Notes under the pieces: model-generated
Seen by the model: only the letters and a program-made list of their open reading frames with translations
The model's database searches: none
Told to the model about the DNA's origin: nothing
Assembly (NCBI GenBank): GCA_944349765.1
Contig: CALVNN010000001.1
Span: 87,138 to 151,137, forward strand
Origin: an uncultured Clostridia bacterium
GTDB taxonomy: Bacteria; Bacillota; Clostridia; Christensenellales; UBA1242
Direction of reading: 5' to 3'
Length of the DNA stretch: 64,000 nt
Part shown: positions 1 through 64,000 of the stretch, one piece after another
How positions within the stretch are numbered: position 1 is the stretch's first letter
How the letters are laid out: every line of letters begins with the position of its first letter
Position numbers and translations under genes: made by a program

Positions 1-18
1 TGATAAATAGGAGATATT

Positions 19-795
19 ATGCATATTAGTTTTTTAGCTGATAAGGTAGGTATAGATAATGCTTACAAGATATTATCATATTATTATGATGTGCCTATTG
101 GGACTATTCGGTACAAAGAAGACTTTGATATACCAACGGATAAATTGAATGAAATAATAGAGTTGTATACAAAAGGCAAGCCTTTGAATAAGATATTTAG
201 TTATGAATATTTTTATGGCGAGAAATTTATTATAAATGAAAATGTGCTTGCCCCTAGGCAAGATACCGAGCTTGTTGTAGAAAAAGCATTAGAGATTATT
301 CGACCAAAGGCTAGAGTATTAGATATGTGTACAGGTAGTGGATGCATTGGATTGTCTATAGCAAAACACTGTGAAGTAGATTTGATTCTTAGTGATATAT
401 CAGAGCGGGCATTAGCAGTGGCTAAGCAAAATGCGGATAGACTGGGCGTTAGAGCTGAGTTTGTCATAAGTGATTGTTTTGACAATATTCAAGGGGCTTT
501 TGACTGTATAGTGTCCAACCCGCCGTATATCCGATCTAGTGTGATTGATACGTTGGAAACTGGCGTCAAAGAATATGACCCTATAATTGCTTTGGATGGT
601 GGGGCGGATGGTTTGGATTTTTATAGGACGATAAGGGATAATTTTGAAAGGTTTTTAAAGCCTAAAGGGTGCCTTATACTAGAGATAGGTTTTGATCAGG
701 CTGAAGATATAGGTAAAATGTTTAGTGATTTTAAAGTAAAAGTATTTAATGATTACGGAGGCAACCCACGAGTTGCTGTGATTGAGAGGTTTTAG
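19..795 (+). CDS. prmC: Release-factor glutamine N5-methyltransferase (PrmC/HemK)
   Basis: 258-aa ORF with the SAM-binding motif DMCTGSGCIG and the NPPY motif (VSNPPYI). A GGAG RBS lies just upstream. The TAG stop abuts the prfA ATG (TAGATG). Confidence 0.85.
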   Translation: MHISFLADKVGIDNAYKILSYYYDVPIGTIRYKEDFDIPTDKLNEIIELYTKGKPLNKIFSYEYFYGEKFIINENVLAPRQDTELVVEKALEIIRPKARVLDMCTGSGCIGLSIAKHCEVDLILSDISERALAVAKQNADRLGVRAEFVISDCFDNIQGAFDCIVSNPPYIRSSVIDTLETGVKEYDPIIALDGGADGLDFYRTIRDNFERFLKPKGCLILEIGFDQAEDIGKMFSDFKVKVFNDYGGNPRVAVIERF

Positions 796-1863
796 ATGAT
801 AGAAAAATTAAAGGAAATAAAGGTCAAATATGATGAGCTTTGCTCTAAGATAGCTGATCCTGAGATAATAGCCGATAATAAGACGTGGCAAAAGATAGTG
901 AAAGAAAAGAGTAATTTAGACGAGCTTATGAATATTTATGACCAGATGCTAAAAGCAAAAAAGGCTATTGATACCGCTGAGGAGGAATTGAAGACCGAGG
1001 CCGATGGCGAAATGAAAGAGCTTTTTGAAGAAGAAATAAAATCAAATAAGTATCTTATGGAAGAGCTAGAAAACAAAGCAAAAATAGAACTTTTGCCTAA
1101 AGATGAGAATGACGAAAAGAACGTTATCATTGAGATTCGTGCGGGAGCTGGTGGCGACGAAGCTGGTATTTTTGGTAAAGATCTGATGAAGATGTATATC
1201 CGCTATGCTGAACGCAGAAGATGGAAAGTCGAAATAATGAATATCAGCGAGACTGAAGCGGGCGGTATCAAGGAAGTCACCTTTATGATAAGTGGTAAGG
1301 GTGCGTTTAAAAATTTGAAATACGAAAGCGGTGTACATAGAGTACAGAGGGTGCCTGAGACCGAGACACAAGGTCGTGTTCATACGTCTACAGCCACTGT
1401 GGCTGTTTTGCCTGAGCAAGAAGAGGTTGAGTTTGAGATACTAGACAAAGACCTTAAAATAGATACCTATAGAGCTAGCGGAGCTGGTGGGCAACACGTA
1501 AATAAGACCGACAGTGCTATACGTATTACACACCTTCCAACTGGACTAGTTGTGACTTGTCAAGATGAGCGTTCGCAACACAAAAATCGTGAGCGTGCAA
1601 TGAGTATTTTGAAATCAAAACTTTATGATATGTATCAAAGTGAAGCGGACAAGGAATATGCAGACAATCGTAGGATACAAATAGGTACGGGGGATAGGAG
1701 CGAAAAGATTCGTACATACAACTATCCACAAAGCCGTATAACCGACCATAGGATCAATTACACTACCCACGATCTGGTTAATATGATGGACGGCGATATT
1801 CAACCTATGATAGATGAGCTTATGTTAGCTGACCAACAGGCAAAGCTAGGCTTGGTTGATTAA
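796..1863 (+). CDS. prfA: Peptide chain release factor 1
   Basis: 355-aa ORF with the RF1-type PxT tripeptide (PET in RVQRVPETE) and the universal GGQ motif ([14 protein letters not shown]). Confidence 0.95.
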
Positions 1864-1872
1864 AAAAATAAA

Positions 1873-1906
1873 ACACATTGAGTTATAATCATCAATGTGT
1901 TTTTTT
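1873..1906 (+). terminator. Rho-independent terminator of prfA
   Basis: 9-bp stem ACACATTGA/TCAATGTGT followed by T6, about 10 nt after the prfA stop. Confidence 0.8.
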
Positions 1907-1965
1907 GTAAATAATTTATTTTTATTATTTTGCGAGTTGCCTTTAGTGCTTTTATTATCTTTGTG

Positions 1966-1996
1966 TAAAATAAAAAATAGGTGCGTTAACACCTAT
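1966..1996 (-). terminator. Candidate minus-strand terminator closing the tRNA-repeat region
   Basis: 7-bp stem ATAGGTG/CACCTAT (1977-1996). On the minus strand it is followed by a T-rich run (the complement of the A6 run at 1972-1977). Confidence 0.5.
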
Positions 1997-2011
1997 TTAT
2001 AAGCAAACCAA

Positions 2012-2055
2012 AATAAGAGCTAGCGGTTATTAAAATAACGCGGCTCTTATTTTGT
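2012..2055. terminator. Long imperfect hairpin, possible bidirectional terminator
   Basis: Outer 9-bp stem AATAAGAGC/GCTCTTATT encloses an inner GGTTATT/AATAACG stem. Short T runs lie on both sides. Confidence 0.4.
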
Positions 2056-2059
2056 GTAT

Positions 2060-2164
2060 AAGGCTAAAGAGGACAGGATTTGTAGCGAAGCGTAGTAGCG
2101 ACCACGTATTTATTTTTTAGGACGATTAAGCTAGTAGAGCGTCACCTGCGACCTTTGGGTTATA
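2060..2164 (-). repeat. tRNA-fMet-derived repeat, copy A (3'-half-like, with about 60 nt inserted in the T loop)
   Basis: Read on the minus strand it begins ATAACCCAAAGGTCGCAGG, identical to the tRNA from the anticodon loop to the T stem. The T stem is GCAGG/CCTGT. I counted about 4 differences from copy B by eye. Confidence 0.6.
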
Positions 2165-2183
2165 ATCGATAATCAAAGCGAGT

Positions 2184-2221
2184 ATAACGTAGAAAAAAAC
2201 ACCTTTACGGTGCTTAATTAA
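2184..2221 (-). terminator. Second copy of the tRNA-fMet terminator, downstream of repeat B
   Basis: Minus-strand hairpin CACC-GTAAA-GGTG followed by T7. The block ATAACGTAGAAAAAAACACCTTTACGGTGCTTAATTAA is nearly identical to 2438-2477. Confidence 0.6.
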
Positions 2222-2332
2222 AAGGCTAAAGGGGGCAGGATTTGTAGCGAAAGCGTATTAGCGACCACGTATTTATTTTTTAGGACGATTAAGCTAGTAG
2301 AGCGTCACCTGCGACCTTTGGGTTATACTCGC
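2222..2332 (-). repeat. tRNA-fMet-derived repeat, copy B (3'-half-like, with about 60 nt inserted in the T loop)
   Basis: It has the same structure as copy A, 162-163 nt away. The T stem GCAGG/CCTGC is preserved. The 16-mer GCGACCTTTGGGTTAT (2311-2326) also occurs at 2148-2163 and inside the tRNA at 2504-2519. Confidence 0.6.
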
Positions 2333-2437
2333 GTTATCAATGGTAATACAAATGTTTGCAGGTAATTAATTTTGGGGAAGATAAATATGTTAGTATTTCA
2401 AATACGCTCGTGGTGAACTAAGAGCCCAGTTGGGCTC

Positions 2438-2477
2438 ATAACGTAGAAAAAAAAACACCTTTACGGTGCTTAATTAA
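2438..2477 (-). terminator. Rho-independent terminator of tRNA-fMet
   Basis: Immediately 3' of the tRNA on the minus strand: hairpin CACC-GTAAA-GGTG followed by T9. Confidence 0.7.
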
Positions 2478-2554
<77 letters not shown>

Positions 2555-2565
2555 TCAACATATTT

Positions 2566-2594
2566 ATTATATGCTGGTATGTATCATTTGTCAA
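2566..2594 (-). promoter_or_regulatory. Consensus sigma-A promoter of tRNA-fMet
   Basis: Minus strand TTGACA, a 17-nt spacer, then TATAAT. The -10 box ends 11 nt before the tRNA 5' end. Confidence 0.7.
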
Positions 2595-2617
2595 TACTTT
2601 TATTGAATTTTTTTGTT

Positions 2618-3235
2618 TTATTTTGTATTTTTCTTTTGTATTCCAAAGTTTTTTATAAAAGTATTCCTATGTAATGGGCATGCACCATATATTTTTAGTG
2701 CTTGAATATGTAATGCTGTACCATATCCTTTGTGCTTTTCAAAACCATAGTTTGGATACTGTTTAGCATACTCTATCATAAGTCTATCCCTAGTAACTTT
2801 TGCTATAATTGAAGCACAAGCTATATTGTAACTTAAAGCATCACCTTTTATAATAGGAATATTTTTGATATCTGTCTTAAGACCTTTCACTGCGTCTATG
2901 AGAATTAAATCAGGACGTATAGGAGAGTTTTTTATACAATTTTCCATACCGAGTTTTGTGGCGTTAAGGATATTAACAGTATCTATTGTATTTTCGTCAA
3001 TAATGGATACGGTATAGGCTAAAGCTTTTTGAATGATTTGCTCATACAAAAGCTCTCTTTTTTTAGGTGATAGCTTTTTGCTATCATTTACTCCTTGTAT
3101 TATGTCTTTATCTAAAGGCATAATTACCATAGCGCAAACCACTGGTCCAGCTAGAGGACCACGTCCAGCCTCATCAATACCAGCGATGATTTTGCATTTT
3201 TCATTTATATAATCTTTATCAAAGCTTAATAACAT
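2618..3235 (-). CDS. rnhB: Ribonuclease HII
   Basis: Motif GIDEAGRGPLAGPVV and overall RNase HII length. I chose the ATG at 3235, which has a GAGGT RBS 4 nt upstream, over the TTG at 3250 in the ORF track. Confidence 0.88.
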   Translation of the reverse strand: MLLSFDKDYINEKCKIIAGIDEAGRGPLAGPVVCAMVIMPLDKDIIQGVNDSKKLSPKKRELLYEQIIQKALAYTVSIIDENTIDTVNILNATKLGMENCIKNSPIRPDLILIDAVKGLKTDIKNIPIIKGDALSYNIACASIIAKVTRDRLMIEYAKQYPNYGFEKHKGYGTALHIQALKIYGACPLHRNTFIKNFGIQKKNTK

Positions 3236-3354
3236 AAATACCTCAATCAATTATTTTGCATTTTTTTTAAAAATTTGTCAAGATAATAGTTTATTTTGTT
3301 TGAAAAAAGATTACTAATATGCTAAAATTAAATAAAATCACAAGTGGAGTATTT

Positions 3355-3963
3355 ATGAAGCGTATTTTTATTGTATGTTTAGCGTTGCTTATGGCGACAG
3401 TAGTAGGTCTTAATATTGCACCTACATATGCTACTGTTGGCACAAATGTTATATTGACCGATAGTGAGGGTAATGGTTATAGCGATTATAGCACATTAAC
3501 CTCGTATATTTCAGATAATTCTTATGATGAAAAGTTAAGTGAACAACTTAAGCGGGAGGTTGAAGTCTTAAATATAATTGATGTGTGTTTTATGGATGGC
3601 ACAGAAAAGTTATATTCTTTAGTAGGCAAGGTTGAGGAGGCGAGAGAAACTATCACAGTTAAGGTGCCTATTACTCAAACTATGAAGGATAGGGAGATTT
3701 CAATATACACCTTGAATGGTGAGTCGTTTGAGAAATTAGAAACGACGCTAGAGGATGATTATATTGTATATTCAACAAAGACCTTAGAGCCTATTTATAT
3801 AGTGTCGGATGTTCAAAATGGATTAAATGCTTGGATGATTGTTGTAGCATGCGTAGTTTTGTTGCTATTATTGGCTTTATTATTGTACTACTTTAAGATG
3901 CGTAGGGAAATGGCTAGTTCAAAGGTAAATCCAAAAAATAAAGAAATGGAAATTGAAGAGTAG
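3355..3963 (+). CDS. Hypothetical secreted protein with a C-terminal membrane anchor
   Basis: N-terminal signal peptide (MKRIFIVCLALLMATVVGLNIAPTYA), a C-terminal TM segment (WMIVVACVVLLLLLALLLYYF) and a short charged tail. I did not recognise a family. The start is placed at the ATG with a GGAG RBS. Confidence 0.55.
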   Translation: MKRIFIVCLALLMATVVGLNIAPTYATVGTNVILTDSEGNGYSDYSTLTSYISDNSYDEKLSEQLKREVEVLNIIDVCFMDGTEKLYSLVGKVEEARETITVKVPITQTMKDREISIYTLNGESFEKLETTLEDDYIVYSTKTLEPIYIVSDVQNGLNAWMIVVACVVLLLLLALLLYYFKMRREMASSKVNPKNKEMEIEE

Positions 3964-4085
3964 CTGAAGAAAAGCATTTTTGCTTTTTCTTTTTTTTGTG
4001 ACAATTTATAACAAAAAATTGTTAAGTTTGAGTTGTTAATTGTGCTATATTATGTTATTATTATATCTATAAATAAAGGATGAAA

Positions 4086-4757
4086 ATGGAACAAGAAATC
4101 GAAGTTAAGAAAAAACCTAATAAATTTTTAAAATTTTTAATAAATTTTGTCTTTATACTATTGTTGCTTGTATGTATAGGTGTATTCGTCTTTAAATTGG
4201 TATACGTCGAGACAGCGGTTTTGGGTGCTAGTATGTATCCGACACTTAATAGTACTGAATATAATGACTCAGTGCTTATCAATACTAAAGAAAAAGGAAC
4301 AGTCGGAGATATTGTAGTTGTAGATTCTTTGAAAGCTGACATCTCTGTAGAACATACATATATTATAAAGAGAATAATAGCTAAAGAAAATGAACGTGTA
4401 GATTTGAGATTTGATAATGACCAAATGTATATTTATATTGACGGAGTTAAATTAGAGGAGGATTATACAACAAATCCTGCATATATTAATAGGGGGTCGA
4501 CGCCATATATATACAATGCTTTTCAAAATTATCTAATTACAAATTCGGCAAATATAGATTATAACGAGAATGGATTGCTCATACCTAGTGGTTGTGTATT
4601 TGTTATGGGTGATAATAGACAAAATAGTACGGATTCTGCTAGTTTTGGTCCTGTTAGTGTGGATTCTATATTAGGACGCGTCGATGTTATAATTCATCAT
4701 GGTGAGTCTATGCTAGGTAATTTTTTTCAATATTTATTTAATAGAATATTTGGTTAG
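4086..4757 (+). CDS. lepB: Signal peptidase I (bacterial P-type, LepB/S26A)
   Basis: N-terminal TM segment, Ser box GASMYPT, Lys box IIKRIIA and VMGDNRQNSTDS. The ATG at 4086 has an AAAGGA RBS 5 nt upstream. The in-frame ATG at 4080 is an alternative. Confidence 0.85.
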   Translation: MEQEIEVKKKPNKFLKFLINFVFILLLLVCIGVFVFKLVYVETAVLGASMYPTLNSTEYNDSVLINTKEKGTVGDIVVVDSLKADISVEHTYIIKRIIAKENERVDLRFDNDQMYIYIDGVKLEEDYTTNPAYINRGSTPYIYNAFQNYLITNSANIDYNENGLLIPSGCVFVMGDNRQNSTDSASFGPVSVDSILGRVDVIIHHGESMLGNFFQYLFNRIFG

Positions 4758-4880
4758 TAGAGCTTAAGGCAAGTGCGTGTCGACCTTTGGGTCAGCCATT
4801 CAGAACAAGAGCGTAGCACGCCGTGAAGAATCTCCCTTAAAGAGGAATACGGAAGATAGGGTAGCTGGTATAGTAAATAT

Positions 4881-4910
4881 AGAACGTATTAATACGTTCT
4901 AATTTTTATT
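4881..4910 (+). terminator. Rho-independent terminator ending a 124-nt lepB 3' UTR
   Basis: Perfect 20-nt palindrome AGAACGTATTAATACGTTCT followed by AATTTTTATT. Confidence 0.65.
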
Positions 4911-5140
4911 TGTGTAGGTGTATGTAATAAGTATTAAGCGGAACCCTTCTTAGGCGTTCTCAATAAACTCGACATGACATTTATGTTAGAACGGTTGCAC
5001 CTTGTAGAACATTCGACCCTATTATTATCATCCTTTAGGGTAGCCGATGGATTACCTTAGAAGGTTTTATGAAGTTCGATTAAGGCAAGATAATTCACAT
5101 GCACTTTTTTGATAAAATTGTAAAAATATGCAAAAAACAT

Positions 5141-5169
5141 TTGCAATTGAGCAAAATATAATATATAAT
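5141..5169 (+). promoter_or_regulatory. Near-consensus sigma-A promoter
   Basis: TTGCAA (5141-5146), a 17-nt spacer, then TATAAT (5164-5169). Confidence 0.6.
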
Positions 5170-5205
5170 CATCAGCGATAATAAATAAGGAGAAAACGCT
5201 AATTT

Positions 5206-5409
5206 ATGAGAAAATGTTATACCCTTGGGGGCGGGGGCGACATTTATAACAGAATAGCAATTATTTGCAACATATGTGGTTCTAATGCAATCACATATAC
5301 TTTTTGCTATGGTCAATATGACATAATTTCTCAACTTAATATAACCAGCACGACTACTAACACAATTTGTGCTAGCGTTTTTTCGTGTAAGCAAGTAATT
5401 GAGTATTAA
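5206..5409 (+). CDS. Candidate small Cys-rich protein (67 aa), function unknown
   Basis: An AAGGAG RBS is present but sits 13 nt from the ATG. A strong promoter lies 37 nt upstream. The peptide has 7 Cys including a CNIC motif. A weak hairpin ACCCT-GTA-AGGGT overlaps the stop. It may instead be part of a long leader of the next gene. Confidence 0.35.
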   Translation: MRKCYTLGGGGDIYNRIAIICNICGSNAITYTFCYGQYDIISQLNITSTTTNTICASVFSCKQVIEY

Positions 5410-5545
5410 CCCTGTAAGGGTATATTTAGTTATTTGCTTTTTATTATCGTTAGTTATTTAGGATACTCTAAGTGTTATTAGTACATACTAATAATAAAGT
5501 ATCGGGGGGAGAGTTTTCTTTTAAGATATACAAAAGGAGACAAAA

Positions 5546-8266
5546 ATGACAACGAAATCAAAAAGAAAGTCGGTAATACTGCCAGTAGTGTTAATTATTT
5601 TGTCCATAGGGCTTATACTAGGTACGACCTTAGCATACTTTACCGACACAAGAAGTAGTCAAAGTCCAGTAAACTTTGGTAAGATAGAGATAAGTGTAGA
5701 TGATGCATTTACCAGCACCATACCATTAAACGACGCTTTGCCAGGAGATAAGATAACCGACAAAATATCCTTTAGCAAAGCCGTCGACAGTGAAGATATG
5801 TATGTCAGGGCAAAAGTGTATTTTGATACTGATAGTGACAACGAAGACATTAAGGCTTTTGTAAATACCTTAAATACATACGACCTTGATATAGCTGATG
5901 GTACAAGCGAATATATGTGGTCAGACAGAATGGGCTATTTCTATTATTTAGTATCTAGCACAAATACGAGTATTGCCTACAATGTTCAAAATGCTAGTGA
6001 AATAGTACTAAGTAATGCTATATATTTACCACGAGAAATGACTCAGCTGGATGAATATTCTCAGTATATGCAGGATATCTCTTTAAATGTAGAGATACAA
6101 GCCGTACAATCTTATAATGTTGAGGCGACGCTGTATACATTGGATTATGTGTTTTATGAAGAAGGGTTTGGTTCTGCAATTACAAATCCAAATAATTTTA
6201 CATTTAATGACGGAGTGTTAACTGGTCTTAAACAAGGAGTTACAGCATTATCAAGTCTTATTATTCCAAGCTCTTATAGTGTAGTAGAAAGTAGCCTAGA
6301 ACAGCCATACTACTTTAAGGATAGAAACGCATTCAATGAATTTAGATATGATGTAATGAGGAATGATAGAGAGCTGTATGAAATGTTAATGGACTGGTAT
6401 TATGACAGAATGGCTCAAGGATTGCAGAATAATTATCCGGCAACCTTTGATTCCGGAAGAAAAATTGAAGTATACGATTATGGTGATGATTATACTGTAA
6501 CTGGTATAGGAGCGGGGGCCTTTAATAATTGTAATAGCTTAACAAGTGTGATAATACCAAATAGTGTAACGAGTATAGGTGATGATGCTTTCCGATATTG
6601 TAGTGGCTTAACAAGTATAATCATACCAGATAGTGTAACGAGTATAGGTCTTTATGCTTTCTCTTGGTGCAGTAGCTTAACCAGTGTAACCATAGGGAAT
6701 AGTGTAACGAGTATAGGTTCTTATGCTTTCCAGTCTTGCATTGGATTAATTAGCGTAACTATTCCTGATGGTGTAACCAGTATAGGGTTTGGTGCTTTTA
6801 ATTCTTGCACGGGCATAAATACTGAATTAATCATTCCTGATAGTGTAATAAATATAGATGAGGACGCTTTCTCTGATTGTTCTAACTTACCTAGTGTAAG
6901 GATAGGAAATGGTGCAACTAGTATAGGACCTGAGGCTTTTCGCAGTTGTACTAATTTAACTAGTGTAACGATAGGGAATAGTGTAACTAGTATAGAAATT
7001 TCTGCTTTCGCTTATTGCAGTAGCTTAAAAAGTATAACCATCCCCGATAGTGTAATCAGTATAGGTACTTGGGCATTCGATGGATGTAGTAGTTTAACTA
7101 GTATAACAATACCAAATGGTGTAACAAGCATAGGTGCTGGTGCTTTCTCTGGGTGCACAGGCTTAACAGGTATAGCCATTCCAGATAGTGTAACAAGCAT
7201 AGGTGATAGTGCTTTCTCTGGGTGCACTGGCTTAACAAGTATAACTATTCCAGATAGTGTAACGAGTATAGAAGGTAGCGCTTTCTACAATACTTCATAT
7301 ATAAACAACTTCGTAACCAATGCTAGTAGGAAAACATTTACAAATAATGAAGCAGTAACCGGATTAACAACTAATGAGAAGTTTAGAATAGGCAACGAAA
7401 CAAATGGTTATGCATATTACGTCACTTGTAGTGACAATGCTAATGCATATATTTGTTTTGGTGGTTCCGCATCGACAGATGGAATAGATGCCCACAGTAA
7501 TCTAAGTGGTGAAATAGCGATTCTAGATGGGACGAAAATATTATATTCTTATGCTTTCGAGGGGTGTCTTGGATTAACCAGTATAACCATTCCCGAAAGT
7601 GTAACTAATATAGGGCAGTATGTTTTCCGAAAATGCAGTGGCTTAACAAGCATAGCCATACCAAATAGCGTAACGAGTATAGGTTATGGTGCTTTTGAGT
7701 ATTGCAGTGGCTTAACGGGTGTATACATTGCTGATTTGACTGCTTGGATGAGTATTGATTTTGTTAGTAGCTCTAGTAATCCATTGCGATATGCAAAAAA
7801 TCTTTATTTAAACGATGTATTAGTTAAGACATTAAATATACCAGCAACAATCACAGAGGTAAAACAATATGTGTTTTATGGGTGTAATAGTATAACAAGT
7901 ATAACTATCCCCGGTAGTGTAGCAAGCATGGAATGGTATGCATTCTCTGATTGTAGTGCTTTAACCAGTATAAATATAGAGAGTGGTGTAACAAGTATAG
8001 GGGTCGGTGCTTTCCGAAATTGCAGTAGCTTAAAAAATATAACCATCCCCGGTAGTGTAGCAAGTATAGGTCAGTATGCTTTCGAGAATTGCAGTGGCTT
8101 GTCTAACGTAACTTTTGAGGATACTAGTTATAGTTGGTATGTGTCGATATCATCTTTAGCGATTAATGGGAGGAGTGTGAGTATAAGTACACCTAGCACC
8201 AATGCTACTTATTTCAAGTCAACTTATGATAATTATTATTGGTTCAGAGGGGAGAAGATAGCGTAA
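5546..8266 (+). CDS. Surface protein: TasA/camelysin-like N-terminal domain with SipW-cognate-type signal peptide, fused to BspA-type LRR_5 repeats
   Basis: AAGGAG RBS. The N-terminus ...GLILGTTLAYFTDT has the AYFTD motif, followed by LPGDKITDKISF...YVRAKV, as in TasA/CalY. About 19 repeats of roughly 23 aa follow, with the pattern IP-SVTSIG-xAF-xCSxLTSI. Confidence 0.8.
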   Translation: MTTKSKRKSVILPVVLIILSIGLILGTTLAYFTDTRSSQSPVNFGKIEISVDDAFTSTIPLNDALPGDKITDKISFSKAVDSEDMYVRAKVYFDTDSDNEDIKAFVNTLNTYDLDIADGTSEYMWSDRMGYFYYLVSSTNTSIAYNVQNASEIVLSNAIYLPREMTQLDEYSQYMQDISLNVEIQAVQSYNVEATLYTLDYVFYEEGFGSAITNPNNFTFNDGVLTGLKQGVTALSSLIIPSSYSVVESSLEQPYYFKDRNAFNEFRYDVMRNDRELYEMLMDWYYDRMAQGLQNNYPATFDSGRKIEVYDYGDDYTVTGIGAGAFNNCNSLTSVIIPNSVTSIGDDAFRYCSGLTSIIIPDSVTSIGLYAFSWCSSLTSVTIGNSVTSIGSYAFQSCIGLISVTIPDGVTSIGFGAFNSCTGINTELIIPDSVINIDEDAFSDCSNLPSVRIGNGATSIGPEAFRSCTNLTSVTIGNSVTSIEISAFAYCSSLKSITIPDSVISIGTWAFDGCSSLTSITIPNGVTSIGAGAFSGCTGLTGIAIPDSVTSIGDSAFSGCTGLTSITIPDSVTSIEGSAFYNTSYINNFVTNASRKTFTNNEAVTGLTTNEKFRIGNETNGYAYYVTCSDNANAYICFGGSASTDGIDAHSNLSGEIAILDGTKILYSYAFEGCLGLTSITIPESVTNIGQYVFRKCSGLTSIAIPNSVTSIGYGAFEYCSGLTGVYIADLTAWMSIDFVSSSSNPLRYAKNLYLNDVLVKTLNIPATITEVKQYVFYGCNSITSITIPGSVASMEWYAFSDCSALTSINIESGVTSIGVGAFRNCSSLKNITIPGSVASIGQYAFENCSGLSNVTFEDTSYSWYVSISSLAINGRSVSISTPSTNATYFKSTYDNYYWFRGEKIA
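6495..8110 (+). repeat. Tandem 69-nt (23-aa) LRR_5 coding repeats
   Basis: Strings such as CCAGATAGTGTAACGAGTATAGGT recur. The adjacent units 7141-7209 and 7210-7278 differ at about 10 of 69 positions by eye. Confidence 0.8.
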
Positions 8267-8276
8267 AATTATAAAA

Positions 8277-8307
8277 GTCATTAACGGGCGACCGTAATGG
8301 CTTTTTT
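8277..8307 (+). terminator. Rho-independent terminator
   Basis: Imperfect stem GTCATTAACGG/CCGTAATGGC followed by T6, 11 nt after the stop. Confidence 0.65.
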
Positions 8308-8333
8308 GTTTTTTGGTATGTACCTTTATTTGA

Positions 8334-8362
8334 TTGACAATGATTTTAGCGTGTGGTAAAAT
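8334..8362 (+). promoter_or_regulatory. Sigma-A promoter with extended -10, for the marR-adh-aldh-HAD operon
   Basis: TTGACA (8334-8339), a 17-nt spacer ending in TGG, then TAAAAT (8357-8362). It overlaps the GTG at 8353 in the ORF track, which argues for the ATG at 8398 as the true start. Confidence 0.65.
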
Positions 8363-8397
8363 CTTTTTGTTGTGTTTACAACACGTTGGAGGAAATA

Positions 8398-8847
8398 ATG
8401 GAAGAGCGATTTAAGACTTTTACGGTATTGATTGCAAATTTAAGTCGTTGTATAAGAAAAATAAAGACGGAAGAGATGGCTGAGTTTAATTTGAAGAGTC
8501 CGCATGTTTCTTGTTTGTACTATTTGTATAAGGCTAAAGTACTAACATCCAAAGAACTTTGTGATATTTGTGAGGAAGATAAGGCTAATATTTCGCGTTC
8601 TGTAGACTATCTTGAAAAGAATGGTTATTTGGTTTGTGAGTCCAAAAGTCAAAAGAGGTACAAGAGTCCACTTGCACTCACAGATAAAGGACGAGAAGTC
8701 GGGGAGCTTATTGCGAATAAAATAGATAATATTTTAAACTTAGCGAGTGAGGGCTTGACCGAGGAGGATAGGGTAATCCTATATAAGAGCCTTGCTTTAA
8801 TTAATAAAAATTTGCAAAATTTTTGCTCAAAATATGAAAATCAATAG
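8398..8847 (+). CDS. MarR-family transcriptional regulator
   Basis: About 150 aa. It has a winged-helix region (LTSKELCDICEEDKANISRSVDYLEKNGYL) typical of MarR. A GGAGGA RBS lies upstream. Confidence 0.75.
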   Translation: MEERFKTFTVLIANLSRCIRKIKTEEMAEFNLKSPHVSCLYYLYKAKVLTSKELCDICEEDKANISRSVDYLEKNGYLVCESKSQKRYKSPLALTDKGREVGELIANKIDNILNLASEGLTEEDRVILYKSLALINKNLQNFCSKYENQ

Positions 8848-8857
8848 AGGTGAATGT

Positions 8858-10063
8858 ATGAATATTTTTAAGAAAGCGTACTGTAGAGTGTATCAAACTA
8901 TTTTTCATTTAGCATTGCCATTGCTACCTTATAGAGAGCCTATAGTTTATGGTAACGTAGATAAAGTGGTGGATATTTTAAGGCAACACAAATTAAATTC
9001 TGTTTTGCTTGTGACGGACTCAGTATTACGTGAAATGGGCGTTACTAAATCATTAGAGACAATTTTACAAGATAATGATATAAAATGTGTTGTTTATGAC
9101 AAAACTCGTGCTAACCCGACTGTAGAGAATGTAGAAGAAGCACTTTCCCTATATTTAGAGCAAGGATGTGAGTGCCTTATTGCTTTTGGTGGCGGTTCGT
9201 CAATGGATTGTGCTAAAGCTGTGGGTGCACGTGTGGCTTATCCAAAAAAGTCATTAAATAAATTGAAGGGGATCTTAAAAGTACGAAAAAAGATACCGAC
9301 CCTTATAGCTATACCAACTACAGCTGGTACAGGTAGTGAAGTGACACTTACAGCGGTAATTACCGACCCAAAGACGAAGCATAAGTACACTATGAATGAT
9401 TTTCCACTAATTCCGTCATATGCAATTTTGGACCCTAAGGTTACTTATACATTGCCACCTAGTTTGACTGCAACTACTGGCTTAGACGCCTTGACGCATT
9501 GTGTGGAGGCTTATATAGGACGTTCGACGACCAAGGAGACACGTCAAAAAGCTCTGGAAGCGACATCTTTGATATTTAAATATATAGAAAAAGCGTTTGA
9601 GAATGGTGAAGATAATGAAGCTAGAGCTAATATGCTAAAGGCGGCGTATCTTGCAGGCGTAGCATTTTCAAAATCTTATGTTGGGTATATACACGCAGTT
9701 GCGCATTCTTTAGGCGGACAGTACAACATCCCACACGGATTAGCTAATGCTGTGATAATGCCTTATGTGCTTGAGGATTACGGTAAGTCAGTTTATAAAA
9801 AATTGCATTCTCTAGGTATAGCTGCGGGCGTTTGTAGCACGCAGGATAATTATGAGGAGGGTGCGAAAAAATTTATTGAAGCCATACGTGAATTAAATGC
9901 AAGAATGAATATACCAGGAAAATTACAGGGTATAATAAAAGAAGACATCCCACAAATGGCTGCGCACGCAGATAAAGAAGCTAATCCTTTATACCCTGTG
10001 CCAAAACTTATGGATAAAAAAGAATTAGAAAAATTTTATTATGACATAGCGGATTGGAGTTAA
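8858..10063 (+). CDS. Iron-containing (group III) alcohol dehydrogenase
   Basis: GGGSSMDCAKA nucleotide-binding motif, and metal-binding His residues in the HAVAHSLGGQYNIPHG context. An AGAGGTG RBS precedes the ATG at 8858. Confidence 0.85.
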   Translation: MNIFKKAYCRVYQTIFHLALPLLPYREPIVYGNVDKVVDILRQHKLNSVLLVTDSVLREMGVTKSLETILQDNDIKCVVYDKTRANPTVENVEEALSLYLEQGCECLIAFGGGSSMDCAKAVGARVAYPKKSLNKLKGILKVRKKIPTLIAIPTTAGTGSEVTLTAVITDPKTKHKYTMNDFPLIPSYAILDPKVTYTLPPSLTATTGLDALTHCVEAYIGRSTTKETRQKALEATSLIFKYIEKAFENGEDNEARANMLKAAYLAGVAFSKSYVGYIHAVAHSLGGQYNIPHGLANAVIMPYVLEDYGKSVYKKLHSLGIAAGVCSTQDNYEEGAKKFIEAIRELNARMNIPGKLQGIIKEDIPQMAAHADKEANPLYPVPKLMDKKELEKFYYDIADWS

Positions 10064-10067
10064 TTTT

Positions 10068-11450
10068 ATGGATAGCAATAAAATAGATGAAATTATCGAA
10101 AGTCAAAGAGCGTTTTTTAATAGTGGTGCGACACTGCCTGTGAAGTTTAGGGTAGAGATGCTTAAAAAGCTAAGAGATACCATAAAGAAATATGAAAAAG
10201 AAATTGGTCAAGCACTAAAAGATGATCTCGGTAAGAGTGATTATGAGAGTTATATGTGTGAGATAGGGCTTGCACTTTCTGAGGTAACTTATATGATAAA
10301 ACATACTCGTAAGTTCGCTAAGAAACGCAGAGTTCGTACGCCATTAGCTCAGTTTGCGTCTTGTAGTTTTAAAAAACCTTCACCTTATGGAAATACTCTT
10401 ATTATGAGTCCGTGGAATTATCCATTTCTTTTGACGATAGATCCCTTAGCTGATGCGATTTCTGCTGGAAATACAGCTGTGGTTAAGCCAAGTGCTTATT
10501 CTCCTAGTACAAGTAGTATTATAGAAAAAATTATCACGGAATGTTTTCCTACTGAATACGTGGCTGTAATCACAGGAGGACGCAAGGAAAATGCAGCACT
10601 ATTAGAGAAAAAATTTGATTTCATATTTTTTACAGGGAGTCAGAGTGTAGGCAAGGAGGTCCTCAGTTATACAGCGGAAACTTTGACGCCTGTCGTGCTT
10701 GAACTCGGCGGTAAGAGCCCTTGTATCGTAGATAGTACAGCTAAGATAAAATTAGCTGCCAAAAGAATAGTATTTGGTAAATACTTAAACTGCGGTCAAA
10801 CATGCGTTGCACCAGATTACATTCTTTGTCAAAAGTCAATAAAAGATGAGTTTGTTAAGGAAGTAATAGCACAAATAAAATCCCAGTATGGTGAAAATCC
10901 ACTTAAAAATCCTGATTATGGGAAAATTGTCAGCGAAAAACATTTTAACAGAATTTGCGGATTGATTAATAAAGAAAAAGTTGTTTGCGGTGGGCAAGCT
11001 AATAGTGAAACATTACAGATAGCACCTACTGTCTTAGATAATGTTGCTTGGGATGATGCAGTGATGCAAGAAGAAATATTTGGTCCTATTATGCCTATTC
11101 TTACGTTTGAAAGGCAAGAAGAAGTGTTTGACATCTTAAAGGATAAACCCAAACCTTTGGCTCTTTACGTTTTTTCAAGTGATAGAAATTATATCAATCA
11201 AGTTTTAGATAGATGTCGTTATGGTGGCGGGTGTATTAATGACACTATCATCCATTTAGCTACCAGTGAGATGGGCTTTGGCGGTGTCGGCGAGAGCGGT
11301 ATGGGGGCTTATCATGGTAAAGAGGGCTTTGACGTGTTTTCACATATTAAAAGCATAGTGGATAAGAAAACTTGGCTGGATTTACAGATGCGTTATCAAC
11401 CATACAACCGCAAACTATATGCTAAATTATTACACATTTTTTTAAAATAA
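10068..11450 (+). CDS. Aldehyde dehydrogenase, class-3-like
   Basis: 460 aa with ELGGKSP (catalytic Glu) and NCGQTCVAPDY (catalytic Cys). Confidence 0.85.
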   Translation: MDSNKIDEIIESQRAFFNSGATLPVKFRVEMLKKLRDTIKKYEKEIGQALKDDLGKSDYESYMCEIGLALSEVTYMIKHTRKFAKKRRVRTPLAQFASCSFKKPSPYGNTLIMSPWNYPFLLTIDPLADAISAGNTAVVKPSAYSPSTSSIIEKIITECFPTEYVAVITGGRKENAALLEKKFDFIFFTGSQSVGKEVLSYTAETLTPVVLELGGKSPCIVDSTAKIKLAAKRIVFGKYLNCGQTCVAPDYILCQKSIKDEFVKEVIAQIKSQYGENPLKNPDYGKIVSEKHFNRICGLINKEKVVCGGQANSETLQIAPTVLDNVAWDDAVMQEEIFGPIMPILTFERQEEVFDILKDKPKPLALYVFSSDRNYINQVLDRCRYGGGCINDTIIHLATSEMGFGGVGESGMGAYHGKEGFDVFSHIKSIVDKKTWLDLQMRYQPYNRKLYAKLLHIFLK

Positions 11451-11488
11451 GTGTTTGAGAATCATTACTTTACTTTAAGGAGAGTTTT

Positions 11489-12196
11489 ATGGGTTTAAAA
11501 GCGATTTTGTTTGATTTAGATGGTACTTTATTGCCTGTTGATCAGGATGTTTTTACTAAACAATATTTTAAATTGTTAGCTGGAAAAATGTCAAACTATG
11601 GTTATGAGCCAAATAAGTTAATAGAATCAGTGCTTGCTGGTACTACGGATATGGTAAAAAATAATGGTGAAGAAAGCAACGAAAAGATTTTTTGGAAAAG
11701 ATTTTTTAGCATCTATGGCAACAAGGCTGAAGACGATATGGCTTTGTTTAATGAATTTTATGCTGCGGACTTTCAAAAATTAAAAGATGTATGTGGATTT
11801 AATGATAAAGTAAAAGGTGTAATAGAGCAAATCAAACAAACGGGTGTGCGTTTGGTGGTGGCGACAAATCCACTATTTCCTAGACTAGCCACAGAAAGTC
11901 GTATTCGTTGGGCGGGCTTAGAACCAAATGATTTTGAGCTTGTGACAACCTATGAAAATTCTTGCTACTCAAAGCCTAATCCTAATTATTTTTTAGATAT
12001 TTCGAAAAAACTTGGTCTTAACGCAAATGAGTGTCTTATGGTGGGAAACAATGTTAAAGAGGATATGATAGCTAAAAATATAGGAATGAACGTATTTTTG
12101 CTAACAAATATGCTCGAAAATAAAGATAATCAAGATATATCAATTTATCCAAACGGAAATTTTGATACCTTGCTTGAGTATATTAAGGATAATTAA
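11489..12196 (+). CDS. HAD-superfamily hydrolase
   Basis: Motif I LFDLDGTL, motif II VATN, and a C-terminal VGNNVKEDM acidic motif. Confidence 0.75.
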   Translation: MGLKAILFDLDGTLLPVDQDVFTKQYFKLLAGKMSNYGYEPNKLIESVLAGTTDMVKNNGEESNEKIFWKRFFSIYGNKAEDDMALFNEFYAADFQKLKDVCGFNDKVKGVIEQIKQTGVRLVVATNPLFPRLATESRIRWAGLEPNDFELVTTYENSCYSKPNPNYFLDISKKLGLNANECLMVGNNVKEDMIAKNIGMNVFLLTNMLENKDNQDISIYPNGNFDTLLEYIKDN

Positions 12197-12203
12197 AGAT
12201 AAA

Positions 12204-12224
12204 AGCACCTTAAAGGTGCTTTTT
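12204..12224. terminator. Bidirectional terminator between the HAD gene and tRNA-Arg
   Basis: Stem AGCACCT/AGGTGCT with an A run upstream and a T run downstream. Confidence 0.6.
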
Positions 12225-12229
12225 AAGTC

Positions 12230-12305
12230 TGGTGTGAGTGGGCAGGATCGAACTGCCGGCGTTTCGCTTAGGAGGCGAACCCTCTTCCAACTGAGGTACA
12301 CCCAC
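12230..12305 (-). tRNA. tRNA-Arg (anticodon CCT), CCA encoded
   Basis: The minus strand reads GTGGGTGTACCTCAGTTGGAAGAGGGTTCGCCTCCTAAGCGAAACGCCGGCAGTTCGATCCTGCCCACTCACACCA. It folds into a cloverleaf with anticodon loop CTCCTAA and T loop GTTCGATCC. Confidence 0.88.
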
Positions 12306-12583
12306 ATAATTTTTTAATTTAAAATACAATATTTAAGCCGTAAAAATTTATGCTAACTTTGTAAGTTTAGCATATTTTTTTTAATAATTCAACATATTTG
12401 ATTATTTTTGCATTTAAAAGTTTTCTTTATTATGTATTATATTTATTTTTTACAAAAGTATTGAATTTTGACAAATTTTTGATATACTATATTTAAGATG
12501 TCTTGAGTCTAAATTCTCAATTTGTCTTATTTGGTGATATTAAATTGCGGTATTACTGCAATTAATAAAATTTGGAGGATTGT

Positions 12584-14290
12584 ATGAATTTAAAAAGGAA
12601 AATTTTTACTTGCTTATTGGCGTTGTGTCTATGTTTCACGCCTATTGTTTTAAGTGGCTGTATCGGCGGTAATGAGAATCCAGGTGGCGATGACGATGAG
12701 GAAACCGGAATTGATATATCTAATTACATTCAAGGGGTGAGCACTGCCTATATTGAAGATGCTAGTGCCGTAAATGAAGAGATTGTAACAAAATACAAAG
12801 AACTTGGCGACAAGATCTTGATTGCACTAAGCAATACTTATGGTGAAAAAGGTGCAGAGCTCATTTATACAAACAGAACATACTTTAATGATGAAGGGAT
12901 AGAACTTCCTATTCGTTATTATGAGACATTCCAAAACTCAATGGGACAAGATGAGTGGGCTTGGGGAAATACTGAGAGCAATGTATTTTCAACAACTAAC
13001 AAAAATTTATTTATACAAAATATGTTTGAGGCTACATTAGGTTTGAACATATCCAACTCATATTTAAGTTCTAGTTTGGGTACATATGCATCAAAAGTAG
13101 ATCACAAAGGGTTTTTCTATTATGAAGCAGATGCTATAGCTGAATACATACTAAATTATATAATTGGAGAGTCTGTAGTAGCTGAAGATAATGAGAAATT
13201 CCATGATGTGAATAATAATGGAACTTTTGATTACTATTATACTATTACAAATTATGAAGATTTAGAGAGATTTAAAGTTATTAACATAATTAGAGATTTT
13301 GATAATTCTAATGCTCGAGCTCAAGCTAGTACAAAATCTACAGAATGGAATAAAATTAATTTTGGCGAAGCGGATTTTACAACTTGGGATAAAATAGGTG
13401 ATAATGAGCCTTATACTGCGGATGGGTTATATGCTGGATATTTCTTTGATGGCGATTTTGTTTATGACGGTAACTTCTTTTTAGGTGAGCGAAGTAAAGA
13501 CTATAAGTGTGACCAATTGGAATTTTTATTATATCAATATGATAACTTAGATTCGCAAAGATATTGGGATAAGAGATATATAAGTCAAAATATTAGATTT
13601 ATAAACACTGGTTCAATTGCAAAGTGTTTATATAGTTGTTTCAAAAATTATGTAAACACTGTGTATTATATCGTTTATTCTGCGGTGGAAGAGCTTAATT
13701 GGGAATTAGCTTCTAAAGCTACTTCTAGTTTATCATCTATTAATGATTACGGGCTTAGCATGGGAGGAGATGATTCCTTTACCGCTGAATATAAAAATTA
13801 CAAATCAACCACAATACTTGCAAAAACTAATTGTAGCATGGATGCAATAGCTATGGCTTTTGAATTGGATCCTTCTATAACAGAATCAATATCTATAAGT
13901 TTGTATGCAAACTATGTTAGAACAGTAAATGGTGAGCAGGTTGCGACCAAAGCTAAATTGGGTGATGTAACCGTAAATCCAGGACTAATTAATATGGAAG
14001 GTACTCAAGGGGCTACAGAATTGTATGATTTAACATTAGCTGAGCCAGATAGGTTTGGTGCGCAAAGTACTGAGTTTTATGCGCTAGGTATCACTCAGTT
14101 TGATTTAAAAGCAGTTAATCTTTTATCATTAGGAAGCTATACGCTTCAACCATCTCCTTCATTTATTGGATCCAGTACTGAATTTAACGATCCAACTAAT
14201 GATTTTGTAGAGATTTCTTTCGTTATAAATACAGATGGATATTCAGATGCAAAATTTAAATTTGCATTTATGACAATAAATGTTGAATAA
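12584..14290 (+). CDS. Hypothetical lipoprotein (568 aa)
   Basis: GGAGGA RBS. The signal peptide has the lipobox LSG|C (MNLKRKIFTCLLALCLCFTPIVLSGCIGG), followed by an acidic linker GGDDDEETG. I did not recognise a family. Confidence 0.65.
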   Translation: MNLKRKIFTCLLALCLCFTPIVLSGCIGGNENPGGDDDEETGIDISNYIQGVSTAYIEDASAVNEEIVTKYKELGDKILIALSNTYGEKGAELIYTNRTYFNDEGIELPIRYYETFQNSMGQDEWAWGNTESNVFSTTNKNLFIQNMFEATLGLNISNSYLSSSLGTYASKVDHKGFFYYEADAIAEYILNYIIGESVVAEDNEKFHDVNNNGTFDYYYTITNYEDLERFKVINIIRDFDNSNARAQASTKSTEWNKINFGEADFTTWDKIGDNEPYTADGLYAGYFFDGDFVYDGNFFLGERSKDYKCDQLEFLLYQYDNLDSQRYWDKRYISQNIRFINTGSIAKCLYSCFKNYVNTVYYIVYSAVEELNWELASKATSSLSSINDYGLSMGGDDSFTAEYKNYKSTTILAKTNCSMDAIAMAFELDPSITESISISLYANYVRTVNGEQVATKAKLGDVTVNPGLINMEGTQGATELYDLTLAEPDRFGAQSTEFYALGITQFDLKAVNLLSLGSYTLQPSPSFIGSSTEFNDPTNDFVEISFVINTDGYSDAKFKFAFMTINVE

Positions 14291-14392
14291 ACGCTATACA
14301 AATCAAAAAAAATTTGCTATTATTGTAAATAAAAGTATACAAATAGACAAAATTATTCAAAATAATAAGAGAATTTTGTTTTGTATAGGTAG

Positions 14393-14458
14393 TTGACGCA
14401 AACTTTGGTAAGACTCTACTTATTAAAGTAGCCTTTAGCCCTATAAATTTTGCGTCGA
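14393..14458 (+). promoter_or_regulatory. Nested stem-loop in the leader of the 751-aa membrane-protein gene
   Basis: The outer stem TTGACGCAAA/TTTGCGTCGA (14393-14402 and 14449-14458) encloses the hairpin CTACTT-ATTA-AAGTAG (14416-14431). It lies 29 nt upstream of the ATG, and no T run follows. Confidence 0.3.
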
Positions 14459-14486
14459 TATTTACAAAAGTATAGGAGATAGTGGT

Positions 14487-16742
14487 ATGTCGACTTTAAT
14501 ACACTTAAATGGTTTATTAGATGGTATATTGGATTTTTTATTCGGTTGGATTATTGACTTTTTTATGGGGGTGTTAAACCTAATATTATCAGTTGTCTAT
14601 ACTATTGCTTTTGGTGCTTTTTGTGCGATAATAGATGCGTGCCAATATATCTTTAGAATATTTGCAGGTACGGCTGACGCTATATATACTGAGGCAGGAG
14701 AGAATATATTTGGCGGTGAAAATTTATTTGGTGATCCTACAGGTAATATCCTTTTTGACTTTTTAATGAGTAGTACGGTCATAAGTATATTCGTTAAGCT
14801 TACAGTCTTAAGTCTATTCCTTATCATTATATTTACTATTGTTGCTATAGTGAAACAAGAGTATGCTACCGAAGTGACTAAACCAGAAAATAATAAGATG
14901 GCTATCGTCGCTAAATCTGGACGAGCTCTGATGTCTATATTTTTTATTCCTATTATATGTATCTTTGGTATATATGCATCAAATATGATACTTAAAGCCG
15001 TGGATTTAGCCACAAGCAATGGGGGTAATAGTCTAGGTGCTAGAATCTTTGTTGCGTCCTCGTTTAATGCGAACCGAGCCCGTATTGATGTAGAATTTTA
15101 CAACGCATTATGCGGACGGGAATCCGAGTATACTTTACATAATACATTCGATGGATATTTTGCTGATGGTGCGACAAATACAGATAAGGGAATGGACATT
15201 GTAGCGACAAATGTTGATGAAGCCTTTTTAGCAAATGCCCCTTTCCCTAGTAAAGAAGGTAGTAATGAACCTATAGAGTGGGTCGAGGGTGATACTTTTG
15301 GTACTGGTATCAAATACACATTTGCTTTTGGTACCCCAGAAGCTTCAACAACGTTCTCTGTCAATAACTTTACGGTAGCACACTATTATTACGATCTATG
15401 GAAATTTGATTATGTAGTTGCTGCTGTGACTGGTATTTTTATGACGTTTATGTTCCTAAAATTACTAATTACATTGGCAAAACGTATCTATGAGATAATT
15501 CTCTTATTCTTAGCAAGTCCAGTGGTAGCATCTATGATGCCACTGGACGGGGGTAATGCCCTAAAAGACTGGCGAAAACAGTTTATTGCCAAGATATTTA
15601 TGATATATGGTCCAGTAGTTGCGATGAATCTATTTATTTCAATATTTGGATTATTTACTAGCGTGGACAGTCTTGGTACTATAGTAAATGTACTGTTAAC
15701 GAGCTTTGGAATTACGGAAGAGCCTCTTTCATTCGTTGGTCCAGCCGCTCTACCTTTCCTAGATGCTAGTAGTGCGATTTATAAGAAGTTGCCACTTCTT
15801 TATCAAGCATATCAATTGATACTATGTATCTTTATGTGTGCTGGTGTTATGGTTGTTGACCAAACAAGCAAATGGGTATCTAGTTGGATAGGTGCTGAAG
15901 ATCCATTAGTTGCTGTTAAAGAAAATAACAAGGGCTTTAAAGATCGTATGACCAATTCAGCAAAAATAGCAGCAGCTATACCTGGTGCTGTCGGAGCTGC
16001 CGCTAAAGCAACTGGCAAGTTTGCACAAAGTGCTGCAAATGTTGCATCTAGACCTTTTAGAAAAAGGAAAGCAGAAAAAGAGTTTGCTGATGCTAAGAGT
16101 GATGCACGATCTAAATTTAAAGCTTCTAAGAAAGAAATGAGAAGTTTAAGAGCTAATGCGAGTGAGGCTGATAAAGAAGGCTTTAATCAAATTGAACAAG
16201 AATATCAAGGACTTATTGCTGGCGGGGTTACAGAGAAAGAAGCTAGAGAAATTATGTCAAATAATATTGCTGTAGGTAAGTATGCAGGAAGTGCAGAACT
16301 TCAGAAGCAGTATATGGGTAGTTTTGTTCAAAATCAAACAGCAAAGGCAGAAAAGAAGCATATCAAGAAAGAAATTAAGACTAGAAGTAAAATGAGTTTA
16401 AAAGCTTACACGCAATTGAACGCTGAAAAATATGTCCAAGAAAATAAACAGCGAAAAGCTAAAAAGGCTTCTGATACGAGAGCTGCTAACAGAAAAGCAG
16501 CCGCTGAGGAAAAAGCTCAAGAAGTAGCTGATAGACAGCAAATGTTGCATTTTATTTCGAATATAAATAACATAGAGACTCAAAGAGCGGCTACAGAAAA
16601 AGCTGCAAAAGAAAGAAGGGTTTTACAAAATAAAATCAACAAAGCAAAACCTAAGGCTAAAGTAAAAGAGAAAAATTTGAAAGGTGCACACAATCAAGGG
16701 AAAAAGGAATTCCGAACAAAAAATGATGACGAAAATTCATAA
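14487..16742 (+). CDS. Polytopic membrane protein with a long Lys/Ala/Glu-rich C-terminal tail (751 aa)
   Basis: AGGAGA RBS. There are multiple hydrophobic segments in two blocks separated by a soluble loop of about 130 aa. The last 250 aa or so are highly charged (KRKAEKEFADAKSDARSKFKASKKE...). I did not recognise a family. Confidence 0.65.
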   Translation: MSTLIHLNGLLDGILDFLFGWIIDFFMGVLNLILSVVYTIAFGAFCAIIDACQYIFRIFAGTADAIYTEAGENIFGGENLFGDPTGNILFDFLMSSTVISIFVKLTVLSLFLIIIFTIVAIVKQEYATEVTKPENNKMAIVAKSGRALMSIFFIPIICIFGIYASNMILKAVDLATSNGGNSLGARIFVASSFNANRARIDVEFYNALCGRESEYTLHNTFDGYFADGATNTDKGMDIVATNVDEAFLANAPFPSKEGSNEPIEWVEGDTFGTGIKYTFAFGTPEASTTFSVNNFTVAHYYYDLWKFDYVVAAVTGIFMTFMFLKLLITLAKRIYEIILLFLASPVVASMMPLDGGNALKDWRKQFIAKIFMIYGPVVAMNLFISIFGLFTSVDSLGTIVNVLLTSFGITEEPLSFVGPAALPFLDASSAIYKKLPLLYQAYQLILCIFMCAGVMVVDQTSKWVSSWIGAEDPLVAVKENNKGFKDRMTNSAKIAAAIPGAVGAAAKATGKFAQSAANVASRPFRKRKAEKEFADAKSDARSKFKASKKEMRSLRANASEADKEGFNQIEQEYQGLIAGGVTEKEAREIMSNNIAVGKYAGSAELQKQYMGSFVQNQTAKAEKKHIKKEIKTRSKMSLKAYTQLNAEKYVQENKQRKAKKASDTRAANRKAAAEEKAQEVADRQQMLHFISNINNIETQRAATEKAAKERRVLQNKINKAKPKAKVKEKNLKGAHNQGKKEFRTKNDDENS

Positions 16743-16754
16743 CTTTTGATTTTT

Positions 16755-16789
16755 AAGAATGGCGACAATTAAGTCGTCATTCTTTTTTT
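16755..16789 (+). terminator. Rho-independent terminator
   Basis: 12-bp stem AAGAATGGCGAC/GTCGTCATTCTT with one G:T pair, followed by T7. Confidence 0.8.
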
Positions 16790-16874
16790 GTCAAAATAAC
16801 CTTAAATTCTTAAATGTTTTTGTTTTGTTTATATTTTTTAATATGATAAACTAGGTGGGTATGGAGGTTGTGTT

Positions 16875-18092
16875 ATGGCAAATGATGTGTTGGATCAAGA
16901 TTTATTAAAGGCTAATATATACTATGGTAAAGATGTAATATCTACTTTAAATGAGTATATAGTGAAGAATTTTAAATATCAAAAAATTCTCTTTTTTTGT
17001 AAGTCTAATGATTATAATTATATAAATGAAAATGTGCTTTCTGAAAATTATGAAAAAATTATTATTGTGTTAAATGATTTTAACATTGATAAGCTTGAAA
17101 AGATAGCTCAAAATATCAAATGTGATGTAAGGGCTCTGGTAGCGTATGGTGATTTTGAAGTAGCTCAAGCGGTGAAGTATTTTTCATGCAAAAATAATTT
17201 ACCATACATCATACTAAAAAATGAATTACCTATAGTAGAAGAATTGATAGATTACTATATATTATATGACGGCGTGTATGTAGCAGAGAAATGTGGTCCG
17301 CCAGCACAGATATTGCTTGATAGCGAAGCTTTAAAGTCTGCTAGTCGAAAAAATATTTGTAGCTTAGTATATTCTCTATTGAATAAGCTGGGTTATTTTG
17401 AAGATTATTATTTGAATTATATTATTTATAAAAGTGAATTCAATTGCAATGATTTTTTGTGCTTTAAGGATATTTATATAGAAATATACAATTTACTAGA
17501 AAAACTGTCAATGCTAGATTCGGAATCCATCTTAAGACTTGGTGATATGGTGCTTTATATGAGTGCTTTACTTAAACGACTTAACTATGAGGTCGAGCGA
17601 GATAAAATATTTGTTTTTAGTAATTTGTATTTACTATTTACAGAGAAAAAATTCAATAGTTTTGATTTTATCCTTTCTGGGCAAATTGGTTTACAGGTCA
17701 TTAATGGTATATATGAAAAATTTATCAAAGGAGTCGAAAATTTAACTTTTAGTTACATAGACATAGAGAAAAGAGTGGTTATGTTTGATAAATATTTTAA
17801 AAACTATAAACTAAACTATAACGGGTTTGAATTACCTAATATTGAAAAATTAAAGTTTGTTTTAAGTAGAAATAAAAATTTACTTTCTAATAAAATTCAA
17901 ACGCTTGGTAAGCTATCCTCTAAGCTACTAAGTAAAAGTTTTCTTGTGCAAGAAGATAGCGGATATGCCTTATCAAAAGATACAGATAGCATATCTGTAG
18001 TAAAAGCAGTGTGTTTTTGTTCGGATATTGTGAGTGGAGATAATTTTTTAAAGATTATTCGTGATTATGGTGTGTTAGAGTTGTATGAATAG
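16875..18092 (+). CDS. Hypothetical cytoplasmic protein (405 aa)
   Basis: GGAGG RBS, and no signal peptide or TM segment. The N-terminal half resembles a dehydroquinate-synthase/Fe-ADH-like Rossmann layout only vaguely, and it lacks the glycine-rich motif. The function is left open. Confidence 0.5.
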   Translation: MANDVLDQDLLKANIYYGKDVISTLNEYIVKNFKYQKILFFCKSNDYNYINENVLSENYEKIIIVLNDFNIDKLEKIAQNIKCDVRALVAYGDFEVAQAVKYFSCKNNLPYIILKNELPIVEELIDYYILYDGVYVAEKCGPPAQILLDSEALKSASRKNICSLVYSLLNKLGYFEDYYLNYIIYKSEFNCNDFLCFKDIYIEIYNLLEKLSMLDSESILRLGDMVLYMSALLKRLNYEVERDKIFVFSNLYLLFTEKKFNSFDFILSGQIGLQVINGIYEKFIKGVENLTFSYIDIEKRVVMFDKYFKNYKLNYNGFELPNIEKLKFVLSRNKNLLSNKIQTLGKLSSKLLSKSFLVQEDSGYALSKDTDSISVVKAVCFCSDIVSGDNFLKIIRDYGVLELYE

Positions 18093-18231
18093 TAAATGTT
18101 TATATTCTATTTGACAAAATAAATGTTTTTTAAAGATTTAAATGCTGATTTTTAAAAGGAGTTTAAGAATAATTTACTAAAAGCTGTTAATACTTGGTCT
18201 ATAAGGCTGAGTATTTTTTTAAGAAGGAATT

Positions 18232-18693
18232 ATGAGACGTTTTTGGATATTTTTTGTGTTTATGTTTTTAGTAAGTGTAGGATATGAAACAAGTAATTAT
18301 TTAGGTGATTTATTAAAGTCAGAGGATGCTACCTACAGCATTTATACTAATCAATCTATAGAGATGGAGGGTATAGAGGTGGTAAGTTTGGGCTTTGGAT
18401 ACATAATTAGTAGTGATACAGTGAATGGACAATATTTATATGATAGGCTTAAAAATAATTCGTACGGTCAAAGTGTTAGTTTGAAAGGCAATTTAAATGA
18501 TTGTTATGCTATTATAAACCTTTTAGGTGTAAAGGTTTTAGAAAGTGAACACTTTGATAATATTTATAATATCTATGGTGAGGGTGATTTTGGAGAAAAA
18601 GTTGATGTTAATGGAGCAAAGGTAAATATTCAAATCGCATATCGTAGTGGGATGATAACTATTGGTTGCCCTATTATTCTAGGTTCGTATTAA
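18232..18693 (+). CDS. Small membrane-anchored protein, possibly YwmB/DUF1779-like
   Basis: It has an N-terminal TM segment. The C-terminal ...VNIQIAYRSGMITIGCPIILGSY resembles the YwmB-family ending as I recall it. Its position upstream of the SpoIIQ-like gene fits clostridial sporulation loci. Confidence 0.4.
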   Translation: MRRFWIFFVFMFLVSVGYETSNYLGDLLKSEDATYSIYTNQSIEMEGIEVVSLGFGYIISSDTVNGQYLYDRLKNNSYGQSVSLKGNLNDCYAIINLLGVKVLESEHFDNIYNIYGEGDFGEKVDVNGAKVNIQIAYRSGMITIGCPIILGSY

Positions 18694-18761
18694 AAAAAAT
18701 TAGTTATTGTATGTATAAGTTTTGTAAACTTGTCAATATTTAAGGGCAAGGAGGGAATAAA

Positions 18762-19373
18762 ATGGAAGTTGAAATTAAGAAATCTAGATGGGAAGCATTC
18801 AAGTCTTTTGTTAAGAAAAATATTTATTATATATTAATAGGCTTGGCGGTTATTACTTTGGCCGTGGTATTAGCTATAACGACTACTGTTGGCGGAAAAC
18901 AAAATACCGAAGTCGTTCCACCAGGTCCGGATGAGCCAACAAATACCAATCCAATTGAAATAGTTGCTCCACTTGAAAATATTGAATTACTAAAAGACTA
19001 TTCCGGTACAGATCTTATGTACAACGCCACTTTAAAGCAGTGGGAAGCGCATAAAGCTATTGATTTTAAGGCTGAAGACGGAACAAATGTACTAGCCATA
19101 GCTGATGGAACCGTTGATCAAGTGTATAAAAATTACACTTATGGTACTGTAATTGTTATCAGTCACACAGATGGTTTGAAGAGTGTGTATTCTTCGCTTA
19201 ATGAAGAAACAAATGTCAAGGCTGGCGATACTGTGACTGCTGGTGCTGTAATAGGTACTGTTGGTAAGACTGCAAACAATGAATTTGTTGATCAAGCTCA
19301 CTTAAGATTTGAATTATACAAAGACAATACTTTAGTCGACCCTAATGAATATATTTCATTATCTGACAAATAA
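18762..19373 (+). CDS. Membrane-anchored LytM/M23-domain protein with degenerate active site (SpoIIQ-like)
   Basis: It has an N-terminal TM segment. HxxxD is present (HKAID). The YxHL box reads YSSL, and the HxH box reads HLR (QAHLRFE). It lies next to spoIIID. Confidence 0.7.
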   Translation: MEVEIKKSRWEAFKSFVKKNIYYILIGLAVITLAVVLAITTTVGGKQNTEVVPPGPDEPTNTNPIEIVAPLENIELLKDYSGTDLMYNATLKQWEAHKAIDFKAEDGTNVLAIADGTVDQVYKNYTYGTVIVISHTDGLKSVYSSLNEETNVKAGDTVTAGAVIGTVGKTANNEFVDQAHLRFELYKDNTLVDPNEYISLSDK

Positions 19374-19406
19374 TCAAAATACTTGCAAATAAAAACGTCA
19401 AAGTAC

Positions 19407-19435
19407 TTGTAATTACAACAAAAATGTTGTATAAT
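19407..19435 (+). promoter_or_regulatory. Sigma-A promoter of acpP
   Basis: TTGTAA, a 17-nt spacer, then TATAAT (19430-19435). Confidence 0.55.
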
Positions 19436-19469
19436 CTTCCTAAGCTAATAAGCTTTAAGGAGATTAGAA

Positions 19470-19691
19470 ATGTTTGAGAAAGTAAGAAAACTTATCGCCG
19501 AACAATTAAATCTAAAAGAAGATAGCATTACTCCTAATTCTAGAATAGTTGAAGACTTAGGCGCTGATTCTTTGGATATGGTGGAAATGCTTATGACTTT
19601 GGAGGAAGAGTTTGGCGTTAGTATAAGTGATGAAAAAGCAAATGAATTAAAAACAATTGGAGATATAGTTGCCTTTTTGGAAACTAAATAA
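19470..19691 (+). CDS. acpP: Acyl carrier protein
   Basis: 73 aa with the phosphopantetheine attachment motif LGADSLDMVE. It has an AAGGAG RBS. Confidence 0.9.
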   Translation: MFEKVRKLIAEQLNLKEDSITPNSRIVEDLGADSLDMVEMLMTLEEEFGVSISDEKANELKTIGDIVAFLETK

Positions 19692-19696
19692 AAAAG

Positions 19697-19729
19697 AATC
19701 TTTCGTTTTATTGCGAAAGATTTTTTTTT
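19697..19729 (+). terminator. Rho-independent terminator of acpP
   Basis: Stem AATCTTTCG/CGAAAGATT followed by a T run of about 8. Confidence 0.8.
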
Positions 19730-19784
19730 AGAGTTTGAGTACAAATTCATTTTTTAGTAAACATAAAATCAAAATGCAATTTTT

Positions 19785-19814
19785 GTCATAATTTGTCTAT
19801 TTACGTCATAGTTT
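19785..19814 (+). promoter_or_regulatory. Candidate mother-cell (sigma-E-type) promoter of spoIIID
   Basis: GTCATAAT, then 16 nt from ATA to CATA, then CATAGTTT. This resembles the Bacillus sigma-E pattern of ATA-N16-CATACA-T. Confidence 0.3.
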
Positions 19815-19834
19815 TAAATAACTAGGAGGTGAAT

Positions 19835-20089
19835 ATGATAGCTAATGATTATGACAAAAGAGCTATTAATTTAGCTTATTATATAATTCAAACCAAAGCG
19901 ACAGTTCGTAAAACGGGTGTTGTATTTAATCTTAGTAAAAGTACTGTACATAATGATGTGACGAAAAAGCTGCCGAAGCTGAGTAAAGAGTTGTACGAGC
20001 AAGTGGATGCAGTTTTAAAAGAAAACTTTAGAGTGAAACATTTAAGAGGTGGAGAGGCGACAAAAAGAAAGTATAAAAAGCACGGTTAA
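19835..20089 (+). CDS. spoIIID: Sporulation transcriptional regulator SpoIIID
   Basis: About 84 aa. ...KATVRKTGVVFNLSKSTVHNDVTKKLP...VKHLRGGEATKRKYKK aligns closely with B. subtilis SpoIIID (KSTVHKD, HLRGGEATK.KYKK). An AGGAGG RBS precedes the ATG at 19835. Confidence 0.88.
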   Translation: MIANDYDKRAINLAYYIIQTKATVRKTGVVFNLSKSTVHNDVTKKLPKLSKELYEQVDAVLKENFRVKHLRGGEATKRKYKKHG

Positions 20090-20092
20090 TAT

Positions 20093-20839
20093 TTAGTCGG
20101 TCGGTTTTGTTTTTGTTCTTGGCTTTCGCTCGGGTATAGGTAGAAGATTGTTTCGTTCACCGTGTATAAGTGCACCGTGAATGTGTTCTACCACTTTTGG
20201 TACATCTTTATTGATGGTTTTTAACAAGTTTTTGACATATTCTCTTTTCGTATGTTTGTCAGCTGGACAGCAGTTGTGGATTATTGGCAAATCTTTGGAT
20301 GCGCCGATAATTTGTTTTTCTCTCACATAAATAAGCGGTCGAATAACGGTTGCATTTACTTTATCTAGATAGGTTTTTGGCTCAAAAGTGGACAATCTAC
20401 CCTCATAAAACATAGATAACATAAACGTCTCAACAAGGTCATCTGCGTGATGTCCTAAAGCTATTTTATTGCAATTTAGATTTTTTGCTTCATTGTTTAA
20501 TATTCCACGTCTAAGCTTTGCGCATAAAGAGCAAGGATTTGATTCCTTTCTTGCCTCAAAAACTATTTTGTAAATGGCACTATTAACAATGTGTAATTCC
20601 ACCCCTATATCATCACAATATTGCTTTAGTTCTGCGTAGTCGGTCTTCCCATCAAATAGATCTATAGCTATCCCGATAAGCTCAAAGTTGGATTTCGAAA
20701 AACGTTGATATATTTTAAGCGCGGTAAGTAGCGTTAAACTATCTTTTCCGCCAGATACTCCGACAGCGATTTTATCCCCATCTTGAATAAGATCGTAATC
20801 TTCTACAGCACGCCTTAAAAGTGATACAATTTGTTGCAT
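20093..20839 (-). CDS. ttcA: PP-loop ATP pyrophosphatase, TtcA-like tRNA 2-thiocytidine synthetase family
   Basis: PP-loop VGVSGGKDSL, Cys motifs CSLCAKLRR and HNCCPAD, and 248 aa. Confidence 0.7.
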   Translation of the reverse strand: MQQIVSLLRRAVEDYDLIQDGDKIAVGVSGGKDSLTLLTALKIYQRFSKSNFELIGIAIDLFDGKTDYAELKQYCDDIGVELHIVNSAIYKIVFEARKESNPCSLCAKLRRGILNNEAKNLNCNKIALGHHADDLVETFMLSMFYEGRLSTFEPKTYLDKVNATVIRPLIYVREKQIIGASKDLPIIHNCCPADKHTKREYVKNLLKTINKDVPKVVEHIHGALIHGERNNLLPIPERKPRTKTKPTD

Positions 20840-20935
20840 ATTAAATTCCTTTTTTTGATTTTTTTAACAAAAAATTTTTTCAAAAAACATTTTATCACAC
20901 ATACAAAAATAATTCAACAAAAAGCTACAATTCAT

Positions 20936-20964
20936 TTGACTTTTAATGTGTTTTTTAGTAAAAT
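20936..20964 (+). promoter_or_regulatory. Sigma-A promoter candidate P1 upstream of giant gene 1
   Basis: TTGACT, a 17-nt spacer, then TAAAAT. The -10 box overlaps the 8-bp-arm palindrome AAATTTAC-TAT-GTAAATTT (20961-20979). Confidence 0.5.
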
Positions 20965-20994
20965 TTACTATGTAAATTTATACCTTATTTAGCT

Positions 20995-21023
20995 TTGTAA
21001 TTTTTGTGTATTTTTAATACAAT
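20995..21023 (+). promoter_or_regulatory. Sigma-A promoter candidate P2 upstream of giant gene 1
   Basis: TTGTAA, a 17-nt spacer, then TACAAT. Confidence 0.4.
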
Positions 21024-21088
21024 AATTTGTCAAAAATTGTATATAAAAACGTTGCTAAATGGGTAGATTAATTAGAGGAGTAAATTTT

Positions 21089-24000
21089 ATGCTAAAAAAG
21101 AAAATTTATGGTTTACTATCTGTAGTTTTAATGTTTGTGAACATTGGGCTAGTAGGATGTACGCAAGGTGGTAATAATATTACGTTAGATGTAAGTACTG
21201 ATAATATTACCATTGTTTTAGGTGAAGAACCTGAAAATGAATCTTGGGAGATGAATACTGCTAAATTTACGGTATCTACCAATGTAAGTACTCAAGTTGT
21301 CTATCGTATAGAGAACGAAGGAGTTATTAGGGTGGATACTGATACGGAGCATTCATATAGTACCACTAAAACAGCTATTGTTACAGCGTTAAAGACTGGT
21401 ACAGCCAAGATTGTTGTGTTTACACCTGAAAGCAGTAGTGTCTATAAGGAGATAATTGTTAATGTTGTACAACCTATAACGTCTATTGAGTTTGTGCAAG
21501 ATTATGCTTTGTTTATACCTATAGGCGAACAGCGTGCTATAGATATAGATAATGCTTTCAATATAGAGCCTTTGTATGGGAATAAAAATGATCTTAGATT
21601 TGAGATCATTGATGACCAATATAATCTTGGAGCTACTATAGATGAGATAAGTGGAGTTATAGATGCAAGCAATGTTACCAATGTAGGTAATATCACAGTT
21701 CGTGCTTATACCACTGAAGAAATTTATGCCGATACCATTGTTCATATAGTTTCGCCTATAAGTGGTGACGATGTGAGTGTAGCAACTGAAGCAGGTGATA
21801 TAATTATGTCTAATGGTGAGTTTGTTTCAGAAGCAGGTAATAAAATAACACTTATCAAAACTACTGAAGAAAATAGTACAATCACTCTAAATGTAAATGT
21901 CAATAGTCTAAGTGAGTATGAGATTGACTTGACTATTGCCAATCCAAAAGCAATTACATATCAAAAAGTGGGCTCAAGCTCTTTTGTTATAAAAGCTTTG
22001 GAGCTTGGTCAATCTGATTTGAATTTTAGCATCAATATTTTAGGGGCTACTGGCATAGAGCCTTATGAATTTACTCTAGATGTAAATGTTTATGATAAAC
22101 CTTTGGATATCAATATAAATGGTTTAAGTGCTTCGAGTATGGATTATGTGTACAACACAACTATTTATAACAACTATAATCAAGGTGAATTAGGCACTCC
22201 ATTTAGGTTTACTTTAAATCCTAGCACTGTGACCGAAGAAAACAGTGATTTAACAATAACTTTTAACAACCCTAATACGGCGGTTAATGCTATAGCAGTC
22301 TTTAATGTTTATGGAGATAGATTGGGTATCCGTTATGACGCAAATGGTAATATGGTGTCACTTGAGCCATTTACTATAAAAGCTGGAGATACGATATATA
22401 TCAAAAGCACTTTAAATCAAGTCAATTCAGAACAATTTAGCTTTGTTGTGTCGTCGGTATTCTCGGTTAATTATCCTCCAGAAGTCTCCGCGACAGTTAA
22501 TCTTACTTTAAGAGAAGGTATCAGTGAATTCAGTTATGATAGGTCTAATCTGTATATAGAGCAAGGACAAAGTCAAACTGTTTACTTGAATGTTGGCAGG
22601 GATAATGCTGATACTTCAGGTATATATTATGAGGTGGAAGGCGATGCTGTAGAGGTCGTTAAAGTTACTGGTGATGAGGCAAATAATAGAAATTATATCA
22701 TAATTGGGCAAAAGCTCGGTGATGCAGTCGTAACTTTTTATAGCGGAAATGGTTTTGAAATAGTTATAAATGTGAAAGTTTACAATCCTCTTACTGAGTT
22801 ACTGCTTACTTCTGAGTCTCCATTGCAAAATGGTGCTATAGGGGAGCGAGAGTTTGTAAATGATAGTTTAGCGTATATAGCTGTGGCGACGGGTAGTAGA
22901 TTTAATTTGCAATACATTACTAATCTTGGGGCTAGCGTTGCAAATGTGAGGTATGAAGTTATAAATGGTAATACCTACGTCTCTACCACATCAGAAGGTC
23001 TGGTTAGTATATTAGGTACTGGTACAGCTACAATTAGGGTGAGTGTATACGGCTATGATCAGACTGGTATTATGGCTGATCCTTTGTATAAAACGGTTAC
23101 CGTAGAAGGGTATGTACCAGTTAGTAGTATTGCACTTAACAATACCACACTATATCTAAAAGATTATGAATCTGTAGGTTATTATAGAGTGGCTGAGTAT
23201 AGTCAAAAGCAATTAGTGATAAATACTTATCCATCCAATGCCGAAATAAATGAAGAAGATATCACTTGGACCTTGGTTGGTGAAGGCGGTAGCATCACAA
23301 ACACAACTGGTTTTAGCACGTTATTTACAGCAGGCCCTTTAAATGATTTTGATTCGACTACTTTGAGAGTATTAGTTAGCGTTATAGACCACGGCCGTGT
23401 ATTCTCTCAAGTATGTAATATAGAGGTTACTAAGGCTATCAAAGTTGAAGATGTTAGACTGGTAAATGTATTTAATAGTGAGATTTACTTTGATGGCCGT
23501 GATGGCTTAGGTGCTGAAGCGACTACATTTAATGTTCTCGCAAATACATATCCAACTAATGCATTTAACAATGCTTTGAGATATATATACATACACACCG
23601 ATGAAGAAAATACTTCTCCTGTATTTAGCGTGGATGCTATGGGTAATGTTCGTCCTATTAGAGGCGGTAGTGCTATATTGAGGATAGCTGCTGAGGATAG
23701 TTTTGTAAATATGGGCGAACCAAGTGTGTACACTGATGTGAAAGTTGTGGTTGCTGATGGAAAGACAAAAGAAACGGCTTATAGATTATATGACGCTCAA
23801 GATTTGCTAGATATAGGTAAAAATAGCAATTCATTGAATAGCTTCTATGTACTTGCTAACGACATAGATTTAAGCAGTATAAGTTCATGGACTCCTATAG
23901 GCGTGCTTAATGGTCAAATAAATGAGTTTAATGGCTATCTTAGCGGTCAGTATATTGTGGGTATAGGAGATAATGAACAAGTTATATCTAGTAGATTGTA

Positions 24001-27000
24001 CGGTATAAATTTAACTAAAGGCGTTAATGTATCAAATGAAACGACAGATACTAGCGGTACCGTTACAGAAAATATTTTCATTGCAAGCCTATTTGCTAAG
24101 CTCGGTTCTTCGGCTCAATTTGAAAATTTAGAAATTGAATATGAGAGCATAAGTATTGACTTAAGTAGTGCTAATTATTCATCAGTATATGTTGGTGGAT
24201 TAGTAGCGGTGCAAGAAGATTTAAATGACGATGGCGTCGAAGATGAACAACGACTGGAGGAGGGGGAGTTTGTCTTTGAAAATGTTGAAATTAACATTAA
24301 TAATGTAAATATTTCTAATGCAAGTTCTAGACAAAATGTATATTTCGGTGGACTTATTGCTAACTACAGATCTACCGTACTCATTGATTATATAGATAGT
24401 TGTACTGTAAATGCTACGAATGTATCTATTAGTGGTACGGCAAATTCGTTGTATGCAGGTGGTTTAGTTGGTTATATTGATGCTTTGGCTACTATACAAG
24501 GAACATATACACAAAGTACTGAAACTGGTGTCAACTATGGTAGTGTGTTTGGTGATGCTGGGTTTGATGTTGTTGCTGACTTTAATATATCTGCGAGTGC
24601 TACAAATAGCGCTGTAGGTGGACTAGTTGGATATGCACAAAATGTTATAAGTCTATCAAATGTAGGCTTTAAGGGTAGTATCAATGCTACAAGTGTTGAT
24701 AATGTTGGTGGACTAGCTGGTGTGTTTATTTCAAACAACACTTCGTATATTAATTTGGGCATATCTGTAATAAATACCGTTACTACTTTTGGTAAGGTGG
24801 TTGGACATAATAATGTCGGCGGTTTAGTAGGTGATGCGGACGTCAGAATATTCAACGCTATAGTAGAGAATTATGGCGATATAATAGCTCAAGGTAATCA
24901 AAACGTTGGTGGCGCTATAGGTAATTTAAGAGATGGAAGGATTTCTCTTGGTATGGTTACTAGCAGTAACAATTCCGCAAGCGTTGTAGGTGTGACTAAT
25001 GTCGGTACCATGATAGGTAATATGGCTAGTGGATTACTTGAGGCTGTATATACCGATATCAGTACTAGCGTAACAAATATTGTTTTAGTTGGTACGTCTG
25101 GTAATAATGCTCACGTTTCAAATTCTTTTGTTACGCAAGGTGCAATAGGTGTATCCAATGCTACTAATTGTTATGCTGTGACAGATTATAGCTCCGCTAT
25201 TAACGCGTGGAATGCTTTGACTGAGAAGCGATTTGAATTGAGCGAAATATTGAGCTCAGTGGTGGATGAGAATAATCAAATTATTACTGAATATTATACA
25301 GCTCAATGGTTGCAACCTGGTACAAATGGCATCAATGATCAAGTTAATAATGGTTATCCTATATTTGGGCTTGTTGATAGTTTGCCTTTCTATAACGTAA
25401 TACCAACAAGTATAGAAATTACTATTAAAGAAAATAACAGCTTATACAAAATAGACGATAGTAATGTCTTGATGTTCTATTATGAATTGACACAAACTTT
25501 AATAGATAATACATCTGCTAAAGATTTGGCTACATTGTACAAAAATGCTTTGGCTTTGAATACTATTGATTTAAATGCTATAGATTTTATTGAAGTTAAT
25601 GTATACCCTCAATCTTTTAGAGTGATTAGATTGGATTTGGAGGCTTTGGCTACTGATAGCAATGCAAGTAGCGACGTCTTACAAACGACCGCAGATGGAA
25701 AAGTTATTATCCAAAAAGAAGGTGTAGCTAGACTAAAAGTATCTAGCGTCATCAATCCAGAAGCAAATGATGAATTGTATGTAAATACTTTGAAAAGAGT
25801 CACAAGCTTTGCGTTAAATTCAAGCGACCTTGGTAATTCGTCAGAGGCACTTAACAGCAAGGATTTTGAGATAAGAAAAGGTGAAAGTGGATACTATTTT
25901 GTATATTTGGAAAATTACGATAAATTAAATAACATAAATTACAATTACACCGATAAATTTGAAATTGTATACACCATTTATGCTACTGAAAATGATAACT
26001 TAGTTAACATTGTAGTTGATGCGGAAGGTAATCCTACAAGTTATACAGTCAATCATATTATAGATAGGTTAAACTTCAATGATGTTGATTTTGAAGTGGC
26101 GTATAATTTTGATTATCAATTTGAAACGGATACTGAAGGTGAATTTGAAAATATCACATACTTGATGAATTCAAATAAACAACTGCCTCAAGATTTCTTG
26201 ACTAAATGGGCTAACGGTGCTGAAGTTCAGTATGTGCCAGGTGATACTATCGATGTGTATAGGTATGCTACTTACAAACTAGAAGTGAATAAAGTAGATA
26301 ATTATATAGCTTATTATGAAGATGATGAAATAGCTAATATTATGCCTATATATCTGTATTCCTTGTCTGCTAAATCTTATACAGACGGTATGCATATAAT
26401 TAATACCTTACAAGAAAGTCATATAGGTAATACTCCGCTAGAGGGAAGTGAGTATACAGTCAATGTAGCTCTTAATTATGTAGTTGACAAATTTACAACA
26501 TCAAATGATGTTTTATCTTCACAGAAGGAATCTATATTAGTAAAAGATGTTGCGAATAGTTTGACCAGTTTTGATTTGGTAATATATGATGGTGCGATAA
26601 GTATAGAATCTACTATCAATAGTGCCGTGAATGTGCCTGGTGATGTTGTAAATGTGGGGATAACATTAATTACAGATAATAGTAGTGATGAATTAGAAGT
26701 TGTAGAAATTGAAGATGTTATTATAGAACTTAGCAAGGTAGAAGAAAAGGCTATAGAGGGTGGTAAATATCAAAAAGACTATACACTATCTGTAAGTTTG
26801 GTGGATGAGTTTGATGTTAGACATCTTTCTACCAATAAAGAGTTGAATATAGAGGTTTATTCAACGCTACTTGAAGATAAGAGATTGATTGTACCTGTTA
26901 CTTTTGTTCCTCAACAAGTACAGAGGATGAATATCTACAAATATGCTGTAAGTAATGTTTCAAATAGCAACTATGAGGCATATGGCGTAAATGATTTGGT

Positions 27001-30000
27001 TATAACTACAAACGAACCAAGCATTCTTCAAATAAATGTTTATCCATACTATAGTCATATAGATGAGATAGAGATTAAGAGTAGTATGTATGAAGATACT
27101 TCAATTCTCTTTGAACAAATGATTCATACAACTGGGCAAAATTATAGAAGACTAATCCCTCAATCTCAAGCAACTGATGACCGTTTAGGTTTGAATTTGC
27201 AACAATATTCTAGATACGCAGAGGATGGCGTAACTAGAGTGTATGACGGTAATCTGTATGTGAAGTTGTTACTGAATAACAATGTACCAAAAAATACAGA
27301 ATTTACCATTACTATTAACGCGTACAACTATGATGTATTAGGTAATAGAGTGCTAGTCTCGACAAATAGTGTTGTGTTGTTATCTGAAGAGATTCCAGAA
27401 TTAGCTGTGACAACAGCTACCGAATCGCCATATATAGTAAAAGGTGTCCAAAATATTCTCAATGTCAATTTCAAACCGACGGCTGATGGACAAGATTATA
27501 GCCAAAATGTAACCGTATCGGTAAAGGGTGCGGATAATAATTATCAGACTTACATACCTGATGAATCCAATATGTTTGGTTTGGTAGATTACAAAAAAGG
27601 CGCTGTAACTACTGAAGATGGGCGTCGAATAAGCGAAGATGTATTGAACGTCGGTATAGGTGTGCCTACAGGTGCGCGAATTACTATTGTTTATACGGTC
27701 AGATACCAAATAAATAATATTGAAAAAGAGCTTAATGTGTCCAAGACCTTTACAGTGGTTGATTATGATATACAAAATATTTCGATATACTCATTTGGCT
27801 CTGAGTCTCATATCTTAAATATGGATGTAAATGAAGCATATCAATTTGGTGTGGAAAATGTATTATTTAAAGTTGCTCCAGAAGACTATGAAGACGCTAG
27901 CAATGCTTTCGGATATAATGAAGCGTTTGAATCTGAGTATTACAAATTATACTATGGCTATGGTGTAGTGGGTGACCGCACGGTAAATGTAAGTTATAAC
28001 GCTGGAAATGGTACATTTGAGTATGATGGTAAACCTGTCGTCGCTATTACGGAGCTAACTGCCGATGGGACTTTCACAAGTACTTTTAAGTATAAAAATG
28101 AAATAGATGGCAATGTAACATATTCTGAAATTGAGAGCTTTACTCCTGGCGTTTATTTGAAGATGTTAAGTGCTAAGAGAACTTTACAAAATAGAGTGGA
28201 TTTCTTTAAGAGACAAACAGCTCCAAATACTTACGAATCTTTCATAGATTATAGTGATCCTAATGTTGGTGTATATGTAAGACAATCTTTAAACGAAACG
28301 GATTATGAAATATCTGGTTTGAGATACGCTTATAGTTTGATAGGTGTTACTCCAATGATGAATCAAACTATGATGATGAGTATTGATTATGCGTATAATG
28401 ATGATGGTGAGTTGATATTCGATTCACTTCCTAGTGAACACGCTAATTATACTGACTATTATACATACAATATTCAGACTCGTACTAGTTTTGATGTACC
28501 TATCCCAATCTACACTCAGCAAGAGCTTGCAGAGATGACGGCTGGCGAGAACTATATATTAATGAATGATATTACGCTCGTTAATTGGGTGCCTATTAGT
28601 ACAGGTATAAGCAGTCTTGATGGTAATGGGTATAACCTGATAATCAGGAATTTTGATACAAGTACTGGCAATATAGGTTTGTTCAATACCGTGCAAGAGG
28701 ATACAATTCTAAAGAACATTACCATTAATATTAGTCAGATGGAATCCGTCATAGATATGTATAACTTTGAAGAAGTGTATTTTGGACTTTTGGCGGTGAC
28801 TAACGAGGGTACTATAACGAATTGTGCTATAAGTGCGGAAAATTTAGATGGCTCTCAAGTATCTTCTGGTGCGGAAAAAAGCATAACTATTAATACTAAT
28901 ACACTACTAGATGGTACTTTAGTAAGAGTGATGGCTGGATTGCTTGTTTATGAAAATAATAATGCCATTACAAATAGTAGAGTCGGTGATGCTGGTGTAA
29001 CTGGTGACACTATAACATCAAGCAGAATCATATCCTTGACAGCTGCGGGTGATTTGGCTGGTTTTGTATGTCAAAATGGTGGACATATCAGTTCTAGTTA
29101 TGCAAAACACATTAAGATTATCAACACTCTTGATGTCGCAAGCAATAGTCAGACTGCTGGATTTGTAGCTGCTAATGGTGGTACAATTGTAAGTAGTTAT
29201 GTAAGAGGTAGTCAGCAGTTAAGTGAAGATGAAGATAGTTTATATAGTGAGTATGGCTTACTAAGTTCAAATGGTTCAATAGGTGGCTTTGTATACAGTA
29301 ATAGTGGTAGTATACAAGATGCTTATTCAAATATAAATATTCAATCAAACGCTAGAACCGCGGGGTTTGTATTTAGCAATATAGACGAAGGGACAATAAC
29401 TAACGCTTACAGTGCGTCAAAGATCTCCACTAATTCAGCATTACATATGCCGTTTATAGGTGTAGATGATAAATCAGTAATCCAATGTGATGATCCAAAT
29501 AATATTACAAACGTGTATTATTACGTTGAGAATAATAAAGATTTTGAGGCTAGTGCTGTAGAAGAATTAGCTAGTCCAATCTTAAAATCAAATTTTGGAA
29601 CGCAGTCAAATTTTGCTGGCTTTGCATTTAGTGTTGCAGGTGAATACAATGCTATATGGACAATGACAGATGGCTATCCTGATCTATACGAAGCGAATGT
29701 TGAAACAATTTCAGAGCGAGAGCTTATTATAAATGAAAACAATCAAATCGAATATTACTATAAAAACAACTATAATTTAGGTACTGAGGAGAACCCTTAC
29801 ATAATAGCTAGTGCTTCTGATTATAATTATTACTTTGGTTTGGGACTTAGAACTGATAATTTAGTGGAGTCTAAGTATTTCAGACTCATAAATGATGTTG
29901 ATTTCGAGGCTGAAGATGCTACTATAGATGCTATAACAAAACAATTGACTCTGTACAATACGAGTATTGAAGGTAATGGCTTTACTATTAGTAATGTTGT

Positions 30001-33000
30001 CATTACAGCTGATATATATGATGACGCTGAATCAACGGGATTGTTTAAGAGGATTTATTCAGTTAAGGAAGATTCTACTCTGGAGAGCATATACAAATCA
30101 ACAATTAAAAACCTTAACATTATTATCAGAGAAGGTAATGGTGTTGGCGTAAGTTATGTTGGTGGTCTTGCTGGTATTGTAGAAGATAGCAATATATTTA
30201 ATGTGGATGTATCTGCTATAAATTACGATGAAACTAGCGTCATAAAGGGAAACAATGTAGTAGGCGGTCTTGCTGGTGTAATAAGAGGTGATTGTGTAGT
30301 ATTAAATATCACTTCAAGTGTGTCAGTAGAAGCTAGCTTTAGAGAGAGTAGCGGGGATGAATTGCCTAACTACTACATTGCAGAGACCAAAGATGCTACA
30401 AATGTTTCACACGCAGGTAGTATCGCTGGTGTTGTAGATATAATTGAAGATGTTGTTGGTACAGCTTCCTCAAGTAGTGATAGTGAAGATAGCTCAAGAA
30501 CAGCTAATAGAGATAAGGTATTCTTAGTTCAAAATGCAAATGTTCAAAATGTTTCAGTTAGCGGGCCAATCACGGTAAATGCTGAATTTGCGGGCGGATT
30601 ATTTGGCTATGTCGGTTCAAATACTCACATTTATAATGCTAATTTTGAAGTCACTATCGAAGGAACTCAATACATTTCATCTGACTATACAGCAGGCGGA
30701 CTTGTGGGTATAAACTTTGGTAAGTTGACTCAAGCGAGAATAGAACACTCTACTCAAGAGCAAGAGGCAATTGATGAAAGCATTGAGAATAATCTACTTA
30801 ATGGTGACACTATAAATAGAGGTAAAACTGATTTATTCCAAGGAGATCTAGTGTATGCTGGTGGTATAATCGGAATGAATATGGGTGGACACCTTGAGTA
30901 TGCTTATTCGCGTGTGGATATTGTGGCTCAAAATACTGAATCAAGTTCTACTAATGTAAATAGAGAACAATATTTAGGTGGCTTGATAGGTATTACGTAT
31001 GGTGGTAAAGTAATGCAAGTGTATGCTTCTGGTACAGTAGTTACAAAATCAAACGACCGTTCTTATGCTGGTGGTATTATTGGTCGTGTGGACGACTTTA
31101 ATATCCAGATTGCATCTGACGATGTGTTGGATTCTACAGAACTTCAAATAACTGATGTGTACGCTTTAAATTATTGGGATAACTTAAGTATTGTTACACG
31201 TAATGGCGGTAGATATGTAGGTAAGATTATTGGTTATAGTAATAGTGACCTAATACAAGACTTAAACCCAGAGGAAGATTCATTAAATAGAGTTGCTTAC
31301 ATAATGAATAATGAAAGCAATATATTTAGCGGATTGACAGATACTTATTATACACTCAAGCTTGTAGGTGATGGCCGTTATGCAAGCTTAACTACTGATG
31401 AGTTTGTTCCTAGTGATCTTAAAGGGCAATATTTAGAGACCTTAAATATGATGTTTGAACAAACAAGTAGTAGTATAGCTACGGTTAGTAATTTCTTCAC
31501 TGGACTTCACGATGAGTATTGGATTAAATATCCTGATTCAATATATCCAGTGTTTAAAGCAGGTGCAAAATCTAGCGAACAACCTATTTATACAGCTAAA
31601 GATTTTATTGATGAGGCAAATAGGACACCATACAAGACGTTTGTTATTATGAATGACTTAGATTTTAGTGGTATTACAAAGACAGGTTCGCTCATAACAT
31701 CGTTATTTACTGGTGATATTGTTTCTGGCGTAGTTAATCCAGAGAACACAGAAGAAAGATTATCTGTAAACTTCTACAATATTACTCTTAACGCAGATGA
31801 AAATACTACAAATTTGGCTTTGTTAAGCAGTATGAGAAAGGCATCTATCTCTAATATTAACTTCCATTTTAAAGAGGTAGCCACTAGTAGTGCTACAAGA
31901 CTTCAAAATGTAGGTTTAATTAGTGCTGTGGAAGAATCTACAAGCTATAATAATGTGCATGTCGTTATTGATAGTAGAGCCTATACATTAGTTGATGGCG
32001 AGGGAAATGACATAGAAGTAGCAGGTGACAATGAAGATGTCGAAGAAAATGTAGGCGATAAACTTATAACTAAGGCTACAAACGACTATGGTGGTATAAC
32101 TATTGATAATGCAAACAATATAGGTGCATTTAGTGCGGTAAGTAATGGTACTACTGTAGTGAATGGATGTAGTGTTTCTGGTTCACTTACTAGCGATGGC
32201 GTGAGCCCAAGTAGCTATACTTTGAAACAAGGCGGTTTCTTTGGAAGCAGTAATGTTTTAAGAATTAGCAATAGCTATGTGGATGCTTTCTCAAATAATG
32301 TAACTATTAGTAGAGGTATACCAAAAGCTAATAGAACAGATAAAACAGAAGGTGATATTATTACTGGTGTAAATATGATTAACTTCAAGCCTAATACCAG
32401 CTTCTCATTTAATGCATATCTAGGCAATATAGTAGGTGAAGTTACTGGTAATATCACAGCAAATACAGTGAGCGTAATTACAAATAATACCTTTACTAGA
32501 AACGATACTGAAGGTAATATTAGTGCTCGTATAGGTGGTATGATGGGTTATGCTCAAAGTGCCACATTGAATAATTGTAATGTATTATCTAACTCTTATC
32601 CACAAACTAGTAATAATCCTGATATTAATGTGTCTGGAGCGACTAGATTGTACTTAGGTGGTGTTGGTGGAGAAGTCCTTAATGTTACCGCAAACAATAT
32701 CCGAGTAGGTAAAGTCGATAACATAAAGACTGATGCTGGCACGACATCAACAATTTATAAGGTAAATATTTCAGCTGAAATTAAGGCAAGTACTCTAGAA
32801 AGTAGTGTAGGTGGTGCATTCGGATATGCTATAAATATAAACAACAATAGCCGATCAGCATCAGCATCTTCGTTTGTGTATGCTGATATTGATGTGTCTC
32901 ATACTAGTAAGCCAGATTCTGGCGCAGTTGTGTCGGTTGGTGGATTTGTTGGTAGGATGTTAAACTATGCTAACAGGTCTAGCGAAGAATTTATCCAAAG

Positions 33001-36000
33001 CAAGATAAATACAGTCGGAACTATCAATGTGAATAATTTAAGCAATGCACACGTTGGTGGTATAATAGGTACTGTGGTAAGTAATATTGATTTGGATGCT
33101 TCAGGGGATTCTGAGAGGGTGTATGTTTGTAGGACAATTCTTCAAAATTCTTATAGTTTAATGAATATCACTGCGACTAATACTGAGACTTTGGTTGCTG
33201 GTGGAGCTATAGGTAATTCTTCTTACTCAACCTCTACAAGTAACGACAATACTGGTAGACTTGAAGTGAATTATGTAATGTCTGCCGGGTACATAAATGC
33301 AGTAGGCGCAACTAATGTTACTGCTGGTGGATTAGTTGGGGTGCATTTAGGTGAGATAAACTACTCAATTGTTGCAACTACTATATTCACAGATGAAAGA
33401 GTTACAGATGATAAAGGAGTAGGGTTCAATTCTAATATTGTCATAGAACTCGTTGCTGGTAACCATTCTTCAACCAGTGTGGTCGAAATGAATGGTGTAG
33501 TGATTGTGGACGCTTTGACGATGTCAAATGTCGGATACAACAATAGCTTAGGTAATTATGTTTTGAGTAGTAATGGCGATGTTTATGAAGAGAATGAGAC
33601 AATTACTCAAGAAGAGTTGATTGACCTTGAGACCTCAAGACTTGGTTCTGTATATCAGACAGAATTATATGATTTTGAAGTTGAAGACTATGAGTCAGGA
33701 TTTGGTAAAGGTAGCGTGTTAAGCCCTATCCTTGTAACCAACGCTACAGAATTTAGTAACGCTAGAGCTAATAAGGGCGATATCTTATACTATATGCAAA
33801 CAGAAAATTTTGTATTTGATAACATTAACTTTGTGGATGAATCTACCTTATTTAATGGTGTATATAACGGAAATAATAAGATTATAACCTTGACAAGTGA
33901 GAATGCTATTGATTTCACAAACTCTAGCAATTACGGATTGTTTGGTATTATTAATTCGACTGGTGCAGTAAGCAAACTTGCTATTATGGTGGAAGATTTA
34001 ACGATTAATCAGATAAATGATGTAAACTTTGCTGTGCTTGCAGGTGTTAATAAGGGTACAATTTATGGCGTGTATGTAAAAGGTAACATAAATATTGCTT
34101 CAAATGTAAGCAGTGTAACCAACTTTAAGTTGGCGGGGGTTGTATCTGATAATGCTGGTGTTATTAGTACCCTGATAAGCGATATAAAGATGGTCGGCAA
34201 GAATCTAAAAACGACCCTGGATATAAGTCCTGTTATGTCAAATATTAGTTATGGTATATTATTTAATGCTATTATTCTTGGAAGCATTGAGATATATAAT
34301 ACCAGCACCAGCTATGAAGATATAAGACCATATACATCGGCTAATATAGATATAGGTGAGATTACCAATGCTGGTACAGGTATTGTTAATGGTGTGCTTA
34401 TGGCGACTAATATCTTCTCAATGGATGATAAGGTGAAGTATGGCTTATTTGGAACTGGCGAAAGTACGATCATGTATCAATCTATTTCATTTGACAATTC
34501 CATAATTGATTCAGGCATAAGTAGTAATAATAGCAAACGTATAGTAGCTATATCAGATAGTTACGATCAATTAAATAGTGCTAGATTAAACAGTAGTTAC
34601 TTCTTGTATAATTCTGGTATATCTTATGGCTATAATTATGGCTATCCATATTTTGTCAACTTTTTAAATTTCCAATTAGAAGATAATTCACCTATTGTGG
34701 TGACTCAAAAAGAAGAAAATGGCGTAACATACAGTTTAATTAATAACATTACAACATTCTATTACAATATTAATAAAGACAATGTATCAGGAAATTATCA
34801 AGTGATAAATAACCTAATTCAGTTAGATCAATCATATGAATTTGGTAGTAGAAAAGGCGTATCATTAAGTGACGCTAGACTTGATTTTGCTGGAAATGTA
34901 CTTTACAATATCAAATTACATGCAGCAGGGACTAGAGAGAGTAAGACCAATAATTCTATGTTCTTGAATGCTAATAATAGTACAATATCTAATTTAAAAT
35001 TGGCTATTTATTTTGAAAGTAATTTATTGACTTCAACTAATATAGATGCATTTAGTATATTGCTTCATAATATGGTGAATTCGACGCTACAAAATATACG
35101 TTTGACAGATATTTACTTTGCGAATGATGGAGTAAAAACTAATAACTTCATCAAGACGACAGATAAGATGTCTGTAGCCGGTGTGGTTATCAATGCTACA
35201 AGTTCAAGCCTTATTGATGTAGTCAATACATATACTATACAGGCTACTAATTCTACGACATCAGAGATGAAGACTGCTGGTATAGTTGTGAAGCTCGAAA
35301 ATTCGACAATGCAAGGATGCAAAAATTACGGTTCTGTGACTGCTATAAATAATAAGTCGGCAGGCTCAAACGGTGATAATGTCGCTGGTATAGCATATGA
35401 AGTTACTTCAAACTCTACCATTGATCATTGTACAAATTCAGGTAGAATCACTGCAAGTAATGGAAAAGATGCGTCCGGCACGGATAGTAGCGAAAATGGC
35501 AAAAGAGGTGGCGATGGTGGTAGTGCTGGTGGTATAGCATATGTTACTAATAACTCAACCATCACGTGGTCCACTAACACAGCAAGAATAACAGGCGGTA
35601 GTGGTGGTGATGGTTCCAATGGTAACAATGGCACAAATTCTACCCATCCTAGTTCAGTAAATAGCAGTACTGGTTGGCCTGCATACATTTATTACTATAA
35701 TCCTTATGGGTCAACTTCAGGTAAGAAAGGTGGCGATGGCGGAAATGCAGGTTATACTGGAGGTATTGTGGCAAAAGCTGAAAATAATGCACTGATACAA
35801 AGTAATACTAATACCAACACTGGAACTATCCAAGGCGGAAATGGTGGCGATGGTGGCGATGGCGGTAAAGGTGGTAATGGTGCTGATGCTACGGTTGAGA
35901 TAAAGTTTTACTTTGTATATACTGATTGTATTGTTAAATATTCTTCGTCTGGCTCATTTGGTGGTAATGGTGGTAAGGGAGGTAATGCAAATTTAAGATA

Positions 36001-36343
36001 TGGACAGATTATCGGAACTAAAGACACATCAGTAACTATGAATTCAAATAATACTGCTAGTGAATCAGTAGTAGAAACTGTTTACTGTGGTGCTGGTGGT
36101 AATGGTGGAGCTGGCGGTAGTGGTGGCGATGGAGACTCGGCTGATTATATAATTCAAAATGTAGTTCAATTGCGAGCATGTAATGGCTCAAGAAGTGGCT
36201 ATGCAGGGACTACAGAGCTAAACACGAATCAAAATTACAACCAAGGTAAGTCGCGTAGTTCTACATACGGTTCTGGTGGAGCTGGCGGATCTGTTTGTTA
36301 TGGACATCCAAGAGTCGCCGTTCAGCCTAACACCTATAGATAA
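21089..36343 (+). CDS. Giant surface lipoprotein 1 (5,084 aa): Big_2-like Ig array, repeated cap + GLUG-rung modules, Gly-rich C-terminus
   Basis: Uninterrupted 15.3-kb ORF with an AGAGGAG RBS 8 nt before the ATG at 21089. It has a signal peptide and the lipobox LVG|C (Cys codon at 21158). Big_2-style domain ends are present (GTAKIVVFT...VNVV). GLUG-type rungs recur (NVGGLVGDA, AVGGLVGYA, YAGGLVGYI). The N-terminus is paralogous to the next gene. Confidence 0.85.
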   Translation: MLKKKIYGLLSVVLMFVNIGLVGCTQGGNNITLDVSTDNITIVLGEEPENESWEMNTAKFTVSTNVSTQVVYRIENEGVIRVDTDTEHSYSTTKTAIVTALKTGTAKIVVFTPESSSVYKEIIVNVVQPITSIEFVQDYALFIPIGEQRAIDIDNAFNIEPLYGNKNDLRFEIIDDQYNLGATIDEISGVIDASNVTNVGNITVRAYTTEEIYADTIVHIVSPISGDDVSVATEAGDIIMSNGEFVSEAGNKITLIKTTEENSTITLNVNVNSLSEYEIDLTIANPKAITYQKVGSSSFVIKALELGQSDLNFSINILGATGIEPYEFTLDVNVYDKPLDININGLSASSMDYVYNTTIYNNYNQGELGTPFRFTLNPSTVTEENSDLTITFNNPNTAVNAIAVFNVYGDRLGIRYDANGNMVSLEPFTIKAGDTIYIKSTLNQVNSEQFSFVVSSVFSVNYPPEVSATVNLTLREGISEFSYDRSNLYIEQGQSQTVYLNVGRDNADTSGIYYEVEGDAVEVVKVTGDEANNRNYIIIGQKLGDAVVTFYSGNGFEIVINVKVYNPLTELLLTSESPLQNGAIGEREFVNDSLAYIAVATGSRFNLQYITNLGASVANVRYEVINGNTYVSTTSEGLVSILGTGTATIRVSVYGYDQTGIMADPLYKTVTVEGYVPVSSIALNNTTLYLKDYESVGYYRVAEYSQKQLVINTYPSNAEINEEDITWTLVGEGGSITNTTGFSTLFTAGPLNDFDSTTLRVLVSVIDHGRVFSQVCNIEVTKAIKVEDVRLVNVFNSEIYFDGRDGLGAEATTFNVLANTYPTNAFNNALRYIYIHTDEENTSPVFSVDAMGNVRPIRGGSAILRIAAEDSFVNMGEPSVYTDVKVVVADGKTKETAYRLYDAQDLLDIGKNSNSLNSFYVLANDIDLSSISSWTPIGVLNGQINEFNGYLSGQYIVGIGDNEQVISSRLYGINLTKGVNVSNETTDTSGTVTENIFIASLFAKLGSSAQFENLEIEYESISIDLSSANYSSVYVGGLVAVQEDLNDDGVEDEQRLEEGEFVFENVEININNVNISNASSRQNVYFGGLIANYRSTVLIDYIDSCTVNATNVSISGTANSLYAGGLVGYIDALATIQGTYTQSTETGVNYGSVFGDAGFDVVADFNISASATNSAVGGLVGYAQNVISLSNVGFKGSINATSVDNVGGLAGVFISNNTSYINLGISVINTVTTFGKVVGHNNVGGLVGDADVRIFNAIVENYGDIIAQGNQNVGGAIGNLRDGRISLGMVTSSNNSASVVGVTNVGTMIGNMASGLLEAVYTDISTSVTNIVLVGTSGNNAHVSNSFVTQGAIGVSNATNCYAVTDYSSAINAWNALTEKRFELSEILSSVVDENNQIITEYYTAQWLQPGTNGINDQVNNGYPIFGLVDSLPFYNVIPTSIEITIKENNSLYKIDDSNVLMFYYELTQTLIDNTSAKDLATLYKNALALNTIDLNAIDFIEVNVYPQSFRVIRLDLEALATDSNASSDVLQTTADGKVIIQKEGVARLKVSSVINPEANDELYVNTLKRVTSFALNSSDLGNSSEALNSKDFEIRKGESGYYFVYLENYDKLNNINYNYTDKFEIVYTIYATENDNLVNIVVDAEGNPTSYTVNHIIDRLNFNDVDFEVAYNFDYQFETDTEGEFENITYLMNSNKQLPQDFLTKWANGAEVQYVPGDTIDVYRYATYKLEVNKVDNYIAYYEDDEIANIMPIYLYSLSAKSYTDGMHIINTLQESHIGNTPLEGSEYTVNVALNYVVDKFTTSNDVLSSQKESILVKDVANSLTSFDLVIYDGAISIESTINSAVNVPGDVVNVGITLITDNSSDELEVVEIEDVIIELSKVEEKAIEGGKYQKDYTLSVSLVDEFDVRHLSTNKELNIEVYSTLLEDKRLIVPVTFVPQQVQRMNIYKYAVSNVSNSNYEAYGVNDLVITTNEPSILQINVYPYYSHIDEIEIKSSMYEDTSILFEQMIHTTGQNYRRLIPQSQATDDRLGLNLQQYSRYAEDGVTRVYDGNLYVKLLLNNNVPKNTEFTITINAYNYDVLGNRVLVSTNSVVLLSEEIPELAVTTATESPYIVKGVQNILNVNFKPTADGQDYSQNVTVSVKGADNNYQTYIPDESNMFGLVDYKKGAVTTEDGRRISEDVLNVGIGVPTGARITIVYTVRYQINNIEKELNVSKTFTVVDYDIQNISIYSFGSESHILNMDVNEAYQFGVENVLFKVAPEDYEDASNAFGYNEAFESEYYKLYYGYGVVGDRTVNVSYNAGNGTFEYDGKPVVAITELTADGTFTSTFKYKNEIDGNVTYSEIESFTPGVYLKMLSAKRTLQNRVDFFKRQTAPNTYESFIDYSDPNVGVYVRQSLNETDYEISGLRYAYSLIGVTPMMNQTMMMSIDYAYNDDGELIFDSLPSEHANYTDYYTYNIQTRTSFDVPIPIYTQQELAEMTAGENYILMNDITLVNWVPISTGISSLDGNGYNLIIRNFDTSTGNIGLFNTVQEDTILKNITINISQMESVIDMYNFEEVYFGLLAVTNEGTITNCAISAENLDGSQVSSGAEKSITINTNTLLDGTLVRVMAGLLVYENNNAITNSRVGDAGVTGDTITSSRIISLTAAGDLAGFVCQNGGHISSSYAKHIKIINTLDVASNSQTAGFVAANGGTIVSSYVRGSQQLSEDEDSLYSEYGLLSSNGSIGGFVYSNSGSIQDAYSNINIQSNARTAGFVFSNIDEGTITNAYSASKISTNSALHMPFIGVDDKSVIQCDDPNNITNVYYYVENNKDFEASAVEELASPILKSNFGTQSNFAGFAFSVAGEYNAIWTMTDGYPDLYEANVETISERELIINENNQIEYYYKNNYNLGTEENPYIIASASDYNYYFGLGLRTDNLVESKYFRLINDVDFEAEDATIDAITKQLTLYNTSIEGNGFTISNVVITADIYDDAESTGLFKRIYSVKEDSTLESIYKSTIKNLNIIIREGNGVGVSYVGGLAGIVEDSNIFNVDVSAINYDETSVIKGNNVVGGLAGVIRGDCVVLNITSSVSVEASFRESSGDELPNYYIAETKDATNVSHAGSIAGVVDIIEDVVGTASSSSDSEDSSRTANRDKVFLVQNANVQNVSVSGPITVNAEFAGGLFGYVGSNTHIYNANFEVTIEGTQYISSDYTAGGLVGINFGKLTQARIEHSTQEQEAIDESIENNLLNGDTINRGKTDLFQGDLVYAGGIIGMNMGGHLEYAYSRVDIVAQNTESSSTNVNREQYLGGLIGITYGGKVMQVYASGTVVTKSNDRSYAGGIIGRVDDFNIQIASDDVLDSTELQITDVYALNYWDNLSIVTRNGGRYVGKIIGYSNSDLIQDLNPEEDSLNRVAYIMNNESNIFSGLTDTYYTLKLVGDGRYASLTTDEFVPSDLKGQYLETLNMMFEQTSSSIATVSNFFTGLHDEYWIKYPDSIYPVFKAGAKSSEQPIYTAKDFIDEANRTPYKTFVIMNDLDFSGITKTGSLITSLFTGDIVSGVVNPENTEERLSVNFYNITLNADENTTNLALLSSMRKASISNINFHFKEVATSSATRLQNVGLISAVEESTSYNNVHVVIDSRAYTLVDGEGNDIEVAGDNEDVEENVGDKLITKATNDYGGITIDNANNIGAFSAVSNGTTVVNGCSVSGSLTSDGVSPSSYTLKQGGFFGSSNVLRISNSYVDAFSNNVTISRGIPKANRTDKTEGDIITGVNMINFKPNTSFSFNAYLGNIVGEVTGNITANTVSVITNNTFTRNDTEGNISARIGGMMGYAQSATLNNCNVLSNSYPQTSNNPDINVSGATRLYLGGVGGEVLNVTANNIRVGKVDNIKTDAGTTSTIYKVNISAEIKASTLESSVGGAFGYAININNNSRSASASSFVYADIDVSHTSKPDSGAVVSVGGFVGRMLNYANRSSEEFIQSKINTVGTINVNNLSNAHVGGIIGTVVSNIDLDASGDSERVYVCRTILQNSYSLMNITATNTETLVAGGAIGNSSYSTSTSNDNTGRLEVNYVMSAGYINAVGATNVTAGGLVGVHLGEINYSIVATTIFTDERVTDDKGVGFNSNIVIELVAGNHSSTSVVEMNGVVIVDALTMSNVGYNNSLGNYVLSSNGDVYEENETITQEELIDLETSRLGSVYQTELYDFEVEDYESGFGKGSVLSPILVTNATEFSNARANKGDILYYMQTENFVFDNINFVDESTLFNGVYNGNNKIITLTSENAIDFTNSSNYGLFGIINSTGAVSKLAIMVEDLTINQINDVNFAVLAGVNKGTIYGVYVKGNINIASNVSSVTNFKLAGVVSDNAGVISTLISDIKMVGKNLKTTLDISPVMSNISYGILFNAIILGSIEIYNTSTSYEDIRPYTSANIDIGEITNAGTGIVNGVLMATNIFSMDDKVKYGLFGTGESTIMYQSISFDNSIIDSGISSNNSKRIVAISDSYDQLNSARLNSSYFLYNSGISYGYNYGYPYFVNFLNFQLEDNSPIVVTQKEENGVTYSLINNITTFYYNINKDNVSGNYQVINNLIQLDQSYEFGSRKGVSLSDARLDFAGNVLYNIKLHAAGTRESKTNNSMFLNANNSTISNLKLAIYFESNLLTSTNIDAFSILLHNMVNSTLQNIRLTDIYFANDGVKTNNFIKTTDKMSVAGVVINATSSSLIDVVNTYTIQATNSTTSEMKTAGIVVKLENSTMQGCKNYGSVTAINNKSAGSNGDNVAGIAYEVTSNSTIDHCTNSGRITASNGKDASGTDSSENGKRGGDGGSAGGIAYVTNNSTITWSTNTARITGGSGGDGSNGNNGTNSTHPSSVNSSTGWPAYIYYYNPYGSTSGKKGGDGGNAGYTGGIVAKAENNALIQSNTNTNTGTIQGGNGGDGGDGGKGGNGADATVEIKFYFVYTDCIVKYSSSGSFGGNGGKGGNANLRYGQIIGTKDTSVTMNSNNTASESVVETVYCGAGGNGGAGGSGGDGDSADYIIQNVVQLRACNGSRSGYAGTTELNTNQNYNQGKSRSSTYGSGGAGGSVCYGHPRVAVQPNTYR
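35500..36295 (+). repeat. Interspersed GGxGG glycine-rich patches in the C-terminal module of giant gene 1
   Basis: The patches are KRGGDGGSAGG, GGSGGDGSNGNNG, KKGGDGGNAG, GGNGGDGGDGGKGGNGADA, GGNGGKGGN, GAGGNGGAGGSGGDGD and GSGGAGGS. They are encoded by locally GC-rich GGT/GGC runs. Confidence 0.8.
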
Positions 36344-36350
36344 TTGAATA

Positions 36351-36443
36351 CTAAAACTGTGAAGGGAAAGGGAGACCTAAAACTTCAACAGTTTTAGGTA
36401 AACATCTAAATTAAAGATGTTTACCTAAGACTGTCATAGTCTT
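36351..36443 (+). promoter_or_regulatory. Three consecutive stem-loops between the two giant genes
   Basis: The first hairpin is CTAAAACTGTGAAG...CTTCAACAGTTTTAG. The second has a perfect 11-bp stem AGGTAAACATC/GATGTTTACCT (36396-36426). The third is AAGACT/AGTCTT (36427-36443), followed by AATTAAATTTTTT and then the AGGAGA RBS. Confidence 0.55.
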
Positions 36444-36474
36444 AATTAAATTTTTTAGGAGATAAAATTATACA

Positions 36475-39400
36475 ATGAGAGGAAAATTTGCTTGTCTAAT
36501 GGTGATATTGCTATCTATTGTGACATTAGGTTTTACTGGGTGTACTGGCGGTAGTAGCAATTTCTCATTTAGACTTTCAACAAATGAGGTTAATATCATA
36601 ATGGGGGAAGCGGACGAATCTGGCGAAGTGAATACTCAGTATGTAACCGCTGATATCGAAAATAATAACAGTAATTCGTCACTACTTTTTAGAATAGAAA
36701 ATGAAGGCGTTATTGCGTGCGAAATCACTGAGAGATTGAGCTATAGAGTTACTTTTAAGATAACGGCTTTAAACCCAGGTACTGCAAAACTGGTTGTTTT
36801 CAACGCAGACAGTAGTAACATGTCCGACGAAATAATAGTAAGAGTCTACAAACATATTGAAAATGTAGAGTTTGTAGATGGTTTTGCTATGTACGTGGTT
36901 AAGGGAAGCACTCAAAGCATAGATTTTGATAATGACCTAGAAATAACGCCACAAATGTCAGCTATGGAGGACTTGAGGTTTAGTATAGTTGGTGAGGCAC
37001 GTGGTTTAAAAATAGGGGAGACTACTGGTATTGTTGATGCTACTGAAGCTGAAGTTGGTGCTGTAACTATTCAAGTAAGTAGTGCTTACAATCCTGATCA
37101 GACTAGTACAGCTGTAGTTAATATAGTTGAGCCTATTGAGGTAGATGAGATAAATGTTGTTCAATCTGGTGCCGTTAATGCTGACATTATGAGCGGTGGT
37201 AGCTTGCTTGTCGACAATGTTACTTTGGTGAAGACCAAAGAAGACTATGCTTACACCACATTGACAGTCACTGCTTTAATGCACGAAGTAGGTGATTTGA
37301 CAATAAATGCAACTACTCAAGGTCGAGTAGTGCAGATCCAACAAGTTGCGGACAATGTATTTATTATAAAAGCATTGGAATTAGGGGATACGACCATTAC
37401 GTTAAGCTTTATTCAAAATGGTGCAGAAAAGTACTTAGAGCCTGTGTCAGTTGATATACCATTCCAAGTAATAGACGCACCTAGCCAAATCAACTTAAAC
37501 GGCGTTATGGTGGATGGTAGTACCAGTGTAAATATTTATAATAATTATGAGGACACATATTTAGGTGCAAGTCTTAGATTTACACTAAGTCCTACTAGTG
37601 TTCTTGAGGAACATTCTCGAATTATTCTCTCTTTAAAAAATTTAATTGGTTTACAACAACTAGCATTTTTCAATAGCAAATACGAACCTCTGACTATGAC
37701 AAGTGAGGGTATAACTATAACAGCTGGAGATACAATATACGTACGTGCGGACAATGTAGAGCCTGGTGAGGTATATACATTGATAGCACTTGCTGAAAAT
37801 ACAATGAATTATGGTGAGCCTGATACGTGGCTTAGCGTTGAAATAGAGCTAAATGTATTACAAGGCATTACTGATATGTATTTTGAGACTTCACCAGTGA
37901 TCATACGCAAAGGTGAGACCAAGACAGTGAGCGTCAATGTATCACCAGTTAATGCTGATGTCTCTACATTGACTACTTCTGGTAGTAATGAATATTTTGA
38001 TGTCGTAGATAATGGAAATGCTACTTATGACATAACTGCAAAAAAGACTGGTTCATCATATTTTACAGTTTATAGAGGTAACGGTTCGCCTATAACCACC
38101 TTAGTTGAAGTATACGAACCATTGACCGAAATGACTCTTGAGACCGATGAGAGCTACCAAAATGTAAATATAGGTAGTAAAGAGTACTATGATAATGGTG
38201 AACTTTATAAAGTATATGTTGCATTGCACTCAACAATTGATTTGTATATAAATTACAATAGTGGAGCCACTATTACAGATCTTGAGATCTATGTGGATGG
38301 GGTGTTATCCTCAAACAACTCTACTAGACTTACAGTAAGTAAAGAGGGTGAATCATTAGTTAGGGTAATTATATACGGATATGACCCTGAGACTGATGGA
38401 ACTATATATTCCATTGAGAAGACTATAAGAGTAGTAGGTTATAGACCTATATCGTCTATTTCATTAAATATACTTAATGGTGTAAGATATAATTATGAAA
38501 CTGTAGGTTTTTATAATCAAACACTTTTAAGTCAATACACACTCCAGGCACTGGTTTATCCACAAAATGCTACTTATGCTAGTGATGTCGTTTGGACCAT
38601 TACAGATAAGAGTAATGATGGGCTATTGTCTGGTAGTTTAAGTACATTATCTGGGCCTAGTACTATATTCACCGCGGGACCTTTTGAGTCTTTGAGTGAT
38701 ACAATTATTATTACAGCCAGCGTTACGGAGTTTGGTAGAAGCTTTAGTCAGACTTGTACTATTGAAGTTAGAAATGCTACTATGGTAGATAACATAGTCT
38801 TGAATAACGTGTCGAATAACCTATTAACATTTGATAGTAGAAAAGGTCTAGGTACTACAGATAACTCATTTACAGTGTCAGCATCAGCTTACCCTGTAAA
38901 TGCTCAAAATCGTAATTTGCGTTATAGCTACGTTCATATAGACGATTCTTCTTCAACACCAATATTTAGTGTTAATGCTAGCGGACAAGTTATACCTATT
39001 CGAGCTGGTACGGGTCTGCTCAGAATATCCGCAGAAGATAGTTTTATAAATGCTACAGAATCAAGTAGATATGTGGATGTTGTAGTAAAAGTGTTAGACG
39101 GACAAAGCATAGAAAATGCATTCCATATTTCCACGCCAGAAGAGCTTATGGATATTGGGTCAAGCGTCCATACAATGAGCCTATACTATGTATTGACTGC
39201 CGATATAGATCTAAAAGATATAGATTGGAACCCTATTGGAACAAATAATAAGACGGCATTTACTGGATATTTATCTGGTAAATTTGAAGTGCCTGAATTA
39301 GGAATATCTACACAATATTCTATAGATAATCTTACTATAAACAAATCTTTAAGTCAGAATATTGAAAGCTATTATGGTCTGTTTTATAGGATAAGCAGTA

Positions 39401-42400
39401 ATGACTATATGCAGTATTCAAAATATGAGGGTGCACCTGTAGTCGGTAGAGTAGAGGACCTAAGTATTAGTGTAAATATTAATGTGGACTGTTCTGATAT
39501 TGAGCAATTAAGAAATAATGCTGAATTTAACGTGTATGTAGGTGCATTAGCAGGCTCCTATGTGGTACATAATTCGTATAATCAAGCACTATTAAACGGC
39601 AGTTTGACTGAGCGTTATGGTATCAAAAATGTAAGTATTATAAATAACGGATTCACATATTCCGCAGGTAAAAATAATGCTTATATAGGTGGTTTGGTAG
39701 GCTATAGCAATGGTCTTATTGAATACACTACTAAAGCTATAGGTTTTAGCGGTCAAACAATAGTGATAAATGACAGGATAGAATATCCTACTTTAGGGAC
39801 ATCAGATACTCATATTTACCATCCTAAATACTCATTGGGTGGCTTAGTAGGTGAAAATGCTGGTGTTGTAAAAGGTATTTATACTAACGAAATCAATACA
39901 GATAATGAAATAGAATATTTGACACTTTTTGAGAGCGAAGGTGTGACTGTTACTGCTGATATTTGCGGTAATATAGGCTTAGTAAATAATAAAGATAATA
40001 TTAAATCTATTAATAGCAAAGTAGGTGGCGTAGTAGGCGTAAGCAGAGGTATCCTTGAGGGCTTAGCGTCTGAAAATACCGTTAATGGCTTGAATAATGT
40101 GGGCGGTATAGTCGGATACAACACGGGTATCATCAAGAATTGTTTATCCGCTAGTAAAGTCAATGGTAACGAAAATGTCGGAGGCTTGGCTGGTTATAGT
40201 AGTGGTAGTGTCGTAAGAAGCGTGTTTGAAGTGTATGAGACTACTTCTTTGACCGCGAACGATATTGCTGTAAGTGGTTTTAAGTATGTGGGTGGATTGA
40301 TTGGTTACTTGGAAGATGCTAACTTGCAATATTGCTATACTATGTCATATGTTACCGAAATTGATGGGTACTATGATATCACAGTTAACGGCGATGGCGA
40401 AAATATTGGTGGCCTTGTAGGCTATGCTACTGGCAGTGGAATTACTCAATGTTATTCAAACTTAAATATAAATGCTAGTGAAGTACAAGATAACGGTGTT
40501 GTTGGTACCTTGGTAGGTAATGGTAGTGGATATAGTGTATCTTATAGTAATACTAACAATATTATAGCTACATATTCGAATGCTGGGATTACGGCTATTC
40601 CAGGTTATGCAAATGGTGGTAATATCACAAATAGCTATTTCTATGTGGGTGAGGGCTACTCAATCAATGGTAATACTTCTGCTAACTCTATAGCTGATGT
40701 GTTAAATGCAATTGATAGTGCGTTGGTGTACTTTTTAAGTGATGGTAATTTAAGGTACATTGGTACTGCAAGTGATACAGAGGGTGTATTGAGTCAATAT
40801 CCTTTAGTACCAAAATTGCCTACAAGTATAACTGCAAAAATTAAAGATTCAAATAATATACTAAGTCATCAGGTTGAAGTAAATGGCGTAAAAGAAGATG
40901 TTTTAATTCTTCAATTTTACGATGCAATAAATCCTAATGACCAAAGTAAATTGACTTTAAGTAATCAGGTAACAATTGGTGATTACCTAGACGTTAGCGT
41001 TAGTCCTAATGAGGGTAGAACTACAAGAATTAATGTAGTCAGTGGTAATGAAAATGTTTTGAGAGTGTCAAGTGATGGTACTTTAAGAATACTATCTACT
41101 GGTTATGTAAGCCTAACGCTTTCTAACAAGGTTAAAGAATCTGTAAGGACAGTTGTTCATATTTATATAGTAAATTCAATTACTGACTTTACTTTGTATT
41201 CATCTATCAATACAGATGAAGGTGCAGATGACCTTAATGGCACGCCAAATAACCCGAAATTATTAAGACTAAAGAAAGATAGTAATCAAATCATTGTACC
41301 AGTATTTAGTGGTTATACAACTTCAAATGATGGTACTGAAATAATAGCAACAAAAGTTGATGAGAATATTGGCGTAAGATATACTTACACAAAAGACAAC
41401 GGTTATTATAATTATGATGTCGCTGGTGCTACAATGGGTGATGACTACATTGACATTGATCAGCGTTTCCAAACTATCTTAAAGGCTCTTGCCAAGACTA
41501 ATGAGAATATTGTAATAACAGCTACGCCTTATGTGTATTTAACTAATATAGGTGGTACTGTATTAAATAATGAAAAAGTATTACTTGACGAATTGTCTGC
41601 TACCTTTGAGCTACAAGTTTATGTTGGTGCTACAAATATGGAATTTGATGGTAGTGTTGAGGCCGAGATCTATTCAGGAACTACTACCGAAGTAGCTGTC
41701 GTAGTTACTACAGATAATTATGAGGATGTACCAAGTCTAACCATAACCGATAGTACAAATACTGTAGTATACGCACAAAACATAAAAGGCGATACTTTTG
41801 ATGTAGAGGGCTTGACTCCAACAGTATACTATATGACCGTTGGATCTTCTGAGTGGATATTGGAAGATCTGAATGATACTACTCTTGCAGAGTTCTATGC
41901 GGATAAAGATTTGTATGCTAAGAAATTTGTCTATAATGTTTCATTGACTTTGCCAAGCAAATTTATTAGTCAAAATACTAGTTATACATTAAGTTTTGGA
42001 GTACAAAGCAATAATCAATTAGGACTTGAATATCCTATAACCTTTATGCCAGAGAGTATACACGATATGTATGTACAGACCTATGCCTATGGTGAGGTGG
42101 ATTATTTCACAGGTCAATACAATCCTAGTGAAGAAAGTGCATTGACAATAGTCCCTGGTGTTAATGGATTAATTGAGATAGATATCAATCCTATTTATAG
42201 TGATTATGATACTATTTTAATTCAAAGTGATGATATTAGATTTGAGCAATTAATTAAGAAAAATATAACAAATTCTAATGAATATCCATATGTTTTACCA
42301 GGTGATAGATTGTACCTCACAGATGGTATAACTATGGTTAAGCAGTACTTTGATAGTAATAATAATATTGTTTGGGGTACAAATGGTAAATACTATGCTA

Positions 42401-45400
42401 GTATGGCTCTAAAAGATAGTGCAGAAGATGGTGAAGAGTTTGAAATTAGGATAACTGTAGTAAAGAATACTTCTAGTGGACAACAAATATTACAACAAAC
42501 TACCTTAACCCTAGTTGCTCAAAATCCTCCAGGTGTAAGTATAAATATTGATGGTCAAGACGGTATGGTGGCGGATTTGTATTTGCCAGTTGGTACTCAA
42601 AACGATATGAATGTCAGCTTGAAAGATTTTGATGGTGCAAATATTGAATGGACTTATACCAACTTAGATACTGGTATGCCATATACAGGACTAGAAGTTG
42701 TTCAAAATGGTGACAGTTATAGCTTGAATATTTCAAGAAATGCTTTAAGTGGTGATTATGTAGAGATTACAGCTAGTGCAACCAAATCTATTGGTGGAGC
42801 TACTAGGACTACTAGTGACTCAATAAGAGTCATTATGGTGGATTATGTAATCAGAGATATTGGATTTGAAGGTGTATATAATTCAGAGCTTAGAGAAGTG
42901 TTTGGAGGCGAATATCCACTATCTTTATCTTTTGAAAACTCTATGTTTTATTACGACACAACAAATCCAGCCATAGAGCAAGCTATACGAGATCAATTAG
43001 CTAGACTTAGTAGCACAGACTATAACACTTGGTACGCTTACCGTTCTGGTACAAATGGTGTGGACGTAGCAATAACTAATTATTATAGCAATAATTATTA
43101 CAGAGCGTATACACTATCCGAAACGGATAAGCAATTATACGTTACGGGTAATTACTACGACGATTTAATTAGTAATCAAAAGAGGATATCTGCGACGTTA
43201 ATGTATTATTTTGATAGGACTCAAAGAAGTTATGTATTTGCTAGAAATGGTATGGAAAATATTGCTACTAGAACAGAAGATACCATACATGATTTGTATA
43301 CAGGCTCAAGAATATTAAATGGTAGAGTGTATAATGTTATCAATCGTGTATTTGATTTATCATTCTATTTGAGTACTAGTCGTGAAAATGCAATTCCAGT
43401 GTACAATGCAAACGATCTATTAAATATGGAAGATGATTGCAACTATATATTAATGAATAATATAGTGGTTGATAGCTTCTCGCCTATACAAGCTGATATT
43501 GCGTCTTTAAATGGTAATAATTATACTATTACTCTAAGATCTTATATAGATGATACTGAAAATAGAGCAGGTGAAAAGAATATTGGTTTGTTTGAGACCA
43601 TAAGTGAAAATTGTATAATTGAAAATCTAAAATTAGTTATTGACACTTCGAAATTATACATTGATGCCGAAGGCTACGATACCGTAACTTTTGGTACACT
43701 TGCTGCTGTGAATGAAGGTAAGATATACAATTGTAGTGTAGAATACATTACTAGTAGTACGCCAAGTTCTGCGATTGTTGATACCGTAATTAGCGGTAGA
43801 CAAGTAAATATGAGTTATGATTATAGTACAATGGCAGTCTTAAGTAATGATGGTGAAGATTCTACAGGTTCAATGGTAAGTGCTAATGCAAGGGGTATAG
43901 TTGTGCAAACCACACTAACTCAAATAGATGGTGCTTTTGTGACCACTGTGATAGGCGGACTCGTTGGCGACAACAGCGGTTATATAGTAAACTGTACTAC
44001 AGATGTAGCAATACATGGATATGGCACTATGGGTGGTATGGTAGGTATTAATAATAATACCATTGCAAGTAGTAAAGTTTTAGGTACATTAAATAGTTAT
44101 ACCTTAGTAAATTCATTAAGTAATATTGGTGGTTTTGTAGGTATTAATAATGGTAGGATAAACCTTTGTTATGTAGAAGGTGACTACAATTTAAGCTCAG
44201 GGAATGCGGGTAGTGTTCCTGTCGAAATTAATGCATCATGTTATGTTGGCGGGTTTGTTTGCTTAAATAGTGAAAGCGGTGTGATTAATAATGCTTATGC
44301 TAATATTAAGATAATTTCACAAGATACTACAGCTGGATTCGTTTATAACAATCAAGGCTCGATATCTAACGCCTACTCAACTTCAATTGTGAGAGAAAAT
44401 TCGCTCAAAGCTATGGCGTTTGTTGGTGTGGATGACTTGAATAATATAAATAACAGTGGTACATTGGATTATTGTTATTTCTTAAGAGGTAATTATACTA
44501 ATCAAACATTGCAACCAGTAAATATGATTGATAATGCAAGCGATTTTACCGATGTCAATACATTTACGAACTTTGCCTTTGATGTGAATACCGATGGAAC
44601 GCTAATTAAGGATAGTACTAGCTCAGTTTGGTCTATTCAAAATGGTAAGCCAACTATAAATAGTGCTAACAGAGTAGTAAAAGGTTATGTGACCTTAATA
44701 AGTCAAGGTGGAGAAAATGGTCAAATAGTTTATAATTACAGTGCGTTAAAAGGTGCTACACTTGGTAGTGCTGACCATCCATATGTAATATATACGCCTG
44801 AAGATTTTAATAATTTCATAAGTGAAGTCGGTACTAATAATAACAAATATTACGTATTAGCTAGTGATATCACCTTTGAAGAAACCTCAATGATGGCTAC
44901 TACCTATAAGGTAAATTTCCATGGCGTATTTGAAGGAAATGGTATGGTTATTTACAATTTAAGGCTTAGTACAAAGTATCAAGATTTTGCTAATGCTAAT
45001 AGTATGGGTATTTTTGCTAGCATTTCTGGTAGAGAGACTTCTAGTGGTGAGCTAGAGAGAGCTATTGTACGTAACTTAGATATTTATTTAGGCGAAGTCT
45101 ATGGTACAAATCTATATACCACTGGTGCTTTAGCTGGTACTATTCAAAATGCTATGATAAATAATATCAATATATATAGCAACGGCGATGAGACCGTAAT
45201 GGTACAAGGGCGTAATGCTACTGGTGTTATAGCTGGCGTAATTAAAAATAGTATAGTGTCAGATATTTATATAGATGCTGGTGCCAATGCAGGTTATAGA
45301 CAGGATGTTGCAAGCTTATACTTAGATGCTTCTACAGATGTGTCTAATGACTATCCAAAACCAATAGAGTCGGGGAGATTAGCAAGTGTAAGCTATGCTG

Positions 45401-48400
45401 GTGCTTTGGCGGGAATAATTACTGGTGATTCGTACGTAAAAGGTGTTACTCTTGGCGAAAATGCAAAAGTTGTGGCAGATCTAGCTGGCGGGGCAGTAGG
45501 CTTGATAGATAAAGAAGTTACCTGCGAGTATATAACCGCTGAAGTTACAGCTAATAATTCTATTAAATACACTACAATTGCTGGTGGATTAGTCGCTGAA
45601 AATAGAGGTACTTTAAATGGTGCCGTGTTAACGTACCCAGATGAAGTGATGGCGACAGAGCAAGAAGGTGTATTGAATGAAACTGCTAATAACAATTACT
45701 TCAATCCAACAATTACCGATGATGACATTATCATTAGTAAGGGTATTACTGTCGGTGGTTTAGTCGGATTCAATAATGGCGGAAATATATACAATAGCTA
45801 CACTAATGTCAGCATTGTTGGCAAAGTATTAGTTGCTGGTGGATTAGTAGGACGTTCTATGAGCGGTAACATAGAATCTTGCTATTCAGCTAGCTCTATT
45901 GATGTGGGCATTACTGGTATTAACTCTGATAGTGAAAATACTTACGTTTACACTATCGTCGGTGGCTTAATTGGACTTGTTAGTGATGGTGCTTATAACA
46001 TTTTTGATAATTCTGAGGGCATTATTGATAGATTTGTCGATGATAGTACTAAAAAATTAAAACTAAACAATGTAATGGCAGTAAACAACTGGCTAATTAG
46101 TAGAAACTATTATAATCCAGTTAGAACTAATGAAAATGGTGGATATTATCTAAACTTTATTCAAGGTGGTTTGATTGGTGTAGTTAGTGATGAGAGCTAT
46201 GTAACCTCTACATTTAGTTCGTATAACTACTACAATAATGGTATTTATGCGGTTAATTCTCCTAGTGTGGGTTCCGAAAGGTATATACTTACTGAGACGG
46301 GCTTTGTAGGTGGATTGTCAAAAGAAGGTTCACAGGAATTTGACTATTTTCCTGAAAGACTTGCAGTGTATGATAACAAGATCAATATTTCAGCAGATAA
46401 GACGCGTTTGGAATTAAATAAATCAAATCCTATGGAAAGAATGCTTATGATTAGCGAGGGTGAAAAGGTAGTAGATGAAGAAACCGGAACTGTAACTTAT
46501 GTACCTTTTGAGACTGCTAACGGGATATTATACGGTGAAAGAAGTTATGTCGCAGCTATGTTTATCTATACTTCGTTTGAATTTACTGACATGGATGCTA
46601 AATATCCTACTTTAGTGGGCGTGCCTGATAATGTATTAAAACTTGAAAATTTAGCCCCTACCAATGATAATGGTCAAATGCAAATCTCTACCGATAGACA
46701 ATTAAAAAGAGTAAGAGATTTGATTAATACATCAACATTTAGCAATGATGTATATAGTACTAACATTGCGGGTGAAAATTATCTCAAGTCTGGTGGTATG
46801 AATCTAGTATTAGCGAATAGTATTGCGTTAACTGAAGAAAACTTCACTCCAATAGGTAGTAATACTAATCCATTTGTAGGTACTTTTGATGGCGATGGCT
46901 ATGTGATCAATAATTTGAGGACTAGCAATCATGCTTATACAGGTTTCTTTGGAGTAATTAAAGATTCTACAATCACGGATTTAGGCCTTGCTGAAGATTG
47001 CGTAATAAGGGCTACAAATTCAAATGTTGTAACAGGTATGATAGGCAAAGCAGTTGGTGATTGTACTATAAGCAAGGTATATAGCCGTGCTACTTATGAG
47101 GTCTCTACTAGTGGTACATTCGCTGCGCTTATTGGTGCAAGTGAAAATAATCCTAATGAAAAGAATACATTAAGAATTGAAAATAGTTACACAAATTTTG
47201 AGTTTGTAAGCTCATATAATGGTGAGACGACAATGAATGGTCTTTTGGGCAATTCTAAAGTAAATACAATTATTAATAATGTTTATACTGTCGCTACACT
47301 AAATTATTCCTCAAACGCAAATATACAAAGCGATTACAATGGTTTTGTCGGTACAAGTAACAATGTTTATCTTTATAGTTCATGGATGAGAGCTACAGCG
47401 GTATCTGGCAAAAATAAGAGTATAGATGTAAATGTTTTAGGTGATGTAAATTATCCTAATAAAGTATACTATTACGTAGATTCAGTGCCTTATGTACAAC
47501 AAATTATGTCACAAGGTGCTAGATCTATAAGCAATACAATAGAGTTTATGAGTCAATCATTCTATATGATTGAAAACAACTGGAATAATAGTTATCTATG
47601 GGATTTTAGCAACACTTGGATAATAGAAGAAGAATATCACACATATCCTGTTTTGGGCGAAAGCGAATATGATTCTAATTATTACGAAGGTATAGGTCGA
47701 TATGATCCTTATACTGGTTGGTATTATATAGAAAAAGAAGAACATATTCAAAATTTAGCTAAGTTAATCAACGATGGTACCATTAGAAGTGGCGCTAGTG
47801 GCTTGACGTTTGTGCTATTTAATGACCTTAAGGTCAGCTTAAGTGAGCCTATAGGTGATTACGCTAATGCCTTTAGAGGGACTTTCTATGGGTTTGGTCA
47901 TACATTGACTGTAACATGGGATAATACAACTGTAAATGCTGATAGCACTACGGCTTATGGATTATTTGGACGTATGGAAAATGCTATTTTGAATAATCTA
48001 AATATTAAGTACACTAATGGCATCACGCTCAATATGTCCAATGGTGCTACAGGTTATCTAGGTGGTGTAGCAGGACTTGCACGTTACGGTATGATAGATA
48101 GAGTTACTGTAGATATGCCAAATACATTTACTCTTAATGCTTCTAATTCTTATAGTTACCTCGGTGGTATTGTAGGACAAACAGATAATGAGCAGATTAC
48201 ACGTTGCTATGTAACAGCAAATCTAGCGGGCTCAGACACTGATTCTGATTATCAGTTACGTATGGGTGGCTTGGCAGGCTATGTTAAGTCTCAAAATATA
48301 TCTATAGTAAATAATATGGTTAATATAGACGCGCAAATTAACTCTGTAGTAAATAATATATCTGATACTTACTCAGGCTTACTATTTGGGCAAATCCGTA

Positions 48401-51400
48401 GAGTGGACTATGTGAGTATGATTGAATACAATTATTACGATAGAGAAGCTGATAGTAATGTGATAAATGCAACGAATCAAGGTTCATTATCTGGTACTAA
48501 TAGGACAAGTTCTGGAGTGGGTAATTTCACTTACAACAATTCAAGTATATGGGATATCAATAACTACTCATGGCTTGAAGGATCAGAAGATGACGAGTTG
48601 AAATTTGAAATACAATCTATTACTTTTGATATGTATAATCTATACTCAGAAGAGGATCCAAAATCTACTACCGAAGTTGACAAATTGATAAATAGTGCTA
48701 GTTGTAGGGTGGATTATACAGGTAGTGCATTGATAGCTCCAACCTTTGAGGTCGTATACTCTACCCCTGATCCAGATAATAGTGAAAGTAATCAAGATTA
48801 CGTATATAAAGCTAATACTTTATTAAACTATTATGTTGTAGATAAGACAAAAGAAACTAAGGATGGTATTACCTATGCTAAGAATTTAGCTGGAGAGGGT
48901 ATATATGTCCTAAGTGTCGATACAAGTATGGTTACTATAGAGATACCAGATATAATTGAGCTATCTTTTGGTACGTATGATGAAGTATCACTAAAGAAGG
49001 ATTCCTTCACTAATGGAAGTATGGGTAGTGATACTAGCAAGATCAACAATTATGCTAGAACTATCATATTGGGCCGCAGTGTGGTAGATATTCCGACAGG
49101 TGAATCTAATCCATTCCAATATGTAAGTAATTTAAGTACACTAAGGGTGTCTTCAAATAATAGTTACTATAGCAGTGCTATAAATGGTATTAACTATAAT
49201 ATGATTTATAGTCTAAGAGATAGCACTACCTTGATAGCTGGATGTGCAAATACCACTATCCCAGAGGGTGTTAGAAAAATAGCTGATTACGCTTTTGCTA
49301 ATTCCAATATTGGTGAGATTAACTTCCCAAGCAGTTTAACTCAAATAGGTAATTATGCATTCTACAATTGTGCTCAGCTAACAAATATCAATAAAGACGA
49401 TCAATGTAATTTGACTAGTATAGGCAATAGTGCCTTTGAAGGATGCAGTAGCTTGACAAGCTTTGATTTGGGACAAGATCTAGAAAGTATAGGTTCTTAT
49501 GCTTTTGCTAATACTACTCAAATAACAGCATTTGTCATTCCAGCCTCTGTAGAGAGTATAGGTGCGAATGCATTCTTAGGAAGTGCTTGGCAAAATAGTC
49601 AGACAACAAATAGTACTACACCTTACTATATCTTAAACAATTGGATAGTAGGTACTAATGCAAGTAATGCAGCTGCCACTAAAGAGAAATTGGATTTGTC
49701 TAGTTTGAATATAATTGGTATAGCTGATCAAGGTTTGGCTAATTTAAGTCAGGTGACTGAGATTATATTCCCAGCTGGTAGTTCAAATGGTATCAAATAT
49801 ATAGGCGAAGGTGTATTGCTTGGCGCTAACTCATTAAAGTCTTTGACTATTCCTTATTTAGGTAGTACACCTCGTTTAGGTGATAACATAGGTTATGTAT
49901 TTGGTAATACTGACTTTATTTGGGCAGGCGTGCCAGCTTCACTTAAGTATATTAATGTCTTAGAGGGGACAATAGTTGAGAGTGCTTTTGAAGGACTAAC
50001 TATAAATACATTAAACACTGGTGATGCTAGTATAGAACATGGTGCTCTATTTGGCATAACTTTCACTAGTATGGATGAAGCTAAGCCTAGCTTAACTATG
50101 ATGATGGATAATAGTAACGATTATCTAGGTAATGCCTTCGGTTTGGAAGAAGGCGAGAGTATGGACTTCACAATCTTTGCTAGCATTACATTGACTGGTA
50201 CTTTAAGAAGTGGCGCTATTATAAGAGAATACATAATGACAGGTGTTGAACTTAATATTATAGCAACTATCAGTAATGGTGCTATCGTAAATGAGACAAT
50301 TAATGATTTGTCTATTACAGTTAATGATGATTGCCATATAAATCAAGGTGCTATATCAAATTCTATTATTAATAACGTCGAAATAAATGATAGTAGCTCA
50401 AATCATAATTCTACCAAGATAGCTGAAGGTGCGTTTGATAATGTTACATTTGATAATGTTACGCTACCTTATTTGGGCGGTAGTCTTAATGCTACTAATG
50501 CAACATTTAATTACTTCACAGAGACATCAAATCTAAGCAATTCTATAGTACATATACTTAACGGAAATATTACGGCAAATGCATTCAGTGGATGGTATAT
50601 AGAAGAACTTATCGTAGATTATGGTGTGACGCTAAGTGCTCAATGTTATAATGACTTGGATGTTATAAAATTAACAACTCCAGTTATTGATGAAAATACA
50701 ACATTAGCTACACTATTTGAAGGCGGTAACGTATCTCCATATCTAAACTTCTTAACATTTGCCGATGGTAGCTATATTGTGAATAATTATTTCTTAGGTG
50801 ATGATAAAGAGGTTAAAGCTGTAGGATGTAATATAATTGGTCTTGAAGTGCCATCTACTGTATCATATTCTGGTGATGAACTACTTTACATTCCATCTCT
50901 GTCGAAAATAGTATATGTTAAGGATACAAATTCAAAAGCTTTAAATAGATATACAAATAAAGCAGGAGCAACAATAATTACCACAGACACAGGCGAGCTA
51001 CCTGTACAACGTGTAGATAAGTACTTAGTATATAAAAAGGATGGCAAAAATTATCTAATAGGCGCCTATGGTAAGCATACCGACTTAAGTGATTGTGCTC
51101 AAGTACTGAAGGCTAATGGTATAGAAAAAATTACCGGAGTGTATAAATTCGCATTCAAGCTTAATGAGGAATTAACAGCAATAACATTACCAGAAGAGAT
51201 AACAACTGTCGATTATATGGCATTTGACGGGTGTAGGGAATTAACTACTATTAATGCTGATACGACTTTCAAAGTGCCACTAATAAAGGGAATAGGCGAT
51301 TATGGTTTTTCAAGTACATACGTATTATCTAATGTTGATTTAAGTGAGCTTACGTCAATAGGGAAATACGCATTTTACTATTCTGGAATCGTTCAAGCCA

Positions 51401-52506
51401 ACATAATCAACGTAGACCAAATCCCTCATGGTGCTTTTGAGCATGCTGAAGACTTAATGATTGTGACATTTAGTGAGAATTTAACATCTATAGGAGCTTA
51501 TGCTTTTAGTTACTGTACCTTTTTAACTAATACTATATTCCCTGATACTTTAGAATCTATTGGAGCTTATGCTTTCAGTGATTGTACGACTTTGACTGAA
51601 GTGGATCTAAGCAATACAAAATTAACTACAATGTCTGATAGTGTATTCAGTGGATGTACATCGTTAGAGGAGATAAAATTACCTAGTACAATCACAACTA
51701 TAGACAATTATGCATTCTACAATTGTGCTAAATTAAAACCAATAGCTTTGAATGGCATAACTTCTTTAGGTGATGGGGCATTTGGAGGTAATCAACTAAT
51801 TGAAACAGTACATATACCTTCAAGTATTACTATAAATGGTAATCCTTATCAGTATTGTACAAATTTGAGCAGTATAACAGAGGATAATACTCGTTATCGA
51901 GTTGAGGGAAGTTGCTTAATACGTGAGAGTGATAACGTGTTAATCATTGGTACTACTTCAGCGCAATACTTACCTACCTCAATAAATAAGATTGGACAAA
52001 GTGCATTTAGAGGTATACCATTAACAACTATTGAAGTACCTCATACAGTATCAGAAATACAATCATACGCCTTCTACGATACTGGATTAATAAGATTTTA
52101 TCACCATTATGAAGACAATGAGTTTATTACTTATGGTGAAAATGTCTTCAAAGATCTTAAGTATGCATTTTTAGACAATTACGTAGATCTAACTAATGAT
52201 GGATCGTTTTCAGCTGACGCTGTGAAAGGTTACCTAGATATTTTAAAAGCTAGCAAGTCGGGGCTTACTCTTGAAAATACATACACAGAGATAGGTAAAA
52301 GAGGTGATGAATTGTATGATGACGTACTAAATGACGCAAATCGAAGTGAGACAGATCTTGGTTATGATATTACAAAGTATTCAGGAGTGGTTGATGGGGA
52401 TACCATTGATTGTTATAGAATAAGGTGGTATAACTATAATCAAGATAGAGTTATGTATGAAGCCTCAGTGTATTATAGTAGTAAATATCTAGATGATAGA
52501 TACTAA
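36475..52506 (+). CDS. Giant surface lipoprotein 2 (5,343 aa): Big_2-like Ig array, repeated cap + GLUG-rung modules, C-terminal BspA-type LRR_5 blocks
   Basis: Uninterrupted 16.0-kb ORF with an AGGAGA RBS. It has a signal peptide and the lipobox FTG|C (Cys codon at 36541). The N-terminal 1,000 aa or so align with giant gene 1 (FRIENEGVI, GTAKLVVF, DLRFSIVGE, IFTAGP). GLUG rungs are present (YIGGLVGYS, SLGGLVGEN, NVGGIVGYN, NVGGLAGYS). Confidence 0.85.
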   Translation: MRGKFACLMVILLSIVTLGFTGCTGGSSNFSFRLSTNEVNIIMGEADESGEVNTQYVTADIENNNSNSSLLFRIENEGVIACEITERLSYRVTFKITALNPGTAKLVVFNADSSNMSDEIIVRVYKHIENVEFVDGFAMYVVKGSTQSIDFDNDLEITPQMSAMEDLRFSIVGEARGLKIGETTGIVDATEAEVGAVTIQVSSAYNPDQTSTAVVNIVEPIEVDEINVVQSGAVNADIMSGGSLLVDNVTLVKTKEDYAYTTLTVTALMHEVGDLTINATTQGRVVQIQQVADNVFIIKALELGDTTITLSFIQNGAEKYLEPVSVDIPFQVIDAPSQINLNGVMVDGSTSVNIYNNYEDTYLGASLRFTLSPTSVLEEHSRIILSLKNLIGLQQLAFFNSKYEPLTMTSEGITITAGDTIYVRADNVEPGEVYTLIALAENTMNYGEPDTWLSVEIELNVLQGITDMYFETSPVIIRKGETKTVSVNVSPVNADVSTLTTSGSNEYFDVVDNGNATYDITAKKTGSSYFTVYRGNGSPITTLVEVYEPLTEMTLETDESYQNVNIGSKEYYDNGELYKVYVALHSTIDLYINYNSGATITDLEIYVDGVLSSNNSTRLTVSKEGESLVRVIIYGYDPETDGTIYSIEKTIRVVGYRPISSISLNILNGVRYNYETVGFYNQTLLSQYTLQALVYPQNATYASDVVWTITDKSNDGLLSGSLSTLSGPSTIFTAGPFESLSDTIIITASVTEFGRSFSQTCTIEVRNATMVDNIVLNNVSNNLLTFDSRKGLGTTDNSFTVSASAYPVNAQNRNLRYSYVHIDDSSSTPIFSVNASGQVIPIRAGTGLLRISAEDSFINATESSRYVDVVVKVLDGQSIENAFHISTPEELMDIGSSVHTMSLYYVLTADIDLKDIDWNPIGTNNKTAFTGYLSGKFEVPELGISTQYSIDNLTINKSLSQNIESYYGLFYRISSNDYMQYSKYEGAPVVGRVEDLSISVNINVDCSDIEQLRNNAEFNVYVGALAGSYVVHNSYNQALLNGSLTERYGIKNVSIINNGFTYSAGKNNAYIGGLVGYSNGLIEYTTKAIGFSGQTIVINDRIEYPTLGTSDTHIYHPKYSLGGLVGENAGVVKGIYTNEINTDNEIEYLTLFESEGVTVTADICGNIGLVNNKDNIKSINSKVGGVVGVSRGILEGLASENTVNGLNNVGGIVGYNTGIIKNCLSASKVNGNENVGGLAGYSSGSVVRSVFEVYETTSLTANDIAVSGFKYVGGLIGYLEDANLQYCYTMSYVTEIDGYYDITVNGDGENIGGLVGYATGSGITQCYSNLNINASEVQDNGVVGTLVGNGSGYSVSYSNTNNIIATYSNAGITAIPGYANGGNITNSYFYVGEGYSINGNTSANSIADVLNAIDSALVYFLSDGNLRYIGTASDTEGVLSQYPLVPKLPTSITAKIKDSNNILSHQVEVNGVKEDVLILQFYDAINPNDQSKLTLSNQVTIGDYLDVSVSPNEGRTTRINVVSGNENVLRVSSDGTLRILSTGYVSLTLSNKVKESVRTVVHIYIVNSITDFTLYSSINTDEGADDLNGTPNNPKLLRLKKDSNQIIVPVFSGYTTSNDGTEIIATKVDENIGVRYTYTKDNGYYNYDVAGATMGDDYIDIDQRFQTILKALAKTNENIVITATPYVYLTNIGGTVLNNEKVLLDELSATFELQVYVGATNMEFDGSVEAEIYSGTTTEVAVVVTTDNYEDVPSLTITDSTNTVVYAQNIKGDTFDVEGLTPTVYYMTVGSSEWILEDLNDTTLAEFYADKDLYAKKFVYNVSLTLPSKFISQNTSYTLSFGVQSNNQLGLEYPITFMPESIHDMYVQTYAYGEVDYFTGQYNPSEESALTIVPGVNGLIEIDINPIYSDYDTILIQSDDIRFEQLIKKNITNSNEYPYVLPGDRLYLTDGITMVKQYFDSNNNIVWGTNGKYYASMALKDSAEDGEEFEIRITVVKNTSSGQQILQQTTLTLVAQNPPGVSINIDGQDGMVADLYLPVGTQNDMNVSLKDFDGANIEWTYTNLDTGMPYTGLEVVQNGDSYSLNISRNALSGDYVEITASATKSIGGATRTTSDSIRVIMVDYVIRDIGFEGVYNSELREVFGGEYPLSLSFENSMFYYDTTNPAIEQAIRDQLARLSSTDYNTWYAYRSGTNGVDVAITNYYSNNYYRAYTLSETDKQLYVTGNYYDDLISNQKRISATLMYYFDRTQRSYVFARNGMENIATRTEDTIHDLYTGSRILNGRVYNVINRVFDLSFYLSTSRENAIPVYNANDLLNMEDDCNYILMNNIVVDSFSPIQADIASLNGNNYTITLRSYIDDTENRAGEKNIGLFETISENCIIENLKLVIDTSKLYIDAEGYDTVTFGTLAAVNEGKIYNCSVEYITSSTPSSAIVDTVISGRQVNMSYDYSTMAVLSNDGEDSTGSMVSANARGIVVQTTLTQIDGAFVTTVIGGLVGDNSGYIVNCTTDVAIHGYGTMGGMVGINNNTIASSKVLGTLNSYTLVNSLSNIGGFVGINNGRINLCYVEGDYNLSSGNAGSVPVEINASCYVGGFVCLNSESGVINNAYANIKIISQDTTAGFVYNNQGSISNAYSTSIVRENSLKAMAFVGVDDLNNINNSGTLDYCYFLRGNYTNQTLQPVNMIDNASDFTDVNTFTNFAFDVNTDGTLIKDSTSSVWSIQNGKPTINSANRVVKGYVTLISQGGENGQIVYNYSALKGATLGSADHPYVIYTPEDFNNFISEVGTNNNKYYVLASDITFEETSMMATTYKVNFHGVFEGNGMVIYNLRLSTKYQDFANANSMGIFASISGRETSSGELERAIVRNLDIYLGEVYGTNLYTTGALAGTIQNAMINNINIYSNGDETVMVQGRNATGVIAGVIKNSIVSDIYIDAGANAGYRQDVASLYLDASTDVSNDYPKPIESGRLASVSYAGALAGIITGDSYVKGVTLGENAKVVADLAGGAVGLIDKEVTCEYITAEVTANNSIKYTTIAGGLVAENRGTLNGAVLTYPDEVMATEQEGVLNETANNNYFNPTITDDDIIISKGITVGGLVGFNNGGNIYNSYTNVSIVGKVLVAGGLVGRSMSGNIESCYSASSIDVGITGINSDSENTYVYTIVGGLIGLVSDGAYNIFDNSEGIIDRFVDDSTKKLKLNNVMAVNNWLISRNYYNPVRTNENGGYYLNFIQGGLIGVVSDESYVTSTFSSYNYYNNGIYAVNSPSVGSERYILTETGFVGGLSKEGSQEFDYFPERLAVYDNKINISADKTRLELNKSNPMERMLMISEGEKVVDEETGTVTYVPFETANGILYGERSYVAAMFIYTSFEFTDMDAKYPTLVGVPDNVLKLENLAPTNDNGQMQISTDRQLKRVRDLINTSTFSNDVYSTNIAGENYLKSGGMNLVLANSIALTEENFTPIGSNTNPFVGTFDGDGYVINNLRTSNHAYTGFFGVIKDSTITDLGLAEDCVIRATNSNVVTGMIGKAVGDCTISKVYSRATYEVSTSGTFAALIGASENNPNEKNTLRIENSYTNFEFVSSYNGETTMNGLLGNSKVNTIINNVYTVATLNYSSNANIQSDYNGFVGTSNNVYLYSSWMRATAVSGKNKSIDVNVLGDVNYPNKVYYYVDSVPYVQQIMSQGARSISNTIEFMSQSFYMIENNWNNSYLWDFSNTWIIEEEYHTYPVLGESEYDSNYYEGIGRYDPYTGWYYIEKEEHIQNLAKLINDGTIRSGASGLTFVLFNDLKVSLSEPIGDYANAFRGTFYGFGHTLTVTWDNTTVNADSTTAYGLFGRMENAILNNLNIKYTNGITLNMSNGATGYLGGVAGLARYGMIDRVTVDMPNTFTLNASNSYSYLGGIVGQTDNEQITRCYVTANLAGSDTDSDYQLRMGGLAGYVKSQNISIVNNMVNIDAQINSVVNNISDTYSGLLFGQIRRVDYVSMIEYNYYDREADSNVINATNQGSLSGTNRTSSGVGNFTYNNSSIWDINNYSWLEGSEDDELKFEIQSITFDMYNLYSEEDPKSTTEVDKLINSASCRVDYTGSALIAPTFEVVYSTPDPDNSESNQDYVYKANTLLNYYVVDKTKETKDGITYAKNLAGEGIYVLSVDTSMVTIEIPDIIELSFGTYDEVSLKKDSFTNGSMGSDTSKINNYARTIILGRSVVDIPTGESNPFQYVSNLSTLRVSSNNSYYSSAINGINYNMIYSLRDSTTLIAGCANTTIPEGVRKIADYAFANSNIGEINFPSSLTQIGNYAFYNCAQLTNINKDDQCNLTSIGNSAFEGCSSLTSFDLGQDLESIGSYAFANTTQITAFVIPASVESIGANAFLGSAWQNSQTTNSTTPYYILNNWIVGTNASNAAATKEKLDLSSLNIIGIADQGLANLSQVTEIIFPAGSSNGIKYIGEGVLLGANSLKSLTIPYLGSTPRLGDNIGYVFGNTDFIWAGVPASLKYINVLEGTIVESAFEGLTINTLNTGDASIEHGALFGITFTSMDEAKPSLTMMMDNSNDYLGNAFGLEEGESMDFTIFASITLTGTLRSGAIIREYIMTGVELNIIATISNGAIVNETINDLSITVNDDCHINQGAISNSIINNVEINDSSSNHNSTKIAEGAFDNVTFDNVTLPYLGGSLNATNATFNYFTETSNLSNSIVHILNGNITANAFSGWYIEELIVDYGVTLSAQCYNDLDVIKLTTPVIDENTTLATLFEGGNVSPYLNFLTFADGSYIVNNYFLGDDKEVKAVGCNIIGLEVPSTVSYSGDELLYIPSLSKIVYVKDTNSKALNRYTNKAGATIITTDTGELPVQRVDKYLVYKKDGKNYLIGAYGKHTDLSDCAQVLKANGIEKITGVYKFAFKLNEELTAITLPEEITTVDYMAFDGCRELTTINADTTFKVPLIKGIGDYGFSSTYVLSNVDLSELTSIGKYAFYYSGIVQANIINVDQIPHGAFEHAEDLMIVTFSENLTSIGAYAFSYCTFLTNTIFPDTLESIGAYAFSDCTTLTEVDLSNTKLTTMSDSVFSGCTSLEEIKLPSTITTIDNYAFYNCAKLKPIALNGITSLGDGAFGGNQLIETVHIPSSITINGNPYQYCTNLSSITEDNTRYRVEGSCLIRESDNVLIIGTTSAQYLPTSINKIGQSAFRGIPLTTIEVPHTVSEIQSYAFYDTGLIRFYHHYEDNEFITYGENVFKDLKYAFLDNYVDLTNDGSFSADAVKGYLDILKASKSGLTLENTYTEIGKRGDELYDDVLNDANRSETDLGYDITKYSGVVDGDTIDCYRIRWYNYNQDRVMYEASVYYSSKYLDDRY
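49260..52100 (+). repeat. LRR_5 (BspA-type) repeat blocks at the C-terminus of giant gene 2
   Basis: The units fit the pattern IP-x-V-x-IG-x-AF-x-C-x-L-T. Examples are IPEGVRKIADYAFAN, LTQIGNYAFYNCAQLT, LTSIGNSAFEGCSSLT, LTSIGAYAFSYCTFLT and LESIGAYAFSDCTTLT. Confidence 0.8.
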
Positions 52507-52537
52507 TACTATTTAATAAAAATTTTTATGTAAAAAT

Positions 52538-52565
52538 CACGAGATTACATCTCTCGTGGTTTTTA
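52538..52565 (+). terminator. Rho-independent terminator of giant gene 2
   Basis: Stem CACGAGA/TCTCGTG followed by GTTTTTA, about 30 nt after the stop. Confidence 0.7.
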
Positions 52566-52700
52566 TATTTTGATAATGGAGTTAAACGCTAATTGATGAT
52601 ATAAATATAAATTAGTAAAATTAACAAGCACACTTTTGTTTCTTTGTAATCATACTTATTTTTATGATATATCTATGTTAGCTTTGACGTGTAGTAATGA

Positions 52701-52738
52701 AAAAGCTTTTAGGCTGATTTGCCTAAAAGCTTTTTTTT
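52701..52738. terminator. Bidirectional terminator (serves degV on the minus strand)
   Basis: 14-bp stem AAAAGCTTTTAGGC/GCCTAAAAGCTTTT flanked by A and T runs. Confidence 0.75.
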
Positions 52739-52751
52739 AGTGTTAATATAT

Positions 52752-53579
52752 TTATATTACAGAGACGATGCCTATTGTGCCGGGACCGACGTGAGCTCCA
52801 AAGAGTGGACCTACTGATTCGGTAGTGATAGGTACGTTAGGAAATCTCTCTTGTACTTTTTGTTTCATAAAGTTTAAAAATTTGCTTTGATGTATGTAAA
52901 GAAGAAGTATCTTCTTTGCATTTTTATTTATATTATTTACCATTTCAATTATGGCTTTGTGTGTGCCAATTACTTTCTTTGAGCAGGATAAGACATTTTT
53001 GTTAAAGGTGAGTATAGGTTTTAGATTTAATAACTTGCCGATAACAGCACTTATTGGCCCTAGCCTACCTCCACGTTTTAAATACTCCAGAGTCTCTGGT
53101 GCAAAATCAAGATTTATTTCTGATTTCATTTGGTCTAAACGATCAGCTATTTCTTGCCTTGTCTTACCGTTTTTAATCATTTCTACTGCTTCTTTTACCA
53201 TAATACCCATAGCTTGCAGGCAAGTTTCGCTGTCTATTACAGTTATTTTATCTTTATCTACTAGATTTTTGGCTAGATTAGCACCATTATTACAACCGCT
53301 TAAATATGAAGCTAGAGTAATGCAGACTACTTCATTTCCTTGATCTAAAATATCTTGAAAGACTTTTTGAAAGGTTTCTACAGATGGTTGAGAGGTCTTA
53401 GGGTAGTCTTTTTTATTGGACATAAGTGTCTCAAAGAATTCATCCCATTCGCCAGGAAAACCTTCCACAAAATCCTTATCTTTAAAGTGCAATCTATATG
53501 GTACGACTGTTATATCGTTTTCGTTGCAATATTCCTTTGTTATATAACTTGCTGAGTCTATTACTAATTTTATTGACAT
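52752..53579 (-). CDS. DegV-family fatty-acid-binding protein
   Basis: 275 aa with an AGGAGG RBS. The layout is typical of DegV (KLVIDSASYI..., TSQPS, GPGTIGI). Confidence 0.85.
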   Translation of the reverse strand: MSIKLVIDSASYITKEYCNENDITVVPYRLHFKDKDFVEGFPGEWDEFFETLMSNKKDYPKTSQPSVETFQKVFQDILDQGNEVVCITLASYLSGCNNGANLAKNLVDKDKITVIDSETCLQAMGIMVKEAVEMIKNGKTRQEIADRLDQMKSEINLDFAPETLEYLKRGGRLGPISAVIGKLLNLKPILTFNKNVLSCSKKVIGTHKAIIEMVNNINKNAKKILLLYIHQSKFLNFMKQKVQERFPNVPITTESVGPLFGAHVGPGTIGIVSVI

Positions 53580-53625
53580 TATTACCTCCTAAATACCGAC
53601 TAGGTATATATCTATTATATCACAG

Positions 53626-56600
53626 CTACGACATATTATCAAGTTTGAATTTTAGGTTATTATATCTTTTTATAGATTGTTGTTTTAATTTTTCAAATAA
53701 TTCATTGGATTGTGTCTTTGTTTGTGTTATTTTGTAGCGATTTTGACTAAGCAGGAAATCATTAAATAGGTCAAAATTTGGTTTACTATCAAGCGATAAT
53801 TTGTGTGTGTTGCCATTATATCTAAATAAATGGAAATATCCTGAGGCTACTGCTTGTTTCATATATTCATTACTCTTTGACATATCTATACCGTGATTTA
53901 TACAAGGAGAGTACGCTATAATAATGCTAGGTCCTTTGTGGGCTTCTGCTTCCATCATAGCGTTTATGCATTGAGCCATATTAGCGCCTAATGATACTTG
54001 TGCTACATATACGTTGTCGTATTGCATAGCCATTTCAGCTAGTGGTTTTTTCAGCATTCTTTTTCCATTAGAGGCAAATTTTGCGCTAGCTCCTGTCGGC
54101 GTACTTTTACTCATTTGTCCGCCAGTATTGCTATATACTTCACTATCAAGCACTAAAATGTTTACATTAGCCCCACTAGCTAGTACGTGATCTAGCCCAC
54201 CAAAACCTATATCATACGCCCAGCCATCACCGCCTATTATCCAGACACTATCATTTTTATTATTTATTTCATTGGCAATCTTTATTCCAAAGCCAAATTC
54301 GGCGTTGTCTTCAAATAAACTATTTGCCCAAGCTGGACCTTTTCCTTCACTATTGGTTGTGTATGGGCAGGTAGGACAAGACCCGCCGTATATACTGCTA
54401 CAGCCTGTGGCATTGGCAATGATCATTTTATCTCTAAAAAGTTGCGTTAATAACTTAATATAAGGAGTCTCACCACATCCAGCACACGCCCCGCTAAATT
54501 CAAATAATGGTCTCTTAAGCTGTGAACCTTTAATAGAATTTAGAGGGTATATCATTTCATTGTCTCCAAGGCTTAAAGAGTAGTTGTAATTTGTGTCATC
54601 AAGATTTGCATTATCTACTGGTATCATTTCGAGTGCCTTGTTTTTAGCTGGGCAGACCCTAGCACACACCCCACAACCGGTGCAATCTTTCGGGTCAATT
54701 TCTATCCTAAAAGCCAGATTTGGATGGCCTGGCACATCTAATGTTTCATATCCTACTGGAGCATTCTCAAGTTTATCTTTATTAACTAGTATAGGTCGTA
54801 TTGTAGCATGTGGACAACTCAAGGCACACATATTACATTGTATACAATTTTCTTTTTTCCAAAATGGTAGTGCCGTTGTTATTCCACGCTTTTCAAATTT
54901 GCTTGTGCCAGTAGTTGAGTGTCCATCAAGCGAGAAGCTACTTGTAGACAACTCATTTCCTTTTAATTTATTTACAGGCTCAATAAAGTCTACATATATT
55001 TTTTCATTGCAAGCTGATTTAGCTACAAGACCTTTGCTTGCATCAAGTTTGCTGGTGTCAATTCTCTTTACGCTAGCTCCCATATCTATGGCTTTGTAAT
55101 TGTTATTTAATATTTCTTCGCCTTTCTTCGAATAATTTGCTTTGGCTTGCTTCTTTAATTCTTCTTTGCATAGATCATAATCTAAAATATCTACTACCTT
55201 AAAAAATGCCGATTGCATAACTGTGTTGATTTTATTTTTTAAACCACATTCATATGCTATCTTACTTGCATTAATTGTATAAACATTAATTGACTTACTT
55301 TTGATAATTTCTATTACTTCTTTAGGTAATTTGCTATTTAGGTTATCCTCATCATAAGGGCAATTCAAAAGGAGAGTGCCATTTGTCTTTATTGTATCTA
55401 AAATATTATATTTGTATAAGAAATTAAAATTATGGCACGCAACAAAATCACATTGACTTGTGAGTTCAGAAGATATTGGTTTTTCACTGATTTTTAAATG
55501 ACTTATAGTTAGACTTCCGCTCTTTTTGCTGTCATATTCAAAATATCCTTGTACATTTAGATCAGTATGGTCGCCTATTATTTTTATTGAGCTTTTGTTT
55601 GCACTTACAGTACCGTCACTTCCTAAGCCATAAAATCTCATTTCTTTGTATAAGTAGGATCTTATGATATTGTGAGGTGTTACTTCCAATGATGTATTGT
55701 TGATATCATCATTTATTCCGATTGTAAAATGATTTTTTAAGGTTGCTTCCATATTTTCAAATACAGCTATAGCCATATCAGTCGTAAAATCTTTTCCACC
55801 TAAACCATACACACCACTTAGGATATCAATATTTGGTATAGACCTACGTACTTCCAAAGTTAATGCACCCTCAATAGATGTCTTGTCTAAATATCTTTCA
55901 AGAACTGTGATTTGTTTTGTACTTTTTGGTAGAGCACTTATAAATGCTTTCGAGTCAAAAGGTTTAAAAAGCCTAACAACTATTACGCCATAATCATTAC
56001 GGATGTTGTTTAAGTAATCACAAGCATCTATACATACACTACTTCCGCTTCCCATAATCACAATCACCTTACTTGCTGTTGGCGAGCCGTAGTAATCAAA
56101 TATATGATATTGTCTTCCAGTTAATTTGTAAAAATCATTCATAATTTCTTGAACTTGATTAGGTAAATTGGCGTATTTGTCTAGTCCAAGTATTCTATTT
56201 TGAAAGAATACATCGGCATTTTGTGTTGTGCCAAAAATTACAGGATTTTCTGGGGACAATGCACGCTTTTTAAATCTTTCAATATCGTCCTTACTTACTA
56301 ATTTATTAATTATTTCATCATCTATGAGCTCTATTTTTTGTACTTCGTGTGAAGTTCTAAACCCGTCAAAAAAGTGTAAAAAAGGTATTGATGATTTGAA
56401 ACTTGCCAAAAAACTAATTAGTGCGAAGTCGTGACAAGCTTGCACATCGCTCGCATTTAAAAGGGCAAAACCAGTCCCGAGTGTTGCCATAACATCCGAA
56501 TGATCGCCAAAAATATTGAGTGCGTGGGTAGCTAAAGATCTTGACGCTACATTTATTACGCATGGCAAAAATTCACCAGCTATTTTGTACATATCAGGAA

Positions 56601-56871
56601 TCATCAGTAGTAATCCTTGACTAGCTGTGAAAGTAGTGGTAATTGCTCCACCTAGTAACGCTCCATGCATAGCTCCAGCGACACCTGCCTCACTTTGCAT
56701 TTGAATAAGTTTAAGCGGTTTATCGTATGCATTTAGTTTGTTTTCGCTTGCCCATTCATCACATAGCTCAGCCATAGGTGAGGAGGGCGTGATTGGATAA
56801 ATACAAGCTAATTCATTTAATTTGTAAGCAATCATTGCTACAGCTGTATTGCCGTCTATTGTCTTCTTCAT
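53626..56871 (-). CDS. nifJ: Pyruvate:ferredoxin (flavodoxin) oxidoreductase
   Basis: 1,081 aa with two 4Fe-4S motifs (CIQCNMCALSCPHA and CTGCGVCARVCP) and the TPP motif GGDGWAYDIGFGGLDHVLASGANVNILVLDSEVYSNTGGQ. Confidence 0.92.
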   Translation of the reverse strand: MKKTIDGNTAVAMIAYKLNELACIYPITPSSPMAELCDEWASENKLNAYDKPLKLIQMQSEAGVAGAMHGALLGGAITTTFTASQGLLLMIPDMYKIAGEFLPCVINVASRSLATHALNIFGDHSDVMATLGTGFALLNASDVQACHDFALISFLASFKSSIPFLHFFDGFRTSHEVQKIELIDDEIINKLVSKDDIERFKKRALSPENPVIFGTTQNADVFFQNRILGLDKYANLPNQVQEIMNDFYKLTGRQYHIFDYYGSPTASKVIVIMGSGSSVCIDACDYLNNIRNDYGVIVVRLFKPFDSKAFISALPKSTKQITVLERYLDKTSIEGALTLEVRRSIPNIDILSGVYGLGGKDFTTDMAIAVFENMEATLKNHFTIGINDDINNTSLEVTPHNIIRSYLYKEMRFYGLGSDGTVSANKSSIKIIGDHTDLNVQGYFEYDSKKSGSLTISHLKISEKPISSELTSQCDFVACHNFNFLYKYNILDTIKTNGTLLLNCPYDEDNLNSKLPKEVIEIIKSKSINVYTINASKIAYECGLKNKINTVMQSAFFKVVDILDYDLCKEELKKQAKANYSKKGEEILNNNYKAIDMGASVKRIDTSKLDASKGLVAKSACNEKIYVDFIEPVNKLKGNELSTSSFSLDGHSTTGTSKFEKRGITTALPFWKKENCIQCNMCALSCPHATIRPILVNKDKLENAPVGYETLDVPGHPNLAFRIEIDPKDCTGCGVCARVCPAKNKALEMIPVDNANLDDTNYNYSLSLGDNEMIYPLNSIKGSQLKRPLFEFSGACAGCGETPYIKLLTQLFRDKMIIANATGCSSIYGGSCPTCPYTTNSEGKGPAWANSLFEDNAEFGFGIKIANEINNKNDSVWIIGGDGWAYDIGFGGLDHVLASGANVNILVLDSEVYSNTGGQMSKSTPTGASAKFASNGKRMLKKPLAEMAMQYDNVYVAQVSLGANMAQCINAMMEAEAHKGPSIIIAYSPCINHGIDMSKSNEYMKQAVASGYFHLFRYNGNTHKLSLDSKPNFDLFNDFLLSQNRYKITQTKTQSNELFEKLKQQSIKRYNNLKFKLDNMS

Positions 56872-56980
56872 AATAATCCTTTTTTTTAGAAATGTTTGAT
56901 TTTATTATACAATTTTTATTTCATTTATGCAAATTATTTGATATAATATCTAAGTTGATTTAATCTTTTTAGGTGAATTT

Positions 56981-57712
56981 ATGAGAATAAAATTAATTAT
57001 TCAATATGATGGGCGAAAATATTTTGGCTGGCAACGCCAAAGCAGTGAACCTAATACAATCCAAGAGATACTTGAAAATTCTTTGCAAAGTGTATTAAAT
57101 GAAAAAGTAACTCTTGAGGCTAGTGGTAGGACAGATGCTGGAGTAAGTGCATACGCGCAAGTGGCACATTTTGATACTAATTCGTCCGTGCCAGTAAATA
57201 GGCTTCCGTATATGTTAAAAAATATACTGCCAGATACCATTTCCGTACTTGATGCTGAGGTGGTAGATGATGATTTTCATAGTAGATTTGATGTCAAGAA
57301 AAAGACTTATGTTTATAAGTTATATATAAGTAAGTTACCGTTACCGCTTAAAGGTGACAGGTTACAAATAAAACATAACTTAGATATTGATGCTATGAAA
57401 AAAGCTTGTGAGTATTTTATAGGTGAGCATGACTTTACCTCTTTTACAAAAGCTGAAAGTGTGAAAGAAAATTGTGTAAGAAATATTTTTGATTGTCGTA
57501 TAGAAAGTCGTGACTCTAATATAGATGTATATGTCACTGGTAGTGGCTTTTTGCATAATATGGTTAGAATTATTGTGGGGACACTTGTAGCCGTTGGAGA
57601 GTCTAAGCTGCCGCCAACTGGTATTCAAGATATTTTACGTGCAAAAGATAGGACTAAAGCTTTTAAGACACTACCGCCATATTATTTGTATTTGTATAAT
57701 GTAGAATATTGA
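56981..57712 (+). CDS. truA: tRNA pseudouridine(38-40) synthase
   Basis: 243 aa with the catalytic motif SGRTDAGVSA and the GSGFLHNMVRIIVG block. This is the only gene in the window that ends in TGA. Confidence 0.92.
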   Translation: MRIKLIIQYDGRKYFGWQRQSSEPNTIQEILENSLQSVLNEKVTLEASGRTDAGVSAYAQVAHFDTNSSVPVNRLPYMLKNILPDTISVLDAEVVDDDFHSRFDVKKKTYVYKLYISKLPLPLKGDRLQIKHNLDIDAMKKACEYFIGEHDFTSFTKAESVKENCVRNIFDCRIESRDSNIDVYVTGSGFLHNMVRIIVGTLVAVGESKLPPTGIQDILRAKDRTKAFKTLPPYYLYLYNVEY

Positions 57713-57796
57713 TATATTAGTTATTATTAAACAAGAGGTATAAAGTTGACTTTTGATGGTCAATGTGATAATATTTGATTTGTTAAGGAGAAATAT

Positions 57797-59122
57797 ATGA
57801 AAGTATCAAAGATAGGATTAATATCCAAAAAATTAGAAAAAATAAATGAACAATTTCCTGTGCAGGATATGTTGTTTCAAACGGGGCAAGTAAGTCAATT
57901 CGCTAGTGGTATATATGCCTATGGACATATACCATTTTTAGCAAAAACAAATATAAAAAATATTGTCAGTGATGTGCTCACAAAGTATGGCTGTGCTGAA
58001 ATTTCTTTACCTTTACTTCAACCAGAAAGTATGTGGGAAGAGTCTGGACGACTTCAAAAATACATAGACGAGCATGTGATGTTTAGATGTTTGACCAAGG
58101 AAGGAAATTATTGCTTAGCTCCTACAGCAGAGGAGGCAGTAGTCGCATTTGCTAAAGAACGTTTGAAGTCGTATAAACAGTTACCTGTGACATTCTTTCA
58201 AATAGGGGATAAGTTTAGAAACGAACTTAGAGCAAGAGGCTTTTTGCTGAGAGGAAAGCAGTTTGAAATGATGGATGCATATAGCTTTGGCAGAAATGAA
58301 GATGACTTAGTGGTAGAGTATAATAATATGAAAAAAGCATATATTGAAATATTTGAAAAATTAGGCTTAAACGTTCAACCAGTTGGTGCTGATAGTGGTA
58401 GCATAGGCGGTAATAAGTCTGAAGAATTTATGTGTGTATCAAGTATTGGTGAGGATAATGTATTATTTGATGAAAAGTCAGGTAAAGCGTTTAATTCTGA
58501 GCTATTAGACAGAGAAGATGGTGCAAAATATCTAAAAGATGTATACGGAATTGAAAATGTGGACAACTTGAAGAGTCAAAAAGCTGTGGAATTAGGTCAT
58601 ATATTCCAACTAGGTGATAAATATGCGAAGTCTATGAATGCGACTTTCATAGATAATAATGGAAAATCACAATATTTCCAAATGGGGTGTTATGGTATAG
58701 GCGTCAGCCGTACATTAGCTATGGTATACGAAAATAGTTTGGTAAATGGAGATTTAAAATCTGTAGAAATTTGTTTGCCACTTTGTGTAGCTCCTTATGT
58801 GTTATATATTGTACCAAAACTTGATGATGAAGAATGTAGTCAAAAGTCTTTGAATATTTACAATGCACTTGAAGAGCGTGGGGTAAAGGTCTTGTATGAT
58901 GATAGAGCTGAGCTAAGTATTGGGGCTAAAGTGAAAGATAGCAAAATTACAGGTACTCCATATGTAGCTATTTTGGGTAATACTTTAAAAGAAGATTACA
59001 TCGAAGTCGAAAATAATAAGACAGGAAATAAAATGCGTTTTAGTGTGGATGAATTTATTGAAAAAATTACACAACTACAAAAAGAAAAAATAAACAATAA
59101 GTATTTAGAAGATTTAAATTAA
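57797..59122 (+). CDS. proS: Prolyl-tRNA synthetase, bacterial-like but lacking the INS editing domain
   Basis: 441 aa. It has class II motif 2 (FRNELRARGFLLRGKQFEMMDAYSF) and motif 3 (GCYGIGVSRTLA). Only about 30 aa link GEDNVLFD to VELGHIFQLG, the position where E. coli ProRS carries the INS domain of about 180 aa. Confidence 0.88.
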   Translation: MKVSKIGLISKKLEKINEQFPVQDMLFQTGQVSQFASGIYAYGHIPFLAKTNIKNIVSDVLTKYGCAEISLPLLQPESMWEESGRLQKYIDEHVMFRCLTKEGNYCLAPTAEEAVVAFAKERLKSYKQLPVTFFQIGDKFRNELRARGFLLRGKQFEMMDAYSFGRNEDDLVVEYNNMKKAYIEIFEKLGLNVQPVGADSGSIGGNKSEEFMCVSSIGEDNVLFDEKSGKAFNSELLDREDGAKYLKDVYGIENVDNLKSQKAVELGHIFQLGDKYAKSMNATFIDNNGKSQYFQMGCYGIGVSRTLAMVYENSLVNGDLKSVEICLPLCVAPYVLYIVPKLDDEECSQKSLNIYNALEERGVKVLYDDRAELSIGAKVKDSKITGTPYVAILGNTLKEDYIEVENNKTGNKMRFSVDEFIEKITQLQKEKINNKYLEDLN

Positions 59123-59139
59123 TAAGTTATGAAAAAAAA

Positions 59140-59178
59140 CTTCTCAATTTGGATTATCCAATTTGAGAAGCTTTTTTT
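59140..59178. terminator. Bidirectional terminator between the convergent proS and surface-protein genes
   Basis: Stem CTTCTCAA.../...TTGAGAAG with an A8 run upstream and a T7 run downstream. Confidence 0.75.
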
Positions 59179-59180
59179 AT

Positions 59181-62100
59181 TTATTTTTTATCTTCGTCCT
59201 TTATATCGTCAGGGTTGATAATCTCTACTTCATCATTTTGTGCAGTAGTTTCTTCTATGTCTATATTATCATTCTGACTCTTTTCTACAGGTTGACTTTC
59301 TTTAGTCTCACTTATAGGCGAATTGTTATTTGATTCATATTCTCTTAAAATTTGTTCTTCTTTTTCAGCTAAGTACTCATCAGAACTTACGGTCTCTTTT
59401 TCAGCTAGAAGTTGTTCTTGTTTCTTAGCTAATTTACTTCTGCCTTTTGCATAAGCTTTAAATTCGGCTTGTGCTTTCTTTTCTTGCTTTTGAGCCATAG
59501 CTAATTCACGTTTTTGTTTGTAAGCTTTTTCGTATTCTTCAAGTTCTTGTTGATTTCTTAATAACTCTTCTTCAATTGCTTGAAGTTTTCTTCTACGTTC
59601 TTCTTCAGCTTGACGTCTTACAACTTCTGGGTGTAATGTCCTAGTTCTATCATAATTAGCTACTTTAGTACGACTAATCTTTTTAAATTTAGTTCTTCTA
59701 ATTATCACACCAACTATAGCTATAATTAGAGCTAGTCCAATAATAAGAGATGGCAACAAAATCCAGTCAAAGCTATTTCCGCCTACAGGTGTAGTGGTAG
59801 TATCCTCTTCCTCTGATTTTGTTGTACCTATAACTATTACATTAGTAGGAGCGTCTTCAGCTTCTTCATCAATGCTTGTTTTCATATTGTTGAAGTCAAC
59901 TTCACTAATAGTTTCTAACTCTAAAGAACTTAGATAAGCATTAACGGCAGTGTTAGCACCTTTAGTCACTAGTCCAAAGTATGGATTGATGGTGGATTGT
60001 ACTTCACCGCTAATGTAGAATATAAATTCGCTTTCTTCGTTATTAGTAATTTTTTCAAATTTATAATCTGTATCACTTAGTCCTATTATTATACCGCTAT
60101 CTTCTAGGTCTGTTAAACCTTCAACATATACCCTAAAGGTTAGTGTATAGAAATTAGCTGTATCTAGGGTGTAGGTAAAGTTAGAAGTAAATCTAACGTC
60201 TGTATCGTTTTGGATAGAAGATATCACTAGTTTGTTAGTATCACCTACTAAAACACCTGCATCAATTAAATCTTCGTTCTCTACCTCAATTGTCCAGTTG
60301 TAAGGTCTTGTATAGATGCCATCAGTTTCACTTGAAATTAAAGTAAATTCTTCTTTGCTCAAATCAATTACTTTGGTATTTGAATTTGCTGTAGCACCTT
60401 CAAACTCATCTGCTTCAATAGTTTCCATTATTACGTTATCAAAGAATGCATAGCCGTCTGAATTTTCACTTTCAGTTCCTAATCCAAGCACTACTTGAAT
60501 ATTTTTTGAACCATAAGTGTTGTAGAAGTAGATAGTGTAAGTTGACCAAGCTTCATTACTACTGAATGTGAACTCAGCAAGGGTAGTTGAGTCGTTAACT
60601 ATCTCAATATAAGCATTTCCATTTGTTAATGTCTTAGAGTCAATAGTTAATTTGTAGTAAGTGTTATCACTCATTGAGTAGCTTGCACTAGTATAAGTAG
60701 TGAAGTCTGCGTTAGGATTGTATATCATCAATAAATTATTATCAGCTTTATCACTTTGGTCATATTGAAGACGTGTAAATCCTATATCTTCAAGAGATAT
60801 ATATCCATAATTGCTTGAGTGTGTGTTAAAGTGATCTTTGTTTGTACTGATTATACCACTATTTGTATTATCATTATTTATAGTCCAACTTGCAGGAGCT
60901 AGTGGGTATACGCCCTCATAGTTTGCATCTGCTAGGTTGAAGAATGCGTTAGTTATAGTAGACGCTGTACCATCTGTGTATAATTGAACTTTTTTAGTGT
61001 AGCTATCTTCGCTAGCGTTTGTATATTGATTATAATTTATAGAATATACTTCAATATCATCAAAGAATACAGCACCTTTAACTAAGTTATTTTCAAGGTC
61101 TTCTGTAGCATCTACATCACCTAGTGCAAGTTTGATGCTAATTCTTTCATTTTGGAAAGGACTTCCTAAGATATAGAAAGTATATTTTGTCCAGTTATTT
61201 GTGATAGAATTTGTAGTAACAGTAGTTTGAATATCTTCAAAAGTAACAGCACTTAAATCTTCATTTTCTGGAACTATACTTACGCTAGCACCATTTTCGG
61301 TAATATTTTGAGTCTTAACATATACAGAAAGTTTGTAATATGTTTGTCTTTCTATGGTTAGCCAATCACTAGTATAAGCTACGCCTGCTTTTTCTGTATT
61401 GTTAATATACAATGCATTGATATTGTTATATTTCAAATTTGTGCCAGGGTTACTTAGGTTTCCAACTGTGGCAGAGTCAAAGTTTTGATCTAGTGTAGTA
61501 ACGCCATCAAATACTTGACTCATAGGAGAGTTTGGATTGTAACTTGCAGTCCAACCTGTCAAACTAACATCTTCAAAGCTTGCGTTTGTTACCATATCAT
61601 CTATAGCGGTTAGACTATAGTTGCCATATTTGCTATTTGTATTTGTAAAGTTTTGGCTATTTAAACGTGTAAAGAATTCATTATTATCATACTTTAACGC
61701 TCTAGCATTATCAAATAATACAGCACCTACGCTACTTTGTAAATTCTTAATTCCGAGCCACAACTCTAACGTAACTGTAGTAGAACTAAAATTATCTGTA
61801 CTGATATAGAAATTATAGGTTCTCCAGTTTTTATTTGTGTTGATTGCTGTGAAAGATTCGTTAATGTCACCGCCAGTAAGATAAACAGATGCTACAGATT
61901 CTACTTCTGTAGTAGCTCTACTGCTAAAGACAGGTAAACTTGTAGCTACATCTACACTTATTATATAGTGGCTATTAGCATCAAGTGTAAATTCTTCACT
62001 TACAATACCTGCTCTAGTAGAGTTTAAACCATTATTTATCATATATACGTAGTTATTTGGATCGGTTATACTATTTGGCAAAGCTCCAAGACCGTACGCA

Positions 62101-62372
62101 TCTTGGTTGGCTGTAAAGGTGCTGGTATTAGTAGAAATAATACCACTTTTTAAGTTTGATGTACTCAAACTTCCTCCAGCGTCATCCCAATTTGAGCTAC
62201 TAGCTGGGAAATCATCACTAGTAGTCGTGAAGTCGCCTCCCTCAATAATAGATTCGGTTGGGGTGTAAGCCATTACCTTAGGTAATGTTAACCCGACAGG
62301 GAATATGCCTATTACTAGACTTAGGCACATCGCTAAGCATAAAAATTTCATTTTAAAATTGATTTTCTTCAT
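59181..62372 (-). CDS. Type I membrane surface protein with repeated jelly-roll/CBM-like ectodomains and a coiled-coil cytoplasmic tail (1,063 aa)
   Basis: It has a signal peptide (FLCLAMCLSLVIGIF). At least three repeats of about 200 aa end in GAVLFDNA, GAVFFDDIEV and GYAFFDNVIM. One repeat opens with NASFEDVSLTGW. A single C-terminal TM segment (LLPSLIIGLALIIAIVGVII) is followed by a tail of about 170 aa rich in E, K, Q and A. Confidence 0.75.
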   Translation of the reverse strand: MKKINFKMKFLCLAMCLSLVIGIFPVGLTLPKVMAYTPTESIIEGGDFTTTSDDFPASSSNWDDAGGSLSTSNLKSGIISTNTSTFTANQDAYGLGALPNSITDPNNYVYMINNGLNSTRAGIVSEEFTLDANSHYIISVDVATSLPVFSSRATTEVESVASVYLTGGDINESFTAINTNKNWRTYNFYISTDNFSSTTVTLELWLGIKNLQSSVGAVLFDNARALKYDNNEFFTRLNSQNFTNTNSKYGNYSLTAIDDMVTNASFEDVSLTGWTASYNPNSPMSQVFDGVTTLDQNFDSATVGNLSNPGTNLKYNNINALYINNTEKAGVAYTSDWLTIERQTYYKLSVYVKTQNITENGASVSIVPENEDLSAVTFEDIQTTVTTNSITNNWTKYTFYILGSPFQNERISIKLALGDVDATEDLENNLVKGAVFFDDIEVYSINYNQYTNASEDSYTKKVQLYTDGTASTITNAFFNLADANYEGVYPLAPASWTINNDNTNSGIISTNKDHFNTHSSNYGYISLEDIGFTRLQYDQSDKADNNLLMIYNPNADFTTYTSASYSMSDNTYYKLTIDSKTLTNGNAYIEIVNDSTTLAEFTFSSNEAWSTYTIYFYNTYGSKNIQVVLGLGTESENSDGYAFFDNVIMETIEADEFEGATANSNTKVIDLSKEEFTLISSETDGIYTRPYNWTIEVENEDLIDAGVLVGDTNKLVISSIQNDTDVRFTSNFTYTLDTANFYTLTFRVYVEGLTDLEDSGIIIGLSDTDYKFEKITNNEESEFIFYISGEVQSTINPYFGLVTKGANTAVNAYLSSLELETISEVDFNNMKTSIDEEAEDAPTNVIVIGTTKSEEEDTTTTPVGGNSFDWILLPSLIIGLALIIAIVGVIIRRTKFKKISRTKVANYDRTRTLHPEVVRRQAEEERRRKLQAIEEELLRNQQELEEYEKAYKQKRELAMAQKQEKKAQAEFKAYAKGRSKLAKKQEQLLAEKETVSSDEYLAEKEEQILREYESNNNSPISETKESQPVEKSQNDNIDIEETTAQNDEVEIINPDDIKDEDKK

Positions 62373-62585
62373 ATCTCACCCTTGTTAAAATTGTAATAAA
62401 TCGTTTCGTAATCATAAGTTTAAATCAAATAATTGAAAAAAGCAATAAGCAAAATAATATTTTATCTATTTGTTTTTTTGCAATTAATTCTTACAACTAT
62501 TTTAATAGTAATAATTACTGGTAAAGTATACTACAAAAATTTAAAATATGCAAATATTTTTTATCAGTTTACTAATAATATTTAT

Positions 62586-62957
62586 ATGAAAAACAAAAAG
62601 TTTAAAAGTAATTTTATAGTAAAAGGTCTTTTTGGACTAGCTATTGGTTTTGTAAATGGCTTTTTTGGAGGTGGTGGCGGTATGATTGCCGTTCCCGTTA
62701 TGAAAAAGTTTATGGGGCTTACCACAAAACAAAGCCATGCTTCTGCCATATTTGTGATACTACCTTTAAGTATTGCCAGTACAATTACCTATATAACAAC
62801 TAATGCATTAAATATATCTAACGGACTACCAATTATAATCAGTGTTATAGTCGGTGGCGTTGTTGGTAGCTTTTTGCTAAAGAATTTGCGTTCAAAAATA
62901 ATAGAATTTATCTTCGCTTTAGTTATGATAGTTGCGGGTATTAGACTTATATTTTAA
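62586..62957 (+). CDS. TSUP/TauE-SafE family half-size (4-TM) membrane protein
   Basis: It has the GFFGGGGGMIAVPVM motif and four hydrophobic segments. I prefer the ATG at 62586 to the TTG at 62433, because the sequence upstream is AT-rich and looks like promoter DNA. Confidence 0.6.
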   Translation: MKNKKFKSNFIVKGLFGLAIGFVNGFFGGGGGMIAVPVMKKFMGLTTKQSHASAIFVILPLSIASTITYITTNALNISNGLPIIISVIVGGVVGSFLLKNLRSKIIEFIFALVMIVAGIRLIF

Positions 62958-62995
62958 TTTTAAATTTTTATAAAAAATAAAATAAGGAGCCAATA

Positions 62996-63448
62996 ATGTC
63001 TATAATTATAGGGATTTTAGCAGGTATCATCTGCGGTATGGGCATGGGTGGCGGTACATTACTTATTCCGATGCTCGTGCTTTTTTTAGGGTTTGACCAA
63101 CTCAATGCGCAAAGTATAAATTTAGTAGCTTTTTTGCCTACGGCTATCATAGCACTACTTATACAAATAAAATCTGGATTAGTTCAATACAAACAAGTTT
63201 GGCCATTAGCTTTATTTGGTTTGGTATCTGCCATAGGCGGTGCGTATTTAACACAAATAATAGAGCCTAATATATTAAAAACTCTATTTGGTGTGTTTTT
63301 GGCGGGGCTTGGTATTTGGCAACTTGTAGAGATATTTGTCAATAAGAAAAAGCAAACTTTAAAGCCCATACTAAAAACGAAAAAAAGATTTAGCAAAAAT
63401 ACAAAAAAATTAAATTGGCTTTTTAGGATTCATATTGAAATAAACTAA
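62996..63448 (+). CDS. TSUP/TauE-SafE family half-size (4-TM) membrane protein
   Basis: AAGGAG RBS, the GMGMGGGTLLIPML motif, four hydrophobic segments and a basic tail. Confidence 0.7.
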   Translation: MSIIIGILAGIICGMGMGGGTLLIPMLVLFLGFDQLNAQSINLVAFLPTAIIALLIQIKSGLVQYKQVWPLALFGLVSAIGGAYLTQIIEPNILKTLFGVFLAGLGIWQLVEIFVNKKKQTLKPILKTKKRFSKNTKKLNWLFRIHIEIN

Positions 63449-63471
63449 ATTTACAAAAAATTACTAAAAAG

Positions 63472-63497
63472 AGCAATTTTGATTTGCTATTTTTTTT
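63472..63497 (+). terminator. Weak terminator candidate
   Basis: 5-bp stem AGCAA/TTGCT followed by a T8 run. Confidence 0.35.
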
Positions 63498-63572
63498 GCT
63501 TTATAGTAATATATATCTAAGTTGTACTAAGTATTTACTTAGTAGAGAAATTTAAGTAAGCGAGTTGAAATA

Positions 63573-64000
63573 ATGAAGAATTTTAAACAAACAAAGATTG
63601 ATTATGATGAACTGATCAAAGAAATAGTGTCGGACCCCAAAAAGGTAGCTAAAGATACAGAGGGTAAATATAGACGAAGTGTATTGCAAGTCGTAAAAAA
63701 AGTCAGCTCTGATTTGGAACACAATAGGATAGTCCTCATTACTGGACCTAGTGCAAGCGGGAAGACCACTACATCAAATTTATTAACCAGTGCATTGATT
63801 GTTAGGGGTGTGCCTTGTGTGGTTATTAGTATGGATGATTTTTATATAAGTGCTAAGGATAGACAAGTGGTAGATGGTAAGATAGATTATGAAAGCCTTA
63901 ACGCCCTAGATATCGATTTGTTTAAGCAGTGTATGAACAATCTTATAAAATTCAATAAAAGTATGATGCCAAGATATGATTTTATAAATGGTGAGATGCA
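63573..64000 (+). CDS. P-loop nucleoside/uridine-kinase-family protein (partial, runs off the window)
   Basis: The ORF is open from the ATG at 63573 to the end of the window. It has the Walker A motif LITGPSASGKTT, followed by ISMDDFY as in the Udk/PRK family. Confidence 0.5.
   Translation, partial: MKNFKQTKIDYDELIKEIVSDPKKVAKDTEGKYRRSVLQVVKKVSSDLEHNRIVLITGPSASGKTTTSNLLTSALIVRGVPCVVISMDDFYISAKDRQVVDGKIDYESLNALDIDLFKQCMNNLIKFNKSMMPRYDFINGEM

Follow-up and report, generated by a model that had tools for sequence, protein, structure and literature searches.

Tandem giant predicted lipoproteins with Ig-like and beta-helix modules, conserved at one locus in uncultured gut-type Firmicutes

In the stretch of DNA analyzed here (64 kb, called the window), about 31 kb of chromosome is given over to two giant genes, A (21089..36343, plus strand; 5,084 aa) and B (36475..52506, plus strand; 5,343 aa), each encoding a predicted lipoprotein. 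The pair is confirmed to be real, and it is kept at one chromosomal locus across a lineage of uncultured gut-type Firmicutes. On balance, and with only modest confidence, we favor a reading of A and B as fibrillar adhesins that have been conserved as a pair, are exported via Sec, Lgt and LspA and are attached by a lipid at the N-terminus. No curated family covers either protein, and the lineage that carries them is known solely from metagenomes.

An intact gene pair and its locus

The frame of gene A is open over 21059..36343, and its first ATG (21059) would give a protein of 5,094 aa. We placed the start at the ATG at 21089, which has GAGGAG 8 nt upstream and agrees with the MLKKK start of the orthologue P0003. 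Internal stops were found in neither gene A nor gene B, and the spacer between them is 131 nt. A reading of the sequence alone (hereafter the sequence-only reading) had described two uninterrupted giant ORFs of 15.3 and 16.0 kb, 131 nt apart, and both their intactness and their spacing were reproduced. The DNA of the two genes is free of long collapsible repeats, the sole repeats being short Gly-codon repeats at 35480-36300. In addition, a protein identical to B is encoded on an ENA metagenome contig (L002), and seven other assemblies carry intact orthologous A-B pairs. The frame is interrupted in one orthologue, L001, where an in-frame stop adjoins an A18 run and the frame also changes. For the window's own pair, phase variation by homopolymer slippage was rejected, because runs of 8 or more are absent inside A and B. 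Gene conversion with the upstream LRR_5 gene was rejected as well, the sole DNA match being one 20-nt stretch. Self-BLAST of the proteins detected no internal repeats, which indicates that their modules are too diverged for self-BLAST. N, S, T and G are abundant in both proteins and Cys makes up 0.3-0.7%, a composition typical of giant surface proteins.

To judge from their alignment, A and B are old paralogues. They share 30% identity over A 12-1589 and B 1-1577 (1,590 aa; E 4e-149), in the numbering of the 5,094-aa ORF, and 28% identity over a second block, A 2476-3382 and B 2301-3211 (E 3e-69). The sequence-only reading had called the giant genes paralogous and had listed N-terminal motifs that they share; every one of these is present and aligned in both proteins, namely LVGC/FTGC, (Y/F)RIENEGVI, GTAK(I/L)VVF, DLRF(E/S)I and (L/I)FTAGP. 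The alignment scores point to a paralogy far stronger than the shared motifs alone imply.

A word-indexed search with the N-terminus returned one relative only, and an exhaustive profile search was needed to reveal the family, which comprises about 40 clusters among 1.84 billion representatives. Its members are all metagenomic, and none of them matches NCBIfam. The M23-acpP-spoIIID-PP-loop locus houses the tandem pair in at least seven further lineages too, and this conservation extends down to 57% identity of the PP-loop neighbor. A comparison of lengths among related genomes, which had been proposed earlier, showed that the first gene (A-type) is near-constant, at 5,021-5,318 aa even at 25-37% identity, and that the B-type gene is variable, at 3,261-5,343 aa. 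Intact orthologues of 3.3-5.4 k aa occur in many independent assemblies. A and B evolve two to three times faster than the neighboring PP-loop enzyme, yet they are always retained. A phage origin was rejected, as there are zero relatives among 2.9 million viral contigs.

Lipid anchor and modular architecture

To assess anchoring, both N-termini were compared with a PROSITE PS51257-type rule, comprising a positively charged n-region, a hydrophobic h-region and a lipobox Cys at position 15-35, and with the strict Gram-positive G+LPP pattern, which has [LVIAM] at -3. The predicted signal peptide of A (21089..21160, plus strand), with the lipobox L-V-G-C (Cys24), passes both patterns. That of B (36475..36543, plus strand), with the lipobox F-T-G-C (Cys23), passes the PROSITE-type pattern and fails the strict one because of the F at -3, a residue that recurs there within the family. 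The PROSITE-type pattern is also matched by 33 of the 35 relatives with a complete N-terminus, the strict pattern is passed by 18 of the 35 complete family N-termini, and the lipobox Cys is invariant in the alignments A1 and A2. These results uphold the lipoprotein signal peptides that had been assigned to both proteins. Predicted anchoring by the lipobox rather than by LPXTG or SLH motifs, as the sequence-only reading had put it, also held up: no second hydrophobic segment beyond the signal peptide was found in A or B, neither has an LPxTG-like motif or a C-terminal hydrophobic segment, Pfam scans of both gave no match to SLH or Gram_pos_anchor, and neither contains CWB2 or other S-layer anchoring domains. 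The same reading had noted that the window holds no dedicated secretion gene and had regarded the export route as open. The absence stands; lgt and lspA are likewise not in the 64-kb window, and its sole signal peptidase is the type I enzyme lepB. The absence poses no puzzle, however, since a lipobox protein needs just the general Sec, Lgt and LspA machinery.

Next to the predicted anchor of A, at aa 25-890 (21161..23758, plus strand), AF2, Foldseek and profile evidence suggest a tandem series of some 8-9 divergent domains of Big_2-like Ig/beta-sandwich type, and the A/B alignment makes the N-terminal array of B (36544..39102, plus strand) its paralogous counterpart. The AF2 model of the A array is all-beta (pLDDT 63), and its Foldseek matches are tandem Ig, cadherin and S-layer arrays, including the S-layer proteins Sap, EA1 and SbsB. 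The TM-scores are low, and the likeness, at the level of the fold, is to beta-sandwiches in tandem of a generic kind. The remote matches of the N-terminal family profile are Big_2 repeat proteins. All of this agrees with the N-terminal Ig-like array proposed earlier. A check with the Big_2 model, suggested at the same time, came out in two parts: the profile relatives are Big_2 arrays, but A's own best score against Pfam Big_2 (PF02368), 16.3 bits (E 0.0099, A aa 57-120), lies below the gathering threshold of 22.8 bits. The distant family member P0023 carries a precomputed Pfam Big_2 match, and Big_2 homology is thus supported indirectly, through this match and through the family profile reaching Big_2 arrays.

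Beyond the array, A contains a first beta-helix module with an N-cap motif and GLUG-type rungs (aa 893-1440; 23765..25408, plus strand), assigned from AF2, Foldseek and motifs. The AF2 model of A aa 893-1560 reaches a pLDDT of 82.4 and a pTM of 0.86. Its Foldseek matches are exclusively right-handed beta-helices, with weak E-values (>=0.009), and the top probabilities go to 6XJB (1.00), 7UVK (0.97), 6XJA (0.94) and 3N6Z (0.93). Module 1 of A is therefore modeled as a right-handed parallel beta-helix of GLUG type. Four further modules of A (modules 2-5; aa ~2466-4620; 28484..34948, plus strand) are predicted from their N-cap motifs at aa 2491, 2933, 3520 and 4242, from the rung profile and from Pfam GLUG. 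In B, module 1 (39112..40794, plus strand) is matched by Pfam GLUG in 5 stretches at 43 bits and by the cap and rung profiles, and modules 2-5 (aa ~2301-4050; 43375..48624, plus strand) are assigned from caps at aa 2302, 2770, 3445 and 3790 and from Pfam GLUG. The Pfam GLUG model (PF07581; gathering threshold 20.5 bits) was scored on 560-aa chunks, as matches are lost with 2,600-aa chunks, and gave 42.9 bits for A aa 3061-3620, 43 bits for B aa 1021-1580 and 29.7 bits for B aa 3571-4130. GG-phi-x-G motifs occur 29 times in A, where they cluster in module 1, and 26 times in B, against about 4.5 expected. A PDB sequence search with A, and one with the beta-helix family profile, returned nothing meaningful, and there is almost no literature on the GLUG motif. 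The GLUG and beta-helix content announced by the sequence-only reading is thus backed by Pfam scores above cut-off, an AF2 pLDDT of 82 and fold matches to beta-helices only. Its claim that GLUG rungs make up everything beyond the N-terminal array needs narrowing: the rungs are grouped in 5-6 modules per protein, but about 1,000 aa in mid-protein and the last ~1,200 aa of B are not GLUG.

The mid-protein spacer, of about 1,000 aa in each protein, lies between beta-helix module 1 and the later modules. In A, this middle region (aa 1441-2465; 25409..28483, plus strand) appears to consist of one Big_2-like domain followed by about 870 aa. Within it, only aa ~1488-1591 reach Big_2 arrays, and no matches were found in Pfam, NCBIfam or PDB.

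The distal ends of the two proteins differ. A ends in a distal module whose tail contains Cys and is rich in Gly (34949..36340, plus strand): Gly makes up 21% of the last 350 aa, and GGxGG occurs 13 times. This type of tail is common to P0004, P0006, P0009, P0011, P0012 and P0018. Searches of PDB and databases gave no relatives for it, a word-indexed search with the distal 843 aa likewise found none, and no adhesive domain is recognizable at the tip. In B, the distal tip (48826..52092, plus strand) carries two BspA-type LRR_5 arrays (aa ~4118-4530 and ~4770-5206), predicted from Pfam and PDB matches. The LRR_5 model, which had been proposed as a further check, matches B strongly (PF13306; 298.8 bits, E 3.7e-90, above the gathering threshold), and Pfam finds no LRR_5 in A. 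PDB relatives of the B arrays are 4fs7, 4gt6, TpLRR and PcpA; NCBIfam gives a weak match of B to the LRR adhesin HupY/LrrG and otherwise nothing for A or B. Among the family representatives, the LRR tail is limited to the window's B. The window also encodes a second, free-standing LRR_5 protein at 5546-8266.

Candidate functions of the pair

Fibrillar adhesin-like proteins have been delimited (Monzon et al. 2021, PMC8286594) by four features: they lie outside the cell and have a stalk, an anchor and an adhesive region at one terminus. A and B are predicted to be extracellular from their signal peptides, to have a stalk of tandem domains and to be anchored by the lipobox; at the end distal to the anchor, B has its LRR_5 arrays and A has its Gly-rich tail, in which no adhesive domain is recognized. 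If they are such adhesins, both would be exported by Sec, Lgt would attach diacylglycerol to the lipobox residue, Cys24 of A or Cys23 of B, and LspA would cut before it, with lgt and lspA presumably encoded in the genome. The mature proteins would then be tethered by their N-termini to the outer face of the cytoplasmic membrane. The Big_2-like Ig array of about 870 aa beside the anchor would serve as a stalk through the wall, and it would be followed in order by the GLUG beta-helix, the ~1,000-aa spacer, four or five beta-helix modules and the tip. The distal modules may bind ligands on the host, the matrix, glycans or other cells. A would be the length-conserved partner, and B the length-variable partner with an exchangeable tip.

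Adhesins, however, tend to be accessory and to differ in their number of repeats, and for a pair that keeps to one fixed core locus across deep divergence, with an A of fixed length, a structural role fits equally well or better. A and B could thus form a core scaffold of the envelope, as partner subunits of a fixed-length and lineage-defining structure, for example a replacement for an S-layer, a tether for a sheath, or a spacer between cells or between cell and host. We regard this main rival as possible, if rather unlikely. It would account for the M23-acpP-spoIIID-PP-loop locus being shared by at least seven further lineages, with the PP-loop neighbor down to 57% identity, for a first gene held at 5,021-5,318 aa at 25-37% identity, for colinear conserved blocks of A and B that could pair, and for the likeness of the N-terminal array to Sap, EA1 and SbsB at the level of the fold. 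Nevertheless, SLH, CWB2 and other S-layer anchoring domains are absent, the fold matches are generic tandem beta-sandwiches with low TM-scores, and the distal ends and the B-type length vary, the LRR_5 of B being a ligand-binding module. A more far-reaching proposal, which we consider unlikely, is that A and B are obligate partners in a previously undescribed, length-defined and lipid-anchored heteromeric fibre or coat of Ig and multiple beta-helix modules, defining the lineage from a core locus by spoIIID. If true, such a fibre or coat would be a new way to build a Gram-positive surface, rather than an accessory adhesin.

The beta-helices themselves raise the option of surface-tethered enzymes that degrade polysaccharides, with one or more catalytic modules used for membrane-bound glycan foraging in the manner of tailspikes, pectate lyases or the GH136 enzyme LnbX. 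The Foldseek matches do include tailspike depolymerases, lacto-N-biosidase LnbX, GH28 polygalacturonases, pectin methylesterases and PL6, and a giant beta-helix protein of Ca. Epulopiscium (Lachnospiraceae) has been interpreted in this way (PMC10756260). Those matches, however, have E >= 0.009 and low probabilities, the top probabilities belong to the non-catalytic beta-helix of IgA1 protease, Pfam and NCBIfam give no glycoside hydrolase, lyase or esterase family, PDB holds no sequence relatives and HExxH is absent; we judge an enzymatic role improbable. A protease role in particular was rejected, with HExxH absent and no M26 domain in Pfam. It is very improbable that A and B are polymorphic toxins, delivered on contact by a conserved N-terminal fibre with a variable C-terminal effector: the family core is indeed conserved and the C-terminal region variable, but toxin and pretoxin domains are absent from the Pfam results, nothing like a small immunity gene follows B, the next gene being degV on the opposite strand, and the C-terminus is LRR in B and a Gly-rich continuation of the beta-helix in A. 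Hardly credible at all is an artefact, in the form of repeat mis-assembly or of pseudogenes that merely look intact. The assembly is metagenome-derived and the orthologue L001 is broken, but there are no collapsible DNA repeats, B recurs identically on the ENA contig, intact orthologues are found in many independent assemblies, and a 15-kb open frame at 34% GC cannot survive by chance.

Known systems and flanking elements

With fibrillar or giant non-fimbrial adhesins such as SiiE (PMC8286594), A and B share a very long extracellular chain, an Ig stalk, an anchor-distal module of ligand-binding type and a surface anchor. Compared with the LPXTG adhesins of Firmicutes, the N-terminal lipobox would invert their polarity, and lipoprotein anchoring was not among the anchors searched in the survey of fibrillar adhesins (PMC8286594). 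They also differ from fibrillar adhesins in that their body consists of 5-6 diverged beta-helix modules rather than near-identical repeats, and in that the pair, instead of being accessory, belongs to the core, with conserved synteny and length. The beta-helix of the streptococcal and Gemella IgA1 proteases (6XJB, 6XJA, 7UVK) and BACOVA_03286 (3N6Z) resembles the modeled module of A in fold and shares the GLUG motif. A and B nevertheless show no M26 domain in Pfam, no HExxH and no sequence match in PDB, and they have several helices each; they are not members of the protease family. The last ~1,200 aa of B, with two LRR_5 arrays, resemble BspA-type LRR proteins (TpLRR 6MLX, PcpA 4CP6 and the gut-bacterial 4FS7 and 4GT6), whereas the LRR makes up only the distal tip of the 5,343-aa B, and neither A nor any other B-type representative has it.

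Giant genes are also found in other Firmicutes. Apilactobacillus kunkeei has five tandem giant genes for extracellular proteins of 3,000-9,000 aa, which occupy 90 kb (PMC10496945). As with A and B, these are head-to-tail giant genes of a Firmicute that encode surface-associated proteins of unassigned function, in that case detected by proteomics (PMC10496945). They differ in having type-I signal peptides, some with transmembrane domains, and no lipobox; no homology to A or B was found, and they are absent among the family matches. Ca. Epulopiscium viviparus (Lachnospiraceae) has genes of more than 15 kb with Ig-fold and parallel beta-helix content (PMC10756260). By their description, its proteins are set apart by Fn3, transmembrane segments and up to 31 Ig folds, several of them being predicted to be cytoplasmic, and no lipobox pair is described among its giant genes (PMC10756260).

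If A and B are indeed lipid-anchored fibrillar adhesins, Firmicutes can suspend 5,000-residue fibres from an N-terminal lipid anchor. At more than 5,000 aa, the two would be very large for predicted lipoproteins. N-terminal lipid anchoring is a mode that surveys of fibrillar adhesins do not look for, and in one such survey nearly half of the candidates were without a known anchor. With a first gene constant in place and size and a second one whose tip can be exchanged, the pair amounts to a natural experiment that separates the structural parts of a giant surface protein from those that determine its specificity. Since the N-terminal array occurs in only ~40 clusters of 1.84 billion, it could also serve as a specific marker for following the lineage and for choosing what to target by surface proteomics or cryo-ET.

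The noncoding DNA around the pair holds three candidate elements. Upstream of A lies a promoter-like site (20936..20964, plus strand; TTGACT-17-TAAAAT, 10/12 matches), which we treat as a candidate, given that the region overall is not enriched in promoter-like motifs compared with shuffles. The A-B spacer contains a 20-bp stem-loop (36388..36434, plus strand), predicted from folding and covariation: the spacer folds with a z of -5.2, and three genomes preserve 20/20 pairs, with compensatory changes at six of these. The stem-loop occurs once in the window and is absent at the distant locus L009. After B, a hairpin and T-run (52538..52565, plus strand) resemble a terminator, possibly a bidirectional one, and the gene that follows, degV, is on the opposite strand. 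The limits of 20936 and 52565 that had been set for the pair in the sequence-only reading thus fall on recognizable features, as 20936 is the -35 hexamer of the promoter-like site and 52565 closes the hairpin and T-run.

Two giant open frames

An ORF scan of the window yielded a pair of long frames, both on the + strand, at 21059..36343 and 36475..52506; translation of each gave no internal stops, in agreement with the sequence-only reading of two uninterrupted tandem ORFs. The first gene, A, likely starts at the ATG at 21089, judging from its surroundings: GAGGAG is located 8 nt 5' of this codon, and the closest A orthologue starts (MLKKK) at the equivalent position. The resulting length of 5,084 aa equals that given by the earlier reading. 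The second gene, B, encodes 5,343 aa and follows after a spacer of 131 nt. The outer limits that had been proposed for the pair coincide with a promoter-like TTGACT-17-TAAAAT (20936-20964, + strand) and with a hairpin and T-run (52538-52565, + strand). A second, GC-poor hairpin of 16 bp lies between T and A runs in the B-degV interval (52699-52736), and is probably a bidirectional terminator serving these convergent genes.

The GC content (0.33-0.38) and GC skew of the giant genes are the same as those of their flanks. An assembly artefact is an unlikely source of such long frames. An ENA metagenome contig (L002) encodes a B protein identical to that of the window. Collapsed repeats had been named as a possible refutation; the DNA of A and B contains no long direct or tandem repeats, only short Gly-codon repeats (35480-36300), so that repeat collapse is no concern. 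Separately, the syntenic A orthologue in another metagenome (L001) has an in-frame TAA directly before an A18 run (4715-4733), and an additional frame change further on (~7165-7189). An assembly artefact, pseudogene decay or slippage might explain this break; homopolymers of at least 8 nt are absent from A and B of the window.

Anchor, modules and tips of the encoded proteins

Both proteins have only one hydrophobic segment, located at the N-terminus, and neither contains an LPXTG motif, as had been stated. The lipoprotein signal peptides proposed from sequence were recovered as lipoboxes that fit the PROSITE PS51257-type rule in both proteins; that of A (IGLVG↓C) also fits the stricter Gram-positive G+LPP pattern, and that of B (LGFTG↓C), with F at -3, fits the PROSITE-type rule only. 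In the family alignments the lipobox Cys is invariant, L and F are both seen at -3, and 33 of the 35 N-terminally complete relatives fit the PROSITE-type rule. These motifs make lipidation of A and B a well-supported prediction. Neither lgt nor lspA is in the 64-kb window, where their presence in the genome is assumed, and no sortase, glycosyltransferase or secretion genes were seen among the scanned window ORFs, as the earlier reading had noted. Because a lipobox protein requires no dedicated secretion system, the lack of one nearby is expected.

The Ig-like nature of the N-terminal array was upheld by structure and profile searches, while Pfam Big_2 itself stayed marginal (best score in A 16.3 bits; cut-off 22.8). 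An AF2 model built from three sequences was all-beta (mean pLDDT 63), and Foldseek matched it to tandem beta-sandwiches of Ig, cadherin and S-layer type, among them NUP210 (E 1e-24), contactin and Sap/EA1/SbsB. Remote matches of an exhaustive HMM search hit positions 455-575 and 95-230 of the profile repeatedly within one protein, and all six of those examined were Big_2 repeat proteins. Based on these folds and matches, we conclude that aa 25-890 form an array of about 8-9 divergent Big_2-like domains.

The first beta-helix module (A aa 893-1560), modeled with an 11-sequence family alignment, reached an AF2 pLDDT of 82.4 and a pTM of 0.86, and every Foldseek match was a right-handed parallel beta-helix. 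The highest probabilities were for IgA1 protease (6xjb 1.00, 7uvk 0.97, 6xja 0.94) and BACOVA_03286 (3n6z, 0.93), and the smallest E-values (0.009-0.013) for phage tailspikes and LnbX; all E-values were weak. A small linker domain and a Big_2-like domain close the module. Pfam GLUG exceeded its cut-off at A aa 3061-3620 (42.9 bits), B aa 1021-1580 (43 bits) and B aa 3571-4130 (29.7 bits), as did LRR_5 in B. GG-phi-x-G motifs are clustered and number 29 in A and 26 in B (about 4.5 expected); cap and rung profiles together indicate five to six helix modules per protein. The earlier statement that everything beyond the array consists of GLUG rungs is only partly right, since some parts are not rungs: it holds for these modules, but not for A aa ~1600-2465 and the corresponding part of B, which had no match in Pfam, NCBIfam, PDB sequence or profile searches, nor for the LRR_5 end of B and the Gly-rich tail of A.

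At the C-terminal end of B are two LRR_5 arrays of the BspA type (E 3.7e-90), related to 4fs7, 4gt6, TpLRR and PcpA in the PDB; among family representatives, only the window's B has such a tail. A free-standing BspA-type LRR_5 protein of 906 aa is also encoded in the window (5546-8266, E 4e-142). Its N-terminus weakly matches camelysin (Peptidase_M73); it is 22-41% identical to the B arrays at the protein level, and at the DNA level it shares with B no more than one 20-nt stretch. The tail of A (34949-36340, aa ~4621-5084) is Gly-rich and Cys-containing; GGxGG occurs 13 times in it, and Gly makes up 21% of the last 350 aa. This tail type is shared by six other relatives of ~5,000 aa (including P0006, P0009, P0011, P0012 and P0018), and A-type proteins that have it contain 18-29% Gly in the last 350 aa. 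It consists of beta-helix rungs with long GGxGGxGG insertions and several Cys, and five of these proteins carry C[YI]LQS at the extreme C-terminus. No relatives of the A tail were found in PDB or the word-indexed protein database.

Paralogy, family distribution and conserved locus

BLASTP of A against B gave two colinear blocks (30% identity over about 1,590 aa, E 4e-149; 28% over about 900 aa, A 2476-3382 / B 2301-3211, E 3e-69; A coordinates refer to the 5,094-aa ORF), an identity level that points to an old duplication. The motifs quoted earlier as signs of paralogy all lie in aligned conserved columns. Self-BLAST detected no internal repeats within the proteins.

A word-indexed search of 5.8 billion proteins returned one relative, and an exhaustive profile search of 1.84 billion representatives returned 36 proteins at E < 1e-30; about 40 proteins, most of 3,200-5,400 aa, matched the whole 889-position array. 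All ten clusters looked up were metagenomic, with members unnamed or called "hypothetical protein"; no NCBIfam model covers the family, and viral contigs held no relatives. By BLAST, the family splits into A-type and B-type lineages, relatives of the first and second gene, respectively. Pair loci occur in CAYMVO01 ("uncultured Lachnospiraceae bacterium"; L003 and L004, 15.6 kb apart), CASFBJ01 (L005; 5,072 + 3,957 aa), DJPS01 and two ENA contigs (L006-L008; 5,047 + 3,956 aa), a 903-kb JGI contig and a Logan contig (L009 and L010; 5,036 + 3,793 aa), an ENA contig (L011; 5,184 + 5,381 aa) and a Logan contig (L012; 5,039 + 4,568 aa). The suggested check of related genomes for length variation showed a near-constant first gene (5,021-5,318 aa, kept across lineages only 25-37% identical) and a variable second gene (3,261-5,343 aa) among P0004-P0024 and L005-L012.

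The window is ordinary chromosome, with prmC, prfA, rnhB, lepB, Fe-ADH, aldehyde dehydrogenase, PFOR, truA, a class II aminoacyl-tRNA synthetase, degV and two tRNAs. The left border of the giant-gene locus (18762-20839) is conserved and encodes an M23 peptidase, an acyl carrier protein (19470-19691), a SpoIIID homologue (19829-20089) and a divergent PP-loop ATPase. By gene content, it would indicate a sporulation-capable Clostridia-type host, spoIIID pointing to a Clostridia-type Firmicute. The same genes precede the pair at L003 and L009; L005 and L010 show the spoIIID/PP-loop part, L010 additionally a carrier-protein gene, and L011 and L012 do not show this context. At four loci, the PP-loop neighbour is 78%, 68%, 64.5% and 57% identical and the giant N-termini, in the same order, 61%, 31%, 38% and 26%; the giant genes thus evolve two to three times faster, yet are never lost.

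The A-B spacer (folding z = -5.2) contains a 20-bp stem-loop (36388-36434) that recurs in L004 (~9900-9946) and in the L005 spacer (17255-17458), with 20/20 pairs kept in the three genomes, six via compensatory changes. It is missing at the distant L009, where the spacer is 56 nt and unstructured. The element may serve in partial termination, or in processing or stabilising the mRNA.

Four further upstream genes without Pfam match are syntenic in L003 (41-57% identity). They encode a 572-aa lipoprotein with lipobox LSGC (12572-14290), a 751-aa multi-pass membrane protein with a long Lys/Glu/Ala-rich tail (14487-16742), a 405-aa cytoplasmic protein whose L009 counterpart (24% identity) matches Pfam Fe-ADH (16875-18092), and a 153-aa secreted protein (18232-18693).

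A putative lipid-anchored fibre pair

We lean towards a reading of A and B as a lipid-anchored fibre pair. Both proteins would leave the cytoplasm via Sec, receive a lipid from Lgt and be cut by LspA, and each would then be tethered by its N-terminus on the outer side of the membrane. The Ig-like stalk would span the wall, and the beta-helix modules and spacers would form a fibre of order 100 nm or more, as estimated from domain counts; we infer that binding lies with the distal modules (the LRR arrays of B, the Gly-rich tail of A). The main rival, a core envelope scaffold, draws on the fixed locus of the pair, the constant length of its first gene and the blocks that A and B have in common, and we consider it distinctly less probable. 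A tethered glycan-degrading role seems improbable: the one argument for it is the weak fold matches to tailspikes, LnbX and lyases, and no catalytic family was detected. Toxin delivery is likewise unlikely. By published criteria (PMC8286594), the layout with its predicted stalk and anchor and a putative adhesive tip would be that of fibrillar adhesin-like proteins. Relative to the fibre pair proposed here, sortase-anchored Firmicute adhesins have the inverse polarity, and the lipobox is outside the anchor types searched for in that survey.

Giant genes mostly encode surface proteins. Genes > 5 kb make up about 0.2% of all genes (Reva and Tummler, as quoted in PMC10756260). Apilactobacillus kunkeei has giant extracellular proteins of unknown function encoded in tandem (PMC10496945), and giant proteins with Ig and beta-helix content are known in Ca. 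Epulopiscium (PMC10756260). All building blocks of A and B (Big_2-like Ig domains, GLUG beta-helix, BspA LRR) are of known kinds, and nothing so far suggests a new principle. The novelty lies in the combination: an uncatalogued family whose 5,000-aa chains each have a lipobox at the N-terminus and several diverged beta-helix modules, and an ancient A/B pair at one core locus.

Elsewhere in the window, a 1,063-aa protein without Pfam match (59181-62372, - strand) shows, by eye, a signal peptide, a long Asn/Ser/Thr-rich, repetitive-looking extracellular part, and a C-terminal transmembrane helix with a Lys/Glu-rich cytoplasmic tail; its mode of surface anchoring would be the third in the window.
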